From a virus (lineage: Duplodnaviria; Caudoviricetes): 64,000 bases of DNA. Shown here one piece after another: positions 1 through 64,000 of this stretch. Within the stretch, counting starts at the first letter, position 1, and each line of letters opens with the position of its first letter. Both the position numbers and the translations under genes were made by a program. The stretch is taken from positions 64,001 to 128,000 of IMG/VR virus record IMGVR_UViG_3300014039_000013. One strand, written 5' to 3'. The notes beneath the pieces were generated by a model, which searched no databases, was not told the origin of the DNA, and was given only the letters and a program-made list of their open reading frames with translations.

Positions 1-27
1 ATAAATCTCCTCTATTGTTAATGATTT

Positions 28-786
28 TTATTCTATTTTCCAAAAATAACCCATATACATTTTACGTTTCCCTTTTATCACCTAATTAATTTTTCCTTTA
101 TTCGGAATTTCTAAAAAATCATACGCCTCTTTCATAGAATTAAATATGTGTTTTTCAGTACTATTATAAGCAATTAGATGATCAAATTTTATGCGTCCGA
201 ATTTTTTAGGATCAGGGGTGATTTTATCTAACTTTTCATATCTCCAAATAAAAGACGCACATGTTCTTCTCTTATTTTTGCAACATTCTGAAATATGACA
301 GGCGTTATCTAAAGAAATATTTAATGCTTTACAAGCTTCTCTAATACATTCATATTCTTGAATAAATTCTCCAGTATCCTTATTATACTAATATACTTTT
401 ACAGATTTATTATTATTAACACTGTAACGTACTGGAGGATTTTCTCCACCTTCTGTAATATTTGTTAATACATCACCTAGATTCTATTTAATCCAAGAAA
501 TTATATAAATTTCATTATTCAACGCATCTGATTCACTAGAATTTGTATTTAAAATTACAAATTTAGGAAAATAACCTCCCTATTTTAGTTTTAATAATAA
601 ATTCTTTTTATGTGGATTAGAATCACACCTAATATTACCTGAGCGATAGTGATCTGTACATCTAGTTCCAGAACCCTTACCTACATAAAATGGAAGGTAT
701 TCAAATTTAATAGAATTAAATTCCCAAGTAAAAGGCTTTCTTGGATCTAATAATATATAATTATAATATTTATTTTCCTGCTACAT
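28..786 (-). CDS. Free-standing GIY-YIG homing endonuclease with NUMOD1 domain, TAG-recoded (252 aa, 5 in-frame TAG)
   Basis: Manual translation: M*QENKYYNYILLDPRK...FYVGKGSGTR...LTNITEGG...KVY*YNKDTGEFIQEY...ISECCKNKRRTCASFIWRY. Open to TAA at 28-30 if TAG is sense; absent from the ORF track. Confidence 0.85.
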
Positions 787-2444
787 AATTCCCATTTTCA
801 TCCAAGTTAGTACTTCCAAATCCACCCGTACCTCGCTCTGAATCAGAAAGTGTTTCTACCTCGTTCCAATCAATATGAAATACAGGCATTAGAACTGCTT
901 GTGCAACACGTTCCCCATCTTCAAGCCATACAGTTTCCTGGCCTTGATTCACTACAGGCAAACCCCACTCATTTCTATAACCCATTTTGTAATTTACTCA
1001 GAACTCTTTATTTCTGACTCTAAAATTTCTTCTATAGATTTATTATATCCATCTATTGTTATATTTTTAGTTTGGACTATATAATCATTAATAATATTAC
1101 ATATATTATTAAGCAAGGCACTCGTGTCAGTATTACTTTCCTCAGCTTTACCTGTTCGGAATCGACTGTTAGTCTCTGAACTTTCAAAAATATTACTATT
1201 TAAGCTTAGCTGCTGATTGTCCACTTTTGGAGTTTCCAGCAATTCACCTTGTTTAAGGACGCCAATTATATTATGAATGGAGATTTCTGCAATTTGTAAT
1301 AAATTATTATGTATTGTTTTATGTTGTTTTCTTGTTAATGGAATAAAATTTGAAAGAGCATTATTCGAATGATTTCCATCTATATGATGCACGTTTATAT
1401 TATATTTAGGATTGAATTTTACAATCTTATTTTCTTCTTCGAAAAATACATTATTAAATTTTTTATGATTCCGAAGAACATTAAGCCTGTGTTGTGTAAT
1501 TCTCCCATCTTTGTTAGAATCTGGATATTCTGGAGCGTATACAAACATATCTTCAACATGATTATTCTTCTTTGGTAATGCTCTGTCTTTAAAAGATGCA
1601 TTTATTTTTCCTTTTAATCCATATTGATGATTATTTTTTCCAATAAATGTTGTTTCTTTTAGTTTAGAAGCGCATTCTTTACTACAACAAGGTGTTGATT
1701 TTATACGATTGTAAGAATAGGGTTTTAACTTAAATTCTTTACCACAAATTGGACAGATACAACTAATTTTTTGAGAATATCGTTCACTATTATATTTAGC
1801 AAGACATACTACAGAACAACAATGATAATTCTTAGCTCTACATGGAAGTACATATTCTTCTTTACCACAAGTAGCGCAAACAACTTTAATTCTTTCAACT
1901 TTTGTACCAATCTTTTTCCCTTTTCTTCCTAAATTTGAACATTCCTTACAGCAATATTTTCTTTTACTACTTTGTTTTGCTTCAAATTCTTTTCCACAAT
2001 ATTCACAAATAAATTTTGCCATTAATTATTAATTTTATATTTAACATACTATAAATATAAAATTAAATTAGTAAATTTACACGGAACTATTAATAATTAA
2101 CAAATTTTAGCGTCCACCGTGCCTACACAGTTAATCAAATTTAGACCATTTTTGATACTCAAACCACTTCTTGGACGTAGCTCAACCTGCCATCCTTCGG
2201 GGATAGCTGTAAATATACCAGTAGGAAGAATAGCTCTAGCACCTGGTTCAAGACGAATCATTGTTTTAGAATGAGCTTCACCTGCAAATATAACTTCGGC
2301 ATCACCAAATACTTTAATAGGATTTTCTGGAGTTGTTCTACTAAAATCAATACGAATATCACATCCAGCATCTCCTTTTGTAGCATAATTAGGAAGTTTA
2401 TTTTCAGATTTGTTAATCACATTTACAGTTATTTTCTTTTCCAT
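770..2444 (-). CDS. dut: dUTPase, split by a group I intron (exons 2109-2444 and 770-982; 182 aa)
   Basis: Motifs AGCD, RPRSGL, GTVDA|GYRNEW, ERVAQ and RGTGGFGST. The exons join in frame across motif III. Confidence 0.93.
983..2108 (-). mobile_element. Group I intron in dut carrying an HNH ORF
   Basis: 5' exon ends in U (GCT) and intron ends in G (ATG). The ORF C-terminus (QGELLETP..NQQLS..SSET..YIVQT) reads through typical group I core sequence. Confidence 0.85.
994..2022 (-). CDS. Intron-encoded Zn-finger HNH homing endonuclease
   Basis: Three CxxC...CCSxxC repeats and VHHIDGNHSNNALSN..H...H. Confidence 0.85.
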   Translation of the reverse strand: MAKFICEYCGKEFEAKQSSKRKYCCKECSNLGRKGKKIGTKVERIKVVCATCGKEEYVLPCRAKNYHCCSVVCLAKYNSERYSQKISCICPICGKEFKLKPYSYNRIKSTPCCSKECASKLKETTFIGKNNHQYGLKGKINASFKDRALPKKNNHVEDMFVYAPEYPDSNKDGRITQHRLNVLRNHKKFNNVFFEEENKIVKFNPKYNINVHHIDGNHSNNALSNFIPLTRKQHKTIHNNLLQIAEISIHNIIGVLKQGELLETPKVDNQQLSLNSNIFESSETNSRFRTGKAEESNTDTSALLNNICNIINDYIVQTKNITIDGYNKSIEEILESEIKSSE

Positions 2445-2700
2445 AGTTTTTAAGTAGATTATTTAAAGAATTAATTACGTTTTCAGCTTCTGAATAAAAA
2501 GCTTTAATAATTTTATTATCTTTATTTGTTATTACAATAAATGGATCTAATTTAGCACTACAATAATTTTTTATTTTCCATGCTTTTTTCTTTGTTTTTT
2601 TAGATTGTATATCTAAAAAATTAACTTTATAATTCTCTAAAATCTCAGAATTAATTTGTTTAATTTGAGATTCATCATTATAAATAATTGTAATTTCCAT
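2413..2700 (-). CDS. Hypothetical protein
   Basis: 95-aa ORF overlapping the dut start, in operon orientation. Confidence 0.6.
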   Translation of the reverse strand: MEITIIYNDESQIKQINSEILENYKVNFLDIQSKKTKKKAWKIKNYCSAKLDPFIVITNKDNKIIKAFYSEAENVINSLNNLLKNYGKENNCKCD

Positions 2701-2751
2701 TATCCTACTAATTCATAAATAGGAAGAGTTGAATTAACTACCCAATCAAAT

Positions 2752-4092
2752 TTATTGATAAATATATACATTGTGTCTTGCACGTGATAAAGCTACATAC
2801 TGAAGTTGTCGTTTCATTTCAGAATCATAGCAGGTATTAATATCTTTCATATCTACATAAATATTATTCAAAGTACTTCCTTGTAATTTATGCACTGTAA
2901 CTGCATAACCTTTATTAAAAGATTTACCTCGAATTAATCTATTATCATAGTATAAATCTCTAGAAGATGCAAAACTATTTATTGTATTAAAATATTGTTT
3001 CCATCTTTTAGATTTCTGATAATTAGTTTTTGACTCTAAAGCAAAAATTCTTAATGATTCAATTGTATAAGCTAATGCAATATATTCATTATCGTTTAAT
3101 GTATTAGAAATTATATTTATATTTCCATATTCTTTTGTTCCAGTATCAAATAAAGTTAATTTGAATCCTGGAAGAGTATGATAATTAGGAATATTAATAT
3201 CTATTGATGTAACATTTTTAATAATATAATCCATAGAATTATAATATTGAAAATTATTAAACAATAGATTTTCATTTCCCATTAGAATTTCTAATTTATG
3301 ATATTCTTCAGAATCATTAAATATAGCCTTAGTTAAATATTCATTATAATTGTTAACTCTGCTATTTTTAAATGCTGTTATTTTAGCTTCAAAAATATCT
3401 TCATTTTTTATAGCATTATAAATTCCATTTTTACAAAGATTAAAAAATGATTTAAAATCAGACTCACAGAGAAGACTTCCGTCTTCACCAATAGAAGTAT
3501 TAAACTTATTTATAGGATGCTCTCTGAGAATCTGTAAAGTATCTAAAATGGCATTTTTTTCTGATTGTCTAAAGATTTTTGTAAGAACAATTTGATTTTT
3601 TAAAGTATAAACTTTACTTTTATTTTCTGATTTTACAGGAGCGAGTTGTTTAGAATCTGATACAAAAAGCATTTTTGTATTAAGTTCTTCACATTTTTGT
3701 TTTAATAAATCAAACAAATCATCATTAATCATTGAACCTTCATCACAAATCACAATTCCATTTTTTGGAATTTCTTTTGAACTTTTAGATTGAAATATTA
3801 AGTCATTAAAATCTAATTCAAAAATATCTAATTTAGGAGAAAGAGACAATAATTTATGTAATGTCATTGCTTCTCTGTGTGTATAATGCTCAAGTACTGT
3901 TTTGGCTTTATGAGTTGGCGCACATAAACAATATTTAATATGCTCTGATTCTAAATATTGAATAATATATGAAATTAATAAACTTTTTCCACTTCCTCCA
4001 GCCCCACAAAGACTAATAGCAAAATCTTTATTTTTTAAAAATAATTTAATTTGCTCTAAAGCATTTACTTGTTCATCACTTAACTTTATCAT
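2752..4092 (-). CDS. Dda/RecD-like SF1B DNA helicase
   Basis: GAGGSGKS, APTHKA, DEGSM, QLAPV, FRQ, YAVTVHKLQGST, YVALSRAR. Confidence 0.9.
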   Translation of the reverse strand: MIKLSDEQVNALEQIKLFLKNKDFAISLCGAGGSGKSLLISYIIQYLESEHIKYCLCAPTHKAKTVLEHYTHREAMTLHKLLSLSPKLDIFELDFNDLIFQSKSSKEIPKNGIVICDEGSMINDDLFDLLKQKCEELNTKMLFVSDSKQLAPVKSENKSKVYTLKNQIVLTKIFRQSEKNAILDTLQILREHPINKFNTSIGEDGSLLCESDFKSFFNLCKNGIYNAIKNEDIFEAKITAFKNSRVNNYNEYLTKAIFNDSEEYHKLEILMGNENLLFNNFQYYNSMDYIIKNVTSIDINIPNYHTLPGFKLTLFDTGTKEYGNINIISNTLNDNEYIALAYTIESLRIFALESKTNYQKSKRWKQYFNTINSFASSRDLYYDNRLIRGKSFNKGYAVTVHKLQGSTLNNIYVDMKDINTCYDSEMKRQLQYVALSRARHNVYIYQ

Positions 4093-4451
4093 AAATTGGT
4101 TTCCAAATATTTACATGTATTCTTTTATGATTTGGGTCTATAAGCCAATCTATTGTATTTAAATCAAATCCTTGACTTTTAATATATTCTTCTATTTCTT
4201 GTTTGCTTTCAAGATTAGGTGCTGTTTTAATAATATCTACACACAAATCTTTATGATTAAGAATTGCTATTTCCATATTGTGTTGAATTTCTAAAATTAA
4301 TATTTAACTCTTGATCTTCTACTATCATATAATAACATTCATTCTCGTTATAATGTTGATGAAACCAATCTTCTTCTGAAACATTAGTTTCTTTAAAATC
4401 AATTATATCAACACTACAATCTTCGTAGTTTAATACTATAATCTTAGTCAT
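4076..4451 (-). CDS. Two tandem paralogous small hypothetical proteins (4257-4451 and 4076-4276)
   Basis: IIVLNYEDCSVDII versus IAILNHKDLCVDII. Confidence 0.6.
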
Positions 4452-4609
4452 TTGTAAACCCTTTAATTGATGTTTTATTAGTATTTTTTTCTTCTCCTAA
4501 TTCCTCTCTAACTTTGACATTAGTTGTATATCTAATATCTTGATAGATGGGTTTATTAAAAAGATAATGAGTTATATTACATATTGCTTTTCCTTTTTCA
4601 AAGTACTCT

Positions 4610-5155
4610 TTACCTTCCCTTTTGTAAATCATAAAGTATTACTGTGTTATTATTAATAGACTTCTTCACATCAATAATTCTTTGATTTGAACTACCTCTC
4701 CAATAAAGATTTAAATCCTTTCGTTCTTCTATAAATTTACCATCAATGAGTACATCTATATAATTAAGAACCTCGGGTTCATTTTTTAATATATCTTCAT
4801 AAAGATATCCAGTCCATAACCATACTGGTTTGTTAGAAGCCTTACACATTTTCAATAATATTCTAACATTAGAAATACTATCTGCTATATAATCACTATC
4901 GAAGTTTAAATCATCCTTCATTATCCAATATAAAGGATCACCTCCTAATATAGAGATACCATCAATTTTTGGATTATCCACACATCTCTGAATTTTATCA
5001 GCAACGTCTATAAAATTAACTCCTGCTAATGGATTCCAAGTCTGAGGAGACCAGCATCCTTTACAACGGTTATTACATCCTGCTAACCAGATACTGCATC
5101 TAATTCCAGGGCCATTAACAACATCATATTGTTGATACTTTAGTATTTTAAGCAT
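4610..5155 (-). CDS. nrdG: Anaerobic ribonucleotide reductase activase (radical SAM)
   Basis: DVVNGPGIR, CNNRCKGC, GGDP, DVLIDGKF, RGSSNQR; adjacent to nrdD. Confidence 0.95.
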   Translation of the reverse strand: MLKILKYQQYDVVNGPGIRCSIWLAGCNNRCKGCWSPQTWNPLAGVNFIDVADKIQRCVDNPKIDGISILGGDPLYWIMKDDLNFDSDYIADSISNVRILLKMCKASNKPVWLWTGYLYEDILKNEPEVLNYIDVLIDGKFIEERKDLNLYWRGSSNQRIIDVKKSINNNTVILYDLQKGR

Positions 5156-5447
5156 TATTTAATATATTTTTGATTATATTAAGATTTTCATTTGATAATG
5201 GATTTAATTCTAATTGTTCAGTTATTTCATTATACTGATCTAGAAAATCACAATATCTTGGATCATATCCTTCAATATTGCTTTCAAAGACATTTTCACT
5301 AAACATATTATTTTCAATATAATTAATTATATCTGATAAAGTAAAATACCCATCATGTCTAGCTTCATTAATTATATCTTTTAATAATTTAGGCATATTA
5401 AATGTTACCTCGGTTGGTAAATTTAATAATATAGTAATATTATCCAT
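5148..5447 (-). CDS. Hypothetical protein
   Basis: 99-aa ORF between nrdD and nrdG. Confidence 0.55.
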   Translation of the reverse strand: MDNITILLNLPTEVTFNMPKLLKDIINEARHDGYFTLSDIINYIENNMFSENVFESNIEGYDPRYCDFLDQYNEITEQLELNPLSNENLNIIKNILNNA

Positions 5448-5454
5448 AAGTATA

Positions 5455-5484
5455 TAAAAATAGCCAGATTTTACTCTGGCTATT
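5455..5484 (-). terminator. Intrinsic terminator after nrdD
   Basis: ATAGCCAGA-TTTTAC-TCTGGCTAT hairpin with a T-run on the minus strand. Confidence 0.65.
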
Positions 5485-5490
5485 ATTTTA

Positions 5491-8400
5491 TTAAAAATGT
5501 TTTACGCGATTATTTATGTCTGCTATTCTTCCTTTAGAAATACCATTAGTTAGAATACCAATATCATTTATACCCCACCTTTCAGTGTATTTATTTTATT
5601 ATTAAAATAAATTTCTATATTATTTTTTTCTATATCCGAAAGCTTACTAATTTCAGATTGAATTACTTTGTCATTTTCTTTAAATCTAAATTCTTTTTGA
5701 AAATAAACTTCACATAAATAACGTAAATATACAGCTTCTTCTTTTTTATTAAATTGCTTAAAGTAATATCTTACATTTTTATATCTAAAGTCTATTTTCC
5801 ATTTAGAATTAGATTTAATTTGAATAACTCCTCGAAATCCTGATTTATTATTTTTACATTTATCCATATTTAACTGGTTGTCTTCTTTATTTATAATACG
5901 TAAATTAGATTTACGATTATCTAAAGAATTTCCATTAATGTGATCTATTTCTTTATTTACAGGATTTCCCATTATCAATCTATGAAAATATTCTTTTTGT
6001 GATATTTGATTACCTGTAACCAGATATGGTTTTTCACCATTATCTTTTAATATGGTTCTCCATTTAAATTTTTTAGCTTCTTCTAAATTATCTTTATCAA
6101 ATATATATGTAAATAATACATTTCCGTGTTGGTCATATGTATCTATTTCACAATAATTGTCTAATACTCGTATTTCATTTGGATCAAATACACCTCTTGA
6201 ATTTGTGTCTAAATTATGTCCAAATTTTATAAACTGATGCATATGTTTTTTTACATAAAAACATATTAAATTTTTTACTGTAATTGACAATTTTTTCATC
6301 TGAAGATATTCCACAAATATCACAAAATTTAGTAGTTTTTCGCATATAAATATAGTTTAAATTAGTAATAAGGGATTAGACTATACCTTCATCTAAATTA
6401 GATGCGCCTTGGTAGTCGTTGAGAGCTTCCCAGTAACTATATAAATATACGTATATAATTTGGGATTCCAAAATTATATTAACATTTAGTTAATAGGCTA
6501 TCTCTGCTGATTGTCCAATTTTCTTAATTTTTTAACATTCAAGCTTATTCTTTACAAATTACTTTGTAGTTTAAGAAACTTTAGGAGTTTCCAGCATATT
6601 CAGCGTTTTCTATATATATCACTATATAAAGGGGCATATTAGTTTACCCGCATAACCTGCGTTCTGCATACAATTTATGTCTATCGGTCTCTCCACAATT
6701 AGGACAACTAAGATTACCTTGATTATCCATATGAATTTCTCCTTCATAGCCACAAGTATAACATACATCGCACGAAGTGGTATTTAACTCACAGTACATC
6801 ATATTATCATAAATACATTTCATAATATTTAGTACTGCTTCTGGGTTTTTACGTATATCTGGCATTTCGCAATAACTTATACACAATTTTTACTTTTTAA
6901 TTTATTAACTACATACTCTTTTATAGATAAAAACTGAGATTTTTTAATTTTATTTTTAATAATTTTTTCTTTTTTCTTTTGTTCAGAAGTATTTTGAAAC
7001 TCTTTAAATAATATTTTCTCAGCAATATATCTAGCACATACAGCTTCTTCTATTGTATACCATCTACATAAATGTATTCTACTTTTACCAAATCGAATTT
7101 CTGCTGCCCATTGATTTCTTGATTTATCTAAATATACACCAATGTAATTAGAAGTATTATTAGACATAAATGTCTTATTGCAAACATTTTCAAATTGTTT
7201 ACAAATACGTAGATTAGACCTACAATTATTTAAAGGATTACTATCAATATGGTCAACAACCTCATCATCTTTCGGATTTAATAATATTCTGTGAAGCCAT
7301 GTTGTTGGATTTGTTTTTGTACAATTTCCTGTAACAATGTATCCTTTTGAACTTAGTCTCCATTTTTTATATTTAATTAAATCTATATCAGATTTATCTA
7401 TTATAAATTCTGTAACCTTTTCATTTCTTTGATTATATACATTAAATATTGCAATATCATTTTTAATAATATAATCATTAAAATCATTAGTTGTTCTAGG
7501 ATTATTGTCTAGAGGTTTACCATATTTATGTATTTGATGCATATGTTTAGAGCATACATCTTTATATCCTTTTAAAGTATATACTTTTGTATTTTTTCTA
7601 TTACATATACTACATGTGCCTATTTTTATTGTATGTGACATAAATTAAAAATTAAAATTAGACTATATCTTCTTAGTAGCGGAATCCGCCTTTTAAGCTG
7701 TGCGCTTGGAATAGGTAATCACTTCCTATCCTACAGGGTTACACTCATCACCCTTAGTCGTTACACCTTCAAGAATTAAAAAATTCAAGCTTGGCACGGT
7801 ATTATCAAAAAGACTTCACCGTTAGCTATTTATAAAAATAACACCCTTGATTAAAAGTTCACACAGTTTTAGGAAGCTGTATTACCAACCTCCTGATGAA
7901 TATTCTTGAAAAGGAGCTTCAAATTCTATCTTTGAATACCCATCAATCTTATATTCTACAGGTATATGATAGCTATTAGTTATATAATCTCTATCATTAA
8001 CATGTTTTTCTATAGGAAATTGTTTTAAAGCATTAGCAAATTTAGTAACAGTGGCTTCTGCAGGAGTACCATATAAAGATAATGCTAAATGATACTTTTC
8101 TTTATTTAAATTAGTTCTATCATACATATGTTTTAATATATCAAGACCTAATTGTTGTCCTTCTTTAGTGCCGTACTCTTTACCAAAATGATAAACACAT
8201 TCTGCAATACCCATATAACCTATAGATGCAGAACAATATTCATCTTTAATAGCTTCACCTATTTTACTTCCTACAGGTAATCTTGCAAAAGCCCCATAAT
8301 TCCAAAGTATAGGAGCTACATCTGTATTTACATTAGATATTTGATTAAATATCTTATTTTGTTCAGAGGAAATCTTATCAATTATATCATCTAACTTATT

Positions 8401-11400
8401 TAAAAAATCATTATAATCTTTTGATTCTAATGCTAGATAAGGTAAATTGATAGAAATTACACCAATGTTTACAATCGATCTCTTATTACTAAGAGGATTA
8501 GACTATCTCTTCATTGTTATTTTCAACAATGCTGTGCACTTCGGATAGTGATAAATTCTATCCTACTGGCTTACACTCATCAGCCATAGTCGTTACACTT
8601 CTAAAATGTTCTAAATTTTTAATATTACCATAATCCAGAACTTCATATCTTTTATTAAACCATTGTCTAATAAACCAACGTTTAATAGAACCATTTTTAG
8701 AAGAATGTCCATCGTATTCAATAAATTTAGATAAAGGGCAAAAAGTTAGCACTGCGTTATTATTTTCTTTATCTTTAACAGTAATATACTTTATACTGCT
8801 TATTTTATGACCATTATTATAACAATCTTTTATATTATCTTTTTGATCACCTATGTGTAAATTTTCAACTCTATTATCTAAAGAGTTATCATTAATATGG
8901 TTAACTTGTTCTCCTTCTTTTAATGGCCTCATCCATACTTCTGCAATAATTCTATGCAATGCAATATGTTGTTGTTTATGTGTAGTTTTATTAAGAATGT
9001 CTATATATTTATACATTTTATTTCTTGTTTTTCTACACATTGGTTTTAATAAAGTTTTTGAATAAACAGAATATACATCACCTAATTTATTTACATAATA
9101 CCAAGTGTCTCTAAACTATTTAAATTCTTGTTCATTAATAATTATAGTATTCATACTCAAAAATATTTTTGTAGTTTATAATTTTAAAAGCACGGTATTG
9201 ACCCATATAGGTTTTCACCGTTAGCAAGCAATTAAGCTCACACCGTTTTTTCTTACGTTCACACAGTTTAATGACGGCTAAACGATTTGGTCAACCGTCC
9301 CCAGAATTTATACTTACCATCTTTATCTTTCCAAGGATGAAGGAAACTTCTGCACATTTAATCATTTGTCGCCAAATGAACTGACTATATATTCTACATT
9401 TATGATGTAGTCTCCTGTTTCGAGTTTGTGCTTATCTCAAACTCTACTGGCTTACACTCATCAGCCATAGTCGATACACATTTAGGAATATTTTATTCCA
9501 TTTAGCACGGTCTCATCTTATTTAAAAGACCTAACCGTTAGCCCTTAAAGGACACCTCTAAGCGAGTTAAGGAGATTTTACATGGGCTACATATTTCACT
9601 TACCCATGCTTGGAAAGACATTTCCTTCTTTATATTTCTTCATAATCTTAGCTGAAATATAATCAGGAACCATTCTTTTGCATGTACATTCTGCTGCCAA
9701 CTTAGTTACATCATAGTATTTAGTTCCAGGATTTATATTATCTTCATCAAGAACATAGATGAGTTTCAATTTGTTAATCAATATGTTTCCATATTGTTCA
9801 GACTATCTCTTCAATGTGTGGCGCTTCGTAATTAGGGGTTTCACCTAAAAACTACTTCCGTTTCAGGAATAGTCGTTACACTTCTTCTTTATATTTCCAA
9901 ATATATCCGTATGCTGATTTTGCTTTTCCATTACAACAAGCACTTATATTACTGTTTGCTTTTGGATTGCTTGTTAAATCTTTCGTTATAAGCCATTTTG
10001 TAGCTTCGGTCATACTTTTAAATTCTTGTAGGAATTTATTACTTAAATCATACTGTTGTATAGCTTTCCATAAATGAAGTTTTGGTTTTTTAAATTGAGC
10101 CATCATGTTATCACTTACTTTTCTATCATTAAATGACCACTCGTATTGAATATTATATGATGTAGTACACCATTCTAGATTTTTTACATCATTATTTAAC
10201 GGATTACTATCTTTACGATTTATTACTTCATAATTATTTGGATTAGGAATAAAAGCAAAAGCCACAAGTCTATGAACTAAAAATTTGCGAGTTTTATTAT
10301 TAATTCTTAAATCTACACATTCATAACCTTTATTGTTTATATAAGATTTTAAGATTTTTTCTTTTATTTTATAATATCTATCATGTCCAGTATCATAAAC
10401 TAATCTTGATAAAGATTTAATTTTACCTGATTTACTCACAGCATAATTTTCAGTTATTCCAGTTAAAACTTTAAACTTTTCTTCCATATATAAATATTTA
10501 GCACGGTATTATCAGCTATCTATATTATAGACCTTAGATTCTCTTAGTCAGTATATTCGTGAATTATTTATTTTCCCTTATTTCCACTGATACCGTTAGC
10601 ATTAATTAATTAACACACCCTGTATTTACAGGTTCACCACATTTTACTTCCCCAAACAGTTTTAGGGAAGGCTGGATTAATGATATTTCCATTAGGACCC
10701 TTCATTCCTTTAATCCTTTGATTAAATATTTCTTTTATAAGAGCTACATTCTCTTTAGCATAATTATCATTCTCATGTATATAACAGAATACAGAGCAAA
10801 ATGGGCTTTGCACGCCCTCTATATGTTACCATATAGTTTAGACTATCTCTTCACCCTCATCATTACATGTTAGGGGTAAGGCGCTTCGTAATTAGGGGTT
10901 TCACCTAAAAACTACTTCCGTTTCAGGAATAGTCGTTACACTTTCTCTATTATTTATAGAGCTTAGCACGGTATTAACTACATATTTATATTTTTCTAAT
11001 ATATTATCATATATTTTTGGAGCTTTTATATATTGAATAATATGTTTTTCTCCATATCTAAATTTATGATTAAACAAAGAATCTTTTTCTTCTACAACAT
11101 GTACGAATACTTTCTAATTTAAATCTAGTTAACCTCGAAGCTGATTCAAGATCTTTATATTTCTTATTTTCAGTAAAATCAAGTATATAGTTTACATTTC
11201 GTTCACTTATAGGAAGGTTTACAATAACAGGTTTATCGTTTTCTAAATATCTATATATGTTTATAAGCAGAGTGTCTATCTCCTCTTGCTGATGCGCATA
11301 TTTTTGTTACTCCTGATGCACCTAATCCTAAATGAATACTGGCTTCTGTAGCACTATCAAATATTTCTCCAGTTGTTATGTCAATAATAGGTTTAGAAGA

Positions 11401-13963
11401 TGGACTTAATTTACCTTTTTTACCATACATATGATTTTTACTGCCAAGTTGTGCTTCACCTATTTTCTTTTTGGTTTCTTTAGAATGTTTACCTGTTGAA
11501 TTTCCACCATTTTCTATATTATATCCAATATTATGATCCTGTGTATTAAATTCTAAAATATATTTTGTTTCTAATATATTCATTTCTTCTTGAGTTTCTA
11601 TATTATCTACTAATATTTCAAATTCAAAGTTTTCAAAATCATATTTTTTTATTGCTTTTATAATAGGTCTAGATGTGTCTGGAGATTTAAATTTAGTATC
11701 AGATTTATAATTTCGTATTCTGTCTTTTAATTTCTAAGTTGTTTGTCCAATATAAATTTTATTGTTGATTTTATTAGTAATTTTATAAATTAACATAGTC
11801 TTCACCGTTAGCATTAATAATTAAGTTATCAATGTAAATGTATGAAATTTATGGTCAATATCAAAATTATTAACACACCCTGCATTTACAGGTTCACCTT
11901 ATAATAATCTTATAAATTACTTTATAAGACGGCCAAATTGACCATTCGTACTTGTCATTGAGTTAAGTTGATAAAGTAATGTTTGCATACTATCAACTAT
12001 TTCTTTATTCAGAAACTTGTTTACAAGCTTATTTTTTTCATTTGGAGATAAATCCTTAAATTGCTCTTCGTAATATTCTTTACTACTGCGAACAAATGGT
12101 GCTAAATGAGCTAAAGTAATACTTACTCCCACCAAAATATAATTTGTATCTTATATAATGGCAGACTATTTCTTACAGAAATTTGTATTTTTCTGTGGAC
12201 ACGTTTCCATTAAATTTTAATTTAATGTACTCTCTTTCGAGATAGTCGTTACAATTATATTAATTTATCAATAACTTTAATATTATATTTTTCAGGATTG
12301 TCTATATATCGTCTAGCTTGTGTTTCAGATTTACCTATAAATCTAGCGTAAGCAGCTATAGTTTTAAATATATATTTATTATTATAAATAATTGTCCATC
12401 TATTAGGAGTTCCTATATTTTTCTGTCTTTTTAATTTATTATATGCGTGTAAATTATTATAAGATTGAGAAACCCATTCAAGATTAGAAGCATCATTATT
12501 CTGAACATTTCCATCTTTATGATTTATAGTATTATTAATTTCACTATATCCATCACAAAAATTAAATCCAACTAATCGTGCTACTTGAAGATTTTCTTTT
12601 TTATCATTATTACATAAAGTTACATAAAATCTATTAGATTTTTGATTAGGGCTTAATGTTAATAAATAAAATTTGTTATAACTTATAGCAAAATGTTTAA
12701 CTCTACCTTTATTAGAAATTTCATAACCATCATACCCTAATATGGGTTTCCAGATTTCTCCTTCTATAGGTTCTATATTATAAAGTCTAGAACTTTTTTC
12801 TATCTTATCATTTATAATATTATTATGTTTTTTAGATAACTTTTCTCTATATTCTTCTACAGCACTTATTAAATCATTATCTAATTTATAAGTATACAAT
12901 AACTTAGAATAAGGTATATTAATTTCTTTAGAAATATCTTTTAAAGAAATATTATTTTTTAATCTTGATATTATTAGATTTTTATACTTATTTATAAATT
13001 TCTTGTTAGATGGAGTTATTCTTTTAACTTTTAATTTTTCAAATTCCCAATCTTTTAATTGTAGTCCTAATTTCTTTCTATTTAATTTTAATAAATTACT
13101 GATATATACTGTACTTTTGCCTTCTTTACAGTATAATTGATATATAGTATCTTTTAATTCTAATATTTTGTTATTCATAGCATTCCACTATTTAAAATTA
13201 ATATAATCACGAGATTTAAATATTCCATTTATCCCTCGTTAGCTTTGAAACTTAATTCAAAACCCTTATTAGGTTAGTGTCCTTTTAATACGGCAGATTA
13301 AAATGGGAAACCGTATTGGCTCGAACTTACGGCAACAAGTATTTGAGTTGCAATGGTTGTAGCCGTTCTTAGTGAATGAGGCTTTTCGATGAGTTTGCCA
13401 TTAATAACTGTTCCATTTTGAAGCATATCTTCTAAGTTAATTAATGAGCAGTTGCTCATTCCATGCATAAATCTATAATCTGTATCATGAATATGGATTG
13501 CACCTTTTTCATGTAATTTAAGTAGTTCTTTGTTACACTCTAATTCTTTATATAGCTTCTTGCAAACTTCTCCAGCTACTAAATCGCGCATTACATTAAA
13601 TTGTTTAGGATTTTTATTTCCATTTTCATTAGTAACCTTGTTAGTTTTTCCAGAAACTATTTCTTCAATAGTAGTATTAAACTTATTAGAATCAGCTATA
13701 TTCCTAGCAAGTTTATGCTTATATCTATAAAGAATATACTCTTTTGCTACTTGTTGATAATCATAATTCATAAGTAGCTCTTCTATCTGATCTTGTATTT
13801 CTTCAATACTCATCTTATCCCAAATATAAACAGAATTATATATATCTTCTATAACAGTGCTATTAATATCTATTTTACACTGTTTAAAAGCTCTATACAA
13901 AGCTGTTTTGATTCTATTGGGATCAAATTCCTGTAAATTACCTTTTCTATCTGTAACTTTCAT
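5491..13963 (-). CDS. nrdD: Class III anaerobic ribonucleotide reductase in 8 exons (13310-13963, 11941-12129, 10664-10810, 9602-9766, 9294-9354, 7888-8471, 6646-6883, 5491-5564); 703 aa spliced
   Basis: N-terminal ATP-cone. Junctions restore QYG|GVS, NG|QSPF, AFP|KLIY, MG|CRSFL, GRL|NIGVISINLP, SGG|CISY and RRLCG|YIG. Every 5' exon ends in U, every intron ends in G, and the total length is a multiple of 3. Confidence 0.92.
5565..6645 (-). mobile_element. nrdD group I intron 7, inserted immediately after the glycyl-radical Gly codon
   Basis: TGC GGG T|AT ATT GGT junction; core motifs TGCTGGAAAC, AATCAGCAG, CAACGACTA, GGTATAGTCTA. Confidence 0.85.
5568..6345 (-). pseudogene. HNH-AP2 homing endonuclease (intron 7) with an apparent +1 frameshift in an A7 run
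   Basis: The true start MRKTTKFCDICG...FLCKK joins HMHQ only if one A is removed at 6246-6252; the intron 6 paralog reads CSKHMHQ. Confidence 0.7.
6877..7641 (-). CDS. HNH-AP2 homing endonuclease (intron 6)
   Basis: LHRILL..VDHIDSNPLNNCRSNLR; NNTSNYIGVY...W.AEI...EEAVCAR (AP2-like). Confidence 0.88.
   Translation of the reverse strand: MSHTIKIGTCSICNRKNTKVYTLKGYKDVCSKHMHQIHKYGKPLDNNPRTTNDFNDYIIKNDIAIFNVYNQRNEKVTEFIIDKSDIDLIKYKKWRLSSKGYIVTGNCTKTNPTTWLHRILLNPKDDEVVDHIDSNPLNNCRSNLRICKQFENVCNKTFMSNNTSNYIGVYLDKSRNQWAAEIRFGKSRIHLCRWYTIEEAVCARYIAEKILFKEFQNTSEQKKKEKIIKNKIKKSQFLSIKEYVVNKLKSKNCV
6884..7887 (-). mobile_element. nrdD group I intron 6
   Basis: GGT|TGT junction. The ribozyme core lies in the 5' ~240 nt; the ORF lies in the 3' part and runs across the 3' splice site. 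Confidence 0.82.
8472..9293 (-). mobile_element. nrdD group I intron 5
   Basis: CGG T|TA AAC junction; core motifs as in introns 2-4. Confidence 0.85.
8498..9154 (-). CDS. HNH homing endonuclease (intron 5), TAG-recoded
   Basis: MNTIIINEQEFK*FRDTWYYVNKLGDVYS is in frame with track ORF 8558-9040 (LHRIIAE, VNHINDNSLDNRVENL). A second TAG at 8558 reads on to TAA at 8498. Confidence 0.8.
9355..9601 (-). mobile_element. nrdD group I intron 4 (247 nt, no ORF)
   Basis: Separates MG from CRSFL. Core motifs GCTAACGGTTAGG, ACCGTGCTAA, ATCGACTA, ATATAGTCAG. Confidence 0.85.
9767..10663 (-). mobile_element. nrdD group I intron 3
   Basis: U|...G boundaries; core shares 64 identical nt with intron 2. 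Confidence 0.85.
9876..10487 (-). CDS. NUMOD4-HNH-NUMOD1 homing endonuclease (intron 3)
   Basis: YAVSKSGKIKS, VHRLVA, INRKDSNPLNNDVKNLEW (catalytic His replaced by Arg), IQQYDL..EFKS, AYGYIWKY. Confidence 0.85.
   Translation of the reverse strand: MEEKFKVLTGITENYAVSKSGKIKSLSRLVYDTGHDRYYKIKEKILKSYINNKGYECVDLRINNKTRKFLVHRLVAFAFIPNPNNYEVINRKDSNPLNNDVKNLEWCTTSYNIQYEWSFNDRKVSDNMMAQFKKPKLHLWKAIQQYDLSNKFLQEFKSMTEATKWLITKDLTSNPKANSNISACCNGKAKSAYGYIWKYKEEV
10811..11940 (-). mobile_element. nrdD group I intron 2
   Basis: U|...G boundaries; core motifs GCTAACGGTGAA, AATACCGTGCTAA, GTAACGACTA, GAGATAGTCTA. Confidence 0.85.
11233..11796 (-). CDS. GIY-YIG/NUMOD3 homing endonuclease (intron 2), TAG at codon 21; 3' part apparently frameshifted
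   Basis: MLIYKITNKINNKIYIGQTT*KLKDR is in frame with track ORF 11251-11583 (GYNIENGG, HSKETKKKI). Coding-like sequence continues in shifted frames toward ~10900. Confidence 0.8.
12130..13309 (-). mobile_element. nrdD group I intron 1
   Basis: U|...G boundaries, group I core-like motifs (GTAACGACTA, AAATAGTCT), internal HNH ORF. Confidence 0.85.
12255..13178 (-). CDS. NUMOD4-HNH homing endonuclease (intron 1)
   Basis: EIWKPILGYDGYEISNKGRVK; INHKDGNVQNNDASNLEWV. Confidence 0.88.
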   Translation of the reverse strand: MNNKILELKDTIYQLYCKEGKSTVYISNLLKLNRKKLGLQLKDWEFEKLKVKRITPSNKKFINKYKNLIISRLKNNISLKDISKEINIPYSKLLYTYKLDNDLISAVEEYREKLSKKHNNIINDKIEKSSRLYNIEPIEGEIWKPILGYDGYEISNKGRVKHFAISYNKFYLLTLSPNQKSNRFYVTLCNNDKKENLQVARLVGFNFCDGYSEINNTINHKDGNVQNNDASNLEWVSQSYNNLHAYNKLKRQKNIGTPNRWTIIYNNKYIFKTIAAYARFIGKSETQARRYIDNPEKYNIKVIDKLI

Positions 13964-14024
13964 AATGTATAAAATATCCCAGACTATAAAATATATATTT
14001 ATAATCTGGGATATTCAATATAAA

Positions 14025-14801
14025 TTAAAGTGATAATATTTTCTTTAAGAGCATTGTTTTTTCAAACTGATTCATAATATCCTTTTTTAATGAATCAGTA
14101 ATACATTGAGTAAAAGCATTATACACATTAAACATATTAGTATCTTTCTCTCCTACATAATATGGAGATTTTTCATTAGAATACAATAGTTTATATGCAG
14201 ATTCTGCTACTGATGAAGCTAATTTAATTTTTCCAAATCCATTATCTTCATATTCAACCATACAACGTTTAATCCAATTACCCAATTGTTCAGATGTATT
14301 TCTATAATCAGAATCAAATGGAGTATCAAGCATTTGTTTTAATGTAACTGCAATGCTGTTAACTTCTTCCAACATTCTATTTACTGGTTTAAAATTCATT
14401 GGTGAATTTGATTCTAACTCCTTAACTTCTAAATCATCAGGATTAAATACACAAAGATTAGTACAAGCCATATTTAATCCACCAGTATAAATTTTATAAA
14501 TTGGTTTTCTAACATCCAATCCATATACTAAACCAATAACTTGTTTATGATTTTTAAAATTTAATTCATTAGGTAAAACTGCTTGAATCCATACTCTATT
14601 ATAAGTTATATCTTCAGTAGTAATTTTTCCATCAGAATCAAGGGTTACTTGATTTGGAAGTTGAACCTGAACCCTAAAATCATCAGTTATATTATGAAGT
14701 CTTTCTAGAAATGGATTAATATATGCTTCTGTTGGTAAATATTCATTATTTTTAATTCGCGTTGCTTTTCCTTTTAAAAGTTCATTTATAGTAATTTCCA
14801 T
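14025..14801 (-). CDS. Conserved phage protein (possibly DUF932-like)
   Basis: 258-aa ORF; ACTNLCVF and MFNVYNAFTQ resemble DUF932/945 motifs. Confidence 0.5.
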   Translation of the reverse strand: MEITINELLKGKATRIKNNEYLPTEAYINPFLERLHNITDDFRVQVQLPNQVTLDSDGKITTEDITYNRVWIQAVLPNELNFKNHKQVIGLVYGLDVRKPIYKIYTGGLNMACTNLCVFNPDDLEVKELESNSPMNFKPVNRMLEEVNSIAVTLKQMLDTPFDSDYRNTSEQLGNWIKRCMVEYEDNGFGKIKLASSVAESAYKLLYSNEKSPYYVGEKDTNMFNVYNAFTQCITDSLKKDIMNQFEKTMLLKKILSL

Positions 14802-14818
14802 ATTATATTATTTAATTA

Positions 14819-16360
14819 TTACATATTTTGAAATTCACCTCTAGTAATATGATTATTAATCATTAGGTCATAACTAACTCCATAAGAATTAGCTGAAAAA
14901 TTCATTGCAGAATAATCACTTGCTCCGAATAAACTCAATGTATTTCTATAATCAAATCGTTTACAAGAAGTGTAACTATTAGAATGTAAGTCTCCTTTAA
15001 TAACATGAACAGGACAATTATGTATATTTATTTGTTCTAGGAATTCATACATTTGTACTTGTGTTTTATCATTAAGCACAAGAGGCAAACCTCTTTTCAT
15101 GTATTGATCGTCCTTACCATGACAAATTAGAAATTTATGAGAATTTAATTCAAATATACCAAAAAATTCTTCAAATAGAGTTGTTGTAATATCAGGGAAT
15201 TTATTATTAATTAAATTCATTATAGCTTTGTTACAAATATATTCATAATTTCCAGAATGATTTCCACATGGTACAGAATATAAATTAATTTTATTAGATA
15301 AATTCATACTTATACAACTTGTAACAAACCAATCTATAAGTTCAATATATTTATTTGCTTGTTCTCTTGCATCCATGTTTTCTGGAATATAATGATCAAG
15401 TCTAGCTGTCTTATTAATAATACCGCAACAATCAATATTATCTCCAAGTAAAATAATATTTAATGTATCAAAAGCCCCAAATTCATAAAGACCATCGATA
15501 ACTTTAGTAAGTCTACGTTTAGCTTCTTCAAATCCATAATTAATATTTTCTACAGCAAGAGTACCTGAAGTTACTGATGCTCCTAAATGAATATCGGCTA
15601 AATATACATTTATAGACTGACCGTATTCTTTATTGTCATTATCAATGATATATGGTTTAATATTTCCATTAATTTCAACTTTAAAATTAGAATAATCTTT
15701 TAATTTCTGTTTTAATTCAATGTTTTCTTGGGCATATTTTCTAAGAAGTTTTTCATTATTTTTAATAATGTCTTCCTCTGATTTGCGTAAGAAGTCATTT
15801 TCTTTTTCTCTAAGTTGAATTTCACGTAATTCATCTTCTGTTTTTTCCTCTATCATATGTGGAGGAAATGGACTCGAAGCTTTAGTAATATTAAACGCCC
15901 TAAGTATTCTTTTAAAATCAATTAAAGAATAATCTGGGAAAAATCTACTAACTTGTCTTTGCGTTAATGATGCACCATAATATGAATACATTCTATATAT
16001 AGAAGACATTTCTTCTCTAGTTATACTTCCTGTAAGTGCTGGTTTATTCTTTTTAAATATTTTAAAAGAATAAAGTTTTATTTTACCACTGTCATCTCTT
16101 ATTTGTTTAACTTCTGATATATCATCTGTATCTAATTTTTCTTCAGAACAATTGTTTTGTGTTTTTAAATTATTGTAAAGATCTAATGCTTGCTTGTGAT
16201 ATTCCAAACTTGAATCTTTATTAAGATCACTTTTAATCTTAGAAATATATTTAAATGGTTTAGTAGTATTGTGTTCTTTACAATATTTACTAATAGAAAT
16301 ATTATCTTTTTTAATTTGTTCTAGAAGATTAATAAAATTTTTGACAGTAGTTTCTTTCAT
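14819..16360 (-). CDS. Calcineurin-like metallophosphoesterase with N-terminal extension
   Basis: ADIHLG, GDNID, GNH, CHG and GDLH motifs. Confidence 0.8.
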   Translation of the reverse strand: MKETTVKNFINLLEQIKKDNISISKYCKEHNTTKPFKYISKIKSDLNKDSSLEYHKQALDLYNNLKTQNNCSEEKLDTDDISEVKQIRDDSGKIKLYSFKIFKKNKPALTGSITREEMSSIYRMYSYYGASLTQRQVSRFFPDYSLIDFKRILRAFNITKASSPFPPHMIEEKTEDELREIQLREKENDFLRKSEEDIIKNNEKLLRKYAQENIELKQKLKDYSNFKVEINGNIKPYIIDNDNKEYGQSINVYLADIHLGASVTSGTLAVENINYGFEEAKRRLTKVIDGLYEFGAFDTLNIILLGDNIDCCGIINKTARLDHYIPENMDAREQANKYIELIDWFVTSCISMNLSNKINLYSVPCGNHSGNYEYICNKAIMNLINNKFPDITTTLFEEFFGIFELNSHKFLICHGKDDQYMKRGLPLVLNDKTQVQMYEFLEQINIHNCPVHVIKGDLHSNSYTSCKRFDYRNTLSLFGASDYSAMNFSANSYGVSYDLMINNHITRGEFQNM

Positions 16361-16393
16361 TTTTCAATGTTTATTACAGTTACGTTTTTAAAA

Positions 16394-16430
16394 TAAAAAA
16401 GCTGAGCCAGTTAAAAACCGACTCAGCTCA
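16394..16430 (-). terminator. Intrinsic terminator
   Basis: AGCTGAG...CTCAGCT hairpin with a T-tail on the minus strand. Confidence 0.6.
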
Positions 16431-16458
16431 TTAGAAATATATTATATTATAAGTACGA

Positions 16459-17028
16459 TTATGCTTCTACACCAAACATGATAAAGCGACCAATCTTGAA
16501 ATTCTTAGATGGAGCATATTTAACATTGAATGCAACAGTAGTACCTTCAATAATCTTCTTAGCTCTAATACAAGTTGTATCTTCTGTAACCTTCTTAGAA
16601 GAATACAAGTCACGTGCAAGTTTCTTGATTTCTGATTGTGTTTCAGCTTCTGCAAGAACATTGCCATCAGCAGTCTTCAACTGATAAACACTCTTCCATT
16701 TACGACGACCATTAGCATCCTTAGCAGGTTCAAACTTATACGGACGCTCGCGAGTATCAGCAGACGCAGATTCAACAGTAATCGCAAGACCCAAACCAGG
16801 AGCCATCTTGGTTTTTGATTTCAATTGATCAATCAAGAAATCTTTAATCATTACTTCAGTGATAGCAGTTTTTTGATTAGCTACCCAAGCCTTATATGCA
16901 TGAGTTGCATCGCCAAAAATCTTAAACGGAGCTTTATCATAAGCTTCTTGCTTAGTTGAACCTGTTACCTCGAATTTCTTAAAATTTACAAAATTTTCCA
17001 TTTTTTTTATTTTTAATTTATTAAACAT
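16459..17028 (-). CDS. Hypothetical protein (codon usage suggests high expression)
   Basis: 189-aa ORF, richer in GC than its neighbours, followed by a terminator. Confidence 0.7.
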   Translation of the reverse strand: MFNKLKIKKMENFVNFKKFEVTGSTKQEAYDKAPFKIFGDATHAYKAWVANQKTAITEVMIKDFLIDQLKSKTKMAPGLGLAITVESASADTRERPYKFEPAKDANGRRKWKSVYQLKTADGNVLAEAETQSEIKKLARDLYSSKKVTEDTTCIRAKKIIEGTTVAFNVKYAPSKNFKIGRFIMFGVEA

Positions 17029-17111
17029 TTATTCATTAACTTACTTATGTAAGTCATCATTTTTTAAGTAATATCTAATTTATATTCCAATTTTAATATA
17101 AACAAATCTTA

Positions 17112-17465
17112 TTAAAAAGGCATATATGATTTTAAAATATCATATATTGTTTTTAACATATTTTTTGGTTCAATATCAAATGTTGGAAATTCTTTACATT
17201 GATAACTAAAATCATCACAAACTACAGAAAGACCCTTAATAAAATCTTCTGGTAAATTAAGTTTCTCATTTAGTTTATGTAAAATAGAATATGCTGTTAC
17301 TCCTGGCTTTTTCTGCTTTAAATTATATGTAAGATAACCAACCAAAGATATTAAAGCAAATTTAGTTTTAATATCTGTATTTAAATATCCTAATGAATAT
17401 TTATTAGCATATTCCTGCCGCATTTGACTATAAGGCGGCGAAGTTTCTATATCTGGTCGCAACAT
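17112..17465 (-). CDS. Hypothetical protein (start may be ATG at 17423)
   Basis: ORF track. Confidence 0.6.
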   Translation of the reverse strand: MLRPDIETSPPYSQMRQEYANKYSLGYLNTDIKTKFALISLVGYLTYNLKQKKPGVTAYSILHKLNEKLNLPEDFIKGLSVVCDDFSYQCKEFPTFDIEPKNMLKTIYDILKSYMPF

Positions 17466-18453
17466 AATATGCTACTAATTTTAGTAATTGTGAAAATTCT
17501 TTGAATCCTTGTAAATACATTTTTTTAGTCATCGGTACTACTTTCGTATAATAATTTGGAATTGTACTTACAACTAAAAAATTACCTTTTATTTTTGGAT
17601 TATCCAAATTAAAGAATTTTTTTGCACACAAACTCAATAAATAAGCATACATTCCAAGTTCACGTTGATAATGATAACGATCAATTGCTTCATGAAATTC
17701 ATTAACCATTTTACCTGTTGTTTTGACATCATTTACAATAATAGTATTATTTTCAAAATCAATAGTAAATTGGTCTAATTTACTTTTTAATTTTAAAATA
17801 AAATGTTCATTATTATAATTAACATTTACATCAAGTAAAATAGTACGTTCGTAGCCATTTTCTGGTTGTTGTAATAGCCCACTAGGATGAAGTAATTTTT
17901 GTATCTGAGAACTTCTAGAAACACTCTCTAAACATGAATTTACACAATTCCTATGTCGTTCAGATAAATAAATTGGAATCTTATTTAAATGAAATTTTTC
18001 TTCAAAATCAGCTCTGTTTTTCCAATAATTATTACATTTTAATTTAATATCTGAAATTTTCTTATCAGATAAAAAACCACCATAATAATCGTATTTTATA
18101 GCAGCACTAATTATTTGTTCATTACTAGGAGTTTTTCTAGTATTTGTGTATAATTCATCTGCTATATAACCCATTTTTGCTGTAGGTCTATCAACACAAT
18201 CTACCATAAAAAATGATTCTGGTTGTAATATTAATTCATGAACAGCACTACCTACTATTAAAGAATCACTAAAAGCGTTAAACTTTCCTTCAAAAAACTG
18301 TTCTGGAGTACCACCCTGTTTTGGATTTATTAATCCTAATCTAGAGTTTGATATATAATTAGAAAAACGCTTAGAAAAATATATTTCATCAGATATATTT
18401 TCTAAGCGTAAACTTTCTATTATTGGTTCGATTTGTATTTCATTTAAATTCAA
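17428..18453 (-). CDS. PD-(D/E)XK exonuclease (RecE/exonuclease VIII, DUF3799-like)
   Basis: ISNS, GSAVHELILQP, KSKLD, DVKTT, YHYQRELGMY. Confidence 0.8.
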   Translation of the reverse strand: MNLNEIQIEPIIESLRLENISDEIYFSKRFSNYISNSRLGLINPKQGGTPEQFFEGKFNAFSDSLIVGSAVHELILQPESFFMVDCVDRPTAKMGYIADELYTNTRKTPSNEQIISAAIKYDYYGGFLSDKKISDIKLKCNNYWKNRADFEEKFHLNKIPIYLSERHRNCVNSCLESVSRSSQIQKLLHPSGLLQQPENGYERTILLDVNVNYNNEHFILKLKSKLDQFTIDFENNTIIVNDVKTTGKMVNEFHEAIDRYHYQRELGMYAYLLSLCAKKFFNLDNPKIKGNFLVVSTIPNYYTKVVPMTKKMYLQGFKEFSQLLKLVAYYVATRYRNFAAL

Positions 18454-18489
18454 ATTATAGAATTTTAACTATATTTTTTACATATATAC

Positions 18490-18800
18490 AGCAACTCCTC
18501 TACCAGCCCCTAGTAGAGTAACTACAGAGAAGCTGGCACAGAGCCTCACACCCTTCTTAGGTGTCATATTGTATATATATTATACTATAATAATATACTC
18601 AGAGGCCACCGAGACTAACCCAATTAAGCGTCTACCAGAACGAACGTGGGATTTATAATTTAGGCTGGACCATGTTGCGGAGTTGTCAGACAGAGCATGG
18701 ATTTGTTCACGTTAGTTAGTCTTAGGTAAGCGGACTTAATGCCGCACGTTTCTAATATTTATTATGTCCTAGAAATGATCCGCAAAGAAGGACTAAGTAC
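18490..18800 (-). ncRNA. Candidate ~300-nt structured non-coding RNA
   Basis: ORF-free, GC-enriched island with nested inverted repeats; family not recognised. Confidence 0.5.
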
Positions 18801-18822
18801 AATTAAATATATATTTTTATTT

Positions 18823-19341
18823 TTAACACCAAAATGATTTTAATAAATTATTAAAATCATTTTTAATAAATTCTTCATAAATAGGTATTATTTCATTTAT
18901 TTTTAAAGAATGAATTCTCCCTATATTTTTCCACGATTTATTATTATTAGAATCCATAAGTAAACATGGTATTCCTTTTTGATTTAAATCAATAAAATTC
19001 TTTAAAGAGTCATCAATAAACAAATCCACTTTACCTTTTAATAAATCATATTTAGAAATATGATAACCATTTACTTGATAAAGTGGACTATTTAATCCAT
19101 ATTTTTTTAAATATGCTTTTGTCCAATTTTTAGAATTTACTCTAGCACTACAAAATAACCTTGGTATAAAGTCTGGCATATTAAGTAATGGTAAATTTAG
19201 CCAAAAATCACGTTCATGTATTAAAATGTTGTTTACATTTCTAGTAATCGCCCAATCATATTTAGGAAATTTACCAAAACGTTTAATATATCCTGAATCC
19301 CAATCTGCAATAACATTATCAATATCTAAACCAATTCTCAC
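18823..19341 (-). CDS. HAD-family 5'(3')-deoxyribonucleotidase-like protein
   Basis: IGLDIDNVIAD, SAR, FIDD motifs. Confidence 0.8.
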   Translation of the reverse strand: MRIGLDIDNVIADWDSGYIKRFGKFPKYDWAITRNVNNILIHERDFWLNLPLLNMPDFIPRLFCSARVNSKNWTKAYLKKYGLNSPLYQVNGYHISKYDLLKGKVDLFIDDSLKNFIDLNQKGIPCLLMDSNNNKSWKNIGRIHSLKINEIIPIYEEFIKNDFNNLLKSFWC

Positions 19342-19754
19342 AACTCATTGACATTAAAAATTTCACTTAAAGATATTCCGCAAATTTCATATATTAAATA
19401 TATAAATTCAATATATGAATTATAATGCATATTTGGGATATGTGTACTATAAATATATTCTACTTTTTTTTGAGCGTCTTCTATAGAATTTGCAATAATT
19501 ACTTCTGGATATGTACAACCTTTAATACAAACACTATATATATATTTATTCATAAAGATTTGTTGTTATATAAAATATAAAATTTAATCCTTCAAGAGTG
19601 TCTATTAAATCTTCTTTACTTAAATTTAATTCAGAAATTAAAGGTAGATATTTATTTATAAATTTTTGAATCGCATCTTGTTCATTTGTTACATTCGTAA
19701 TTCTATAAATTTTGCATTTATCTTCAGAATTACTTAGTACTATATAGTAAGTAT

Positions 19755-20336
19755 TCATTTTTTATAATGTTTTATTAGTTTATAAAAAAACTCCTTAGGA
19801 ACAAATACAACTTCTCCTTCACTATGCATATTAACTTGTCCGTCTTGTACTTTCTGTGAATTCCAAAATAGTACAAATGGTTTATCAGTTAATGGGCACT
19901 GTGATTTAATTTTAAAGAAACTTGGTGTATTTGAAGTACATTTTAATTGAGCATTAAAAGGCAATTGTGAATTAGTATCAATTAAATCTACTTTCAAATT
20001 ATCCAATTTCTTTGATTCTGATCTTGATGTAACTACACCTGTAAATCCTAATTCTCTAAGTTCTTTAGCAATTTTTTGTTCATATCTATTACCTTTTCCT
20101 TTAGAATATTTACCAGATTGTCTTTGTTTCTTTGCTTTTGCTTGATCGCATAAAGGGCATCCAGTATGTGTAAGAACCTTTTTAGCAATTTGAGAAACAG
20201 TGTTTCCACATGTATTACATTTATATGTTATATTTTTATCAAGTCCCTAATAATTACTTTCAGAAAAATCAAATTTTCCATGACCGTGTTTATTTTCGAC
20301 TTTATCGATAAATGTTTTAAGAGTTTGTTTTGTCAT
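19755..20336 (-). CDS. Hjc-like Holliday junction resolvase with N-terminal Zn-ribbon; one in-frame TAG (20247-20249); 193 aa
   Basis: MTKQTLKTFIDK..KFDFSESNY*GLDKNITYKCNTCG..GCPLC..SKGKGNRYEQKIAKEL..D..KVDL..AQLK; in frame with track ORF 19755-20006. Confidence 0.8.
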
Positions 20337-21318
20337 GTATTTTTAATATTTCATTTTTTATAAATTCAAATGTTTTTACTTTTCCATATTTTTTGTGAAA
20401 ATCTGAAATATCTTTTACTTTATACTTATTAGGAATAAAAAAATATTTTAATTCTGGATGTTTTTTTCTAATTTTTGCTAAATTATATTTACCAGGTCTA
20501 TCATTATCATAAAATACTACAATATATTTGAAACGTTCTTTTAATTTATTTAATACTTTTTCTTCTATAAATAAATTTTCAGAACAAGGTGCTATAGCTG
20601 CAATTCCAAATGAATTCAGACACATAACATCTTTCATGCTTTTTGTAATTATTAATAATTTTCCTGATTCTGGAAGTTGTTTCCAACCTTGAATTTTATC
20701 CTTATCCCAATTAGCTAAAAAACGATAAGATTTTCTATTTGGAAAATACATTCTCCAATATTCGATTCCATCTTTTTTACCACCATAATATCCATATATA
20801 GGACATTTTGAATTTGATGAAGCAAATATGTTTCCATTCAAAAATACAGTCTTTACAGAATATATATGAAATTTTTTTAATTGTTTTTTTTCAACTCCAA
20901 ATTCTTTCCACCATTTTAATTGTTCTTCTGAAAATGGTTGTAATTCTGCTTGTAAAAACGTACTTTGCTTAATTTCTAAATCATGAACGATAGATATCTT
21001 TTTTTGTTTTATATTATCAGATTTAATTAACCCAAAATCTTTAGCAATAATGCGTAATGCTTTATAAAAATTGCAATTATAAATATTCATTACAACTGTA
21101 AAACAATTGTAATGAATATTTGTTGCAAAATCATGAAAATATACTATTCCAGATTTAGATTTATAAAATGCAGCAGTAGGTTTATGATCATTACGTAATG
21201 GATTTACAAATAGTTTTTTAGATTCTACTGGCAAATTTAAATAAAATGATAATATACTTTCTTGATTAATTTTTGATAATATAAATTCTTTATTAATAAT
21301 TGAGACATTAAAATCCAT
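20317..21318 (-). CDS. DNA primase (Toprim)
   Basis: NPLRNDHKPT, HDF, ITKSMKDVM, FYDNDRPG, KDISD. Confidence 0.8.
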   Translation of the reverse strand: MDFNVSIINKEFILSKINQESILSFYLNLPVESKKLFVNPLRNDHKPTAAFYKSKSGIVYFHDFATNIHYNCFTVVMNIYNCNFYKALRIIAKDFGLIKSDNIKQKKISIVHDLEIKQSTFLQAELQPFSEEQLKWWKEFGVEKKQLKKFHIYSVKTVFLNGNIFASSNSKCPIYGYYGGKKDGIEYWRMYFPNRKSYRFLANWDKDKIQGWKQLPESGKLLIITKSMKDVMCLNSFGIAAIAPCSENLFIEEKVLNKLKERFKYIVVFYDNDRPGKYNLAKIRKKHPELKYFFIPNKYKVKDISDFHKKYGKVKTFEFIKNEILKIHDKTNS

Positions 21319-21332
21319 GTCTCAATTAATTA

Positions 21333-22034
21333 TTAAAGATTATCGATTTCGTCTGACAAAGAGCTAAAATCTAAGTTTTCTAAATTATCATTATTAGACG
21401 ATGTATCGGTAATTTTAGTTGGTTTTGCTGAAGAATAATTAGCAGCTTGTCCAGCTTCATATGCTGTAAATGCAACATTCGTACCAACAAAATTATTTCT
21501 AACAAATGGTTCGTCATCGTTTCCAATAGCAGTTACATATGGGAAGTCTGCGTATACAGAACCATCACGATTTTTACCAATAAGTTTAATCTTTGTAGAT
21601 ACTCCTTTTTTAGCATTAATAATTTTTATCAAGGAATCTACAAATTGGTCCATTGTTTTAATCTTATTGGCAACTTTCTGAAGTTTACTAAATCCATCAG
21701 AATTAATAACTTGTGCAAGTTGCAACAACGTCCATTTAAATTCTTCAAAACGAGATGGTGTTGGATATGTTGATCCATCTTGTCTTTTCATTTGACCTCG
21801 TTGAGAATTTTCTGGAGTATCGTCAGGAATAAATAGATTTTTAATAAATCTTCCCTCTGAATTACTAAACGATATTTTAATTGTTTTATATGTTATACTT
21901 TCATCATTCTTTTTATGAAGCTCTTCGCGTTCAATTCCATCGAATTTGACATCATAAATACCCCAAGGCTTCAAGAAAGATGAAGTATTGATTGCTGACT
22001 TATTTTCAAAACTACCGAAATTAAAATTGCTCAT
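21333..22034 (-). CDS. Putative single-stranded DNA-binding protein
   Basis: Acidic C-terminal tail; lies between an AAA ATPase and the primase. Confidence 0.55.
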   Translation of the reverse strand: MSNFNFGSFENKSAINTSSFLKPWGIYDVKFDGIEREELHKKNDESITYKTIKISFSNSEGRFIKNLFIPDDTPENSQRGQMKRQDGSTYPTPSRFEEFKWTLLQLAQVINSDGFSKLQKVANKIKTMDQFVDSLIKIINAKKGVSTKIKLIGKNRDGSVYADFPYVTAIGNDDEPFVRNNFVGTNVAFTAYEAGQAANYSSAKPTKITDTSSNNDNLENLDFSSLSDEIDNL

Positions 22035-22048
22035 ATTATTTATATTTT

Positions 22049-22621
22049 TTAAAAGTTAAAATCCTGTGCTGTTAAATCATTATCATCTATTAAATCAGAA
22101 AGTTCTAAATCATCATCAGACAAATCAATGTCTGGTTCATCTGAAGGTAATTCTATATCATCACTTGCTTCTACTTTTTCTGGTTGTTTATCACCAATTA
22201 AAAAGAAAACACCTTCTTGTTTTTCTTTTAGCTGAAATGCATTTCCATATTTGCTAAGCTGTTCATTTGCTTTTCCTCTACAACTTACCGTAAATGATTT
22301 AGTAACTTTGTTACCACCATTATTCCCAAATAATTCAGCTTTTCCTATGATTGGTGTTAAATTACCTTCATATTGTTCATAATTAATTTCAAGCTTATCA
22401 CCAGGAATAATATTAAGTAATTCAACAGATGCATTATTTAATTTGTATTTATTATCCTCTAAAATAATTTGAGGATTAGAGTTGTCGTCTTTAGTTTTCT
22501 TTACAACCTTAGCTTTAGAAGTTTTATTAAATTTTCCTTCTTTAACTTCTCCAGTTTCTGTATTAATTATTTCAAACTGACCAGTTGTTGTATCAATTGT
22601 AAAATTAAATATTAATTTCAT
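22049..22621 (-). CDS. Hypothetical protein with acidic C-terminal tail
   Basis: 190-aa ORF in the replication operon. Confidence 0.65.
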   Translation of the reverse strand: MKLIFNFTIDTTTGQFEIINTETGEVKEGKFNKTSKAKVVKKTKDDNSNPQIILEDNKYKLNNASVELLNIIPGDKLEINYEQYEGNLTPIIGKAELFGNNGGNKVTKSFTVSCRGKANEQLSKYGNAFQLKEKQEGVFFLIGDKQPEKVEASDDIELPSDEPDIDLSDDDLELSDLIDDNDLTAQDFNF

Positions 22622-23319
22622 TAAATATCAGAATTTTCAAATTTATTAATAGTATCAACTATTTCTTTCATATTAGGTTCTACATATTTATCCTTAAAAC
22701 ATCCTGCAACACTTCTACAGGTGTCATTGCCATCTGTTCTAGTCTTAATATGATATTGAACCTCGTCTTCGCCATCGGGAATATATCGTTCTGCATATAA
22801 CAAATAACTAAACAAACCATCCAAATTAATCTTAGAGGTTAACATTTTACCACTTGTATATAATCTCCAACTTGGATCTTCTTCTGTTCCGCAGTTTTCT
22901 ATATGAGAGATAAATATTACAGTAATATCATCTCTTAATTCTAGTGACAATTCAATTAAATCATAATAATTCTTAGCTTGGATCGTGAATTTTTCATATC
23001 CTTTAACTAATGCATCCTTAAAAGTAGCATTACTAAGTAAATAATTAGCATCATCTATAACAAGTACCTTTATATCAGGACGTGAACTAGAAATAGCCTT
23101 CATAATCTTTTGAATAGTCCCATATTCATTAGATACCAACCAATTGCCAATAAGCTTACCGTCTTCTACTTTTACTTTTTGATATTTTTTACGAAAACCT
23201 GGAATTTGTAGTTGTTTATTAGTACAACTAATAATAAATGTTGATTTTGAATCTAGATACTTTAATGAAGTCGATTTTCCACTATTTGATAAACCGCATA
23301 ATCCTAAAAGTGCACTCAT
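22621..23319 (-). CDS. AAA/Sak4-like ATPase
   Basis: GLSNSGKS, LVIDD, FISH. Confidence 0.8.
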   Translation of the reverse strand: MSALLGLCGLSNSGKSTSLKYLDSKSTFIISCTNKQLQIPGFRKKYQKVKVEDGKLIGNWLVSNEYGTIQKIMKAISSSRPDIKVLVIDDANYLLSNATFKDALVKGYEKFTIQAKNYYDLIELSLELRDDITVIFISHIENCGTEEDPSWRLYTSGKMLTSKINLDGLFSYLLYAERYIPDGEDEVQYHIKTRTDGNDTCRSVAGCFKDKYVEPNMKEIVDTINKFENSDI

Positions 23320-24407
23320 TATAATGTAAATTTAAAATTTTGTTTATTATTAACAATTTTATTGTCAATATTTTTATCTATTATATAATTAGGATCTTGA
23401 TATTTAGTATAATCATAAATTTCTCTTGGTAAAGGAAGTTCGTGCCATTCATTTATTTTACCAAAATAATTTATCCCTATTTCAATATCAGATTCTCCAT
23501 ATCTAGACTTTTGGATTGTAATACTTCTAAAACAATCTCTTAATAGACTAATATTATAGTCTTTATAAGTATTTAATCTATTTCTAAAAGGATTTAATAG
23601 TGAAATAACAATTTCACTATCATTTACTGGATTTGCAGAATCTCTTGTATCAGTAAGACTAAAATTAATCATACCTTGTTTTCTTCTTTCCATACCGCTT
23701 TGTTCTCTGTTTGCTTGTTGTATTACAACTGGAGAAATTGCTGCAATATTTCTAAGAGTTAGTAATTCTGCTGAAGCTAAATCTATTTCTTGTTTTAGTG
23801 TTCTACCTTTATTTGGTCTTAATAAAGATATATGATCCACTATTACTAAAAAAATACATTTAGGATTATTCCAAATAAAATTTTTATGATTATCAGTTTC
23901 TTCAAAATGCCCAAAGTTTTCTAATTCTTTCATTATTTTAGAATACATTATATCGGCATTCAATCCCTTATCATAGATTTTTAATCGTTTTTCAACTTCA
24001 ATTAACCAAGGTTTACATTTTTGTATAATTTCATAATATTCATCAGATAATACATAATTTTGTTCTCGAGAAAGTAATTGTTTAATTGATATTTCTTTGT
24101 GATATGTCTCAAAAATATAAGTAGATAATAATTTACCTAAAATCATTTCGGAGTTCATTTCTAATGAAAATAAATAACAAAAATAATTGTTATCATTATT
24201 TTTAATAGATTCACAAATTGGTTTATAAATATAACTAAATTGTGTAAAACTACTTTTACCACTTCCACTATCTGAGAAAATAGTAGTATAAGTTTGACGC
24301 ATTACACCATCAATTACTTTATCAAGTTTTTGTATTCCTGTAGAATATCCATGATTATATCCCGTTCTTCCTTGATCAATTTGCTGAAATAATTTTTCAA
24401 CAATCAT
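23319..24407 (-). CDS. DnaB-like replicative helicase
   Basis: STGIQKLD, SGSGKS, FSLEM, IVDHISL, QQANR, KSRYG. Confidence 0.85.
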   Translation of the reverse strand: MIVEKLFQQIDQGRTGYNHGYSTGIQKLDKVIDGVMRQTYTTIFSDSGSGKSSFTQFSYIYKPICESIKNNDNNYFCYLFSLEMNSEMILGKLLSTYIFETYHKEISIKQLLSREQNYVLSDEYYEIIQKCKPWLIEVEKRLKIYDKGLNADIMYSKIMKELENFGHFEETDNHKNFIWNNPKCIFLVIVDHISLLRPNKGRTLKQEIDLASAELLTLRNIAAISPVVIQQANREQSGMERRKQGMINFSLTDTRDSANPVNDSEIVISLLNPFRNRLNTYKDYNISLLRDCFRSITIQKSRYGESDIEIGINYFGKINEWHELPLPREIYDYTKYQDPNYIIDKNIDNKIVNNKQNFKFTL

Positions 24408-24997
24408 ATTAATTTGACTGCATCAAAATTAATATTTATTCCGTTATTTTCTTTTATAGCTTTAATATTTAACCAATCATTATCAACAATAAAACTATCT
24501 AAAGTAGTGAAATTATATCCATTATTAATGCCCCATTTTACTAATTCAAGAACTTCTTGATGTAATTTAGGATTCCATTTAATAGCTTTTCCATATACAC
24601 GAAAGGCATCTTCTAGTGAATTAAACTTTTTGCTAATTCTTTTTAATTTAAATATTTCTCCTTTAACAATTGTTGTAGTAGGATAAGCATCAAATAATTC
24701 TTTACCAAGAATAAACGCACTTTTATAAAAAGTTTTAGTAAAATTTTTATTGAATAAAACGTCTTCAATATGAAACGCTTCTCCTTTATTAGGAATTTTA
24801 TAAGATTTTATAATAATACCTTTATTTTGTAAAGAAATTAATACATCTCTAAGACTACTTCCACACTTTGTTAAAATACCTGCGAATCTAAATATGTATT
24901 CAGAATCTCCATCTTTAGATAGTAAAATAGTTTGAATTGTAAATAATTCAGTTGGTGTTAAATAATATTTTTCTAATAAATTTAGTTGTTCGTCCAC
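24404..24997 (-). CDS. Hypothetical replication-associated protein
   Basis: 197-aa ORF translationally coupled to the helicase. Confidence 0.6.
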   Translation of the reverse strand: MDEQLNLLEKYYLTPTELFTIQTILLSKDGDSEYIFRFAGILTKCGSSLRDVLISLQNKGIIIKSYKIPNKGEAFHIEDVLFNKNFTKTFYKSAFILGKELFDAYPTTTIVKGEIFKLKRISKKFNSLEDAFRVYGKAIKWNPKLHQEVLELVKWGINNGYNFTTLDSFIVDNDWLNIKAIKENNGININFDAVKLI

Positions 24998-25069
24998 AGT
25001 TAAAATAGTGTTTTAACTGTAATTTGGGTAATTTCATTTCTGAATGTATACAACTACATATAATTATAA

Positions 25070-26326
25070 TTAAAATCTAAACATATAACTCTGTAATTTA
25101 TATCTTGGTTTATCTGGTGTTTGATAATTTAACACTTGATTTAATCCATTTTCATCAATAGTAACAAAATCTCTACCTTCATGACTTTTAGTAACCCATT
25201 TTTCTTCAACAGTACCTCTAATAACAATATTAAAAAATTCAGCATTTTTATTAAAACTTTCAGCTCTAATAACTCTACCCAATCTTTGTATTGAGCTTGT
25301 TTTAGAAGATGTTGTTCCTATAACAATTCCGACTTCAAGTCTAGAAACATCTAATCCTTCATCAGCTTTTTTACATGTTGATAATTGATTAAATTTTCCA
25401 TCATTAAAGTCTTCTATCATAGTTTTACTACGTTTATTACTTAGCCTACCAGTATACACGTTTTCTATTCCTAATGACGAAGCCATTTGTACATTACCAC
25501 TAAATACAATACATTTTTTATTTTTACGTGCTTCAAGTATTTGTTTTGCTATTTGAATTTTTTTTGGATGATTATTAATAAATAATTTTCTTTTTTGCAT
25601 TGTTCTCATAAATCCCATTGTATGATAAGATATTTCTTTTAGTATATCTGTATATACTAATTTAGAATTATTTTGACATAACAATTTTGCATATTGAGTT
25701 CTAGCTAAAAATCCATTTTTACCAATTAATTTATTAATTAAATTCCAATTGAATTCAAAGTATTCAAAATGCATTGTAAATTCTTTATTTAAATTAATAT
25801 AATCATCAATATCGTCAACATCGATAATTACTATATATTCTTTAAATTTAGAAACCCATCCATTGGAAATACATTCAATAATATTTACTTCATCACACTT
25901 AGGACAATATTTATTTAGTAGTTCTTCCTTGCCATCTAATCTTTCAAATGTAGCTGTTAATCCTAAAATATATTTATATTTACATTTAGTAAATATATTA
26001 CTGAAAGAATCAGCTGGAATACGATGACATTCGTCAATTATTAATAAATCGCACGATAAACATTCTTTAATTGCACTATTTATTACATATACTTTAACAT
26101 TAAACGCAAGACCTCTATCATCTATTTGTCTAATCCATTGTTCTTTTAAAGTTGTAGTAGGAACAATAACAATTGTTTGAAGATCAGATTTTTGTTTTAA
26201 TAACAATTGGATGGCTAAAAATGCTGTTTTTGTTTTACCAAAACCAGTACTTGCTACAATACTAGCTTTACATTTATATTTTACCCAATTACGAATACAT
26301 TCTTTTTGTCGTTCATCACGTGTCAT
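25070..26326 (-). CDS. SF2 DExH helicase (UvsW/ResIII-like)
   Basis: STGFGKT, DECH, TAT, EGLDV, QRLGRVIR. Confidence 0.9.
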   Translation of the reverse strand: MTRDERQKECIRNWVKYKCKASIVASTGFGKTKTAFLAIQLLLKQKSDLQTIVIVPTTTLKEQWIRQIDDRGLAFNVKVYVINSAIKECLSCDLLIIDECHRIPADSFSNIFTKCKYKYILGLTATFERLDGKEELLNKYCPKCDEVNIIECISNGWVSKFKEYIVIIDVDDIDDYINLNKEFTMHFEYFEFNWNLINKLIGKNGFLARTQYAKLLCQNNSKLVYTDILKEISYHTMGFMRTMQKRKLFINNHPKKIQIAKQILEARKNKKCIVFSGNVQMASSLGIENVYTGRLSNKRSKTMIEDFNDGKFNQLSTCKKADEGLDVSRLEVGIVIGTTSSKTSSIQRLGRVIRAESFNKNAEFFNIVIRGTVEEKWVTKSHEGRDFVTIDENGLNQVLNYQTPDKPRYKLQSYMFRF

Positions 26327-27231
26327 TATTTATGTTTAAACAATATATTACTAACATCAGTATTAATAGTAATATTTCTAGTTTCACAAACTTTTAAAAT
26401 TTGTTGTATTCTTTCGTTCCATTGTTTTGCGTGATCTCTTACCTTTGCTTCAAGTTTATGTAGAATTGTATTTCTAAGAATCATGAGTTGGTCTGTTGTT
26501 AACTCTGAATATTTTTTATTCGATAGAGTCATCATAGCTCTAAATTCACGATATGTCAAACCTCCATTTTTAATATGAAGTTTAACATATGGTTTAAGAT
26601 TAAGTCTTGTTTTAACAACCTTAAGTCTATTAATTAGTTCTCCTTTTTCATTATGTTCTGTGAGATCTAATAATTCTTTATCAGTAAACCACAATCCTAA
26701 ACTTGTAATAAAATTACTTGTTAAATGTTTTTTATCAAATGAACCCAATGAATCTATACAAGCACAATATACTTTTTCAATTGTTAATTTTGAAAAATCC
26801 TCTGGTACATTTGTAATTCTAGTTATATATTCTTTAGACCAAGTTTCTCTTGGAATGGCTTCTTCATTATTATCTAAGAATGCTTTAAGAGATTGAAAAT
26901 ATGAAAACCTTGGAATTGGCTTAATACCTTTATCAGGATTACCCTTTTCAATATAACGCAAGAATAGTTCTGCATTACAATTTTCTACTTGTTCACCAAT
27001 TTGTTTAATCAAAACATTTCGGCCTGGATTTTTAGGTGATGGGTTATCGAGCATAATTACACATCTATTATACATATTTTGTAATTGTTCTTGTGTTGCG
27101 TCCATCATTTGAATTTCGTCTTGCACAAATTCTCCATTTACAAGTTTCTTTTCACCTTTCCAAACAAAATTCTTAACGTCATTCTTTTTCTCATCTAGTG
27201 CCTTAGCGAAGGCATCTGCCATTACTGTCAT
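26326..27231 (-). CDS. Conserved hypothetical protein
   Basis: 301-aa ORF. Confidence 0.7.
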   Translation of the reverse strand: MTVMADAFAKALDEKKNDVKNFVWKGEKKLVNGEFVQDEIQMMDATQEQLQNMYNRCVIMLDNPSPKNPGRNVLIKQIGEQVENCNAELFLRYIEKGNPDKGIKPIPRFSYFQSLKAFLDNNEEAIPRETWSKEYITRITNVPEDFSKLTIEKVYCACIDSLGSFDKKHLTSNFITSLGLWFTDKELLDLTEHNEKGELINRLKVVKTRLNLKPYVKLHIKNGGLTYREFRAMMTLSNKKYSELTTDQLMILRNTILHKLEAKVRDHAKQWNERIQQILKVCETRNITINTDVSNILFKHK

Positions 27232-27237
27232 AATTTT

Positions 27238-27570
27238 CTATAATATTATTGTTTCATTTTTATCTATTTTTATTGGTTTATCTATAAAATTTAAAAATTG
27301 ATAGCCACTATATTTATAAGGAATAAATTTATCGCCATCATACCATTTATCTACTCCAGCGTTATGCAGTTCGTAAGTTAAATATCCAATATCATCTATT
27401 TGAATATCTCTACATTGCCAATTTGGGAATCTTACGCACCAAATATATTTTGACCAAATGCTCTTTTCTTCAAGATTTTCAAATATATATTGAATATATC
27501 CTAAAGTATCATTTTGTATTGCTTTTAATTGTGCTAATACTGTGTTTCTTTTTAAAGAGTTTGCATCCAT
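27238..27570 (-). CDS. Hypothetical protein ending in TAG, in frame with the next gene
   Basis: TAG-AAA-ATT-ATG junction at 27240-27229. Confidence 0.6.
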   Translation of the reverse strand: MDANSLKRNTVLAQLKAIQNDTLGYIQYIFENLEEKSIWSKYIWCVRFPNWQCRDIQIDDIGYLTYELHNAGVDKWYDGDKFIPYKYSGYQFLNFIDKPIKIDKNETIIL

Positions 27571-27666
27571 ATTTGGCAAAATCACTTATACATCTTTCCA
27601 TGCCTTCAAAGCATGGATAATGGTTACAATCTTTACAAGATAAATCAGGTCGTTTTATTTGACCGA

Positions 27667-28297
27667 TCATTTTATAAGCCATAAAATTCCAAATAAAGCT
27701 GATAAACTGAATCCTCCTATCGTCCAGTTTCTCAATCTTTTCTTTTTAGATTTAGTTATACGTATCTGTTCATTTAAATTATCTATTGTTTTTAAATTAT
27801 TATTAATTGTTATAAGATCTTTTTGATTTTGAACATTTCTTAAAGAATCTGATTTCTCTAAAATAGAATTTATCTTATTTAAAGATATAATTTTATTTTC
27901 TAATTGAGGAATCAAAAGCTTTTGTTTTTCATGTTCTATAAAGATAAGATTGCATTGCTTTAATTGTGTTGGTGTGATTACAATTAATGAATCATTTAAA
28001 ATTTTTGGATAAATAGTTTGAGAAAAAGATACAGTCGGAATCAGTAGACTGACTAAGAACAGTATTATAAGTTTTTTCATACTTTGTTTTAATTACTGTT
28101 ATGTTTTTATCTACTTTTATAATTGTATCTTTAATAGATTCCTTATCTTTTTTTAAACTATCACATATAATTTTTAAAGAATCATACGAACTTTTATATG
28201 TATCTGGTGATTTATCTATTTTGTTTGGTTTAATAATAACAAATATTATTAATATAATTAAACAAATTATACCTAAAATACAAATAAATCTGTTCAT
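27667..28297 (-). CDS. Overlapping pair of membrane coiled-coil proteins, spanin-like (27992-28297 and 27667-28080)
   Basis: The first has an N-terminal TM plus coiled coil. The second has a signal peptide, coiled coil and C-terminal TM. The overlap is Rz/Rz1-like. Confidence 0.5.
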
Positions 28298-28863
28298 TAA
28301 TTTTTATTAAAATAAAAATTATAAATTGATTCTTCTTTAATTAACCAAGAAGTGTTTTCTTCAGCAGCAATATCTCTAATAGTTCTAGAAATAGATTCTT
28401 CTTCTGCTTGTTCTGGAATAAGTTTTCCTTCTACAGGACCATTTCCATTTAGCCAAGCTATAGTTCTATAATCTTTTAGTTCTAATGCCTTTTCTAAAAT
28501 ATTATCTATTTTATCAGTTGTTTCAATTTCTCTATCAACCGTAAATTGAAAAGGAAAGCTTCTGTCATCATAATTTAATTCAAGTGTTTGAATATTGGGA
28601 TATTGAAATTCAACATCATTATATGTTAACCAATTATAAATCCATTTATGATGATTATCTTCTTCTTCTGCACGTTTAAGATAATACTCAGATAATTTAT
28701 TTAATCCTTCATTTGCAAAGAAATTTGCAAAACTTAGATATATGTGTCTATTAGTTAATTCATGAGAGATTTGTTTTATAAACAAATCGATTAATTCTTC
28801 TTCTAATTCACAATATCTACGATTTGTATCAAACTTTTTTGGCTCTTCTGCATTTTCTGACAT
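28297..28863 (-). CDS. Ferritin-like protein
   Basis: QISHEL..Y, AEEEDNH, E.ETT..I, EQAEEE ferroxidase pattern. Confidence 0.85.
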   Translation of the reverse strand: MSENAEEPKKFDTNRRYCELEEELIDLFIKQISHELTNRHIYLSFANFFANEGLNKLSEYYLKRAEEEDNHHKWIYNWLTYNDVEFQYPNIQTLELNYDDRSFPFQFTVDREIETTDKIDNILEKALELKDYRTIAWLNGNGPVEGKLIPEQAEEESISRTIRDIAAEENTSWLIKEESIYNFYFNKN

Positions 28864-30424
28864 TTAATTTAAGTTTAGGAAGTTTATTATTAATAATATA
28901 ATCTTTTGGAGCTTTTAACCAATCGATAAATTTGCCAACTATATAATTTTCTTTATAGTTGTATATAGATTTTCTCTTAATAGTTAAAGGATAATCTAAA
29001 TATAAAAATTTTGATCCATAGTATTCTAATCTATTCTTTAGAATTTTATAAAACGAAATTTCATATACAAATTTATCAGATATTGTAATCCAATCTCCAT
29101 TTGGTGCTACAAATGTATCATTAGACATTTAATGTATTATCACAAATTTTATTTAAAAATTTACCAAGTAAATTATTATTAGAACTATCGTAAACATCAT
29201 TCCAGTTTCCTTTTTGATAAATCCATAATAAATCTTTAGCGGAAATATTTCTTGAAATAAATCTATAATTATATTTACGATTTTTATTTATTTCATATTT
29301 ACCAATTTTCAAATAGATATGATTACAGGAATATTCTCCATTTGAAAATATACCATGTTTAGATCTATTGATAATTTTACGTTCTACATTATAAAATATG
29401 TTATCGTCATCAGCAAATACAACCGAATATGAAATATTATGTTGTTCGCAATATCTAACTAAAGCATATGTTATATAACAACAGCCACCGTGATTAATTT
29501 TTAATATAGAATTTAATTTGGTAAAAAAATCATTCAATAAATTAATCTGCATTTACTAAATATTCAATTTTATTATATTCTTGTTTATAGTCTTTAATAT
29601 ATTGTTTCAAAGATATAATAGAATTAGAATCATATTTATTATTAATTCTATGAATAATAATTTTTTTAATTGCATGTTCTAATGTTATACCATATCCGCA
29701 ATTTTTAAATTCTTTTCTTGCATCTTTTGATTTAGCTTTAACTATATATAATAATTCTAAATCAAACAAACAAGCAGAATTAACTACAGGATATAATTTA
29801 AAATCTTCTTCTGCGATAATCATTTTAAATAATTTTAACGAGTTTTAATAGATCCTGGTCTTTTTCTAGATGCCTTTTCTCTTTCTGGAAGTTTTTCATA
29901 CCAATTAAGCTTTTGTTCAAGCCATTTTCTTTTGTTTTTAGCTTTCATAATAATAAAATTTTAATCAGCCCAAGACTGAGATTTATAATAAAGAATTAAA
30001 TTATATAAATGCAATATTTTATCTCTATAAAGTTCTTCTTTTACAAATAAACTAGGGTTTATTTTTACACTTATAATTTCTTTTTTAGAATTTATATATT
30101 CAAAACTGTCTTCTGTTTTGAACAATGACTCTTGTTCATATTTAGAAAGGTTAAATCTCTTATAATTTCTAGTATTAATATATTTAGATATTCCTCCATT
30201 TATAAATTTATTTAGAAGATTAATACATATATTAATATCTCTACAAATAATAGAACCGTCTATATATTTATTTTGTTTAAAATAATTATACATTTGTTCT
30301 AGTTTATAAAGCTGAATTTCATAAAAGAACATATAATCCCAATCATAGTTCTTTCTTAAAAGTCTTCTTATTTTTTTGTCTTTCATAATTATAAATAAAA
30401 ATAGCCGAGCAAAACGCCCGGCTA

Positions 30425-30817
30425 TTAACATTGAATATGACTTGCATGTACTGCTAATCTATCACAAAGGTTATTGTATTCATTATTAGCGTGACCTTTT
30501 ACATGTTGCCAATCAATGCTATATTTACCAACAATTTTATCAAAACGATTCCACAAATCAAGATTTTTTCTACGTTGCCAATTAAGTGTAGCAGTTCCTA
30601 TAACATACATACTATCACTATATATAATAATTTTATCAGATTTTTTAATAGATTCTAAAGCTAATATAACAGCTAACATTTCCATTCGATTATTAGTTGT
30701 ATTTTTATAAGCTTTACTAAATTGAGCTATTATTTTATCATCTTTTAAAATTACAAATGCACAACCACCTTGATTTCGTTTATTACTATAAGCACCATCA
30801 GTATATATTTTATACAT
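30425..30817 (-). CDS. rnhA: Ribonuclease HI
   Basis: IYTDGA, TNNRMEM, SDSMYV, HVKGHA..YNNLCDRLA. Confidence 0.92.
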   Translation of the reverse strand: MYKIYTDGAYSNKRNQGGCAFVILKDDKIIAQFSKAYKNTTNNRMEMLAVILALESIKKSDKIIIYSDSMYVIGTATLNWQRRKNLDLWNRFDKIVGKYSIDWQHVKGHANNEYNNLCDRLAVHASHIQC

Positions 30818-30910
30818 ATACCAAATCTTTTAAAGAATCAAATAATTCTTTTAAGAGATTATTCATTTTAAATTCTAGATCATTAACAAATTCATCTGTC
30901 CATTTATCAA

Positions 30911-31297
30911 TCATAATGTATTATAAATTGTGTTTATACGATTTATATAAAGTGGATCAGAAGCATATCCTATTCTTTTTAAGAATGAAGTATATTTTTC
31001 TCCAACTTTATATCTTGATTGTATTTTATCTTTATACATCTTTACAGAATAACTCCAATGCGGAAATCTATAAAGCCCATGAGAATGGGAAAGTCCGAAT
31101 AAATTATTATGTTTTTTACTAGGTTTTAAGCCACACTCTTGGATGGCTTGTGCTAATACATATTTTTTATTGTGTATGTTATGATATTTACATACTAAAA
31201 TTATGTTTTCTTTTGTTGGCTTTAAATGTTCAAATTGTTTTTGTCCAAACATTAAATTACTAATAAAAAACATAATTACTAATAAGTAATTTTTCAT
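30911..31297 (-). CDS. Glucosaminidase (GH73-like) with N-terminal signal/anchor
   Basis: VLAQAIQECG, NNLFGL, GYASDP.Y. Confidence 0.75.
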   Translation of the reverse strand: MKNYLLVIMFFISNLMFGQKQFEHLKPTKENIILVCKYHNIHNKKYVLAQAIQECGLKPSKKHNNLFGLSHSHGLYRFPHWSYSVKMYKDKIQSRYKVGEKYTSFLKRIGYASDPLYINRINTIYNTL

Positions 31298-31695
31298 TAT
31301 TTAAATAAATCACGATTCTGGATTAGATTATATAAAGATTTTCCAATCCATTCCACAAGAGGTTCATTTGCAGATTCTGTATCATATTGTCCTTCACTTA
31401 ATATAACGTGTACTAATTCATGATAAAGAGTTCTACTTTGAGTTATTAATGGTATTGGGCTTCCATTTAATTTTGTAGCTATCCAAATTTCTCTTTTGTC
31501 ATAATGTGTTTGGCCAAAGAAAAAATTATCTTTATTACTTGGTATTTCGTCTACATATTTAATTACCCAATTTACATCTAAATATTTAAAAGGTATATTT
31601 TTAATTATTTTCAACTTTTGTGAATTGGCCATAAGTATGATTATTAATAATTGGTTTGTGGTTTTGAGGATGTAACATTTCTGTTCCATCTTCAT
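31297..31695 (-). CDS. Small HExxH metallopeptidase-like protein
   Basis: FFGQT...I.I; TLYHELVH; NEPLV. Confidence 0.65.
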   Translation of the reverse strand: MKMEQKCYILKTTNQLLIIILMANSQKLKIIKNIPFKYLDVNWVIKYVDEIPSNKDNFFFGQTHYDKREIWIATKLNGSPIPLITQSRTLYHELVHVILSEGQYDTESANEPLVEWIGKSLYNLIQNRDLFK

Positions 31696-32529
31696 TAAGT
31701 ATTAGAATTTTACAAAAAGAATTTCTTACTTCTTGTATAATTCCTTTATGATTTAAATCATTTGTATGTGTTCTAGTAATTTTAACTTTATCACCTACAT
31801 TCCAAAGTTTCCAATTTTTCATTTAATATAAAATTTTGATAAAATCCAATAAATAATTTTTCTATACCATAGTTCATTATCTAAGTCTACATCTTTTGTA
31901 TGTTTTCTAAATAAATGTAAATCGTATAAAAGATTATGAGCTTTCCATTCATTTATTAAACTTGACATAGAACGTTTATTTACTATATAATCATTTAATA
32001 AATAATCATATCTAATTTGCTAAATTAAACGTTCCATATCTTTAGTTTCTTTTACTTTATATGAATCATATATTGTAACACAATTCGGAGTTACATGATA
32101 TTTAATTTTCATTTAAATAATTTATGAAACCTTCAAGAATATCGGCTTCAGTTTGGTATAATGATTTAAGTTGTTCAGAAGTAAAATTATCTTTTAATTC
32201 TGAAATAGTTTTTATTTTTTCGGCGTCTCTTAAATCACATACTTTATTATCTTTTGTCAGTCCTATTATCATAATTTGAATATCTTGTTGGGCTTAATTT
32301 CTATAAATTAGTATAATCTTTCGATGTAGTAGTTTGTTTCTATAATTTTTGATATTGTTTTTCTTGTCAAAGACTCTAGTTTCTATCAATTTTTACATCT
32401 TTATAACCGTGTTTCTATAAAAATTTTTATTTATCTTTTATTTTCTATTTTTAGAGGTTAAAACAGATGACATTGGATTGGCACTACTATCAGCAGGTAA
32501 TAATGATAACCTCATCTAAGCTTTAGGAA

Positions 32530-33120
32530 TTATTTGCATAACTTAACAATAGTATTATAATGAATATCAACTATAGTTTGTTTACCTTTTTCTGAAAGAA
32601 GAAAGTCTACATCTTCTTTATTATCTTGAAAAAGATTTTCTGTAAGAACAGCAGGACATTTAGTGTCTCTACACATTGCTAAATTTTGTACCCAATAATG
32701 TTCTTTTGGAATTGATCTATTACCTTGTTGATTTAATTTTAAAGCTTCGTCATAAAGAGTTTTAGCAAGTAATTTAGAATTATTTGAAGCGTTTAATGAT
32801 ACAAATACAGACCATCCTTTAGCAGAATGCCATTTACCATCGCCACCAGCAGCATTACAATGTACTGATATTGAAATTGCATTTTTATTATTTTTTAGAT
32901 ATTCAGAATTTATTCTTCTACATCTTTCTTTTAAAGATATATCAGTAGCTTCTGGTGTAACTATAAATACTTTGTATCCATTATCTATCAATTTCTTAGA
33001 TAATAACTATACTATTTCTCTAGCATAACTATATTCTTTAAGTTTTTTATCAGGAGAACACTTTCCAGGAGTATTTACTCCATGTCCATTATCAAGACAG
33101 ATTAAAGTTTGTTTATTCAT
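32530..33120 (-). CDS. N-acetylmuramoyl-L-alanine amidase (Amidase_3) endolysin; one in-frame TAG (33007-33009); 196 aa
   Basis: LDNGHGVNTPGKCSPD..LKEYSYAREIV*LL...SVHCNA...AVLTENLF. The Zn ligands H and E lie upstream of the TAG. Confidence 0.9.
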
Positions 33121-33479
33121 AGTAGTATTAGATAAATATTAATTAATAAAACAAATGTATTATATCTGATATTTTGCTTAAAAATAAAAATAGAGCGTTT
33201 GTATTTTTTACTCTCTATTATACAAACGCTCTAAATGTTAAATATCGATATTCCTTTACTGCTATAGGTCACAGTACTACCACTAATAATTTCTTATTGA
33301 ATATCAGCTAAAAAGTCACATGGTTTGTAGATATCCATTAACTAGAGTAAAAATTATGATTCTTTTTGTTTCTTTTTTGTTTTTTGTTTAGTTGGTTGAT
33401 AAGAATCTTCATCATACCAACTTAAATCATTAATATCAACTTTCATAATTTAATTTATAAAATTAATAAACAATATTTG

Positions 33480-33552
33480 TCTAAGTGACAGGACTCGAAC
33501 CTGCACTATCTTGCTCCCAAAGCAAGGCTCTTACCGATTAGAGTACACTTAG
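33480..33552 (-). tRNA. tRNA-Pro(TGG)
   Basis: Cloverleaf; CTTGC-TTTGGGA-GCAAG; GGTTCGAGTCC. Confidence 0.85.
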
Positions 33553-33553
33553 A

Positions 33554-33814
33554 TTATTTATCTTGATTATTTTCATATCTTTCTGACCAAGCTTTGGTAA
33601 TACCAGCTGAAGTAAATATTGCTGCTACTGCTGCAATATAAGCTGCAATACCATCTAAATTAGTAGCAATAGTATGATTGTAAATTACTTCAACAATTAA
33701 TATAATTGCAGGTATAATAAGTAAAATACAACCTATAATAGTTACTATTACTAAAAAGAAGTTTTTTGAGCTAACTCCTGTATTATTTTTAATTAATTTT
33801 CCTATATAACACAT
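33554..33814 (-). CDS. Two-TM membrane protein, holin candidate
   Basis: Two hydrophobic helices and a charged C-terminus; upstream of the amidase. Confidence 0.5.
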   Translation of the reverse strand: MCYIGKLIKNNTGVSSKNFFLVIVTIIGCILLIIPAIILIVEVIYNHTIATNLDGIAAYIAAVAAIFTSAGITKAWSERYENNQDK

Positions 33815-33816
33815 AG

Positions 33817-33889
33817 TGATTTATTTGGGACTCGAACCCAAGACTCTCACATTAAAAGTGTGATACTCTACCAACTGAGTTAATAAATC
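33817..33889 (-). tRNA. tRNA-Lys(TTT)
   Basis: Cloverleaf; TCACA-CTTTTAA-TGTGA. Confidence 0.85.
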
Positions 33890-33979
33890 AAAGGAGTTTA
33901 TCTACTCAGATTATAACTGAGATAGATATTTTAGAAGATTATTATTCTATTTGCTAGATTATAGAAAATTAAAATATTG

Positions 33980-34051
33980 TTGGGACACCAAGAATTGAAC
34001 TTGGATTACCTGGACCAAAATCAGGTGTAATAACCGTTATACTATGTCCCA
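33980..34051 (-). tRNA. tRNA-Gln(TTG)
   Basis: TGGGACA/TGTCCCA acceptor stem; loop TTTTGGT. Confidence 0.85.
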
Positions 34052-34092
34052 ATAACTAGTTTAAAAGATTAAATTTATATAACTTACTATTG

Positions 34093-34178
34093 TAGCTTCA
34101 GTGGGACTCGAACCCACAAGAACATTTCTGTTCAGGGGATTTTAAGTCCCCCGAGTTTACCTATTTCTCCATGAAGCC
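34093..34178 (-). tRNA. tRNA-Leu(TAA)
   Basis: GGGGA-CTTAAAA-TCCCC; long variable arm. Confidence 0.88.
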
Positions 34179-35418
34179 AATTTTATTAGATCATATATTA
34201 TAAATATATGAAAAATATTTTAAAATTACAAATTACTATATAATTCATCTAAAAATTCATAATAATCATCTAAAAAATCATCTTTTTCTTTTGTATTTAA
34301 ACTATTAAATTCTTCTATAATCATATTTTATATTTTATTAAAACTTAAAACCTGTAAGTTTACAGGTTTTAAGTTTATTGTGGATAATATATTCTAAATA
34401 TCAAAAATATAATATAGCATTATCTTCTTTAATTAAAGAGCATATTCCATATTCTTCAATTAATTTTTTAGAAGATACCATTAATGCCATATTTAATAAT
34501 TGAGGATTAGAAATTATTAAATTTAATAATGCATTTAATTTATCTTTATATTTAGTAGTTTTAATATACTTTGAAATTATTTCTAAAGCAAATTCTTGTG
34601 AACATTTATTAGTATTCAGAAAATTGATTAAATCTTTTTTGTTTATCATATAATATATTTACATATTCATATTGTTCTTTAATTTTTCTTTTTAAAAAAG
34701 ACATAGTATTTTCTATTATAAAAAATAATCTAATTTTATTAATATTATTTATTTCGCTTTTAATATTTCTTTTTAATAAATTAAAATAATTAGAATTATT
34801 ATATAATTTTTTATATAATTGTAATTCACAATCAGCTCGAAGTAATTCTTTATTACATGATTTAAGATCATAATAATATAATTCTAAAACTGTTGTTTTT
34901 CCAATTACATTTCCAAACAATTTTGGAGTATATGTATATTGTGCAACTACATGATTATCGTTAGTAATCATAATTTTATAATCCATTGAAAACTTAATTC
35001 TCTCCATATTTATTTCTAATTAATTTATGAATATAATTTTCTTGATGTTTAATCATTGCATCAGCAAATTGAATTGTATTAAGATATATAGGCAACACTT
35101 TTAAATAATATGTCATATCAATAAAATCCAAATTAGAATTTATATTATTAGATATACAATTAATAGCATATTTCTTTAATTCATAATATGTATTATATTC
35201 TGCTTTTGCTCTAGCAAGTTTTTCTCCAAATTTAGAATCAAATTCAAGATCGCTATTAATAGCTATACCTTGGGACACAATATGCTTTAATGGTTTGTTT
35301 TTAGTTCTAAAGTTTATTGAAATCTTACACAATATTCCGCCAGCACTTTGATCACAAATATAATCAATTTTATTTACTGTAGCAACAATTCTTTCGTTTC
35401 TATTAATCTTTTTCATAA

Positions 35419-35709
35419 TTATTTTTGCCATAAAAAATTATTATAAATATTAATTAATTTAGTAATTTGATTTTTGAAAATACCAGTATAATAATACTTA
35501 ACATAATAATTTTTTGTTATTACCCCTAATATTGTACATATACCTGCACAAATATTAATATATGGTAATATTAGCATTACTATAAATGGTATAAGATGAT
35601 AAATAGTTATATTGTGAATTTTATTATTTCCGTCTTTAAAATATAAATGTTCAGCTATATATAATGCTATTAAAAATAATATTAAAGCAAACAAATAGGT
35701 ATAAATCAT
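35419..35709 (-). CDS. Membrane protein, paralog of 42642-42968
   Basis: Both contain IALY.AEHLY..P.IN..AGI..YNNFLW. Confidence 0.7.
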   Translation of the reverse strand: MIYTYLFALILFLIALYIAEHLYFKDGNNKIHNITIYHLIPFIVMLILPYINICAGICTILGVITKNYYVKYYYTGIFKNQITKLINIYNNFLWQK

Positions 35710-36437
35710 AATATTAATTATTTGAACTTATATAAATTGTAGCAATAATAAAAAATATTATTGTTAACCACCCAGCAAATGTAGTAAATAATGCCATAAA
35801 TATACAATAAATAACATGTATTAATGCTGGTATTCCAAAGAAAATTAATAGAATAAATAGAAATATAAAAAATATAGCAAAAACTATTTTATCCATAATT
35901 AAATTTCTTTAAAGATTGCATAACCATTATTCTTTAATAATTTAATTGCTTCTTGTATTGGATCTTTTTTAATTTTATATTTATTATTGTTATTTTTAAT
36001 TATTTGTTGATAATTTAAAACAATTTGTTTAATTTTTTCCCAATATACAGATTTATTTTTAAATTCATAAGTGTTCTTATGTACTCTTAAAATAATTTTG
36101 TATTCTATAAATAATTTAAAAAATAAATCTGTAGAAGGAAATTCTGATAATTTTAACAAATTAAGAATTTTATCTTTAGAAAACAACTCGTTTTCTTGCT
36201 GAAAAATATAAAGTTGTGATGTAAGATTTTTATATTCCAACTCAGAATAATTAAGTCTTCTCATAATCTAATTACTTTTTTAATATTTTGATTAAAAAGT
36301 ACAAAAAAGGAAATGTTATCATAATCCAAGAATTTATCGCCATTTGGCACATATAATTTTTCGCCAGATTCAGAATATAATAACATTCCTTTTTTCTTAC
36401 CTTTAAATACTTGAATGCCTGATTCAGACATATTAAT

Positions 36438-37667
36438 TTAAATATTTAAATCATTAAACATTCTATCTTCCATCCAAACTTCTGCACCAATATAATCTCC
36501 ATTACTATGTTGATTAAGAGTTAAACAATAAAGCTTTTCTATACCTACACATAATTCATTTCTTAATCCTTCTGGATAACATTTATTTATAATATTAGAT
36601 AATGTTATTTCTTCATTTTCTGAATAATACTTTTCAGAATATTCTAATATTGCATTAAATATATATAGCCAAAGAAGAATCTTTTTAAAATTATATGTAG
36701 GTCTTAGAAATCTAAATTCAATAGTTTTATTAACATTATAACATAAAGCATTAATAAAGTTAACAAAATAATATCGAGTAATTACATTCCACTTTCTTTT
36801 ACGTTCTATATCGTTAGGATGAGCTTGTGTAAAATCACCATAAAAAGGTCTTCCTACTAACTGCTGATACATTTTATCAAAGCTAGTATAAAATGGAAGT
36901 TTTTTACAATAATCTTTTTTATTATTTTTATATTCCGAACTATAAAACGTAAGACTTGGAAGAATTCTTGTTAATTCACTTTGCAGTATATAACAAGTTT
37001 TATAAAGATTATAGATTTTATCTGATTTTAATGGGTAACCTCCTAAATGAACATGTAAAGAACATTCTTTATTAAAATCAGTATATTCTTTAAGAGTTCC
37101 TAATTGTTGATAAAGAAGAGCTATTCCATTATTACCCTCTAATACTACAGTTGAATATTCTGGAGCTGATATAGATCCATCTCGAAGAGGAATCAATCCA
37201 TCTTGGAAACATATATCTTCAGGAACATAACCTTGTGAAGTTTCAAATTCTAAACCAAATGTATATTTTAGATAATTCGATAACTTATAATGAGTTGTAT
37301 TATTTTTAATAATTTGTTTGTTTTTAAATATATTAAAATTTTCTATAGCTTCATAATGTTTTTCTATTACATAAGGAAATTCTTCTTGTCCCTTAATAAG
37401 TTGTTCTCTTCTACAACTTAATGGAGTCATACAACAAGGTGGAAAATACATTCCTCTACATTTACTGAAAACTAATTTCTCTTTAAATATTTTAGGATTA
37501 GTTAAAAATGTTTTTACACAATCGTCAATAATAATAAACATTTTAACTAGTCCTTCAAAGGAATTAGTATATCCATAAATAACTTGTCCAAAGATATAAT
37601 CTACAACAATTTTTACAGATCCTCTTTGAGGTATCCAATATTTATTTACTTCATCAAAGACTTGCAT
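36438..37667 (-). CDS. Putative amidoligase (COOH-NH2 ligase fold)
   Basis: TFGLEFET, RDGSI, EY, CSLHVHL, RY..VN, TIEFR. Confidence 0.85.
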   Translation of the reverse strand: MQVFDEVNKYWIPQRGSVKIVVDYIFGQVIYGYTNSFEGLVKMFIIIDDCVKTFLTNPKIFKEKLVFSKCRGMYFPPCCMTPLSCRREQLIKGQEEFPYVIEKHYEAIENFNIFKNKQIIKNNTTHYKLSNYLKYTFGLEFETSQGYVPEDICFQDGLIPLRDGSISAPEYSTVVLEGNNGIALLYQQLGTLKEYTDFNKECSLHVHLGGYPLKSDKIYNLYKTCYILQSELTRILPSLTFYSSEYKNNKKDYCKKLPFYTSFDKMYQQLVGRPFYGDFTQAHPNDIERKRKWNVITRYYFVNFINALCYNVNKTIEFRFLRPTYNFKKILLWLYIFNAILEYSEKYYSENEEITLSNIINKCYPEGLRNELCVGIEKLYCLTLNQHSNGDYIGAEVWMEDRMFNDLNI

Positions 37668-38971
37668 TTTTCTTTAATTTCTTTAAATGTTTCATCTAAA
37701 GTATCATTCAATATTTCAAATGCTTGTCTACAACTTCTTCCATATTTAGTAATAGTTTTAAATCCATTAATAAATTCAATAGAAGTTGTTGCAGTTAGCA
37801 TTTTAAGAGTTCCTGTAAACGGCTCTTTTTCAGTTGGAGACAAAGCTTTAAACCACTGTTCTCCTTCTGAGAAAACTTGATCACAACTTAAATATCTTAT
37901 AAGAAGTTTAAATTTAGAATTAAATATATCATTTGTTAATCCTGTTTGCTTTTTTAGAGCATACAAAAATTTAAAACATGAAGAATTTCTAAGAGCAATC
38001 CCATTCCAAAAATATATTTCTTTACAGTCAGAAGTTTTACAAGGTTTATCAACTATTCTTCCAAATTCTGTAATAATATATTTACCAGATAAAAGACTAC
38101 CTTTACCAGAATAAGTATTATTTAATTGATTAAGTAATATATAATCATCATAAACAAAATTATTATAATTAAAATCATCATAAAAATATTTACTATATGA
38201 TGCTATAGGCCTTTCTTTATGTTGATATACATCGTCTCTAGGAAATTCTTTTATAGGAACTATGTCTTTTCCATCAAATTTAAGTAAAATATTAGAATTT
38301 ATGTCCCATGTTATTAATCCAGGTCTAAGAGCCATTAAATATGAACATATAGACGAAAATACTAATTCTTCTTTATCAACATCTATACAAAAATACAAAG
38401 GACGTTCTTCAGTTTTATCTTTACTATATTTATCTTTCTTAGATGCCCCCTTAAAAAGAAGAATTTCTGGAGTTTTCTTTCTATAATCAGCTATAGCGAA
38501 TACAGCTCCTCCATTATATTCATTTAACGAATCATATCCTGTATAATAGAATATTCTAGCCATAACTTGGGAATCAGTCATTCCTTTAATATTTATTTCA
38601 GGAATATATTTTTTGGCTAATTCTTCATAATTATGAATAGTTCCATTATGCATTAGCACATATTCTATTTTACCTTGTTTATTAGTAATTACAACAGGTT
38701 GAGCAGTAGTTTCATCAATTTTCCCAACAGATGCCTTTCTACAATGCCCAAAAGCTATAGTACTTTCAAAACACGTTTTTAGAAATTCATTTTCTGGAAA
38801 GAAACATTGAAACCATTTTTTATCACCTTTTGATCCATACTCGTAGTGACCATCTATGAAATAGCCACAAGAGTCACCGCCTCTACTATCATTGGCAATT
38901 CCTAAAGTACAAAAGGTTGTAAAATCGAATCTTCTGGGCTTTGTATTAACTATGCCCCAAATACCACACAT
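37646..38971 (-). CDS. Class II glutamine amidotransferase (Ntn)
   Basis: MCGIWG, RGGDSCG, GHCRKASVG, HNGTI.N, TDS. Confidence 0.88.
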   Translation of the reverse strand: MCGIWGIVNTKPRRFDFTTFCTLGIANDSRGGDSCGYFIDGHYEYGSKGDKKWFQCFFPENEFLKTCFESTIAFGHCRKASVGKIDETTAQPVVITNKQGKIEYVLMHNGTIHNYEELAKKYIPEINIKGMTDSQVMARIFYYTGYDSLNEYNGGAVFAIADYRKKTPEILLFKGASKKDKYSKDKTEERPLYFCIDVDKEELVFSSICSYLMALRPGLITWDINSNILLKFDGKDIVPIKEFPRDDVYQHKERPIASYSKYFYDDFNYNNFVYDDYILLNQLNNTYSGKGSLLSGKYIITEFGRIVDKPCKTSDCKEIYFWNGIALRNSSCFKFLYALKKQTGLTNDIFNSKFKLLIRYLSCDQVFSEGEQWFKALSPTEKEPFTGTLKMLTATTSIEFINGFKTITKYGRSCRQAFEILNDTLDETFKEIKEKCKSLMK

Positions 38972-38972
38972 C

Positions 38973-39764
38973 TTAAACTAAATTATAATTTTTAATTAAT
39001 TGCTTTGCTAAATCAGAATCACTATTATTAATAGCTGCTTGAATTTCTTCATTATTAGGTATGAGTTCTCCAGTTTTATAAGCGTTAACAGCTTTTATAA
39101 TTTGATCCCAAACAAATTCAAGTCTTGCTTCTGTTTTCATCATAGCAGAACTTAATGTTCTGTATTCAAATCCATAATTCTTTAATCTAAAGCAACCTGC
39201 TTTACCATAAAGAGTACGTCTTTTAGTATCTTTATCTTTTATGACAGATGGAATACCTAAATATGCATCAAAATACTTTATTAAAGATAATGAAGTATCT
39301 ATATTAGGATTTTTATATCCAAAATGAATGTGAAATCCACAACTTCTGATATTAGTTTTAGTTCCTTCTGGTTTTGGATTAGCTTTTTGAGTATAAACAT
39401 TATAATCCTTATCGCAACCAAACTGTTTAGCTTGATCAGATTGCAATTCTGACTCTGGGATTATATTTGAAGCAGCACATTTAATACCTAAATCAGGATT
39501 AATATTTCTTACATAGTTATCAATATAATTTTTCATATATTGAATAGCATCAACAAATTCTTCTTTTGTTGTTACTGGAGGAATATTAAATTCTGCAAGA
39601 ATATTATCTGTTTGCAAACCAAATCCCTTAGCAAAATCTTCAGCTCTCCAAGGATTATCTTTAGATCCTGGAATTAAACCAACAGCTGAAACTATTTTAT
39701 TAGTTTTCTTATTAATAATAAATAATTCTGGATCTGCACCAATAGTAATATTACTTAATCTCAT
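38973..39764 (-). CDS. phiEco32-like COOH-NH2 ligase type 2
   Basis: IGADPELF, DN.LAEFNIPP, FGCD.D.N, GFHIHFG, RR.LYGKAG.FR, EYRTLS. Confidence 0.88.
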   Translation of the reverse strand: MRLSNITIGADPELFIINKKTNKIVSAVGLIPGSKDNPWRAEDFAKGFGLQTDNILAEFNIPPVTTKEEFVDAIQYMKNYIDNYVRNINPDLGIKCAASNIIPESELQSDQAKQFGCDKDYNVYTQKANPKPEGTKTNIRSCGFHIHFGYKNPNIDTSLSLIKYFDAYLGIPSVIKDKDTKRRTLYGKAGCFRLKNYGFEYRTLSSAMMKTEARLEFVWDQIIKAVNAYKTGELIPNNEEIQAAINNSDSDLAKQLIKNYNLV

Positions 39765-40380
39765 TTACTAAATCTTTAATAAGGTTATTAATCATTTCAG
39801 CAACAGGGGAATCAGGAATCATTTCTGGATGTCCTTGTACAGCTAAACATTTAGGTAATTCTTCTCTGTGATAAAGAACAATTTCAGGTTCTCTATAGGC
39901 GATAGTATCAGGATTTATTTTATCTCCTTCATAATAGTCACTACGTATACCGTAAGAAGTATATAATATATCATAATCTTTATCATTTAAGTCAAATGGA
40001 TATTGCATTTGATGATGAGTAGAAGTTATTTGATATACTTTATCTCCATTACTTATAGCATGTGTATAGCCTATTGCGTGATTAGACACATTTTGAACAA
40101 GTTTACCACCATTCATTACACATAACCATTGACTTCCTCTGCAAGATCCATAACAAACCTGCTTTTTGGGATCAATTTTATCGAAGATATCTTTTTCTTC
40201 TTGATCTCGGCTAAGGCAATTAAAAGTTGTTCTATGTTTTTTACAACCATAAAAAGAAGGAGTGACATCTTCTCCACCTGTAAACACAACTAATTGTGCA
40301 TCTTGAAGACGATTAACTATCTCTACATCTTTAATGAAGTTTACATAATTTGTATCTCCGCCTACAACATATACTTTCAT
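39751..40380 (-). CDS. Class I glutamine amidotransferase (peptidase C26/PuuD-like)
   Basis: GGEDVTP, CRGSQ, HHQ, VQGHPE. Confidence 0.85.
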   Translation of the reverse strand: MKVYVVGGDTNYVNFIKDVEIVNRLQDAQLVVFTGGEDVTPSFYGCKKHRTTFNCLSRDQEEKDIFDKIDPKKQVCYGSCRGSQWLCVMNGGKLVQNVSNHAIGYTHAISNGDKVYQITSTHHQMQYPFDLNDKDYDILYTSYGIRSDYYEGDKINPDTIAYREPEIVLYHREELPKCLAVQGHPEMIPDSPVAEMINNLIKDLVNEIK

Positions 40381-41165
40381 TTCTTTAATTCTTTATATAC
40401 ATTTAAATAAACAGGTTTTCTATACTTATCATAAATATCCTGACTTTCCCAATATTCTATATCTGTTTGTTGTAATTCATCAATAGTATCAGGAATATAA
40501 TCTATGCTATTATTTTTAAGATATTTATAAAGTTCATTAAGTTTAGTAATTTGGGTTAACTTATTTTTTAATTCTTTAGTTTTTAAAGATTGGGGAATTG
40601 ATGAAACTTTAGGTACTTGATGAATAGAACGTAAATCTTCGTAATCACAACAACTTAAAACAAGATTAAATAAATTAGCAATAGATGTAAATTTAAATTG
40701 TTTTTCTTGTTTTAGTCTATAAGTATCAACTAATAGAACATTATAAGGATATTCATAAGTATATCTTAGCCAAGTAAGTAAATATTTATGAAATGTTCCT
40801 GGAACATCATTTAATTGTAAATTAACTTCAAAAACACTCCAATTACCATTTTCATTATAATATTCATTATTTTCTTCTATTTTAAAAGTAAAAGGATAAA
40901 TACGTTGAGCTTGACGAAGATGGTTTTCTAGTTGGTTTTTAGTTAATAAACAATAATTAGACTCATGATAGTCGTGAATTAATGTAATATCTTTATAAAG
41001 AATTATACGATAATTAATACTAATTTTAGCTTGATTAACATGATTAAAAATATATCCAAAACAAGCACAATTTAACATTTCTTGATTTAATTTACCATTA
41101 CATGAATACTCTGTATGATAATCTAAATAACAAAAATCTTGCATAACAAAAAAAAAGGAGAGCAA
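40377..41165 (-). CDS. Hypothetical protein heading the amidoligase operon
   Basis: ORF of about 260 aa, coupled to the GATase; start uncertain. Confidence 0.65.
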   Translation of the reverse strand: MLSFFFVMQDFCYLDYHTEYSCNGKLNQEMLNCACFGYIFNHVNQAKISINYRIILYKDITLIHDYHESNYCLLTKNQLENHLRQAQRIYPFTFKIEENNEYYNENGNWSVFEVNLQLNDVPGTFHKYLLTWLRYTYEYPYNVLLVDTYRLKQEKQFKFTSIANLFNLVLSCCDYEDLRSIHQVPKVSSIPQSLKTKELKNKLTQITKLNELYKYLKNNSIDYIPDTIDELQQTDIEYWESQDIYDKYRKPVYLNVYKELKK

Positions 41166-41814
41166 TATGCTCTCCTTTATTTAATTAAAATGTAATTTGT
41201 TCAATTTTCACTGGTGTTGTAATGCTAGAGAATTTTGCAAATGGGAATGCATCTTCACGGAAAGAAGTTTCAATTACCCAAAGTTCATTCCCTTTAGTTG
41301 TTGTAATACATGTTCCTTCTTTAGCATTAAAAAGAGGACTATTTTCATTAACGAGGCAACGATAATAGCAATTGTTGTCTTCTGCCCAAATAACTACTTG
41401 GGGAAATGAATAAACTTCAACAGGATTCTTTGTGTACAAAATAGTCTTAATCATTTGTATAAATTTTAAAAAGTTAATAAATATAAAAATAGTCGATATA
41501 AATATCGACTATAAATTCATAATATATTATTTTAATCAGCTTTATAAATTAATAAGATAAATTTTTATTTTTTAATTAATTTATATGCAACTTTAATAAA
41601 TTCATTAATTTGGTTATCATCATAAAAACAATCTATGTTATAATCGAATTGAACTTTCCTAGCTACATGATATGTAAAGTTTATATAATTGAATACTTTC
41701 TGACCTTTTCTCCATCTATCTGGAAGAGATTTAATATTATTAAATATCTCTTTTTTAAATTCTTCTAAAGTCATATATTACTTATTTTTATTTAATTATT
41801 TTAATTTAACATTT

Positions 41815-41860
41815 AGTTGATGTATAAAGAATCGAACTTTATTTATGACCATCACATCAA
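41815..41860 (-). other. tRNA-like minihelix (acceptor stem plus T-arm only)
   Basis: TTGATGT/ACATCAA stem and ATAAAG-TTCGATT-CTTTAT arm; no D or anticodon arm. Confidence 0.5.
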
Positions 41861-42314
41861 AGATATTCTCAATTTGAGAATATCCATAAAATTAATCTTA
41901 CTTTCTAATAGGAATCATACAACTAGGTGTTAATAATGTAGATTCGCTAATACGTTTAAAACATTTTTTAATTGTTCTTTTAATTATTCGCATAATTATT
42001 TTAATTAATTAGTTAATAATTGTTTATCTTCTTTAGGTATCCGTATTTATATAATTCTGAATACTTTTTAAAATACCATTTAATTGATCTTTTTACTAAT
42101 TTAATCATAATAAATAATTTTAATTAATATTACCAATTTATCTATATAATATTAAAAGTATTGTGTTTGCTGAAAACTAATAAAAGCCACTAGTTTAAGG
42201 ATAACATAGAAACCTGAGAATAAAAATAAGCTACAAAAACTCAACTCGAGAAACATCACTTATGTGTTTTTTAACCTTTTATTGTCTAGACTTCTTATAA
42301 AAGGAATTATTTAG

Positions 42315-42388
42315 TGGACCAGTCAGGATTTGAACCCGAAACCTTAACATTATGAGTGTTCTGCTCTAACCACTTGAGCTACAAGTCC
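42315..42388 (-). tRNA. tRNA with CAT anticodon (Ile2-like or Met)
   Basis: TAGCTCAAGTGGTTAGAGC D-arm; loop CTCATAA. Confidence 0.8.
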
Positions 42389-42445
42389 TAATAAGCACAC
42401 TGAAAAGTGTGCGTGCTCTAGTATATTCCACCTAGAGGGGTTAAA

Positions 42446-42604
42446 TTAATTTGCACATATGGTAGTATCAATTACTACACTGTCAACTGAATCAGAGTCT
42501 ACTTGAACAGAATCTGTAGAAACTTTATCAGACTTTACAGAATGACCACATGAAGTAAATATTGTTCCTATCATAAGTACAAATACAAAAACTAACTTTT
42601 TCAT
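42446..42604 (-). CDS. Small lipoprotein (52 aa) with Asp-Ser/Thr-rich tail
   Basis: MKKLVFVFVLMIGTIFTS-CGHSVKSDKVSTDSVQVDSDSVDSVVIDTT; below the ORF-track length cutoff. Confidence 0.7.
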   Translation of the reverse strand: MKKLVFVFVLMIGTIFTSCGHSVKSDKVSTDSVQVDSDSVDSVVIDTTICAN

Positions 42605-42641
42605 TTGAATAAAATTTAGTTAAACATATAAATTATCTACG

Positions 42642-42968
42642 TTATATTTCTAGCCAAAGAAAATTATTGTATTTAATAATAAATTTATTTATATATTCAG
42701 AATATATACCATTGTAAAAGTAATCTATATGAGGTTGTGATTTAGTAACTACATATAAATTAGCTATAATCCCAGCAAGTACATTTATAAAAGGTATACA
42801 TAATAATACTATAAAAGGAAGTATATTAAACATATGAATGTTATATACTTTTTTATTATTTTTTAAATAAAGGTGTTCAGCTAGATATAACGCTATTGAC
42901 AATAAAATTAATGATATTAAATAAGTAAAAATCATAATTAATATTTTTCTTTTTCTAAATTTATCCAA
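42642..42968 (-). CDS. Membrane protein, paralog of 35419-35709
   Basis: Direct sequence similarity. Confidence 0.7.
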   Translation of the reverse strand: MDKFRKRKILIMIFTYLISLILLSIALYLAEHLYLKNNKKVYNIHMFNILPFIVLLCIPFINVLAGIIANLYVVTKSQPHIDYFYNGIYSEYINKFIIKYNNFLWLEI

Positions 42969-43149
42969 TAATCAGATTCTAAATCTTCATAGATTTCTTT
43001 AAGTTCGTTATCTGATAAATTAGAATAAATATCTTTATCTTTATAAATATTTTCAGATGTTGTTTTCATAATTAATTTCAATTAAAACCTACTAACTTAA
43101 TAAAGAGCTTTATTAGAGGTTAGTAGGAATAAAACAATATATAACTTAG

Positions 43150-43222
43150 AGCTTCTGATAGGATTCAAACCTACGACACATGGAGTACAAAACCATTGCT
43201 CTATCAACTGAGCTACAGAAGC
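43150..43222 (-). tRNA. tRNA-Thr(TGT)
   Basis: GCTTCTG/CAGAAGC acceptor; loop TTTGTAC. Confidence 0.8.
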
Positions 43223-43282
43223 AGAATGAAATGCAAATATTTCACAACATTTGCACTTCTAAATGTTATACAATTTGAACTG

Positions 43283-43356
<74 letters not shown>

Positions 43357-43430
43357 AGGAATAAGTAAGCGTATTTCACAATAGACTTACTTAAGAAGTA
43401 CAAATAAACTTTTATAACAGATATATTTGT

Positions 43431-43510
43431 TGCATAAAGATTAGTATACAGAATCAAATTGGTATATTCTGCTTAGAAGGTAGACATAATAACCTTTATA
43501 CTAACACTGC
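43431..43510 (-). pseudogene. Degenerate tRNA (TCT anticodon)
   Basis: D-arm TAGTATAAAGGTTATTAT and loop CTTCTAA are present; T-arm and acceptor stem are disrupted. Confidence 0.45.
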
Positions 43511-46500
43511 AGACAATTTGGTCTTATTTATTACAAACTAGACTATATCTTTCAAACGTAATGTATAACTATATTAAATATAATATTTTTAATATTATTT
43601 TCAAAATAAATTTTTTAATACCCGTTTTTTCTATAATATTGTAAATTTTTATCTGCTAAATCATATAATTTTTTAATATTTGTTCTTAATAGTATTTTAT
43701 ATTGTGTTAATACTATATCATATAACATGGTATCAGCAGAAATTCCAAAATTATTTACATCATATTTATCACATTTGTGATTTTCCCAAAATATAATTGA
43801 TTCTGTATTTAAACCATAAATTCCTCCAAGGTATACTTGATCAGGAGTCATAGTTAAAATTGAATCACATCTGAACATACCTGTTTTATCTGGACTTAAA
43901 TTAATATTTTGAAATCCAGATCCCCAAGCATCTTTATGTATATTTAATAGTTGTTTTAAAGATGTTGCAACTTCAATATTTTCTAATATTTTAGGAGCAT
44001 TATGAAGTTGCTTAATATAAAGAGATACTTGTTCTTTATTTTTATTTATTTCTTTTTTATGAAATATGTTATTCCAGAGATTATTATTTTTCATGTTTTT
44101 GAATTTTAAAGAAAATAGCGTGACCTTTAAAAAAATGCTTAAATCCAATTCGATAACAATCTTTTAAGGAACGTGTACAAATCATAAACCAATTAGATTT
44201 ACCAACGCGGTAAAATGTAATTTTATATTTTCTTTTCATTTTAATTAATAAGATATTTTATTTAATGAATCTATTTGTAAAATAGCTTGATTATTATAAA
44301 TAAATATTATTGTATGTTCTCTTGGATTTATCTTAAAGGTATCAGCTTTAATATAAACAGTATCATGATAATTATTTCTAATTACAGTATACTGATGTCG
44401 TTTACTACAACTAGAAATAATCATACATGATATTAAGAAGTAAAAATAATATTTATTAGTAATCACAATTAACTATTTTCTTATCTTCTTTCTTGACATA
44501 ATGTTCGATTTCTTCTGTTAATTCTTCAACAGTAAGAACATTTCTGTCATAGAGAATGAAAAGGCTACTCATTATCTCTGAGTTTGTCATTTTCTTTAAT
44601 TTTTGAAGGATTTTTCTTTTTAGTTTTTTGATAATTTACTGCTTTATCATCATAGATAGACAAATCATTTATATCTAATTTCATGTTTTCTTATTACTTT
44701 GATGTTTACAGGAATTAATTGTGTTGTAATAGCTATAAATGAAAAGGTGTCAAGCTCTTCAGGATGATTTTTTATATTATGATAATATTGATTTTGTACT
44801 TCTGAAAACGTTCTACCTAAAACTTTAGCTACATATTTAATACCTACATTTATGTTACTAGATAAACTAGCTAATACTGCACAGAGAAATCTTACTTCTA
44901 CTTCAGTCCAAAAAGCATTTTTACGTTCTTCAGGATAATTATAAAAGGAAATAGAAGAAAGTACGTCTTTTAATTTAAGTATCTCTTCCTGAGAGAACCT
45001 TTCTTCTAACAAATTTAAAGTAACTTGTCTTCTCCATACACAAGGACACTTTTTTTCAGCTATTTCTCTATAAAGAGTATTAAATTCTTTTAGGAGAATT
45101 AAATCTTTAAGATTAATATTGTATTCTTTTGATATATTGTTGAGGCTAATTATAATCATAATAAAAAATTTTAATGTTAATTATTTAAATATTACTACAA
45201 TATCGTAGATAATGTTTTAATAAAACAAATACCCCTATTCTCACGAACCAGAGTATATAAACATGTTGACTTTTATCCTTTATAATCATCATATCCCATA
45301 TTATCATAATATATTTCTTCTTGGGATTTGGCATAATAGAGATACTGACCAATAAAGTCAGCAACTTCTTGAAAGTCTTCATTGTTACCAGTAAACTGAT
45401 ATGGTGTGAGACTTTCAATATAAACTACTGCTCTTAGCATTTTCTCTGTAGGTTTACGCAGAGAAGTTCTTGCTTTACTAATTTTCCAATCAGGTCTATT
45501 AGCCAGCATTTTGAAGTTAAGGGCATCATTAAAAGTAGAGAATTTTGCGAGAAAATGTCCTTCTGTATCAAGGACTCTGTATAATTTTTCCATTGTTGTT
45601 TGTTTTAAATTAATAAAAATAAGCAGTTTTATATCATGCTTAGGATAGGATAATTACTCAACCACAAATTCGGCTTTTATTATCTCTTTAACTGGAATAA
45701 CGTTCCAATTATTAAACATATAATTCCAGAAATACAAGTTACCTTCATCTACGAAGGTATCCTTATATCTATCACCTTCATTAAAGTTGATGAATACTTT
45801 GATTGAAGGTAATGTTAATGTTAATTCTGCATCATTAGCGATGCAAAAATTAATTATTGTATCCAATGTTTCTTCTTTCATTGTTTTAAATGTTTTAAGC
45901 AGAGAGCAATATCGCTCCCTGCTTTGATGAATACTAATTTAATTTGATAGATTCCCAACTTACTCTTTTACCATTTATGATAACAGTTGGGATATCTAGA
46001 ATAAGATATTCAATATCTTCTTCTTTAAGAGATACCTCATACTCTTTATTATATGCTGCTATAATGTTTTTAAGCAACATACAACTTATTTGTATTTCTA
46101 TTAGTATGTATAAATTGTGAAACCCTCATACATGGAAAGTTCAGATTCTTTGATGTATGTGATTTTACCAAACACCTTAGTATAATATCTCTTTTTAACA
46201 ATAATCGTCTTAGAGATTTCTACTATAGTTTTACTGTTGTGATTTCGTGCTAAATCATTACGATGAGCACGAATAGAGGATTCATAGCCCTCTGAGCTAC
46301 AAATCCTCTGTGCGTTAAATCTTCTTCTCATTTTCTTCTTCAATTATTGAAGTGAAGCACAAAATTGCAGCAAATAATGCTGCTAAACTTATTACAATAG
46401 CAATTCCGCTACTGTAACAATTGTCTGCTACTATAGCAACAACCACTAAGATTATTGCTATAGTAGCATACAAGAATGTTCCAATAATTCTTAACATAAT

Positions 46501-46853
46501 TATTTATTTATTAAGAGTTACTGCTACTGGACAGCTCTCGCTGTTGAGAGCTGAAAGAGAATCTACATAATTGAGAATCTCTTCATTAGACACTTCCTCT
46601 ACTGTAGAGAGGAAAACTTTATCACATAATTTCTGATATTTATCAGACTTCTGTGAATAAAATTCAGCAGCCTCTTTATATTGAAGAGACTCTGAATGGT
46701 ACTTATTAGCCTTATTGTAAAAAGTGAAGGCCATTGTAAGTGCAATGATGACTAATACAGCCATCATAAGATTTCCGAAATTTTTCATTGTTTTTTTTGT
46801 TTTTATATCCCACAATGTCGTGGGATAAGTTGTTAATTAAATTGTTTTATAGT

Positions 46854-46917
46854 TACGACTCCCGGATTTGAACCGTCCTCCCTGCCTTTAAAGGGTGCTT
46901 TCCTACCAGCTAGTCGC
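46854..46917 (-). other. Degenerate tRNA-like element with a CTTTAAA loop
   Basis: GCGACT/AGTCGT stem, GCT..AGC arm and CGG-TTCAAAT-CCG; arms are shortened. Confidence 0.35.
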
Positions 46918-47818
46918 CTTCCCCTTATCCGTTATACTAATTTCAAAGTAAAAATACTTCTTATATAGTTTATCCAGCAATAAGGGAGCTGTCTTTTTTT
47001 AATTTGGTAGACGATTGGAACAAGAACCAACTGATGATTTCTATAATCATCCTAATATAGAAGTAGGGCTACTTCAAGTTTCTTTTTGTTTGTGGGTGCC
47101 ACCCGAGCAATCTGTACCTTTTAGATATACTATAGATGTACTGCTCTGAAATAAGACCTCTTTTAAATTATTAATGAGTGAGGTAACTCGTATACGTTTG
47201 ATGCATATAGCTATCTTATTTTCGCTATTACAACATACTAAAAACACAGAAGCGTACAAGTCTGTGCTCATACGCTTCTGTGGCCCTTCATCTACGCAAT
47301 GTCGTAGATGAATATGTTTTAATAGTTATTGGATACTAATGCGTACCCAATAACTATTTTCGGACAGCCCTTCTGTAAAAACTGCCCAAGACGGGCTAAC
47401 TTCTTTTTAATGAGTTCGATGTCTTCACTCTCGAACCACACAAAATCAGTTGTTTTTTCTTGACCCCTACAATGGGTCGTTTTTACTATTTTCATATTAC
47501 TTTGTTGTTTTTTTCACAGACACAGAGCCATTACTAAAATAGTAGTTTCTCTCTGTGTTTCATCAATGTGAATTTTAACGTCTCCTGGATGACGAAATTT
47601 TATATTTTAATTCTCGATTTACGGGAAAATAAATTTTAGTTTAACCTAAATAACTAAAAAGGTAAAAATTGTTAAAAATAAGACGTAGTTATACATCTTG
47701 TTTTTAACAATTAAAAATTTGGAATAAACGGAAAGACAAGAATCGTGGGCGAGGTTGAGTGCTCATTTTTAACCATGTTGCTCCAAGTTTTATCAACTCA
47801 GAGCAACACAGTTAATCT

Positions 47819-48316
47819 TTACGGCTGAGTTTCTTCAACCTTATCTTCTACAATGTCAATTGTCATTACTGGTGTTGACATTATTTCCATTTGTCCAAAT
47901 CGTTTGGTTGTTACCCTCTGGATATTTTCAACCCTGAGAGTCTTACCAGCAAGAGCTTGCATACCAGACGCAACGGTGTCATACTTCTGAAACTCAGCTA
48001 CCGCTGTGCCAGAAGCAGATACAGATTGTCCTGTTGCAAGACAATCTTTATCGTACACACGTACATTCTTGTAAAATGCACTAGTGTACAATCTCTTACC
48101 AACACCGTTTACATCAACAATGATGTATTCGGCAAAATACTTGCCGATTTGTTGATGAAACACCTGGTTGTATTCACTTGGCATAGTGAATGTGTCTCCT
48201 TTTTCAAAGGAGACATTTTCATCACCTTTGATGAATGTTTTGGCTGTAAAGCCAACAACCACGCTCGTATTCTCTTGTTTACGAGCAATTTCAATCTCTT
48301 TAGCTACTGTTGCCAT
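47819..48316 (-). CDS. Hypothetical early protein (GC-richer)
   Basis: 165-aa ORF preceded by the conserved 44-bp motif. Confidence 0.75.
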   Translation of the reverse strand: MATVAKEIEIARKQENTSVVVGFTAKTFIKGDENVSFEKGDTFTMPSEYNQVFHQQIGKYFAEYIIVDVNGVGKRLYTSAFYKNVRVYDKDCLATGQSVSASGTAVAEFQKYDTVASGMQALAGKTLRVENIQRVTTKRFGQMEIMSTPVMTIDIVEDKVEETQP

Positions 48317-48366
48317 GATCTAATTATTTTTTAATTATACATATGTGAGTATTTATCCGCGCTCAC

Positions 48367-48410
48367 TTCGCTACGATGCTATCGCAAGGTATACACCCTG
48401 CTCGTTATGA
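48367..48410 (-). promoter_or_regulatory. Conserved ~44-bp motif, copy 1 (copy 2 at 49526-49570)
   Basis: TTCGCTAyGA...TATCGmAAGGTATA.....TGCTCGTTATGA upstream of the first two minus-strand genes. Confidence 0.55.
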
Positions 48411-48557
48411 ATTAAATATAACCTGCTCGTTAGGGTCTCATTTAACTATTATTAACAATTCGTGTGTAATTAAAGAATTTTGTAGTTTGTGTATTTGTGG
48501 GTGTTATAGTGCGGTCAATTAGATAAAACGACTTAGAGTTTATTGTGAGTAAAGGCA

Positions 48558-48639
48558 TTAACTATGGTTTGCAATTGAGAAAGACATTTAACTAAATTTA
48601 ACGTCAACAAATTTTTAACTATGGTTTGCAATTGAGAAA
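48558..48639. repeat. 25-bp direct repeat, two copies
   Basis: TTAACTATGGTTTGCAATTGAGAAA at 48558 and 48615. Confidence 0.85.
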
Positions 48640-48946
48640 AAATAAAGGGTTAACTCATTCCTTTCGGAACAAGTTAACCCTTTATTTTATATCAAGCCCA
48701 CTCTACTTTGGGAAGAGCTTTTTTCGAACCCACCATCGAAAATTCCATGCCTCATGAGTTCGGTGGCATGGATTCATAAAGTAGCCGCAATATATTAACG
48801 TTACGGCTACTTTTAATTCTTTAAAATTCATTGTTGTGTGAATTTTAAATTAAGGGGCATAGTTTTTGCTGTTGTCATAGCCCCCCCCCATTCGGACACT
48901 TCGCTTCGGTTACTATTATTCAGCCGAAGCGGCGGCGCGGTGTACC

Positions 48947-49510
48947 TTATGCGTTCACCCACTCCATAACGAAAGCGCGTTTCGCGTAATCGTTATTGGC
49001 TTTAAGGAACGCACGGCATTGAACGACCTCAAAGACCACCTTCACCTTCTTGCCTGCGAACTTTGTCTTGAAGTCCGCTTGCAATTCGGCTCTGGTGCCC
49101 TCACTGGTTTTGAGCCAGCTTATGAGGTCGTTTGCGGCACTGCCTGACGCAAGTGTGCGCAACCCTCCGTCTGCCAAATTTAGCGTATTCGCTAATTTGT
49201 GCAGACAAATGAGCTGCTCCCCAAGTTTACACCACAGCGTTGGCTGATAAACGCCTTTGCCGTCTGTGCGCTTCTTGGGGTTACCGCTTGCGTCCACCTG
49301 ACTATCGAAATAGTAGGTGTTTAGACTGTTCTCGTCGAGCGAGAATGTGCCTTCTGCCGTTGGTACGCCTGCGCTTGCGAGTCTTTTAACGAACTCGCCT
49401 GCGTAGATTTGTGCCATGCGGTCACGGTAGAGAGCGCAAATTCTACTACGCCAACAACCTGCGCCCCCTACCTTGGTATTAGGAGCTGTTGGCGAGAGCA
49501 CGTACAACAC
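48947..49510 (-). CDS. Hypothetical protein with strongly elevated GC (likely start ATG at 49417)
   Basis: First minus-strand gene at the strand switch; composition unlike the rest of the window. Confidence 0.7.
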   Translation of the reverse strand: MLYVLSPTAPNTKVGGAGCWRSRICALYRDRMAQIYAGEFVKRLASAGVPTAEGTFSLDENSLNTYYFDSQVDASGNPKKRTDGKGVYQPTLWCKLGEQLICLHKLANTLNLADGGLRTLASGSAANDLISWLKTSEGTRAELQADFKTKFAGKKVKVVFEVVQCRAFLKANNDYAKRAFVMEWVNA

Positions 49511-49620
49511 TCTTCGCTGTACGTTTTCGCTATGAATTTATCGAAAGGTATATTGACATGCTCGTTATGATTTCCCATATCGATGCCCCAGGGGGGCTGA
49601 TGATATGATCTACTCCTGCT

Positions 49621-49658
49621 TTCAGAATTAAATAATTTTTTCAGAATTAAATAATTTT
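49621..49658. repeat. 19-bp tandem duplication
   Basis: TTCAGAATTAAATAATTTT x2. Confidence 0.8.
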
Positions 49659-49897
49659 TAAAATTCTAAAAACTATATTATTAATACAGGGTTATTAATT
49701 TTGTTTATAAAATATTTTTTGTCCAAATAAAATTTTTAAATTATATTTATAAGTTCGGAATTAAATATAGGGGGGGATTATAAATATGAACTTTAAAAAA
49801 ATAAAATAAATAATTTTTTAATTAAGAATTATTAACATTTGGTTATTTAATTCTGAACTAATAAATTAATTTTGTAATCAATAATAAATTAATAAAT

Positions 49898-50245
49898 ATG
49901 ATAGAACTTTTAGAAAAATTAGCAACTGAGCTTGCAAATGCAAAGCCAGTAGTATCTGAAAATGGTAATCAGATATTTGATATAGATGGTTTAAAAATTG
50001 AATTGAAAGAAAATGGTGATTCAATTAGTATTACATTAACTCACAATGATTTAGCAGAAGATTTTAAAAAGTGGTGTGATAAATTACCAGACGATGTCTT
50101 TGTTGAAGCTTGTGAACAAATTGAGAATATGAAAGAATTTACAGAAGATATTACTGAAGAGAAAATTTGTTTGTTTAAAAATTTAGTAGTAAATTTGATA
50201 AAGAAACACATTAAAGATTATCAGAATCTTCTAGAAACTCTTTAA
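49898..50245 (+). CDS. Hypothetical protein
   Basis: 115-aa ORF immediately upstream of the suppressor tRNA; no TAG. Confidence 0.7.
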   Translation: MIELLEKLATELANAKPVVSENGNQIFDIDGLKIELKENGDSISITLTHNDLAEDFKKWCDKLPDDVFVEACEQIENMKEFTEDITEEKICLFKNLVVNLIKKHIKDYQNLLETL

Positions 50246-50253
50246 TAGATTAA

Positions 50254-50342
50254 GGCTCTGTGGTGTATGGTTGCACGGGTTGACTCTAAATCAATATAGC
50301 CTTCTGAGGGCGGCGGAGTGGGTTCGATTCCTACCAGGGCTT
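50254..50342 (+). tRNA. Amber suppressor tRNA (anticodon CTA at 50286-50288) with long variable arm
   Basis: Acceptor GGCTCTG/CAGGGCT; D-arm GTGT-ATGGTT-GCAC; GTTGA-CTCTAAA-TCAAT; variable hairpin GCCTT-CTG-AGGGC; T-arm GTGGG-TTCGATT-CCTAC. Confidence 0.9.
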
Positions 50343-50349
50343 CTATAAT

Positions 50350-50649
50350 ATGATTATAGCAATTTACAGAATTAATAATAAGATTTACAAAACTACTAAT
50401 TTAAAGAAGAGTATAAAGAATAAAAACATTAATGAGATTCTTTATCAATTAGATTATAGTGGCAATGTTCAATCTGCTGAAGATATTTTAGATAGATGGA
50501 TTAAAGTAAATCTTAAAGATTATGACAAAAATTTAAAATATTATTATTTTAAAAATAGAAAAACAGGGAATGTGATCAGGTCTATATATGATAATTTAGA
50601 TAATTTAAAAAAAATTATTAAAGTATATGAATATGCAAGAATATCTTAA
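50350..50649 (+). CDS. Hypothetical protein
   Basis: ORF track. Confidence 0.6.
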   Translation: MIIAIYRINNKIYKTTNLKKSIKNKNINEILYQLDYSGNVQSAEDILDRWIKVNLKDYDKNLKYYYFKNRKTGNVIRSIYDNLDNLKKIIKVYEYARIS

Positions 50650-50818
50650 ACAACTTTATGAATAGAGTATACATCTCTGTTAGACTATTGACAATTTAAC
50701 TCATTTAATCCATTTGGAAAATAGTCAAGAATATTTAAATTGGCATGATGAGTTAAATGATATTTCGATATCTTATTAAAAAGTATATGTAGTAGTTAAA
50801 AATAAATTATTAATTAAA

Positions 50819-50848
50819 CAGGATGGACTTCGGTTCATCCTTTTTTTG
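50819..50848 (+). terminator. Intrinsic terminator
   Basis: GGATGGAC-TTCG-GTTCATCC followed by T7. Confidence 0.75.
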
Positions 50849-50859
50849 TTTTATAAAGT

Positions 50860-53595
50860 ATGGCAAAAAAAGAAAAAACTAAAAGAAGTAAATCATTTAC
50901 TGATTTATTAAATCAACTTGTTGAATCTCGTTAGAATAGAAATGTTGATTTAGAAGAAAAGAGAGACGCTATTAGAAATCCAGTTGAGGATTTACCACAA
51001 ATAGCAAAAAGTGAACTTTAGAATGAAGCAAATTCTAGAACTGTAATTAATAATACAAGCAATTGGAGTATTCAAACTAACGAATATGGATATCCTTATG
51101 TTTATTCTGAAGATTTTCAAGAAGCAATACCAGAAGAATTTTTAAATGATGTATTAGAAAAAGTTCCACAATTAAAATAGGGCTATTAGAATATACGAGC
51201 TGTATATGAACAAAATGCACATCCAACAGTAATAACACAAGGTGAAGATCATTCTAATGATACTCCTTATCAATAGAAAATGCGTGAACAAAATAATAGA
51301 TATTGGGCAAGACAATATGAACAAAACACAGGAGCAGAAGCTCTTAGCGGATTGTTGGCTCCACTTATGCCATCATAGTGGGTTTCTGCAATATCTAGAG
51401 GTATACAAGATAAATCTTTTTTATCTGCATTAGAAGGCTTATATACAGGTCATGGATTTAAAGATTTAAATAGTTCTGCATTACAAGGAGATTTAGGTAC
51501 TGCGGCAAATTTTGTATTTGATATTCTTGGTCCAGTAGCTGTAGGTAAAGTTTTAAAAGGATCAATGTCTGTAACAGATGGTATAGCTTAGGCTTTAAAA
51601 AATAGTAATATAGTAAATCAAATAAAGTTAGGTACAAAATATGCAAGATAGCTTGGATATTTAGGAATGAATATGCCGCTTCATATATTAAAACCAGAAG
51701 AGGCATTTCAATTAGTTAAATAGGGTGTTAATGATAAAGATGTATTAGATTATATAAACACATTATCAGATGATGTAATTGCAAAAGCAGCAAAAGATGC
51801 TAAATTTACTAAAAAAAGTATTGTAAATTTTGGTACACACAGTGCCAGTGATAGAGTCGCTAATGCTTTGGCAATTAACAAAGCTAAATATCCAATAACC
51901 GAAACTCCTATTAGAGATTTAGCAGAATTAAAGAAACAAATTGCAAGTTTAGAATCTAAAGCCAAAACCACAAAATTAACAAGATCAGAAAAAAGTTAGC
52001 TTGAAAAATTAAAAACGCAAGTTTAGCAAATACGTGGTTTAAAAAGAACTAATGCTAAAAATAATTTAACGGACGAATAGTTAATAGATAGTTTTAACAA
52101 AAATCCAGAAGATCCAATAGCATTACAACTTATTAAAGATAAAAATTTATATCCATTAGTATAGAGTAGAGATATTTATACTAAATTAGCAACTGGAAAA
52201 AGAATAACAGAAGCAGAAAGACAACTTATTAAATATGAAGATCTTACTGAAAAAGAATTATAGAATTTAAAAACACTTGATTACAAAAATGGATTTAATA
52301 GTGCTGGTATAGATGAAGCTATAGCAAAAAAACAATCTATTGTTAATTAGCCTACAACGCCTGGATCTACACCTAACTCTACTACAGCTTCAGAACCATC
52401 ACCTACTGTTTAGCCAACCACAGAACCTGTAGCTAATCCAGTTATTGAACCACTGTCAGTTAATAATCCAACATCAACAGCCCCAGAACCTGTAGCTGTT
52501 CAAGAACCAACAAACCCCACAGAATATACTTTTATAATTGATACTCCTACAAGAAGCATTAAACTTAATGTATCAGATCCTAACTCAACTAAAGCATTTG
52601 ATGAATTTGGAAACGAATATGGAGTTGTATGGTAGAAAAACGAATACGGAGAGCTAACACCTAAATTAACAGGTGAAGTTAAAATAGATAAAAGTCAATA
52701 CAATAGGTTATTTTCGACAAATCCAAATGTTGATTTATCTTCTGGGGAAGTTAGAATGGTTGAAGGAGAAAGTAGAAATAAATTTACACATCCGCAAGAT
52801 TTCTTTACAAAACCAAAGAAAAATAAGAGAGGCAAAATTGGAACTTACTTTCTTGGAGAAAAAGCTAGACCACAAAAAGTAAAACCTACACTAGTAGAAT
52901 ACGGTGACGAACTTTATAATTTATACTCTAATGTTGATATACCAGAACACACCAAAACTATTAATTGGTGGACAACTGCTCCAGCATTAGGTGGAACTGG
53001 TTATGGATTGTATTCTTTAGGTGATTGGATTTTTGGAAAAGATACACCAGAAGAAAAAGCAGCAAAGTTAAAACAAGAAGCACAAGAGAAAAAAGCCGAT
53101 ATACAAGAAGCAATACAAAGTGCACGCATACCAATTTATGATTTTGAAGGAGAATTAGCTGATACAGTATCAATTAATATTAATGGTAAACCACAAATTT
53201 ATGCTATAAAACCTACAAATAAAATTGATCCAGAGTACCATCCCGATTCAAATATTTGGTCTGGTATTCCAATTACTATTGATAAAGATGGTATTGGGCA
53301 TATTAGGAGTGATGAACCAACATTCTTTACTAAGAAATATGGAAAATGGATTCAAGTAAACAGTGCTCATGATTTAGCAACTCCAGATTAGTTTTAGCAA
53401 GTTAATGACACAACAAATATGGATAATAGTTTACCAGCTGTTAGTATGCCAAGTTAGCCATCAGAACAAACCCCAACTAGATAGTCTACTCCAGTTCAAA
53501 GACAACAACCAGTTGAACAAAATACTGATCCAGATGATGATTATGTAAAAAATGATTTTTTAAAAACATTATTTAATAATACATATTATGTTTGA
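50860..53595 (+). CDS. Large TAG-recoded protein (911 aa, ~21 TAG), putative virion cargo
   Basis: One frame without TAA/TGA from ATG 50860 to TGA 53593; includes track ORF 52756-53391; has Pro/Thr linkers and hydrophobic segments. Confidence 0.85.
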
Positions 53596-54274
53596 TACTC
53601 CATTTGTTACATACGACCCATTTGCCACATATAATCAAGTTGATCCACCGCAAATAGATTATAAAGAATCAAATTACCAACTATAGTCTTTGATTGACAA
53701 TTTAAAAAATCTTGATTTTAATAAAAGATTAGACGTAGATGATTTGCCTCAAATTGAGAATAATCATGAGGTTAAAAATGATGAATATAATATCCAAAAT
53801 AATACGTCTGACGATAAAGATACTACACAAGCAAATACAGAAACAAAACCTAATAACAAAAAAGCTCAATTGGAATCTGTATTAGATGCTTAGGGAATTA
53901 CAGGGTAGAAAAAAACAACATTACTAAAAATTGCAAAAATCGAATCTGGATATAATCCTAAATCATAGGCTAAGGGTTCTTCCGCTTGTGGATTATTTGG
54001 TTTTATTAATAGTACCAGAAAGCAATTTAGTAATTTAAGTAGAAAAGACTTTTTAAATGATATAGATGAACAAGTTAGGTGTGCATCACAGCTTTATGAA
54101 GCTCAAAAATAGTTTTTAATAAGAAAAGGATTTAATCCATCTCCAGAGGCGATCGCATTAAGTTGGTTTAGTCCAAAATGGGCAATAACATATTTAAAAA
54201 ATGGAGTTGATGAAGGTAAGGATATATTTGGAACTACACCTAGTAAATATTTAAAAAAATTCAGAGAAGCATGA
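53588..54274 (+). CDS. SLT-family lytic transglycosylase, TAG-recoded (228 aa)
   Basis: LLKIAKIESGYNPKS*AKGSSACGLFGFINST. Confidence 0.85.
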
Positions 54275-54837
54275 CAATGACTTAGTATGATAGAGTGTAT
54301 TAGGACGTAAACGCTAGAATCGATACATTATTACCATTATTTAAAAGATTAAAATCATAGTACAAATTGTCTGACACATAGGCAATGGGGTTATTAACTA
54401 ATATAGCGGCAGAATCTGGCGGAAATCCAAATGCAAGAAATGGTCAGTATTTTGGATATACTTAGTTATCTCCTATGCAAGTTGATTTTATTAAAAAATA
54501 CTATGGTAGTACAAACGAACATGCATAGTTAAGATATTTAACAGACGGTATGCGCGGAAAGATTAAAACAAATGATAATAATATTAATTATGAATTAAAA
54601 ATGTTGCAAAAGCTTAATAAAAATTATACAGATTCATTATCTTTTGCAAGAGATTTTCATAAGTATCATGAAAGAAGCGGAAGTCAAGATTGGCCAAAAC
54701 GACAATTGTATAATAAAGCATTAAGAGAAATATTTAAAAATAAATTTCATATTAATGTTGCCTCTAATTTATTTAATCCTAATATAGATTTATATAATCA
54801 AAATATAGATTTAAATGAGCAAAACTATCTCACCTGA
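54271..54837 (+). CDS. Phage tail lysozyme-like protein, TAG-recoded (188 aa)
   Basis: LSDT*AMGLLTNIAAESGGNPNA..YFGYT*L ... *LRYL ... FHKYHER; ATGA overlap with the upstream gene. Confidence 0.8.
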
Positions 54838-56260
54838 AGAAGTTATTAAAAATGGATATTCGTTTATAAAAACTACAGACGGAAGACTTGTTTTAGTAGA
54901 TAAGGATTACAATATTTTAATTAATGATGTTTAGAACCAACCTTAGCTACATGATTGGATAGATTTACATAAATTGTGGAATCATCCAGAAGGATTAGTT
55001 GCAACGCATAATTATAATCATATTCGTAATTCTGAAGGAATGAAAGCAATTGATGATGCTGTAAGGTGGGGAGGAAATACGGCTGGGCTATTCGCTACAA
55101 CAGTAGCATTAGCTCCAACTGCTCTTACGAGTGTTGTTACATATACCCCTATAATTGGATAGAAGTTTGTAAAACCATTTTTAAAATCAATGGATTATTT
55201 ATTTAATCCAACAACATATCATGGCGGTTTGCTTTCTAGTGCGGTTGCTGCTAATGAAATTAATAATTTTAAGAATAATCCAAATATTGAAAATGGTGTT
55301 TATGCTGGATTATCGTTATTGCCATTTTATCCAGCAGTAAGATCTGCCATTTCTAAAACAACAAATACAGCAAAAGATTTATATGAATTATTAAAATATA
55401 ATCCTACATCTAAATTAACTTATCAACCAAGTATAACAACTTTTACACCAAATCCTAGTATATATTATAAATCTATTTCCGTTGGTAATACATATTGGCC
55501 AAAACAGAAAGATATATTTAAATACAATGCTTATTTAGATTCTTACTTTTATACGGATAAAGTTAAAGCTTTAATTAAATAGTTTGAATTAGATGGAAAC
55601 TTAAAAACATTATAGTAGTCGTTAAAAACTCTTCCAGAAAAAGATGCAGAATAGTTAAGAATGTTTTTAAAGACATATAATTTTTAGCACGACAAAGTAC
55701 CTTATTATGATTCATTAGACAAATTATTAAGCGATCATCCTAGTTTAAGAAGATCGTATGATAGTTCTCCACGTAGTTCAAAACAAGATATTAATCGAGC
55801 TGCTGGAGTTGTAATTGATAATGGAGAAGATTATGCTGTTTTAATTAGAGAGGATAGCTAGATCGATCATGAATACGAACATATGCTTCAAAGAAAAAGA
55901 TAGAATCAAAATGGTCCATATCTTGAAGAACAAGTAAATCTTTTACAATCTGCTTATAAACATACAGATGGAGATCCAATAACATCATTAACTGATGAAA
56001 AAGGTGCTGTAAATTAGCAATTAAGAACTTCTATTATTAATTAGTTTGAATAGGAATTTAATAGACATCCAACTGTTGAAGAATATTAGAGATATGTAGA
56101 TTCAATACCAGACGATTATTTAAATGCAATGCTGAATACTGATACAAATGATTATGGAATGCAATATTCTAGTAATAATTCTGATATTGGATTAATAAAA
56201 CAAGCATTAAAATATATTGGAATTTCATCTGTTCCATTAGTATTTAAAAATAAAGAATAA
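54815..56260 (+). CDS. TAG-recoded protein with C-terminal HExxH zincin domain (481 aa)
   Basis: Joins track ORFs 54974 and 55190; HEYEH near 55870 with a downstream E (DEKGA). Confidence 0.8.
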
Positions 56261-56261
56261 T

Positions 56262-56298
56262 AAAAAAGCTCGGCTATTTCTAGTCGAGCTTTATTTTT
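56262..56298. terminator. Bidirectional terminator between convergent operons
   Basis: AAAAAAGCTCGGCTA-TTTC-TAGTCGAGCTTTATTTTT. Confidence 0.8.
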
Positions 56299-56918
56299 TA
56301 TATATATCTACGTATGTTTTCTATTTTCATTTTTGGTAATTTTCTTTCAACAACACCAGATTTTTTATTTGCGGCGTCTATAATATAAATCTAACCGTTT
56401 GAATCAATCTTACTTACTAATCCAATATGCTTACCACTTGATGATGCGTTAGAAGCAAATTGGATTATATCTCCTTTTTGGACATCATTAAAATTAATTT
56501 TATCTCCAGATTTTCCTTGCTATGCAGCTGTTCTTGGAACATTTATTCCAGCAGATGCAAACACTGTTTGAATCAATCCACTACAATCAAATCCATTTTC
56601 CGAAGTTCCTCCCCAACGATAAGGTGTACCAATGTAACTTCTAGCTTTACTGATGATTTTGTCAACAACATTATTAGGTGTATACACAGTAGGATTAGAT
56701 AATTCTCTCTAAGTTACTGGAACAGGTAGCTCTGTAGTATAAGAAGCTACATCATAATCGCTTGGTTTTAATATAGTTGGTAAGTGTTCAGTATCATTAT
56801 TATCATAATTTAAATAATCAAAAATACTTAATTGCTACGAACTTGGATTATATAAAGATTGTATTGTTGGAAGCGATTGTTGGAAATAAGGAGAATAAGA
56901 AATATAATTATTCTGCAT
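56298..56918 (-). CDS. NlpC/P60 peptidase, TAG-recoded (206 aa)
   Basis: ARSYIGTPYRWGGTSENGFDCSGLI..VPRTAA*Q..KGDII.F..HIGLV. Confidence 0.92.
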
Positions 56919-59900
56919 ATAAATCAAACATATAATTTATAATAACATCAATTTCGTCATCTGTAAAATTTTGATCTTTTAATTTATTTTTTAAATAATC
57001 TTCTGTTTTAAAATTATGTCCGTGTGATTTTTCATTTGCTTCATTAAACATATCTTGTAATGGTAATGACTCTATATTTTTATTTTTTAATAAAGTAGCA
57101 TAATTCTATGCATCTTCATTTATCACGCCTTTATGTAATTTACGTTTTAACGATCGATACCCTACCATACCAAGACCTCCTAACATACCAAGACCAAAAC
57201 CAATAGTTGGCGTCATAATTGCTGCGTTCACAAAATTATTTTTTAAATTACTTGTATTATGTATTCCACTAAGATATAAATTTCTCCAAGTATTTGATTG
57301 TCTTGATAATATATTTTGCGCAGACTAAACGTCATATGATGGGAAATATAAGCCAGTAGAAGGTTCGGTTGCTTTAGATTGATAATTTCTCAATAATTCT
57401 TGAAATTCTTGGGAATAATTTGGTGAAGTGAATAGTTTTACTCTATCAATGACCTAATCATTAGATTTTGTGTGTGCTATTGTTGGTATATCCCACTTAT
57501 TAGAAAATGTTAAACCTACTTCTGGTGTCCAACCTTTCTATATTAAATATTTAGTTGGATCATTCTAAATATCTAGCATGCCAACATAAGACCCACCATA
57601 TGCCCCTACGCCTCTATTTGTTGCCATAGATCTCCATAATCCTAAATTACTTGATTGTGATGCATTAAAAACACTTTTTGGATCTGAATAATATTCAGAT
57701 CCAAAATTGTTTTTATTAGTAACACGTTTTACTTGATCCACAAATTCATTTAATGTTAAATTGTCATCATATGACAATCTACCAATACGAACGGAACGGA
57801 ATGGGAAATTATCACCAAATGCTGTAATACCACCACTAGTGTGATTCTGTCCTACACCAGAACCAGTTCCACCTCCATACTAAATATTTTCAGTAAACCC
57901 TCTTAATAATTCTTCATTTGTTAAATCTCTGCCAACATATGGAGAATATCTACCTTGTGCTCGTAATCCATAAAAATTATTCATATAATATACATCAAAT
58001 ATATTCTACATTTGTTTTGGATTTTTAGCAATTTCATTTATTTGGTTTTCTGTAAAATATTGTTTTGCTGAATTTTCATTTATAACTTCTTGTAAAAATT
58101 TTTTATTAGCTTCAACGTCATCAAATCCTGTAATTTGTGCAGACGGACGTTTCCATGTTGAGCCAAATAAAGATTTTCCTTTTGTTAGAATTGCAGATTC
58201 AATAGCAGACTACTGTTCTGGCATGGTTAATAAATTATAAGCTCTATATCCTTGTTTCGCGTTTGCTGGATTTTGTGCACTTAAGTTTGCGCCCATAAAT
58301 AAAACATCAGACAAATGAACTTTTGCAACATTATCTCCTTGTCTAAGTTCCTAAAATAACTATTCAGCAGATACTGGAAGAGGTATATCGTAAGTAGTAA
58401 TTTCGTTTAATTCATTAGCTTTATATAACCTATTTGCTTCTTCTGGATGTAATACAGAATATATCTAATGTGCTAGTTTACCAACGGCCTATCCATTTTC
58501 GTTTTCTTGAATTATATCAAAATCAACGCCATTTGTGTTGCCCTGGGCAAATTCAGAAACTCCTTTTTCATCGCCAAGACCATTTGTTCCAGTTTGCTAA
58601 AAATGTATATTAGATTTTGCTTTATTTAATCTAGCAGCAGTAGTTATAATTTCTGTATCATTATTAACTTGGTTTTGAATAAAGCCCCTTCCGACACCAA
58701 CAGTTGATCCTGTAACTAGCCCCTCACCATTTAAGGTTTTATTCAGGCTACTTTCGTAATTTCTAACAGCTTTTATGATTTCTGGATTTGAAAATCTTGA
58801 CTAATATAATCTTCTAGTTATTTTTGTGGATATAGTTATCGGTTTATCTTTTACAAGTAAAAAATTATAAGGAGCTTCCCCTATTTTTAATTCAATATTC
58901 TAGAGATTTTCTGGAGTTTGTAACATAACTGCACCACCACTTACATTACTTGTAGTATTTCCAAATTTTACTTCAAAATTTGGTACAACCATATCAACAT
59001 ACACTGGCTCTGGTTGTTTATTAAATTCTGGATGATGTAATATTTCCTGTTCTGATTTATATAAATCAGGAAATAAAATTTTCTTTTCGTCATCTTTAGA
59101 AAAATAACCATCAGAATATTTTTTGTCTCTTAAACGAGTAGTTAGATTATTCCAAGATTTTTTAGGTCCATACTAAAATAAATATCTCATATTAGTCCAT
59201 CTTTCAGGGATTACATTTTCACCAAGCCACTATCCAGCTTTTTTAGCTGTATTATATACACCCTTATATGTTTTACTAGGAATACCAAAAAACGGTGTTG
59301 CCGCCAATGCAAAATTGGCAACCGCCGCAGCCTTTCCGTCATTTATATTAAATGCGTGTTTTAATTGATCCCATCCTTCTGCTGTATAATAACTAAACTA
59401 CGCACCATTAGCAGCTGCTCCCCAACCCGTGTTTGCAAACAAAAGAGGATACTTATATCCTTGCGTCATTAAAGATGGTGTGGTTCTTGTAAATAAAGTT
59501 TCTGCCAATGTTCCTAAATTAGTATTTGGTAAAACTCTATCAACTAAAAACTATGTTCCTTTTTGTGCAGCATTTGTTGCTTGACCAAGACCAAATCCAC
59601 CTAATGCAAATTCAGCAGCAACTGGAGCTGTTGCTACCGCTGCGAGACCCAATGCTGCTGCATCACCACCTTGTCTCATATCATCTCTAACTTGTTGTAT
59701 AGCATCCTTATGTGCAACAGTTGCTCTCTAGCTACTTTGAGTAAAATTTTCAGCTTTATCCCAAAGATTATTTTTATCTATCCACTATGTTAAAAATGGA
59801 GATCTCTATACATTTGGAACTATAACTTTATAACCATTGTTTTTGTCAACAAGTTGCAACTTACCATCTTGATTAGTTAAAAACGTGTATCCATATTTTA

Positions 59901-60117
59901 ATACATCATCCGCATTAACAGCTAAATGCCCATTTGAGTTTCTATACTATCCAGGAGACCATTTTCTATCTACTGTTACAGAAGCCTCATTAAGTTTAGT
60001 AGGGTTTTGTTCTGAAGCTAAATCTATAACCATATCATTAGCTTGTTGTTCTAATCGCTAGCCAAGCTACTACATCTACTATAAATACGGATTATCTTTT
60101 ATTTCGTCGTCATTCAT
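56908..60117 (-). CDS. Large TAG-recoded protein (1069 aa) with a putative pol-beta-type nucleotidyltransferase domain
   Basis: One frame without TAA/TGA from ATG 60117 to TAA 56908. LVTGST..G......NDTEII and a later VDFDII resemble the NTase signature; the function call is tentative. Confidence 0.75.
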
Positions 60118-61516
60118 TTTGTTTTAATATTTGTATTGGTAATGTTGAAAATAAAGTGCCAGTTAACGCTTTCCAAACATACGGCATTGATTCTTCATCT
60201 AATTTAAGATAATTTATTAATCCAGATTTAGGACTATTTTTAGGATAACTTTTTATTATTTGTAATGCTTGTTCATATCCAGGATATTCTTGTCCTATTT
60301 TTAATCCTAAATCTTTTCCTATATCTCTAGTATTCATTACTGCTTCAACAGGGGTAACAGATAGATCAAAATCTCCATAATAAGAATTTGGTTTAAATAT
60401 TTTAGAGCTTTTCGTTTTTAAAAATCGATGTTCTTTCATACCTAATTTTGGATCGCTTGCCATCAAAGATTCAGATACGTTTCCATGTTTGAAAGAATGC
60501 CCGTGCTCGTGTGCGCTAACATACTATGGACTCATATTTGAACCAAGATTATATGTAATATCACCATTGCCGTCAGCACTTCCTCCAATATCACTTTTTG
60601 GATCATAATATGTTGTTACTTTATATTTCTAATTGAATTCTGGTTTTTCGTAAGTTGGAGTATAATGTAATCCCATCTATTCAGCTTCAATGACATTTTG
60701 TTCAGCAGCCTATCTATATGCAGAACTATTTATCCAATCTACCGTTTCTTGTCGTCCCTATCTTATTAAATCAGACAAATTACCTGTTTCCCACTATTTT
60801 GTTTCTGGATTAAATAAATATGGATAACCATTTTCAGACCACGATTTACTTAGATATTTTCCATTAAATGTTGGAGTGTCCAATTTTGTTACACTAAACA
60901 TATTTCTTTTTGGATTAATACTATAAATTAATCTTTTAGGAACTTTTATAACTTTATTTCCAAGAATCATAAATGTTAAATCTGTCGTCAAACCAGCAAT
61001 CTATCTATTTTTAACAGGCTAATCAGTAGCAGTAAAAATTCGTTCTGCAACATATCCTGGTCTAGTAACATTTAAAACTGTGTTAAAATTTTGTTTACCA
61101 GACTAATAATAATCATTTGATTTTTGCTATTGATAAAATTGTTCTCTCTAAAAATCGTTATGATTATCTCCATCAGATGATGAAACATACGATGTATTAA
61201 ACAATGCTTTATCAGCATCGTCTTTTGCCTAATGCCACATATCATATAATTTCGAGTGCTCCGATAATACATCATCAAGATATTTATCTGGCACTTCTTC
61301 ATTATCATTCATAACAACTCCAACAGGATAACCAATTTGATTAAATTTAATAGTATAAACTGAACCCTTTAACCAATGATTTAAATCCTATGTTGTTTGT
61401 GCTGCTTCTGGATTATTATTTATAAATTCCTATGAATCTGTTAATCTTATGGCATCCCGCGGTTGTTCTAAAGTTTTAGTACGAAATTTTATTTTTGTTT
61501 TCTTTTTATTTACCAT
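60110..61516 (-). CDS. TAG-recoded protein with C-terminal HExxH zincin domain (468 aa)
   Basis: Joins track ORFs 60794 and 60110; AHEHGH at 60497-60511 with a downstream VEAVMN. Confidence 0.8.
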
Positions 61517-63002
61517 TTATTTTTAAACTATTTAAATATTTTCTCAAATAATCATAATTTAAGTCTTGATATCTACCTGCTCTATCGCTATACATCCAAC
61601 CAGTGCCTAATTCATTAGGTATAAGTTCTGTATAATTACCTTTAGGAGTAATTGTTATTGATGGTAATTGATAAGCACCATTATACATAGCTTTTGTGTT
61701 ACCATTATTATAATATAAATCTGAACCTAAATAATCTAGTACTCTATCTGTATTATTAGGTACAGCTTGTCTTGCAGACATGTTAAACACCCTATCATTA
61801 TTTAACCAAGAATTAATACCTAAATCAGGATAAGTAGGATGGCTAGGTTTCTTATAAGTACCACTTTTTCCAGCATCTGGGAAATGTGCTTTACTTCCTT
61901 GTTCTATAGCTTTTAACTGTCTATATGCTTCAGTAGGATTATCATTGTAATATTTTTGATAATCATAATCATCCTTGTTTATATCTTGGTTGTTCCATGC
62001 TTTAGATAATCTAGTGGAGAAATCTTTATATGATTTTTTAAGTGGCCCTCCCTCTGCATATCCAACGACACCCCTTGCTCTTAACCTTTCTGGAGGAGTA
62101 ACCTTCTCAGTATCATAAACAATTTTTCCAAATTGATTTCTATAAACACCCTCACCTATAGGGGTCAGATTAATAAAAGCAGGATCTGTTGTATTTGAGT
62201 CAGCATACACGTAATCACCCTTTCTTCTAACAGGACCACCTTCAGCATGTTTTGTTTTAGCCTTTTTTGCTTCTGCTTCTTCGGCCATCTTTTTCCTTGT
62301 TGTTTTTAAAGAGTCCGCTGTTGCCACCGCAGAACGATGTATAGCGATTGGACGATTCCAATAATAGGGAGCTGTACCTACAACACCTTGAGGTAGATTT
62401 GCTCCCTGCTGCCAAGGGTACACATTACTCAGAAAAGTAGGATAACCCTTATAATATGTTGTACTATTAGGTGCAAGGGGACCCTTACCAGAAAAGTAAG
62501 GCTGTTCATGTTGTGAATATAATTTTCTTAAAGTCTCCCAATATTCTTTAGTGGGTATGCCTGCTACTGTTGTAGGTTTTTTTGATTTAGTGGGAGATTT
62601 CTCTTCTGTCCCTTGTAAATTATCATATAAATTTTTACCTGTAATGACAGAGGAAGCATCATCTGGTACACCTACTAAAGATGCGTATCCGGGTAGCATT
62701 CCTACTGCATCAAAAGCTAGTGAACTCATAGCACTGGTAGGGTCTTGCCCATTTCTATAAGCTTCTTTGGCTGTATATATATATCAAATGCTAAATCGGG
62801 GACCTATAGTCCAGGGAGTAGGGATCATTTGTAATGTACTTCCTACTACCGATGCGCCAGCTGCCATTCTTTGTGCATTTTCCCACTTTTCATCAAAGTC
62901 AAGAGTGCTTTCCGTTTGGTATTGTGCGTCTCTTGCTACCTGAGTTTCAGGTAACCCTACTATATCAATAGGAGGTATCTCTTGTATATATGTTCTACTC
63001 AT
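61506..63002 (-). CDS. Hypothetical virion-type protein in two in-frame parts (62784-63002 and 61506-62729) separated by one TGA
   Basis: Both ORFs are in the same frame with 18 open codons between them; AEGGP occurs twice; no TAG. Confidence 0.6.
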
Positions 63003-63562
63003 TATAATCTATCTATAAAATGTACAATATTTTTATCTTCTTTCATTTTTTGTGTAATAATAGGATTGTGTTTTTTAGCCCATTTCTTAATAGTACTAAA
63101 CCAGTTCATTCTTTTAATATTCTGCCAGAATGAAAGATTTGAATAGAATGGGATATAAGTATAATCCATTATCTGAAATTTTTCATTTAATATAATTCTC
63201 CAATTCTTTTTAATAGCAGCAAAAGAAATCTTAGCAAGGTAGGGAGGTAAAAACAAAAGTTCTTTTTCAAAGCATTCCTCATCCTTACTATTACCTTTTT
63301 CTAATATTAATCTGATATGAAAATCTTGATAATCATCTAGTATTTCATATAGCATTTTAAATCTCTTATTAAAGTTTACTAAACCATGACATAATTCCCA
63401 ATATCCATCTTTAGTTCTGTGAACTCTAATATCAAGATATTTAACTCCTAAATCTTGCTGCTCTTTTATTGTCTTTGTTTGTGTTCTCCATAAAAAAGAA
63501 AACAACTCATATATTTTATTTTTAGCTTTTAAATAAGTAAAGCTATCATGTGTTCCTATCAT
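63002..63562 (-). CDS. PI-PLC-like phosphodiesterase
   Basis: GTHDS, RTQTKTIKEQ..GVKYLDIRV, CHG. Confidence 0.8.
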   Translation of the reverse strand: MIGTHDSFTYLKAKNKIYELFSFLWRTQTKTIKEQQDLGVKYLDIRVHRTKDGYWELCHGLVNFNKRFKMLYEILDDYQDFHIRLILEKGNSKDEECFEKELLFLPPYLAKISFAAIKKNWRIILNEKFQIMDYTYIPFYSNLSFWQNIKRMNWFSTIKKWAKKHNPIITQKMKEDKNIVHFIDRL

Positions 63563-64000
63563 TTAATAATTATATTTAGAATTATTAATTAATTGTTGTA
63601 TTTGCGGATTAGTTAATAATAACTATCCATTAGTTTTTACTTTTTGAGTATGATCTTTTTCGTTAGTATTATATATATTAGATTTATATCTTATAAAAGC
63701 GGACTCTATTGGATGTAAATTATAATTAATTTTTCTTTCTTGATTAATAAGATAATTCCATCCTATATCTTCTTTCTATAAATTTGAATTTTTACTAGCT
63801 TTGCGTTCTTGGTTCAATCGATTATCTGTTATTCTGTCTGTACTATTTAAATATTCATCATATGGATTATCTTCAAAATATGCCCAATTACTAAGTAACA
63901 CAACTGGTGAATACATGTTGTTTCCAGAATTAAAACTTCGCCAATGTTTAGAATTAATCATACCGTTATACTATATTCCAGCAGTCCGATCTTTATGATT
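63563..64000 (-). CDS. 3' part of a TAG-recoded hypothetical gene entering from outside the window
   Basis: The frame is open from 64000 to TAA 63563 with three TAG. Confidence 0.65.

Follow-up and report, generated by a model that had tools for sequence, protein, structure and literature searches.

The window, a stretch of 64,000 nucleotides, is part of the genome of a ~160-kb crAss-like (Zeta-like) phage that reads TAG as glutamine via its own tRNA(CUA). The single 5'-proximal amber codon of a resolvase-like gene in its replication arm is probably best explained as a selected translational lock, with the TAGs of the homing endonuclease and amidase genes representing ordinary late-type codon usage. 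An earlier note on this DNA had proposed an amber gate on hazardous genes in general. The idea survives for the resolvase, which carries TAG in 14 of 15 sequence clusters, but not as a general gate, because the stretch has 13 nuclease or lytic genes, of which 8, among them five HNH homing endonuclease genes, are TAG-free.

The virus is a gut phage, and its record comes from metagenomes only. Neither a late protein nor 25 kb of arm DNA found a match in a deposited-phage collection, and a helicase search found crAss-like and other gut phages as the only nearest relatives. Late and other ORFs outside the arm contain 435 TAG and 975 CAA/CAG codons (TAG is 31% of Gln-type codons), with a load that reaches 53 TAGs in 3123 codons, whereas the 67-kb replication arm has 15 TAG against 491 CAA/CAG (3%). 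The same late-rich and arm-poor split is seen in four relatives. Residues aligned with TAG in the relatives are Gln in 436 of 787 well-aligned pairs (55%), a 20.7-fold enrichment. Late-gene TAG sites turn over fast: 2 of 636 TAG columns hold TAG in all five genomes. The suppressor tRNA, identified by ARAGORN and Rfam, is encoded about 30 kb from the resolvase gene:

50254–50343, plus strand: tRNA with anticodon CUA (amber suppressor, long variable arm)

It is flanked by two TAG-free ORFs and heads a TAG-rich block. The relatives G002–G004 also encode tRNA(CUA); a search for it in relative G005 was negative, yet TAG is used in that genome. Some arm genes employ TAG as a real stop (for example, 17428–18453 and 27238–27585). 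As internal TAG is almost absent and TAG stops are soon backed by TAA or TGA, the replication arm reads alike with or without suppression. The TGA-recoded relatives use TGA throughout the arm and so give no parallel test.

The earlier note had named five nuclease and lytic genes as the TAG-bearing members of an otherwise TAG-free range. All five have in-frame TAGs at the codons it had assigned to them, and all are on the minus strand. The arm is TAG-poor, as the counts above show, but one further TAG-bearing ORF, the fifth in the following list, had been overlooked:

28–786, minus strand: free-standing GIY-YIG + NUMOD homing endonuclease gene, TAG at codon 2 and four more
8498–9154, minus strand: HNH homing endonuclease gene in the fourth intervening sequence of nrdD, TAG at codon 13
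11233–11796, minus strand: GIY-YIG + NUMOD3 homing endonuclease gene in the second intervening sequence of nrdD, TAG at codon 21
19755–20336, minus strand: Hjc-like PD-(D/E)xK nuclease gene with an N-terminal zinc ribbon, single TAG at codon 30 (20249–20247)
31819–32112, minus strand: ORF of 97 codons with no assigned function, TAG at codon 31
32530–33120, minus strand: Amidase_3 (N-acetylmuramoyl-L-alanine amidase) endolysin gene (PF01520, PHROG 435)

No Pfam family or membrane segment was detected in the 97-codon ORF. The nrdD gene is split into six ordered pieces and the dUTPase gene into two, in different frames and with endonuclease ORFs between the pieces; Rfam intron models did not match the split nrdD/dUTPase region, even at E up to 1. 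The exon map moves the HNH gene 8498–9154, formerly assigned to intron 5, to the fourth intervening sequence and leaves the GIY-YIG gene 11233–11796 in the second, where it had been placed before.

The free-standing GIY-YIG gene, whose start overlaps the 3' end of dUTPase exon 2, begins with ATG (786–784) followed by the codon-2 TAG (783–781). Further TAGs are found at 582–580, 486–484, 390–388 and 84–82, so that 5 TAG stand against about 3 CAA/CAG. Its frame runs for 252 codons without TAA or TGA, which at this base composition has a chance probability of about 3e-8. The encompassing ORF (28–873) matches LEM-3 GIY-YIG (33.8 bits), NUMOD1 (42.7) and an I-HmuI NUMOD-like domain (31.3), all above the cut-offs. 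In the GIY-YIG gene of nrdD, the codon-21 TAG (11736–11734) falls within the catalytic domain, at a site occupied by Gln in the closest homologues, and a second TAG lies 6 codons ahead of the TAA stop; ORF 11233–11814 matches GIY-YIG (34.9 bits) and NUMOD3 (31.3 bits), above the cut-offs. A survey of GIY-YIG homologues found no close orthologues. The HNH gene has its codon-13 TAG at 9118–9116 and a second one near the 3' end (8560–8558). The Pfam- or PHROG-matched region includes the TAG in every one of the five genes except the HNH gene, where it is 4 residues before the PHROG match, within an N-terminal motif common to the paralogue at 9876–10487. No usable start codon was found 3' of the TAGs in the five genes, which indicates that these TAGs are sense codons and not products of mis-called starts.

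Other nuclease genes in the same stretch, on which the earlier note is silent, do without TAG. Besides the five HNH genes, which are counter-examples to a general gate, two exonuclease genes and the gene for RNase H are TAG-free:

994–2022, minus strand: HNH endonuclease gene in the dUTPase intervening sequence
5568–6323, minus strand: free-standing HNH endonuclease gene downstream of nrdD
6877–7641, minus strand: HNH endonuclease gene in the fifth intervening sequence of nrdD
9876–10487, minus strand: HNH endonuclease gene in the third intervening sequence of nrdD
12255–13178, minus strand: HNH endonuclease gene in the first intervening sequence of nrdD
17428–18453, minus strand: exonuclease VIII-like gene without internal TAG (TAG stop at 17430–17428, TAA 7 codons on)

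The exonuclease VIII-like gene, TAG-positive in 5 of 5 genomes, was considered as a second gated nuclease and rejected, because its TAGs are either the stop or upstream of the conserved start. Likewise, the primase gene and several more genes of the arm were discarded as TAG-bearing candidates, their TAGs being terminal. In this genome TAG is present in 5 of the 13 nuclease or lytic genes versus 1–2 of 30 others, a modest enrichment (Fisher p=0.007–0.02). The first TAGs had been described as lying near the N-terminus; the codon positions are right, but the bias alone is not significant in this genome (p=0.06–0.16).

The gene at 19755–20336 is a probable Hjc-like Holliday-junction resolvase gene, as judged from profile comparisons and a structural model. 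A profile of 19 homologues matched Hjc chains weakly (E=5e-4 to 5e-3) over the C-terminal 110 residues. Pfam Hjc matched 1 of the 19 members and PDDEXK_15 matched 6, every match being below the curated cut-off. AlphaFold models the C-terminal domain with a pLDDT of 78–91, and the top Foldseek match, a weak one, is Hjc 1gef (E=0.03, probability 0.87, TM 0.47 by target). Residues E86, D112, D117 and K132 are invariant in the family, which shares the motif order Glu ... Asp ... x-Lys with archaeal Hjc (PDB 1gef, 1hh1, 2eo0; PF01870) and Pfam PDDEXK_15. In contrast to Hjc, the third and last acidic position is taken by an invariant Gln (Q130-x-K132), and the protein has an additional DNA-binding domain at its N-terminus, which is a zinc ribbon here and NUMOD-like in most relatives. 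We refer to this gene as the resolvase on account of its putative junction-resolving activity.

The resolvase gene follows the primase gene:

20317–21318, minus strand: DNA primase gene, TAG-free, overlapping the resolvase start by 20 nt

Given this 20-nt overlap of the primase 3' end with the resolvase ATG, the two genes are almost certainly co-transcribed. In the relatives, the primase ORF ends 1–28 nt past the resolvase ATG, and the resolvase TAG is kept with or without a primase frame overlapping it. In this genome, codon 4 of the resolvase is CAA, TAG accounts for 1 of 13 Gln-type codons, and the next possible start after the codon-30 TAG is codon 111.

A single-sequence search revealed no relatives of the resolvase; an alignment-based search recovered 31 TAG-type loci, which together with this genome make 32 long-form sequences, the most divergent pairs sharing 30% identity. 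TAG is present at codon 3–7 or 29–30 in 31 of these 32. Among the TAG-type relatives, exactly one 5'-proximal TAG is found in 24 of 25 unique resolvases, or 14 of 15 clusters at 80% identity, and the remaining Gln sites are CAA/CAG except one; the invariant Gln column of the alignment has 24 CAA/CAG and 1 TAG. The sequence 5' of the TAG is conserved, and internal TAG is almost absent from the flanking genes. In lineage L141 the TAG has given way to AAG. The resolvase of standard-code and TGA-recoded relatives is of a short form that lacks such a codon. Codon 4 reads CAA/CAG in this genome and in L127, where the TAG occupies codon 29/30 (codon 29 in L127); L128 combines TAG at codon 4 with CAA (Gln) at the codon-29/30 site. 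The TAG of this genome has shifted from codon 4 to codon 30 and was not lost. We consider it fairly likely that the 5'-proximal amber is under purifying selection as a lock on the primase-co-transcribed resolvase, the codon-30 TAG having replaced the lost codon-4 TAG.

The amidase matches PF01520 with 99.6 bits (cut-off 27) over residues 7–191, spanning the TAG, and PHROG 435 (endolysin) at 8e-43. Its single TAG, codon 38 (33009–33007), encodes a variable residue. The earlier note had extended the gate to this gene, an extension that fails in the relatives: the TAG is missing in the nearest one, which has the same gene order, and in others the amidase is within the TAG-rich late block, with 0–4 TAGs at varying positions. 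No lysis cassette was detected around the amidase, as the adjoining small ORFs lack membrane segments and no holin-like protein is encoded next door. Across five genomes, with the endonuclease gene starts in relatives taken as called, TAG occurs in 11 of 18 homing endonucleases, which is an enrichment; those of the relatives have 2–8 TAGs each, at sites that are not conserved.

Passive late-type codon usage or horizontal origin, in which the genes are translated late in any case or come from TAG-using regions or phages, with TAG tolerated and drifting at Gln sites and no selected gate, would account for the TAGs of the homing endonucleases and the amidase. The TAG density of the free-standing GIY-YIG gene is that of late genes or above, the shifting sites in the relatives' homing endonucleases and amidases fit drift, and homing endonucleases differ between close relatives (PMC12386605). 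As an explanation of the resolvase codon as well, passive usage is possible but rather unlikely: it leaves unexplained why the resolvase has its one TAG at a fixed 5' site in nearly all clusters, why the rest of the gene uses CAA/CAG like an early gene, and why the TAG moved from codon 4 to codon 30 and was not lost.

Before UAG is decoded, the host release factor would be expected to end translation of the TAG-bearing arm genes after 1 to 37 residues. The resolvase and the free-standing GIY-YIG gene each have their start within the 3' end of the TAG-free gene before them. The proposed lock would confine the resolvase to the suppressor-active phase, presumably late in infection, when branched DNA presumably needs resolving for packaging. 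In the homing endonucleases and the amidase, TAG would have the same consequence but would not represent a conserved gate. We infer that the suppressor tRNA acts late, that translation is delayed and that the delay is beneficial.

An early TAG could instead limit dosage, inefficient read-through throttling the amount of a toxic nuclease during the entire infection, with no timing involved. Structure-specific nucleases are needed in small amounts, and starts that overlap upstream genes also cut the yield, as with the overlapping starts of T4 endonuclease genes (PMC2988022). However, late ORFs with 43–53 TAGs need roughly 96% or more read-through per codon for their yield to be useful. Late proteins with about 50 TAGs would imply near-complete suppression late in infection, so that a single TAG would act as a switch and not a throttle: before suppression a near-complete block is expected, and once it is on, one TAG barely cuts the output. 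We regard dosage limitation as improbable. That the genes are decayed or their starts mis-called, so that the TAGs are true stops or lie 5' of the true start, is very improbable: homing endonuclease genes often decay, and the N-terminal TAGs of the exonuclease VIII-like and DNA polymerase genes of relatives do precede the true start, but here the frames are interrupted by TAG only and stay free of TAA, TGA and frameshifts (for the GIY-YIG frame, p about 3e-8), in all of the five genes but the HNH gene domain matches cross the TAG, start codons downstream are lacking, and the sequence 5' of the resolvase TAG is conserved.

Being hazardous is not enough to tell which genes are locked: the HNH endonucleases are ungated, and the amidase has no conserved TAG. 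The resolvase amber provides a simple experimental handle of one codon. For annotation, gene callers that apply one code per block miss or truncate the resolvase-like nuclease.

Recoded stop codons as a switch for late or lysis genes of phages have been described by Borges et al. (bioRxiv 10.1101/2021.08.26.457843), Yutin et al. 2021 (PMC7886860) and Peters et al. 2022 (PMC9523058). Borges et al. found amidase and spanin preferentially recoded in crAss-like phages, which agrees with the remark in the earlier note that lysis-gene gating had been proposed before. For TGA-recoded Agate phages, they also reported an early gene with a recoded homing endonuclease in its intron and reasoned that the endonuclease is withheld until late; homing-endonuclease gating, of which the earlier note knew no description, had therefore been described already. 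The idea of gating for lysis and homing endonuclease genes is already published, and the case for it is weaker in this genome. No published description of an amber-gated resolvase was found, and the word "resolvase" is absent from the Borges, Yutin and Peters texts. The phage resembles the recoded phages of these studies in its suppressor tRNA, TAG read as Gln, TAG-full structural and lysis genes and standard-code replication genes. In contrast to the bulk recoding reported there, a statistical codon preference by family, here one arm gene has a site-conserved single 5' amber in an otherwise standard-coded operon. The main basis for proposing that recoded stops delay late genes is the location of bulk recoding; a positionally conserved single amber in a standard-coded gene comes much closer to showing that a stop codon is selected as a regulator and, if this reading is true, would be direct evolutionary evidence that recoded phages time individual genes in standard-code operons by single stops.

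Such timing would also parallel the use of RNA hairpins by phage T4 on gene 49. In T4, hairpins silence genes of late function on early transcripts, namely e, soc, 49, I-TevI/II/III and segB, and keeping ribosomes off the intron also protects splicing of the genes that host intron endonucleases (PMC3014915; PMC2988022). The gene classes are alike in the two phages, with lysozyme, the endonuclease VII resolvase and both intron-encoded and free-standing homing endonucleases of T4 carried on long early-gene transcripts. The T4 genes are kept untranslated until late, and a matching effect is proposed here for the resolvase. The systems are not homologous: in T4, the ribosome-binding site is hidden in a hairpin that late transcripts lack, whereas in this phage initiation would be free and elongation would be halted at UAG until the suppressor tRNA is available.

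The window spans bases 64001–128000 of a phage record of 160,403 bp, with 27% G+C and a 50-bp terminal overlap. Its closest database neighbours are crAss-like and other gut phages, and its size, its split coding and the density of its intervening sequences suggest the crAss-like 'Zeta' group of Yutin et al. (PMC7886860). Translation with TAA and TGA as the only stops opens long TAG-filled ORFs: the window has, for example, ORFs of 911, 1069 and 468 codons, and outside it there are ORFs of 2879 and 3123 codons that contain 43 and 53 TAGs, respectively. Orthologues from four relatives have Gln opposite TAG in 55% of well-aligned pairs (20.7-fold enrichment), so TAG is read as Gln in this phage. 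The minus-strand arm of replication and nucleotide-metabolism genes (genome 46101–113510, window −17899 to 49510) has TAG at 15 of 506 Gln-type codons (3%); outside the arm the figure is 435 of 1410 (31%). At the head of a TAG-rich block, flanked by two TAG-free ORFs, lies a candidate suppressor:

50254–50343: tRNA with anticodon CUA, 90 nt, long variable arm, labelled 'Pyl' by ARAGORN

TAG aligns with Gln despite this label and the long variable arm. The relative G005 (IMGVR_UViG_3300013383_000001) uses TAG heavily in its late genes; no anticodon-CUA tRNA is present among its four ARAGORN tRNAs. The TAG-poor arms of relatives hold islands of two to four function-unassigned genes with 5–12 TAGs each; the islands of the genomes G003 and G004 directly adjoin a second tRNA(CUA) gene:

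G004 19315–22993 and G003 129229–133637: TAG islands (loci L100/L101, L124)
G002 4194–7423: TAG island (L091)

Five genes of the arm stretch carry an in-frame TAG, each at the codon reported in the earlier note:

786–781, minus strand: ATG-TAG start of the free-standing GIY-YIG/NUMOD gene, with four further TAGs
8498–9154, minus strand: HNH gene, TAG at codon 13
11233–11796, minus strand: GIY-YIG gene, TAG at codon 21, within the catalytic domain
19755–20336, minus strand: resolvase-like gene, TAG at codon 30
32530–33120, minus strand: Amidase_3 gene, TAG at codon 38

A 97-codon ORF (31819–32112), also with an in-frame TAG, had been missed. The TAG lies inside the domain match in four of the five genes and just before the PHROG match in the HNH gene, and none of the five has a start codon downstream of the TAG able to yield a shorter product. 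Gene decay can be dismissed, because TAG is the sole interruption of these frames; at this base composition, 252 codons free of both TAA and TGA would arise by chance with a probability of about 3e-8. Several arm genes have TAG as their first stop, followed by TAA or TGA 3–20 codons on, and the primase and exonuclease genes of relatives likewise end in TAG with a later TAA or TGA. Arm genes of this kind in the window are:

17428–18453: gene ending in TAG (17428–17430)
27238–27585: gene ending in TAG (27238–27240)

UAG read-through would add only a short tail to such genes, and the arm thus seems composed to function under either code.

A conserved amber codon in the resolvase-like gene is the robust result of the comparison with relatives, which covered four whole genomes (G002–G005) and 40 loci from an alignment-based search. 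In the long-form set (this genome and 31 TAG-type loci), an in-frame TAG is found in 31 of 32 resolvases, 24 of 25 unique sequences and 14 of 15 clusters at 80% identity; all the evidence is comparative, and many of the metagenome-assembled phage records behind it are mutually close, a non-independence of the counts that clustering reduces but does not remove. For this gene the comparison supports the interpretation in the earlier note, a single 5'-proximal TAG being retained. Pairwise identity among the long forms has a median of 57% and a minimum of 30%. The TAG stands at codon 3–7, in a Met-x-Lys-(Lys/Arg)-x-TAG start, or at codon 29/30; no rescue start follows, the next candidates being at codon 87–172. 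The remaining Gln sites are CAA or CAG, with a lone TAG, against 24 CAA/CAG, at the invariant Gln of the catalytic region, and internal TAG is almost wholly absent from the seven conserved upstream genes and from the downstream genes. The exception, locus L141, has AAG at the TAG site.

As a baseline, the turnover of TAG sites in late genes is rapid: of 636 columns that contain TAG, only 2 have it in all five genomes, and of 27 Gln-type sites with TAG in G005, G002 shares the TAG at only 12. Codon 4 of the resolvase gene is CAA here and CAG in the nearest relative (the contig of L009/L127), with TAG at codons 30 and 29, respectively; in the resolvase of locus L128 (58% identical), codon 4 is TAG and the other site is CAA. 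In the lineage of this genome and its nearest relative, the TAG has been relocated without loss. It is retained with or without overlap with the primase frame, and no T-to-C change, synonymous in both frames, was seen at the overlapped TAG. Standard-code (G006–G009) and TGA-recoded relatives have a short resolvase form with no such codon. In the sister group L129–L137, TGA stands for Trp throughout the replication genes, primase included, and the short resolvase lacks the N-terminal DNA-binding domain.

The protein is probably an Hjc-like PD-(D/E)xK nuclease with predicted junction-resolvase activity. A profile of 19 homologues matches archaeal Hjc resolvases in the PDB over the catalytic core (E=5e-4 to 5e-3), the AlphaFold model is confident at residues 81–193, and the best Foldseek matches, although weak (E=0.03, probability 0.87), are Hjc structures; the Pfam matches, PDDEXK_15 and Hjc, are both sub-threshold. 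E86, D112, D117 and K132 are invariant in the family, whereas the usual last acidic residue is replaced by an invariant Gln.

The earlier note proposed a gate on the DNA-cutting and lytic genes of the arm, and TAG is modestly enriched there (5 of 13 such genes, versus 1–2 of about 30 others; Fisher p=0.007–0.02), but two exonuclease genes, one RNase H gene and the following five HNH homing endonuclease genes of the same stretch are TAG-free:

994–2022: HNH gene
5568–6323: HNH gene
6877–7641: HNH gene
9876–10487: HNH gene
12255–13178: HNH gene

With 40 CAA/CAG codons and no TAG in total, the codon use of these HNH genes is incompatible with late-type usage, and TAG in homing endonucleases is not a rule. 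The N-terminal position claimed for the first TAGs does not reach significance in this genome alone (p=0.06–0.16). Across five genomes, with starts in relatives as called, 11 of 18 arm endonuclease genes have internal TAG (3/8 here, 4/4 in G002, 1/1 in G003, 2/3 in G004 and 1/2 in G005), often 2–8 each, which is late-gene density. Four TGAs occur in distant GIY-YIG homologues from crAss-like contigs with TGA recoding.

The nrdD gene (within 5568–13963, minus strand) is split into six ordered pieces (Pfam NRDD positions 1–104, 107–156, 155–207, 204–262, 273–471 and 471–541) by five intervening sequences, each with one homing endonuclease gene; the TAG-bearing HNH gene, previously assigned to intron 5, sits in the fourth. 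Rfam found no group I intron in this region, even at a permissive threshold. The dUTPase gene is also split (exon 1, 2097–2444; exon 2, 770–985; minus strand), with its RGxxGFGST motif in exon 2 and the HNH gene 994–2022 in its 1.1-kb intervening sequence; Rfam intron models gave no match to 770–2444. The exonuclease VIII-like gene borders an ORF-free gap (18490–18800) that separates it from its neighbour, and Rfam gave no match to this gap even at a limit of E=1.

The amidase, surveyed at eighty IMG/VR loci, lies within the TAG-rich late block in related 150–190-kb genomes, where it has 0, 1, 2 or 4 TAGs at differing positions and the residue at the TAG site of this genome varies. In the nearest relative it lies in the arm beside the tRNA cluster, as here, but without TAG. 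Given this absence and the varying positions elsewhere, the amidase TAG is lineage-specific.

Separate transcription of the resolvase and free-standing GIY-YIG genes is unlikely, since each of them starts within the 3'-terminal part of the TAG-free gene before it, and control has to act at translation. Without suppression, the resolvase product would stop at 29 residues here and at 2–6 residues in relatives. Some 96% or more read-through per codon would be needed for late proteins that have about 50 TAGs, so that a single TAG would have almost no effect with suppression on and be a nearly absolute block before; this would favour a switch over a throttle. We infer the timing, the harm from early expression and the substrate of the enzyme.

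Parts of this scheme are already published, namely the split-code late-switch idea, lysis-gene recoding and intron-endonuclease recoding. Borges et al. (bioRxiv 10.1101/2021.08.26.457843) reported preferential recoding of amidase and spanin in crAss-like phages. They also described a preferentially recoded intron endonuclease, located within an early gene, and interpreted it in the same way; the endonuclease counts above agree with this, and the novelty claimed for homing endonucleases does not hold. We found no mention of a resolvase in the texts most relevant here. T4 silences the same gene set on early transcripts, namely lysozyme e, endonuclease VII (gene 49) and intron-encoded and free-standing homing endonucleases, by means of a hidden ribosome-binding site, which for the intron endonucleases additionally protects splicing (PMC3014915, PMC2988022).

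What the first reader, a model, noticed from the sequence alone, without database searches (positions are those of the whole stretch)
5491..13963. nrdD broken by seven group I introns at its catalytic motifs
Seen: 2.1 kb of coding sequence spread over 8.5 kb, with a 61-nt exon. Insertions fall immediately before the catalytic Cys (MG|CRS) and immediately after the glycyl-radical Gly (CG|Y). Six introns carry endonuclease ORFs of three kinds (NUMOD4-HNH, GIY-YIG, HNH-AP2). Established: phage nrd genes are intron hot spots, but seven in one gene is at the extreme end of what I know.
Basis: partly seen in the sequence, partly recalled or inferred. Interest (0 to 1): 0.7.

Follow-up and report, generated by a model that had tools for sequence, protein, structure and literature searches.

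The report
Seven group I introns in nrdD
A gut phage's anaerobic ribonucleotide reductase gene (nrdD) is cut into eight pieces by seven self-splicing-type (group I) introns, six of them carrying their own mobility nuclease. This is an extreme but not new example of the intron overload already described for this kind of phage.

Summary
On the minus strand, eight exons (13963-5491) join into a stop-free 2112-nt frame of 703 aa. It aligns without gaps, at 86.5% identity, to an uninterrupted 703-aa nrdD in a related phage contig. All seven intervening sequences have group I hallmarks:
- the 5' exon ends in U and the intron ends in G;
- one contiguous guide sequence pairs with both exon ends (P1 and P10);
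- the P3, P4 and P7 helices are present.

I1-I6 share the architecture of the T4 sunY (nrdD) intron, with P7.1 and P7.2. I7 is a different type. Six introns carry HNH or GIY-YIG endonuclease genes. Insertion sites sit in the most conserved motifs, including directly before the radical Cys and just after the radical Gly. Relatives carry 0-3 introns at the same sites, and one intron is 99.7% identical between phages whose exons are 86-89% identical.

Caveats:
- No intron reaches Rfam's curated score, but neither do the experimentally proven Twort nrdE introns.
- I3 lacks the P8 hairpin.
- Splicing itself was not shown.

Dense introns in large recoded gut phages are already published, so this is a new member of a known kind.

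The parts
13310..13963 (-). nrdD exon 1 (aa 1-218: ATP-cone plus the start of the NRDD domain)
   Evidence: Pfam ATP-cone 2.4e-17 and NRDD profile positions 1-104; junction fixed by the intact homologue.
12130..13309 (-). Intron I1 (1180 nt), sunY-type group I; endonuclease ORF in the P6 loop
   Evidence: P1 8 bp plus P10 3 bp; P3 GGACAC/GUGUCC, P4, P7, P7.1, P7.2, P8 and P9; the L043 copy shows a compensatory P3 change. No RF00028 hit.
12255..13178 (-). I1 homing endonuclease, 307 aa, NUMOD4 + HNH_3
   Evidence: Pfam NUMOD4 41.5 bits and HNH_3 27.0 bits.
11941..12129 (-). nrdD exon 2 (aa 219-281)
   Evidence: Pfam NRDD profile positions 107-156.
10811..11940 (-). Intron I2 (1130 nt), sunY-type with a P2 hairpin; ORF in the P5 loop
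   Evidence: RF00028 35.1 bits, E 1.1e-6 on the 3' part; P1 5 bp plus P10 4 bp; helices.
11233..11796 (-). I2 homing endonuclease, GIY-YIG + NUMOD3, 187 aa if TAG = Gln (TAG at codon 21); frame-shifted remnants of further DNA-binding repeats lie downstream
   Evidence: Pfam GIY-YIG 34.8 bits and NUMOD3 31.4 bits with code TAG=Q; frames.
10664..10810 (-). nrdD exon 3 (aa 282-330)
   Evidence: Pfam NRDD profile positions 155-207.
9767..10663 (-). Intron I3 (897 nt), sister of I2; ORF in the P6 loop; NO P8 hairpin
   Evidence: RF00028 23.7 bits on the 3' part; P1 7 bp plus P10 4 bp; P3 UGUGGUG/CGCCACA; P8 missing.
9876..10487 (-). I3 homing endonuclease, 203 aa, NUMOD4 + HNH_3 (+ NUMOD1)
   Evidence: Pfam; the stop codon overlaps J6/7.
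9602..9766 (-). nrdD exon 4 (aa 331-385, ends ...PSMG)
   Evidence: Aligns to T4 NrdD 239-277.
9355..9601 (-). Intron I4 (247 nt, no ORF), complete sunY-type ribozyme
   Evidence: RF00028 full-length match, 19.4 bits, E 0.006; fold z-score -4.5; 60% identical to the T4 sunY core; all helices present.
9294..9354 (-). nrdD exon 5 (61 nt: CRSFLHPWKDKDGKYKFWGR plus the first base of a Leu codon); begins with the radical Cys (T4 C290)
8472..9293 (-). Intron I5 (822 nt), sunY-type; ORF in the P6 loop, overlapping P7 and P7.1
   Evidence: RF00028 28.5 bits on the 3' part; P1 6 bp plus P10 5 bp; helices.
8558..9154 (-). I5 homing endonuclease (HNH_3), 198 aa if TAG = Gln at codon 13; ends on TAG
   Evidence: Pfam HNH_3 29.8 bits; frames.
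7888..8471 (-). nrdD exon 6 (aa 406-600; first full codon = T4 Asn311)
   Evidence: Aligns to T4 NrdD 311-503; Pfam NRDD 153 bits.
6884..7887 (-). Intron I6 (1004 nt): sunY-type core in the first ~240 nt, then the ORF up to the 3' splice site
   Evidence: RF00028 20.1 bits; P1 7 bp plus P10 5 bp; 99.7% identical copy in L028; 39 nt 95% identical to Staphylococcus phage introns.
6877..7641 (-). I6 homing endonuclease, 254 aa (HNH_3 and AP2 hits both weak); the ORF ends 7 nt inside exon 7
   Evidence: Pfam HNH_3 20.3 bits and AP2 18.9 bits, both below cut-off; 33% identical to the I7 enzyme, E 2e-30.
6646..6883 (-). nrdD exon 7 (aa 601-679 plus 1 nt; zinc ribbon and ...RRLCG with the radical Gly)
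   Evidence: Aligns to T4 NrdD 505-579, the next residue being G580.
5565..6645 (-). Intron I7 (1081 nt): different type (classic P/Q/R/S elements, no P7.1/P7.2); core in the first ~290 nt, then the ORF
   Evidence: RF00028 22.9 bits full-length; P1 4 bp plus P10 8 bp; P3 and P8 covary in the L031 and L028 copies; 75% identical over 140 nt to a Staphylococcus phage CF5 intron.
5568..6299 (-). I7 homing endonuclease, 243 aa, HNH_3
   Evidence: Pfam HNH_3 29.5 bits.
5491..5564 (-). nrdD exon 8 (rest of the Tyr codon, then IGILTNGISKGRIADINNRVKHF, stop)
   Evidence: aligns to the T4 C-terminus.
4610..5155 (-). nrdG activase (radical SAM), downstream partner of nrdD
   Evidence: Pfam Fer4_12 125 bits.

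Best explanation
The region is one phage nrdD gene (class III, glycyl-radical ribonucleotide reductase) invaded by seven group I introns. Inferred mechanism: the roughly 8.5-kb primary transcript is cut and rejoined seven times by the RNA itself. In each intron a guide sequence pairs with the last 4-8 bases of the upstream exon (P1, with a U.G pair at the cut site) and with the first 3-8 bases of the downstream exon (P10). A free guanosine bound in P7 attacks the 5' splice site, and the released exon then attacks after the intron's terminal G. The result is a 2.1-kb mRNA for a 703-aa NrdD, which the NrdG encoded just downstream activates. I1-I6 are relatives of the T4 sunY (nrdD) intron: no P2 in five of them, P7.1 and P7.2 between P7 and P3', and one or two extra hairpins between P3 and P4. 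I7 is a separate type. Six introns carry homing endonuclease genes (four or five HNH, one GIY-YIG) sitting in the P5 loop (I2), the P6 loop (I1, I3, I5) or after the core (I6, I7). These enzymes presumably cut intron-less nrdD alleles in co-infecting phages, which explains why the insertions sit in the most conserved motifs. Shown here: the anatomy, the homology, the exact junctions, and presence/absence among relatives. Inferred: splicing and homing activity.
For: - The spliced frame is open (703 aa) and colinear without gaps with an intact 703-aa homologue.
- The exons cover the Pfam NRDD profile in order.
- In all seven, the exon ends in U and the intron in G. A contiguous guide sequence forms P1 plus P10, matched by only 0-14 of 2000 shuffles each.
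- P3, P4 and P7 are found in all seven. P7.1, P7.2 and P9 are found in I1-I5 (I6 has P7.1/P7.2 but no clear P9). P8 is found in six. Helix sequences differ between introns but stay complementary.
- RF00028 matches six of the seven when short pieces are searched (19-35 bits, E 1e-6 to 0.035).
- I4 aligns to the T4 sunY core at 60% identity (70% over 102 nt, E 2e-9), with compensatory changes in P1 and P7.1.
- Copies of I1 and I7 in other contigs show compensatory changes in P3 and P8.
- Relatives carry 0, 1, 2 or 3 introns at the same sites.
- I6 is 99.7% identical between phages whose flanking exons are 86-89% identical.
- Insertion sites are more conserved than the rest of the protein: 0.71 against 0.43, reached by 3 of 20000 random sets.
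- In-frame stops follow every 5' splice site within 0-10 codons.
Against: - No intron reaches Rfam's gathering score of 50 bits, and I1 gives no RF00028 hit at all. The T4 sunY core scores 101 bits.
- I3 has no P8 hairpin, a helix of the conserved core.
- I6 has no clear P9.
- No RNA data were available, so splicing is not demonstrated.
- I2, I3, I4 and I5 were found only in this genome, so they have no independent copies for covariation tests.
Confidence: 0.85

Rival explanations
1. The seven insertions are group I introns, but at least one of them, most likely I3, no longer splices. In that case nrdD is a freshly inactivated gene in this particular genome, the end stage of an uncontrolled intron invasion.
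For: I3 lacks P8, whereas its sister I2 is identical over the preceding 55 nt and keeps it. No second P8-less copy turned up in IMG/VR. The I2 endonuclease region shows frame-shifted remnants, a sign of decay. Seven serial splicing events would sharply lower the mRNA yield.
Against: All eight exons are intact and 86.5% identical to a working-looking homologue. P3 of I3 still matches its own 5' strand through changes on both sides relative to I2. P1, P10, P4, P7, P7.1, P7.2 and P9 of I3 are intact.
Confidence: 0.15
2. The gene is split by free-standing endonuclease genes, and the pieces are translated separately and assemble, as in the split nrdA of phage Aeh1.
For: Six of the seven gaps contain endonuclease genes.
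Against: Exons of 61 and 74 nt have no start codon of their own. Two junctions fall inside codons. One gap (I4) has no ORF. Every gap has ribozyme helices and a guide sequence for both exon ends.
Confidence: 0.02
3. The interruptions are inteins, or artefacts of metagenome assembly.
For: Inteins are common in phage ribonucleotide reductases and in this phage group (PMC7886860).
Against: In-frame stops follow every 5' junction and there is no Hint domain. The same introns at the same sites occur in independent assemblies from other samples.
Confidence: 0.01

Closest known systems
T4 sunY (nrdD) group I intron with I-TevII (subgroup IA2; proven self-splicing)
   Same: Same host gene family. Same core layout, read from the T4 sequence itself: P1, then UAAAA, P3, P4-P6, P7, P7.1 (loop GAUGAAUGUA), GUAG, P7.2, CGAAAC, P3', P8, AAGAUA, UAGUC. 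I4 is 60% identical to it. As in I6 and I7, the endonuclease ORF lies after the core, far from the 3' splice site.
   Different: T4 has one intron, at a different site, roughly window residue 259 inside exon 2. I1-I6 have one or two extra hairpins between P3 and P4. The ORF positions and endonuclease families differ. T4 scores 101 bits with RF00028 against 19-35 bits here.
Intron- and intein-rich Zeta-group crAss-like gut phages (Yutin et al. 2021, PMC7886860)
   Same: Genomes of 145-192 kb, TAG or TGA recoding of late genes, and 'unprecedented' intron density of up to 14 introns per genome, with an MCP gene in five fragments. This genome is 160 kb with terminal repeats, uses TAG = Gln, and has further RF00028 hits elsewhere.
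   Different: That paper found introns through endonuclease domains and did not describe nrdD or RNA structures. Seven introns in one gene exceeds its example. Membership of this genome in the Zeta group was not verified here.
Jug jumbo gut phages: nrdD split by group I introns, with RNA-read support (PMC12880540)
   Same: nrdD is fragmented in 95 of 104 genomes, into up to four fragments. Splicing is supported by metatranscriptome reads for about half of the predicted introns.
   Different: A different phage group with the standard code, and fewer interruptions per gene.
Staphylococcus phage introns (Twort orf142 and nrdE; CF5; PMBT8)
   Same: Several introns per gene: three in Twort orf142, two in Twort nrdE, and four consecutive RF00028 hits in CF5 and in PMBT8. 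The proven Twort nrdE introns also score below Rfam's cut-off (46.7 bits, and 15.8 + 23.4 bits). A PMBT8 intron-like sequence has the same two hairpins between P3 and P4, and 39 nt 95% identical to I6.
   Different: Different hosts and host genes, and at most about four clear introns in a row.
Enterocloster phage CB457P1 nrdD (OP172753)
   Same: An unannotated ~290-nt group I intron (RF00028 36.6 bits) sits at exactly the I7 site, after the first base of the Tyr codon that follows the radical Gly.
   Different: A single ORF-less intron. The deposited CDS is simply truncated at that point.

Membership tests
Group I intron | The 5' exon ends in U, which pairs with G of an internal guide sequence (P1). 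| tested here: met
   All seven: P1 of 4-8 bp starting with a U.G pair.
Group I intron | The intron ends in G (omega G), and the guide sequence also pairs with the 3' exon (P10). | tested here: met
   All seven end in G. P10 is 3-8 bp and directly adjoins P1. Shuffles reach the observed P1+P10 total in 0-14 of 2000 trials.
Group I intron | P7 formed by the conserved R and S elements (guanosine-binding helix), with P3 pairing across it. | tested here: met
   CGACUA ... AUAGUC is present in all seven. P3 is 4-7 bp in all seven and its sequences covary.
Group I intron | P4-P6 domain. | tested here: met
   P4 pairs are found in all seven, with GCUAACGG / ACCGUGC as in T4 sunY. P5, P6 or P6a were identified in I2, I4 and I6. 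The P5/P6 details of I1, I3, I5 and I7 were not worked out.
Group I intron | P8 hairpin between P3' and J8/7. | tested here: not met
   Present in I1, I2, I4, I5, I6 and I7. Absent in I3, where only CAUUG lies between P3' and J8/7.
Group I intron | Rfam RF00028 gathering score (50 bits). | tested here: not met
   Best scores are 35.1 (I2), 28.5 (I5), 23.7 (I3), 22.9 (I7), 20.1 (I6), 19.4 (I4) and none (I1). Controls: T4 sunY scores 101 bits; the proven Twort nrdE introns score 46.7 bits and 15.8 + 23.4 bits.
Group I intron | Guanosine-dependent self-splicing. | not testable with these tools
Subgroup IA2 (sunY/Twort type) | P7.1 and P7.2 hairpins between P7 and P3'. | tested here: met
   Present in I1-I6, with the same layout as T4 sunY. 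I7 lacks them and is not of this type.
NrdD (class III ribonucleotide reductase) | NRDD domain colinear over the whole protein; glycyl-radical motif RxCGY; radical Cys; C-terminal zinc ribbon; adjacent NrdG. | tested here: met
   Pfam NRDD profile positions 1-541 are covered in exon order. MGCRSF aligns to T4 C290 and RRLCGY to T4 G580, and the four zinc-ribbon Cys align. nrdG lies at 4610-5155.
HNH / GIY-YIG homing endonucleases | Pfam catalytic domain above the curated cut-off. | tested here: inconclusive
   Above cut-off: I1, I5 and I7 (HNH_3), and I2 (GIY-YIG, only with TAG = Q). Just below: I3 HNH_3 at 23.7 bits against 24.8 (its NUMOD4 hit passes). Below: I6 HNH_3 at 20.3 bits and AP2 at 18.9 bits, but the I6 enzyme is homologous to the I7 enzyme.
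Intein | An in-frame insertion with a Hint domain. | tested here: not met
   A stop codon occurs within 0-10 codons of every 5' junction, and there is no Hint hit.
Group II intron | Domain V/VI RNA and a reverse-transcriptase ORF. | tested here: not met
   The only hit is a 14.9-bit chance-level partial match. There is no RT ORF.

The most novel reading that the evidence does not exclude
I3 is a naturally P8-less group I ribozyme that still splices, with a P3 lengthened into the P1-P3 linker standing in for the missing P8 stack. More broadly, this gene would then show how far the conserved core can be trimmed in vivo and how many serial self-splicing events an essential phage mRNA can tolerate.
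Probability: 0.12. Interest if true: 0.6.

Novelty: new member of a known kind. Interest (0 to 1): 0.42.

Why it matters
Seven group I introns in one gene is, among the papers and records I could search, the highest count for a phage or bacterial protein-coding gene. The locus is a compact natural experiment:
- six related ribozymes carry unrelated endonuclease genes in three different structural positions;
- intron-less and partly occupied alleles exist in related phages;
- one intron is nearly identical across diverged phages.

It gives precise, testable junctions for annotation pipelines, which currently break such genes into fragments. The deposited Enterocloster phage nrdD is truncated for the same reason. 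The locus also raises a clear biochemical question about I3. It does not reveal a new kind of element.

Tried and rejected
- Rfam at the gathering threshold on the whole window, and at E<=10 on 9.5 kb, found no group I hit. Hits appeared only when short pieces were searched.
- I planned a covariance model of the sunY-type core, but MAFFT misaligned the variable hairpins. I used helix-by-helix checks instead.
- Exact-pattern scans of IMG/VR for a second P8-less I3 found none. A scan with the shared I2/I3 block found only an unrelated intron in another phage gene.
- I could not confirm the crAss-like or Zeta affiliation: there were no PHROG, phage-collection or PDB matches for the large late proteins, and relatives' accessions were absent from the Yutin supplements.
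- An S-like motif at window 43551 is not an intron.
- The Twort HNH hit from the DNA search is a free-standing gene, not an intron.
- Inteins, group II introns and separately translated gene pieces were considered and rejected (see rival explanations).
- A literature search for P8-less group I introns returned nothing relevant.
Full report
**What is there**

On the minus strand between 13963 and 5491 lie eight stretches that match the Pfam NRDD profile in order. I fixed the junctions by motif and joined the stretches inside a script. This gives exons of 654, 189, 147, 165, 61, 584, 238 and 74 nt. Together they make 2112 nt, 703 codons and one terminal stop. The seven gaps measure 1180, 1130, 897, 247, 822, 1004 and 1081 nt.

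**Independent proof of the junctions**

Related contigs from IMG/VR and from gut metagenomes carry the same gene.
- In L027/L036/L037 it is uninterrupted, exactly 703 aa, and aligns to my spliced product position for position. 608 of 703 residues are identical and there is no gap at any of the seven joins.
- L030, L039, L040 and L034 are also uninterrupted.
- L031 is interrupted only at the I7 site.
- L029/L043 are interrupted at the I1 and I6 sites.
- L028 (and L041 + L042) are interrupted at the I6 and I7 sites, and by a different ORF-less intron 4 nt upstream of the I4 site.

The gaps are thus discrete insertions that are present or absent among close relatives. Seven is the largest load found.

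**Are they group I introns?**

Rfam's curated threshold is not reached. The whole-window and 9.5-kb searches returned nothing. Searched as short pieces, RF00028 matches:
- I4 full-length: 19.4 bits, E 0.006
- I2: 35.1 bits, E 1e-6
- I5 3' half: 28.5 bits
- I3 3' half: 23.7 bits
- I7: 22.9 bits
- I6: 20.1 bits (all)

I1 gives no hit.

Two controls put these numbers in context. The T4 sunY core scores 101 bits. The two Twort nrdE introns, shown experimentally to self-splice (Landthaler et al. 2002, cited in PMC3984707), score only 46.7 bits and 15.8 + 23.4 bits. Sub-threshold scores are therefore normal for ORF-bearing phage nrd introns, but they are not proof on their own.

The structural evidence is stronger.
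- In all seven, the upstream exon ends in U and the intron ends in G.
- In all seven, one contiguous guide sequence pairs with the end of the 5' exon (P1, 4-8 bp, opening with a U.G pair) and, immediately adjacent, with the start of the 3' exon (P10, 3-8 bp).
- Only 0-14 of 2000 shuffles of each intron head do as well.
- All seven contain CGACUA ... AUAGUC (P7, the R and S elements), a long-range P3 and a P4.
- I1-I6 also have two hairpins (P7.1, P7.2) between P7 and P3'. All except I3 have P8, and all except I6 have a clear P9.
- The helices differ in sequence from intron to intron but stay complementary. P3, for example, reads GGACAC/GUGUCC, UAAGGUG/CGCCUUA, UGUGGUG/CGCCACA, UCUCCU/AGGAGA and CUGUGUG/CGCACAG.
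- Copies in other contigs add compensatory changes. P3 of I1 goes from G-C to A-U in L043, and P3 and P8 of I7 change on both sides in L031 and L028.

**Closest relative**

I read the T4 nrdD gene from its genome record. Its sunY intron has the same order of elements. I4 aligns to it at 60% identity over the core. It is 70% identical over the 102 nt from P7 to P7', with E 2e-9 in a pairwise search. P1 and P7.1 change on both strands.

There are two differences:
- The insertion site differs. T4's intron lies near window residue 259, inside exon 2.
- One or two small hairpins are inserted between P3 and J3/4 in I1-I6. The same insertion occurs in an unannotated intron-like sequence of Staphylococcus phage PMBT8. 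That sequence also shares 39 nt at 95% identity with I6 and scores 40.9 bits.

I7 has no P7.1/P7.2. It has textbook P (AUGCUGGAAA) and Q (AAUCAGCAG) elements and resembles an intron in Staphylococcus phage CF5. An intron of the same type sits at exactly the same site in the nrdD of the cultured Enterocloster phage CB457P1. There the deposited CDS is simply cut short.

**Where the introns sit**

Alignment to T4 NrdD places the sites as follows:
- I4 lies directly before Cys290.
- I5 lies one codon before Asn311.
- I7 lies one base after the codon of Gly580.
- I1, I2, I3 and I6 lie in the QYG|G, NG|QSPF, FP|K and GG|xISY motifs.

Local identity to four distant NrdDs is 0.71 around the seven sites, against 0.43 overall. 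Only 3 of 20000 random site sets reach this value. This is the pattern expected of homing endonuclease targets.

**The endonuclease genes**

- I1 and I3 encode NUMOD4-HNH enzymes.
- I5 encodes an HNH_3 enzyme.
- I2 encodes a GIY-YIG + NUMOD3 enzyme.
- I6 and I7 encode two homologous HNH enzymes, 33% identical. Only I6 has a weak AP2 hit.

The six enzymes are not recent copies of each other. They occupy different positions in the ribozyme:
- I2: the P5 loop.
- I1, I3, I5: the P6 loop. The I3 stop codon overlaps J6/7, and the I5 ORF covers P7 and P7.1.
- I6, I7: the 3' tail.

The I6 reading frame ends 7 nt inside exon 7, in this phage and in two relatives.

The ribozyme parts, by contrast, share blocks:
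- I2 and I3 are 100% identical over 55 nt.
- I4 and I5 are 97% identical over 36 nt.

I6 is 99.7% identical to the L028 copy, although the flanking exons are only 86-89% identical. That points to recent transfer between phages.

**Weak points**

I3 has no P8. After P3' only five bases precede J8/7, whereas its sister I2 keeps a hairpin there. I found no second P8-less copy. Either I3 is crippled and nrdD is dead in this genome, or its lengthened P3 compensates. I cannot tell which.

Splicing itself is untested.

**Context and novelty**

An earlier, unchecked note of this scan calls the genome crAss-like with TAG read as Gln. The genome's features fit the Zeta group of Yutin et al. 2021 (PMC7886860):
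- size of 160 kb;
- direct terminal repeats;
- late genes full of TAG codons;
- gut origin of the relatives;
- further RF00028 hits elsewhere in the genome.

That paper reports up to 14 introns per genome and an MCP gene in five fragments. I could not confirm the affiliation with marker proteins.

Jug gut phages have nrdD in up to four fragments, with RNA-read support for splicing (PMC12880540). Staphylococcus phages show runs of four RF00028 hits in one gene region.

The finding is therefore a real, well-delimited and unusually extreme case of a described phenomenon, not a new kind of element.

Noticed in passing
window 11734-11736 (I2 endonuclease codon 21); 9116-9118 (I5 endonuclease codon 13); 8558-8560 (I5 endonuclease stop): Two of the six intron endonuclease genes have an in-frame TAG close to their start, and the I5 gene also ends on TAG. 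The nrdD exons contain no TAG. If TAG is read as Gln only once the phage suppressor tRNA is made, these two nucleases would be produced late.
   Followed up: partly
window 6877-6883: The I6 endonuclease reading frame runs 7 nt past the 3' splice site into exon 7, and does the same in L028 and L029. It therefore cannot be translated to a stop codon from the excised intron.
   Followed up: partly
L001 4607-4890 (Enterocloster phage CB457P1, OP172753): The deposited nrdD CDS ends at ...RRTCG-LTL*. An unannotated ~290-nt group I intron (RF00028 36.6 bits) sits at the same site as I7, and the last exon (IGTHYWNYGRTEEIRDRFVHL...) follows it.
   Followed up: yes
L028 9666-9934 (also L041): Relatives carry a different ORF-less intron 4 nt upstream of the I4 site (exon ...TCC AT | G GGT TGC). 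Two unrelated introns therefore target the codons just before the radical Cys.
   Followed up: partly
genome G000 153665-153872 (+), 59678-59856 (-), 156949-157150 (+), 154079-154149 (+), 156746-156826 (+), 158570-158628 (+): The same genome has further group I intron signals outside the window: RF00028 up to 53.7 bits, and sunY-like R...S pairs. The nrdD introns are roughly half of the genome's load.
   Followed up: partly
window 10881-10935 and 9821-9875: I2 and I3 share a 55-nt block (P7, P7.1, P7.2) that is 100% identical, about 1.06 kb apart in the same gene. This suggests recent copying or gene conversion between two introns. It is also a possible assembly hazard.
   Followed up: partly
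window 10901-11306: Downstream of the I2 GIY-YIG gene, two overlapping frames encode further NUMOD1-like DNA-binding repeats (…ESIRTCCRRKR / …FNHKFRYGEK), separated by a frameshift in an A-run. This looks like a decaying C-terminal part of the endonuclease.
   Followed up: no
L009 2400-2660 minus strand (Staphylococcus phage PMBT8, record 33701-33973); L048: PMBT8 gives 18 RF00028 matches, including an unannotated intron of the same architecture as I1-I6 and a run of four or more matches between two 'hypothetical protein' fragments (record 9090-10458). Introns appear to be heavily under-annotated in this cultured phage.
   Followed up: partly
L028 8508-9665 versus 9935-10615: The nrdD of L028 is only 60% identical to the window's protein over residues 3-384, but 85% identical beyond the intron near Cys290. 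The gene is a mosaic whose breakpoint lies at an intron site.
   Followed up: no
window 5450-5485: A GC-rich hairpin (GCCAGA...UCUGGC) followed by a U-run lies directly after the nrdD stop codon and looks like an intrinsic terminator. It sits between nrdD and the small ORF that precedes nrdG.
   Followed up: no

Follow-up and report, generated by a model that had tools for sequence, protein, structure and literature searches.

Which amino acid does an amber suppressor tRNA with a long, hairpin-bearing variable arm insert at UAG, which enzyme loads it, and what does the arm do? The tRNA in question is encoded in a stretch of 64,000 nucleotides (the window), bases 64001-128000 of a virus record of 160,403 bp with 27% G+C, terminal repeats and a CheckV completeness of 100%. 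TerL and the portal protein match crAss-type PHROGs, and TerL is ~29% identical to that of named Crassvirales infecting Bacteroides and Flavobacterium; the genome is that of a complete crAss-like phage. Phage suppressor tRNAs and the recoding of TAG to glutamine are already established (10.1101/2021.08.26.457843; PMC7886860; PMC12386605; PMC10879173). In the published literature on phage suppressor tRNAs, we found no long-armed or two-anticodon design. The long variable arm with a loop that copies an anticodon is an undescribed, widely shared addition to the code-15 suppressor tRNA.

The gene was called by ARAGORN as a 90-nt tRNA with anticodon CTA at 50254-50343 (+). Rfam matched RF00005 at 50254-50342 with 38.9 bits, which is above the gathering score of 29 and the lowest score among the window's eight tRNAs. 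The acceptor stem includes the pairs G1.U72, G2-C71, C3-G70 and U4.G69. The discriminator is U73 (position 50342) and is followed by CUAUAAU, so CCA is not encoded. The D stem, GUGU/GCAC, has 4 bp (3 bp in the ARAGORN drawing) and closes a small D loop of 6 nt; the GG that joins it to the anticodon stem is one base more than usual. The variable-arm hairpin has three G-C pairs followed by optional U.G and U-A pairs. The T arm is GUGGG-UUCGAUU-CCUAC, and the acceptor/T branch is split 7/5. The original prediction had listed the CTA anticodon, a variable arm of ~22 nt with its own hairpin, G1-U72, U73, the extra base and the absence of CCA, all correctly. Alternative folds with an 8/4 branch or a long D stem were tried by hand, and none form. 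ARAGORN's tRNA-Pyl label was rejected as well: it follows the anticodon only, and the variable region has 22 nt versus the 3-nt loop and tiny D loop of the Pyl type. The minimum-free-energy fold is unremarkable (z = 0.03), as is usual for tRNAs, and support for the cloverleaf comes from covariation within the family in place of fold energy. All 89 nt are identical (100%) in four other assemblies (L329-L332), so the gene is not an assembly artefact; these include a relative in which identity falls to 76% for the neighboring 911-aa protein. No deposited phage was matched by the tRNA region in a blastn search. Judged by the ARAGORN call, the Rfam match and this conservation, the tRNA is real and under selection. 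Coordinates of the locus are collected in Table 1.

Table 1. Features of the suppressor tRNA locus and related genes (window coordinates)
Feature	Position	Strand	Evidence
Amber suppressor tRNA(CUA), 89 nt to the discriminator, CCA unencoded	50254..50342	+	ARAGORN, Rfam RF00005, identity in L329-L332, family covariation
Acceptor stem, 5' strand GGCUCUG	50254..50260	+	Pairs with 50335-50341 CAGGGCU; sequence
Anticodon arm GUUGA-CUCUAAA-UCAAU, anticodon CUA at 50286-50288	50279..50295	+	Sequence, ARAGORN
Variable region, 22 nt: AUA linker, hairpin 50299-50311, GGCGGA tail	50296..50317	+	ARAGORN drawing, sequence, hairpin analysis
Variable-arm hairpin GCCUU[CUG]AGGGC	50299..50311	+	Family invariance of U-G-A, stem covariation
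Ordinary phage tRNA-Gln(UUG): U1-A72, G2-C71, G3-C70, A73	33979..34051	-	ARAGORN, sequence
115-aa ORF without TAG, stop 9 nt before the tRNA	49898..50245	+	ORF reading; order kept in L329-L332 and L334
99-aa ORF without TAG, begins 8 nt past the tRNA	50350..50649	+	ORF reading
Terminator-like hairpin and T run, after the tRNA unit and before the first long recoded ORF	50820..50841	+	Consensus match only
First long recoded late ORF, 911 aa, 21 in-frame TAG	50860..53595	+	TAG-as-sense ORFs
Two lysis-type ORFs with in-frame TAG: transglycosylase-like; Phage_lysozyme2	53588..54837	+	ORFs, family matches

Long ORFs that appear when TAG is read as sense are confined to one block, which starts at genome position 114,860, crosses the origin and ends at ~46,054. 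The 52 late ORFs contain about 431 in-frame TAG codons versus 873 CAA and 79 CAG. Two adjacent giant ORFs (L004 and L005; genome 22232-30871 and 30871-40242) encode 2879 and 3123 aa and include 43 and 53 TAG codons, which calls for near-complete read-through of each UAG, although the phage has no release-factor gene. The suppressor tRNA is positioned at the head of this recoded late block, and the first heavily recoded ORF (50860-53595) starts ~500 nt downstream of it. As originally predicted, it stands apart from the seven other tRNAs of the window, all of them minus-strand genes at 33.5-43.4 kb; the suppressor alone is on the plus strand. The plus-strand unit comprises, in order, the 115-aa ORF, the tRNA, the 99-aa ORF, a 50-aa ORF, the terminator-like hairpin and the 911-aa ORF, and downstream of the latter lie transglycosylase-like, lysozyme-like and NlpC/P60 genes, all of which contain TAG. 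Borges et al. described a "code change module" upstream of the lysis cassette (10.1101/2021.08.26.457843), and the arrangement of tRNA and lysis genes here agrees with that layout. Promoter-like sites near the tRNA are no commoner than in shuffled sequence, and Rfam found no ribozyme or intron beside it.

Two other features of the genome were observed. Window positions 46000-50000 have a G+C content of 0.34-0.38 versus ~0.25 elsewhere, just before a strand switch and a change of GC-skew sign at ~50 kb; this stretch, which holds a 187-aa ORF (48947-49510, minus strand) with no family match, may have been acquired recently or may contain an origin. An RT-17 RNA (Rfam, 42.8 bits; L002:4009-4089) overlaps the start of a reverse transcriptase ORF (phrog_1423; L002:4020-5294) with four in-frame TAG codons; the two, at genome 148,009-149,294, are probably a diversity-generating retroelement.

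The meaning of TAG was determined from codons. Gene calls in the public protein collection translate TAG as Q, which makes protein-level tallies circular, and codon-level tallies were therefore used instead. A search of viral contigs with the single TerL protein returned nothing, and an alignment-based search succeeded. Eighty TerL loci were taken as DNA and their codons aligned to the 11 TAGs of the phage TerL; the standard-code set comprised the 43 loci without in-frame TAG, representing 28 distinct codon patterns. In these standard-code relatives, CAA or CAG accounts for 124 of the 267 codons opposite the TAGs, followed by K (29), R (26) and E (22); Ser is found 5 times, Leu once and Tyr 0 times. 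TerL column 171, which is invariant in the family, is Gln in 28/28 patterns, the BLOSUM62 sum is best for Q (649 versus 320 for E), and TAG and CAA interchange at the same columns in recoded TerL relatives. By this comparison with standard-code relatives, TAG is read as glutamine in the late genes, in agreement with the original prediction, and the late genes of the window should be annotated with TAG = Gln. That prediction had also described the anticodon loop as having a Tyr-like context. The likeness is superficial, since CU-CUA-AA is found across the family described below, in which the acceptor and D arms are closest to phage tRNA-Gln more often than to any other tRNA, and no Tyr codon stands opposite a TAG.

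No second suppressor tRNA was found by ARAGORN in the whole genome, by Rfam in the window and the remaining genome, or by a scan for CUA-type arms and for split-tRNA exons of the kind seen in a sister phage. The tRNA(CUA) is the sole detectable suppressor of this phage; another canonical one elsewhere, named in the original prediction as a possible source of the read-through, was not found by these searches. A hairpin resembling an anticodon arm, UGUAUG-CUCUAAA-CAUAUG, lies in an early ORF at window position 7552 (minus strand; genome 71552) without support from tRNA finders and is probably due to chance. When a 15-nt anticodon-arm pattern was run against viral contigs, it returned mainly chance matches and only short CUA tRNAs. 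The call of a non-canonical amber suppressor is upheld by the ARAGORN anticodon, the Rfam score of 38.9 bits and the TAG-recoded late ORFs.

In order to find other long-armed suppressors, viral contigs were searched with a pattern consisting of a fixed anticodon loop, a gap of 20-36 nt and a T loop, which left the variable region unconstrained. This identified 63 viral loci with CUA tRNAs of 82-97 nt, and the CUA loci gain ORF cover when TAG is read as sense. In 30 aligned family members, 93.6% of alignment cells are paired versus 67% in shuffles and 38-48% in slid controls, and compensatory changes occur in all five helices, although such counts overstate independence because the members are related. 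The variable-arm stem takes part in this covariation (columns 56-66: CG 19, GC 8, UA 2; columns 57-65: CG 23, GC 4, UA 2). The 1:72 pair of the 30 members is UA in 16, AU in 5, GU in 2 and a mismatch in 7, and is never G-C. A covariance model (R1) matches all tRNAs, and only a score of at least 75 bits separates the long-armed family; with that threshold, a long-armed member was present in only 7/50 TerL-related records, and all seven (7/7) are TAG-recoded.

The loop of the variable arm is as conserved as the anticodon and T loops. U-G-A is invariant there in 30/30 members, and the base that precedes it is C in 26 and U in 4. Gln has two anticodons, CUG and UUG, and these are the triplets that result; the A that follows occupies the place of A37. 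In the window tRNA, the copy is CUG at 50304-50306 followed by A50307, a feature that the original prediction overlooked. Six members (L128, L139, L150, L158, L176 and L178) have the variable loop CUCUGAA, which matches the anticodon loop of the same tRNA, CUCUAAA, except that A36 is replaced by G. An automatic picker found YUG in a hairpin loop in 29/34 members versus a mean of 2.7 and a maximum of 8 in shuffles, and 3/5 of the members it missed visibly carry CUGAA within an interrupted stem. In a comparison that pooled viral matches with those from genome collections, a YUG loop goes together with a 1:72 pair other than G-C (35/41 versus 6/18; Fisher p = 1.4e-4, the sequences not being independent). 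Long-armed CUA tRNAs with G1-C72, A73 and a type II D arm resemble derivatives of Tyr, Leu or Ser tRNAs and mostly have no YUG. Some family members have variable loops of 3-5 nt, too small to copy a 7-nt anticodon loop.

The window tRNA has all of the family traits: CUA, a 1:72 pair other than G-C and a C/U-U-G-A variable loop. Its nearest relatives (L148, L173, L186 and L413) have in common with it the D arm and the GG spacer, and in L173 the variable stem differs by a compensatory change (GCC/GGC to GUC/GAC). All four have U1-A72 or A1-U72 with A73, so G1.U72 with U73 is a derived state, and the 100% identity of the gene in the relative with the 76% identical protein shows it to be fixed in the lineage of this phage. 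In crude comparisons of acceptor, D and T arms, tRNA-Gln ranks first for 16/40 members of the family and Tyr for none; the pairwise ranking for the window tRNA gives Leu 25, Lys 17 and Gln 17, so that its arms show no clear likeness to Gln. Four contigs (L373, L374, L408 and L412) of MAGs labelled Methanobacteriaceae, Alistipes and Bacillota carry a further long-armed CUA subfamily, in which the 1:72 pair is U1.G72 or U1-A72 and UUG is centered in a 7-nt variable loop; these contigs are probably phage DNA binned into MAGs.

The same pattern search was repeated with a UCA anticodon. Most matches were bacterial tRNA-Sec. All four (4/4) of the long-armed UCA tRNAs that are not tRNA-Sec (L297, L302, L311 and L323) have U-CCA-A(A) in the variable-arm loop, which thus contains CCA, the anticodon of tRNA-Trp; two, L311 and L323, are labelled SeC by ARAGORN. 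Reading TGA as sense gives a clear gain in ORF cover at 3/4 of these loci and a small one at L302. With CUG or UUG accompanying CUA, CCA accompanying UCA, and the gains in ORF cover, the loop triplet follows the amino acid assigned to the stop codon.

Not every recoded relative has the arm. In the sister phage L334, whose TerL is 80% identical, the syntenic site (4323-5364, plus strand) encodes a CUA tRNA with a short variable loop, from which it follows that the long arm is not indispensable for TAG = Gln. The anticodon loop of that tRNA is split after CUCU by ~970 nt with a 268-aa ORF that has weak HNH and NUMOD1 matches; the insert resembles an intron that encodes a homing endonuclease. No group I intron was recognized by Rfam in the split tRNA, and ARAGORN miscalls its 3' half as tRNA-Cys. 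Short and long forms also occur together. CUA tRNA genes of 73 nt and 89 nt lie 5 nt apart in three contigs (L142, L164 and L183), and a short and a long CUA tRNA lie ~430 nt apart in three others (L129, L180 and L181). This suggests that short-loop tRNAs and long-armed tRNAs with a CUG loop are not redundant and have distinct roles.

We then turn to the loading enzyme. Six-frame searches of the complete genome at E <= 1 found no tRNA-synt_1c (Glu/Gln; PF00749), tRNA-synt_1b (Tyr/Trp; PF00579), tRNA-synt_1 (Ile/Leu/Val; PF00133) or tRNA-synt_2b (Ser/Thr/Pro/His/Gly; PF00587), and no GatB_N (PF02934), RF-1 (PF00472) or CCA-adding family, and the controls behaved as expected. GatB was absent from the E. 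coli and Bacteroides thetaiotaomicron controls, which is consistent with hosts using GlnRS directly. A GlnRS/GluRS-like or release-factor gene elsewhere in the genome, which had been suggested as something to look for, is thus not found at this threshold. Since the phage has no synthetase, host enzymes must mature the tRNA(CUA), add its CCA tail and load it. We consider it very probable that this is a real, functional suppressor that inserts Gln and is loaded by a host enzyme, most likely the GlnRS of a Bacteroidota-type host. The original prediction held that charging with Gln might need either a dedicated phage synthetase or unusual recognition. Unusual recognition probably applies, because the variable loop of tRNA-Gln is normally short, as was correctly stated; a dedicated phage synthetase finds no support in the six-frame searches.

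Measured against the E. coli enzyme, the identity elements of the tRNA are a mixture. E. coli GlnRS finds its determinants in the anticodon bases U35 and G36, the 10-25 pair and the acceptor end, and activity drops by up to 1e5-fold when they are mutated (PMC9976931). The weak 1:72 pair (U1-A72 in E. coli) has its counterpart in G1.U72, and G10-C25 and U35 are present. Among G73, G2-C71 and G3-C70, only G2-C71 is found, the window tRNA having U73 and C3-G70. Since the ordinary tRNA-Gln(UUG) of the phage itself has A73, the discriminator rule of the host may differ from that of E. coli. Position 36 is A, as it must be in an amber suppressor, and a "G36" exists only within the CUG of the variable arm. 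The variable loop, 4-5 nt in tRNA-Gln, has 22 nt.

The tRNA(CUA) probably serves as the phage's own decoder of UAG, made from a small standard-code unit on the plus strand at the early/late boundary, so that the late structural, packaging and lysis genes, with their ~431 in-frame TAG codons, would be translated with TAG = Gln. The family has retained a weak or mismatched 1:72 pair, as in tRNA-Gln, and its CUA anticodon leaves it without G36, a strong GlnRS determinant. The added hairpin, whose loop Y-U-[C/U]UG-A-R copies the Gln anticodon loop, may offer this missing determinant to GlnRS in cis or otherwise restore it, and loading might thereby become good enough for hundreds of UAG codons. 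According to PMC1483225, which cites Rould et al. 1991, binding of GlnRS extends the anticodon stem by 32-38 and 33-37 pairs and leaves the three anticodon bases free. The hairpin GCCUU[CUG]AGGGC can likewise form U.G and U-A pairs beneath a three-base CUG, resembling the enzyme-bound Gln anticodon arm. To be read by an enzyme that binds the opposite face of the tRNA, the arm would need to turn about its linkers, which are unpaired for 3 nt (5') and 6 nt (3'), or else take the place of the true anticodon arm during loading; it might also act in some other way. Taken whole, a host-loaded Gln suppressor with a spare anticodon loop that aids loading is our best explanation, and we lean slightly towards its being correct; U73 and C3-G70 in place of the E. 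coli determinants, arms without a clear likeness to Gln, and the 3-5-nt loops of some family members count against it. For the single step that the extra loop acts in loading, to which the loop sequence points, our judgement is nearly balanced, with doubt a shade ahead. More generally, stop-reassigning phages may use a cis "spare anticodon" (CUG or UUG for GlnRS, CCA for TrpRS) that is shown to the host synthetase while the true arm reads the stop codon, a generalization that we offer tentatively.

The rival that survives best accepts that the extra arm is under selection and gives it a role outside loading, with Gln loaded through the acceptor end and U35 alone. The arm might be a cis decoy or shield against anticodon-loop nucleases of the host or of rival phages, a site for a phage protein, an aid in competition with RF1 or in the use of EF-Tu or the ribosome, or an element for processing or stability. 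GlnRS, like other class I synthetases, docks on the face of the tRNA opposite the variable region, and this geometry makes direct reading of the extra loop in a canonical complex doubtful. Short-armed CUA tRNAs, including that of the sister phage at the same site, also serve phages with TAG = Gln, and short and long forms stand side by side in the six contigs named above. E. coli amber suppressors, furthermore, are often loaded with Gln or Lys (Normanly et al. 1990, cited in PMC1483225) and take them without an extra arm. Weighing against such a role, the loop triplet tracks the amino acid (CUG or UUG with CUA, CCA with UCA), as would be predicted by a role in identity and not by most other roles, and no candidate partner protein was identified. 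We regard a role outside loading as unlikely, though it deserves serious attention.

That a phage enzyme of an unrecognized family loads the tRNA, the two making a natural orthogonal pair as the original prediction proposed, is very improbable. Many phage ORFs have no family assignment, and a small number of recoded phages do encode synthetases according to Borges et al. (10.1101/2021.08.26.457843); however, the six-frame searches returned nothing for PF00749, PF00579, PF00133, PF00587, PF02934 or PF00472 at E <= 1, leaving a host enzyme as the probable loader, and the anticodon-copy design points to a reader of the normal Gln anticodon, that is, the host's. Slightly less credible again is a type II tRNA, derived from Tyr, Ser or Leu tRNA like supF, supD or supP and inserting one of these amino acids. 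The long variable arm and the supF-like CU-CUA-AA loop would fit such an origin, a phage tRNA-Leu comes first when acceptor, D and T arms are compared crudely, and canonical type II CUA suppressors do exist elsewhere (for example, L369 and L400). The codons aligned with TAG are nevertheless those of Gln, with Tyr at 0, Ser at 5 and Leu at 1 of 267; the discriminator is U73 versus A73 (Tyr, Leu) or G73 (Ser); the small D arm with its 4-bp stem is unlike that of bacterial type II tRNAs; and G1.U72 is found here where type II-like suppressors have G1-C72 and mostly no YUG. Least believable is a decayed or unused gene, with read-through owed to a host suppressor or an undetected tRNA: the lowest Rfam score of the eight tRNAs (38.9 bits) and the unusual discriminator would suit it, and against it stand the 100% identity kept in a relative that shows only 76% in the adjacent protein, the intact stems, the absence of any other suppressor among those searched for and the ~431 in-frame TAG codons that need a decoder.

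The spare-anticodon reading provides a concrete hypothesis for how an anticodon-dependent host enzyme could load a code-15 stop reader efficiently, and it bears on how one tRNA copes with the hundreds of UAG codons in a genome, of which one ORF alone has as many as 53. If true, the copied anticodon would be a tRNA identity element of a new class. The reading would then account for odd isotypes assigned by tRNA finders, or tRNAs missed by them, and would provide a natural template or design rule for efficient suppressor tRNAs in genetic code expansion.

In classical genetics, mischarging mutants of the su+3 (supF) tRNA-Tyr insert Gln once the 1:72 pair is weakened, for example to G1.U72, and a long arm is therefore no bar to GlnRS. 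Like the window tRNA, these mutants have a long arm, a CUA anticodon and a weak 1:72 pair; they are laboratory products and true tRNA-Tyr with a type II D arm, whereas the window tRNA is natural and has a small D arm and a different variable arm. Type II tRNAs (Leu, Ser, bacterial Tyr, Sec) and allo-tRNAs (PMC5389517) likewise have a long, hairpin-bearing variable arm. Of the type II characters (a 3-bp D stem with a long loop, A73 or G73, a strong 1:72 pair and the long arm), only the arm is present here, and in place of the 12-bp branch of allo-tRNAs, split 8/4 or 9/3, the split is 7/5; the window tRNA further differs from both groups in its small D arm, its weak 1:72 pair and a loop that is a conserved anticodon copy rather than variable. 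Suppressor tRNAs associated with theta ribozymes (PMC10879173) are code-15 suppressors of gut phages, as is this one, which differs in having no Rfam ribozyme beside it and an ORF that starts 8 nt downstream. A few of the tRNA-Sup in the theta-ribozyme work were called as "Tyr" isotypes (PMC10879173), and long arms could explain such calls. E. coli supE, a tRNA-Gln with CUA, resembles the window tRNA in keeping U35, in a weak first pair that favors GlnRS and in inserting Gln at UAG, and departs from it in a variable loop of 4-5 nt, G73 and G3-C70, versus 22 nt with a CUG loop, U73 and C3-G70. The closest match is the tRNA-Sup(CUA) of code-15 phages (crAss-like, Lak and others; 10.1101/2021.08.26.457843, PMC7886860, PMC12386605), to which the window tRNA belongs by its CUA anticodon, the genes with in-frame TAG and the glutamine opposite TAG in homologues. 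Those tRNAs, too, lie in a standard-code context beside recoded late or lysis genes, read TAG as Gln and come without a phage synthetase, host GlnRS being the presumed loader. The published code-15 tRNA-Sup have been treated as an ordinary Gln isotype with a short variable loop, whereas the window tRNA is long-armed and carries an anticodon-like loop.

Follow-up and report, generated by a model that had tools for sequence, protein, structure and literature searches.

Two convergent operons, each composed of translationally coupled genes, face each other in the window analysed here, a 64,000-nucleotide stretch of the 160 kb genome of a gut-type crAss-like phage in which TAG is read as glutamine. 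Its place among the crAss-like viruses is a distant one: its TerL was assigned to phrog_6681 (E 5.5e-70) and matched many crAss phage terminases at about 29% identity, its portal was assigned to phrog_6547, and a weak match to gp44, the muzzle, completes the set of crAss-type markers. The gp45 cargo protein is not recognisable in the group nearest to this phage. Translation of positions 50860-61516 with table 11 gave short broken ORFs, while table 15 gave four intact ORFs of 911, 481, 1069 and 468 aa (P0001-P0004). TAG was aligned with glutamine codons (CAA or CAG) in 42 of the 69 orthologous positions at which the partner does not also carry TAG, which supports its reading as glutamine. The recoding proposed in the first-pass annotation is thus real, and the peptides quoted there are all present in the region. 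The recoded block is headed by an amber suppressor tRNA (anticodon CTA, 90 nt, found by ARAGORN at 50254..50343 on the plus strand), and late expression of both operons is probable since their genes are TAG-rich and follow this tRNA. As had been described, the operons meet at a bidirectional intrinsic terminator (56265..56292), which has a 12-bp stem with an A-run upstream and a T-run downstream. The minus operon begins back-to-back with the packaging and structural operon (terminase, portal), which is divergent from it and about 4-7 kb away. Four recoded contigs from relatives (L008, L011, L013 and L017) show the same convergent layout of hydrolases and large proteins.

In the plus operon, P0001 (50860..53595, 911 aa, 21 TAG codons) has an N-terminal module, here called module B, that spans about residues 27-150 (nt 50938-51309). 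Residues 161-238 contain weakly hydrophobic segments, and a Pro/Thr-rich tract occupies about residues 497-560; the protein matched no Pfam or PHROG family, and only one orthologue was found (76% identity). P0002 (54815..56260, plus strand, 481 aa, 14 TAG) begins with another module, A (residues 1-120, nt 54815-55174), which includes a Gly/Ala-rich hydrophobic segment (residues 89-115). In the structure model it ends in a helical C-domain (residues 223-470), for which the fold search returned no clear match; an HExxH motif of the kind found in zincin metallopeptidases, HEYEH, lies at residues 352-356 (nt 55868-55882) and is retained as HE[YMF][ET]H in seven orthologues of 35-83% identity. On the minus strand, P0003 (56908..60117, 1069 aa, 28 TAG) has module A at residues 60-180 (nt 59578-59940), of which 149-179 form a hydrophobic segment. 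A predicted domain of the Pol-beta-like nucleotidyltransferase type spans about residues 440-870 (nt 57508-58800), and a late hydrophobic segment lies at 961-987. Within residues 440-650 both a G[GS] motif and a D-x-[DE] pair are present, and of about 32 homologues at least 30 retain G470, S471, D487 and E489. The assignment to nucleotidyltransferases, at first a guess, is backed by this conservation and by fold searches, which suggest a Pol-beta-type fold with a GS...DxE motif. P0004 (60110..61516, minus strand, 468 aa, 14 TAG) carries module B at about residues 12-140 (nt 61097-61483) and HEHGH at residues 336-340 (nt 60497-60511). The four middle regions are therefore those claimed for the proteins. 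The core of P0004 is dispensable in the closest relative, where the orthologue is 110 aa long and joins residues 1-46 to 399-461.

The hydrophobic layout ascribed to all four proteins holds in part. A segment after the N-module is clear in three of them, but a late segment occurs in P0002 and P0003, and P0004 has no hydrophobic segment at a Kyte-Doolittle value of 1.0 or more. The segments reach Kyte-Doolittle values of only 1.3-1.8, which is weak, and lack a clear positive-inside bias; where they follow module A, they are rich in Gly and Ala. The predicted structures of P0002 and P0003 are mostly helical, with long low-confidence stretches flanking compact domains; such disordered-looking stretches in the models would be compatible with unfolded passage through a tail channel.

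Module A, of about 115 aa, is common to P0002 and P0003 (residues 4-86 against 66-148, BLASTP E 3e-12, 30% identity), and a profile HMM built on it matched these two ORFs only in the whole genome. Among metagenomic proteins the same HMM recovered about 25 clusters, whose C-termini fall into at least six unrelated classes; in relatives, the shared N-terminal module A is thus joined to different C-terminal bodies. Its strong conservation, in proteins that elsewhere reach no more than 30-40% identity, speaks for a function under selection. Module B, common to P0001 and P0004, is the weaker case (residues 27-156 against 12-143, BLASTP E 2e-4, 23% identity). When each module B N-terminus was compared with all ORFs of the genome, the partner was the only non-self match (phmmer E 2.3e-4); comparison with the orthologue in a relative gave E 8e-6 to 1e-5, and an ORF of contig L014, from another phage, represents a third lineage (E 2.7e-6), three being all in which the module was seen. 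Bearers of A and bearers of B showed no similarity in cross comparisons, and profile comparison found the two modules to be unrelated. The single paralogous family first envisaged thus resolves into two unrelated families of N-modules, each truly paralogous, with similarities that are firm for module A and weaker for module B (E 2e-4 to 1e-5). The proposed swapping of payloads is borne out by the catalogue of C-terminal classes on module A, and the modules are reshuffled between relatives, with mosaic joins at differing points.

Variable C-termini on module A, as on the N-domains of toxins, and joins that differ in position between relatives are also what would be expected if the genes encoded competition toxins with cognate immunity, or were mosaic late genes with no common delivery role. 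Both possibilities appear remote. Neither the window nor L008, L011 or L013 has a small immunity-like ORF after the genes, which overlap or abut one another; Pfam, PADLOC-independent scans and fold searches revealed no known toxin domain; and the conservation of module A points to a selected function. The likeness to polymorphic toxins suggested by the first-pass annotation is therefore one of architecture only.

Three wall hydrolases, confirmed by Pfam, are encoded in the operons together with the large proteins. The plus operon contains a 228-aa lytic transglycosylase (53588..54274; SLT domain at residues 73-206, E 3.3e-5), with a low-complexity N-terminal leader and PHROG matches to transglycosylase, tail fibre and baseplate hub families, and a 188-aa Phage_lysozyme2 or 'phage tail lysozyme' protein (54271..54837; E 5.6e-9), which was assigned to a tape-measure-associated PHROG family. 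The minus operon contains a 209-aa NlpC/P60 peptidase (56298..56927; E 1.3e-19), also with a low-complexity leader, which matched minor tail and tail protein families. None of the three carries a signal peptide or transmembrane anchor and, given this and their PHROG matches to tail, tape-measure, baseplate-hub and virion proteins, they are probably virion-associated. Upstream in the minus operon lie a TAG-free ORF of 407 aa (61506..62729), whose place is taken in a relative by an unrelated 442-aa gene; a TAG-free ORF of 186 aa (63002..63562) with an N-terminal GTHDS motif and weak similarity to the PI-PLC X-domain, kept in relatives at 69% and 46% identity; and the 3' part (63563..64000) of a 295-aa late ORF, with which the operon runs on past the window. 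It reaches genome coordinate 129555, where its first gene, an ORF of 272 aa, contains a 43-aa motif with 77% identity to crAss001 gp45.

The tail-associated families matched by the hydrolases, and the nearness of the operons to structural genes, might indicate that the large proteins are external tail-tip or fibre components, the N-modules being anchors by which exchangeable bodies, enzymatic or receptor-binding, are attached to the tail in the manner of tailspike adaptors. A conserved N-terminus with a swapped C-terminus is the classic pattern of tail spikes, and it is the pattern seen here. We nevertheless consider this very unlikely: the models show mainly helices, interspersed with long disordered stretches and hydrophobic segments, and not the beta-rich structure of fibres, the payloads are predicted to be a nucleotidyltransferase fold and HExxH domains and not depolymerase or receptor-binding folds, and the DGR-targeted and tail genes are located elsewhere in the genome.

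The clustering of three peptidoglycan hydrolases in the region could instead mean that the proteins are synthesised inside the infected cell, anchored at the inner membrane by SAR-like tethers, and late in infection dismantle the Bacteroidota envelope together with these hydrolases. The hydrophobic segments, rich in Gly, Ala, Ser and Thr, do resemble SAR domains, a relative of the nucleotidyltransferase-like domain occurs in fusion with the wall domains LysM and YkuD, and lysis genes have been reported in the recoded late cassettes of crAss-like phages (bioRxiv 10.1101/2021.08.26.457843). However, SAR endolysins carry their segment at the N-terminus, whereas here it follows an N-domain of 90-150 residues. 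A separate endolysin candidate, an Amidase_3 gene with a gating TAG, is present elsewhere in the genome (32530-33120), the strongest matches of the hydrolases are to tail and virion families and not to endolysin families, and no small holin- or spanin-like ORF was found between the tightly overlapping genes of the operons. Moreover, a nucleotidyltransferase requires cytoplasmic NTPs, and four proteins of 470-1070 aa would be atypical for a lysis cassette. A role in lysis or envelope remodelling is thus improbable, though less so than the toxin or tail-fibre alternatives.

The reading to which we give about even chances is that the operons encode ejected cargo or an ejectosome module. Counted in its favour are the late expression, the virion-like hydrolases and the endolysin candidate elsewhere; the gp45-like motif in the first gene of the minus operon; the C-terminal classes on module A and the recombined modules; the layout kept in the four related contigs; and the hydrophobic segments, domain repertoire and long low-confidence stretches, which recall ejected or virion-delivered proteins. 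Counted against it are the weakness of the hydrophobic segments, the lack of a clear one in P0004 and the dispensability of the P0004 core. P0001-P0004 have no homology to any PHROG virion family, and the canonical cargo site, between the muzzle-like and the giant RNAP-like genes, is occupied by other ORFs of 536, 1031 and 615 aa, which could be the real cargo proteins instead. Packaging in the virion is inferred from context, and ejection and the role of the N-modules are inferred as well.

If the operons do encode ejected cargo, their TAG-gated late expression would provide a set of envelope-breaching proteins and early effectors, packed in the virion and leaving it for the host before the DNA. 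The SLT protein, the tail lysozyme, the NlpC/P60 peptidase and possibly the PI-PLC-like enzyme would open the envelope, while the conserved N-modules would give the four large proteins a common handle by which they are packaged, ejected and inserted into the membrane. In this picture module A is a small alpha/beta domain with a Gly/Ala-rich helix of weak hydrophobicity behind it, and module B, unrelated to it, likewise precedes a hydrophobic stretch. The variable C-terminal bodies (Pol-beta-type nucleotidyltransferase, HExxH and other domains) would exert their activity inside the host cell or at its surface, and recombination between related phages would exchange handles and bodies. Such a set would be the functional counterpart of the crassvirus cargo proteins, of N4 gp51/gp52 and of T7 gp14-16. 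A narrower and more tentative proposal, which we regard as possible but doubtful, is that modules A and B represent delivery handles of a kind not described before, for exchangeable injected payloads (nucleotidyltransferase, metallopeptidase-like and others) in a crAss-like lineage that has no gp45 homologue; the folded N-domain and marginally hydrophobic helix may load the bearer into the cargo zone of the capsid or tail, and the helix may then insert it into the host inner membrane, the payloads being early effectors.

Crassviruses are among the most abundant viruses of the human gut and, to our knowledge, little of what they inject apart from DNA and RNA polymerase has been characterised. 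A conserved handle with swappable bodies would, if correct, be a sequence signature for injected effectors in uncultured recoded phages, which standard table-11 annotation misses, and would point to host-takeover or anti-defence activities (nucleotidyltransferase and HExxH enzymes) that are directly testable. Should the proteins prove to be lysis or tail components, the locus would represent ordinary phage mosaicism.

A shared N-terminal element on diverse payloads is known from the internal proteins and Alt of T4, which have a common N-terminal capsid-targeting sequence, diverse injected payloads and a hyperplastic locus. In T4 that sequence spans about 10 residues and is cut by the prohead protease, whereas the modules described here are domains of 115-130 residues, predicted to be folded, which precede hydrophobic segments and have no known cleavage. 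Closer at hand are the crassvirus cargo proteins C1 and C2 (gp45 and gp46; Bayfield et al. 2023, PMC10172136), of which crAss001 gp45 was detected in virions by mass spectrometry. These too are large late proteins of a crAss-like phage, and gp45 has a Gly/Ala-rich predicted membrane segment in its N-terminal part and long unstructured regions, as here. BLASTP and HMM searches found no homology of P0001-P0004 to gp45 or gp46, the gp45-like motif being confined to the 272-aa gene of the same operon. Unlike gp45 and gp46, the four proteins are not encoded between the muzzle and RNAP genes; they form two paralogous pairs with exchangeable bodies and share their operons with three wall hydrolases.

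The combination of late membrane-segment proteins with a lytic transglycosylase recalls the podovirus ejectosome (T7 gp14/15/16, P22 gp7/16/20, N4 gp51/gp52), whose proteins have been proposed to bridge the envelope for the delivery of DNA and protein (PMC13434306), and the presence of both N-terminal and C-terminal hydrophobic segments is shared with N4 gp51/gp52 in particular. There is no sequence similarity to these proteins, and nucleotidyltransferase or HExxH bodies and paralogous N-modules are absent from them. In MuF toxins (Jamet et al. 2017) and polyvalent proteins (Iyer et al. 2017, PMC5512222) a conserved, head-associated N-terminal module is found. The proteins described here differ from both in that they have one or two bodies each and not many, their hydrolases are separate genes, their N-modules are new families and immunity genes are lacking; Pfam detected no MuF, portal or LPD domain in the four, the sole LPD link being a language-model lead to LPD23 (score 0.84). 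Both groups nevertheless share with the present operons a constant N-terminal module with variable enzymatic C-termini and genes linked to portal and terminase, and the virion-delivered repertoire reported for polyvalent proteins, namely HExxH (zincin-like) and nucleotidyltransferase domains and the wall hydrolases SLT and NlpC/P60 (PMC5512222), is matched by the set that these operons encode.

Two convergent operons of this phage encode four large proteins, P0001 to P0004 (911, 481, 1069 and 468 aa), in which two kinds of N-terminal module precede different bodies. We infer from the genes and their context that the operons might form an ejected cargo or ejectosome module carried in the virion, a reading to which we give about an even chance. 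The virus record (160,403 bp), of which the window covers bases 64001-128000, has direct terminal repeats. Its large terminase matches phrog_6681 (E 5.5e-70), with about 29% identity to terminases of many crAss-like phages and 45-50% identity to those of two unannotated human-faecal phage records, and the portal gives a match to phrog_6547. The genome also shows weak similarity to gp44 (muzzle) and gp43 (tail) of crAss001, and three giant ORFs (2879, 3123 and 1590 aa) lie where crassviruses have their RNAP-associated proteins. Together, these genes point to a distant, large crAss-like virus. Neither the region nor P0003 had a match among INPHARED phages by megablast and tblastn. The late region of the genome also contains a reverse transcriptase gene with TAG codons (phrog_1423, E 5e-96; genome positions 148020-149294, +) and three paralogous homing-endonuclease genes (genome positions 155359-159763, +).

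As the first-pass annotation had maintained, recoding conceals these genes from standard annotation: under translation table 11 the region breaks into short ORFs, while under table 15 it is fully open. When genes of this phage are aligned with their orthologues in the closest relative (L008), TAG stands opposite a Gln codon at 42 of 69 positions that lack TAG in the partner, so the reading of TAG as Gln is well supported by the alignments. An amber suppressor tRNA with anticodon CTA (50254-50343, +) lies directly upstream of the region, and its length of 90 nt implies a long variable arm. This long-armed tRNA was labelled tRNA-Pyl by ARAGORN, yet the orthologues pair TAG overwhelmingly with Gln codons.

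The plus operon consists of P0001 (50860-53595), an SLT transglycosylase (53588-54274), a Phage_lysozyme2 protein (54271-54837) and P0002 (54815-56260). The minus operon contains a 295-aa ORF at the window edge, a 186-aa ORF (63002-63562), a 407-aa ORF (61506-62729), P0004 (60110-61516), P0003 (56908-60117) and an NlpC/P60 peptidase (56298-56927). Overlaps of 4-23 nt between adjoining genes suggest translational coupling on both strands. The operons do meet at a bidirectional terminator, as proposed, recognised by pattern as a 12-bp hairpin between an A-run and a T-run (56265-56292). The minus operon extends past the window to genome position 129555, where it stands back-to-back with the operon holding the terminase and portal genes. 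A terminator-like hairpin with a T-run (50820-50841, +) is found just 19 nt 5' of the P0001 ATG; transcription of the plus operon must therefore start at a promoter of its own or read through from the tRNA unit. A near-perfect palindrome with a 14-bp stem (TTTTGGATCTGAATA...TATTCAGATCCAAAA; both strands, 57676-57706) is located within the P0003 coding region. The 407-aa ORF, in which AEGGP motifs recur and the N-terminus has a hydrophobic stretch, is entirely free of TAG beside genes with 14-28 TAGs; since an unrelated 442-aa gene fills its slot in the closest relative, it may be a recent insertion.

Module A, common to P0002 (residues 4-86) and P0003 (residues 66-148), shows 30% identity between the two (E 3e-12), and an HMM built on it and run against all genome ORFs recovered only these two proteins, which bears out the N-terminal similarity first noticed from the sequence alone. 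When 1.8 billion representatives were searched exhaustively by HMMER with P0003, the module turned up N-terminally in proteins of 395-1142 aa, with the conserved pattern GY-F, DG-L-LVDK, DV-QP-L-DWI, LW, a helix and WGGN-AG, followed by an Ala/Gly/Pro-rich hydrophobic stretch. AlphaFold models it with pLDDT 75-95 as a helix, three to five short strands and helices; the hydrophobic region after it is poorly modelled, and positive-inside analysis of the hydrophobic segments gave no clear bias. Neither Pfam nor PHROGs assigns a family to any of the four proteins, nor to ten relatives that carry module A. In IMG/VR, pattern scans with the single sequences of P0003 and P0002 retrieved no relatives, and a profile scan with A3 detected one locus, on contig L014; the same profile had no match in JGI metagenome contigs. 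P0002 (residues 1-125) and P0001, used as queries in word-indexed protein searches, retrieved only themselves and a 76-89% orthologue, PDB sequence searches were empty or spurious, and a BFVD search with P0003 yielded nothing significant.

Module B, common to P0001 (residues 27-156) and P0004 (residues 12-143), is a weaker match (23% identity, E 2e-4), in line with the resemblance originally reported. It is accepted as genuine, but narrowly distributed, because it is the sole non-self match in genome-wide phmmer searches, improves with the P0001 orthologue of the closest relative (E about 1e-5) and has a third member, an N-terminal ORF of the unrelated IMG/VR contig L014, which matches P0004 (E 2.7e-6). 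This ORF, too, starts with MAKK, retains the W..QFN..G..P and VPEKY motifs, has a Gly/Ala hydrophobic stretch after the N-module and adjoins a module-A gene. In local analysis the HEHGH region of P0004 is covered by no homologue, and the P0001 body with its Pro/Thr-rich tract has one close orthologue only. The four proteins had been taken for one paralogous family; modules A and B proved unrelated in hhalign profile comparison, so this grouping was rejected and the proteins fall into two families.

The proposed swapping of payloads was confirmed for module A, which is joined to at least six unrelated C-terminal bodies, so that C-termini are not invariant across relatives. The classes are HExxH proteins (about 480 aa; 730-760 aa where a 270-residue insert is present), nucleotidyltransferase (NTase) proteins (1058-1142 aa), P0056 and P0076 (roughly 700 aa), and proteins of 681, 625 and 395-399 aa. 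The 779-aa P0007 is not counted as an architecture of its own: over its first 285 aa it is 96% identical to the 1060-aa P0074, and the call could be truncated or chimeric. Every member is encoded on a TAG-recoded metagenomic contig, many of these being 150-220 kb long, and none is in INPHARED or the JGI metagenome collection. In contig L011 the HExxH body occurs without module A, a distinct 316-aa protein begins with the second half of the module and the hydrophobic stretch, and the distal NTase region is an ORF of its own; in L013 the second half of module A precedes the NTase body within one 963-aa protein. L008, the closest relative (protein identity 62-91%), has a P0004 orthologue (9688-10020, +) of only 110 aa, in which residues 1-46 and 399-461 are fused in frame, so the core has been deleted, and module B and the HEHGH region are either not needed there or were lost recently. 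Contig L016, from a phage that is not recoded and has a P22-type portal, encodes (307-5922, +) a 1871-aa protein combining a P0003-type NTase-like domain, two LysM domains and a YkuD L,D-transpeptidase domain. Such exchange of bodies could reflect a true toxin-immunity system or neutral mosaicism, which we regard as very unlikely; the set of domains matches the repertoire of virion-delivered polyvalent proteins (PMC5512222), which favours ejected cargo.

Wall hydrolases are encoded on each strand, as first claimed, with Pfam assignments over or close to thresholds. Two of the three have low-complexity leaders, and none has a signal peptide or transmembrane anchor. The convergent layout of large proteins and wall hydrolases is retained in L008, L011, L013 and L017, with SLT replaced by glucosaminidase in the more distant of them. 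The 186-aa ORF, TAG-free inside a TAG-rich operon and with an N-terminal GTHDS motif, weakly but consistently resembles bacterial PI-specific phospholipase C (Pfam PI-PLC-X E 0.09; PDB 2plc/1aod E 0.05) and is kept in L008 (69%) and L011 (46%); it may be a lipid-cleaving part of the envelope toolkit. These enzymes might also serve a lysis or envelope module, an improbable reading, since neither operon has holin- or spanin-sized genes and an Amidase_3 endolysin candidate with one TAG is encoded elsewhere (32530-33120, -). The latter belongs to a candidate lysis region (30911-33120, -) in an early/middle block otherwise without TAG, together with two further ORFs: one of 128 aa (30911-31297, -), which has a signal-like N-terminus and a glucosaminidase-like motif, and one of 132 aa (31297-31695, -), which contains HELVH. 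The best PHROG matches of the hydrolases are tail, tape-measure, baseplate-hub and virion families, which, with the lack of export signals, favours ejected cargo; components of the tail surface are a distinctly remote reading of the same matches.

The ejected-cargo reading is further favoured by late, TAG-gated expression and by the position of the minus operon, adjoining and diverging from the packaging operon. Also in its favour, the first gene of the minus operon, just past the window end (genome positions 128737-129555, -), encodes a 272-aa protein headed by a 43-aa Lys/Cys-rich motif (KGKFT.YCGGKVT..CI.KGKNSS.P..RKRATFA.NAR.W) and with an NNCADAT motif in its C-terminal part. The 43-aa motif is 77% identical to residues 381-423 of crAss001 gp45 (L009, 11988-14516), being internal to that cargo protein, and 80% identical to a copy in L011 (15236-15613, -), although the phage terminases share just about 29%; it looks like a mobile mini-domain. 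Against the reading count the lack of homology between the four proteins and known cargo proteins, and the canonical cargo position, which holds other ORFs. In its favour, Bayfield et al. (PMC10172136) remark that the epsilon group has no gp45 homologue and that crassvirus cargo sets may vary.

The Gly/Ala-rich hydrophobic segments resemble the predicted transmembrane region of crAss001 gp45, and N4 gp51 and gp52 (PMC13434306) likewise have an N- plus C-terminal hydrophobic layout; both similarities argue for cargo. The general principle is not new: MuF toxins, polyvalent proteins, T4 internal proteins and crassvirus cargo provide examples of variable injected bodies joined to a conserved N-terminal handle, with hydrolases alongside. 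What is new is that both N-modules are absent from Pfam and PHROGs, that they are paired in convergent operons and that the lineage is recoded, so that standard annotation fragments the genes.
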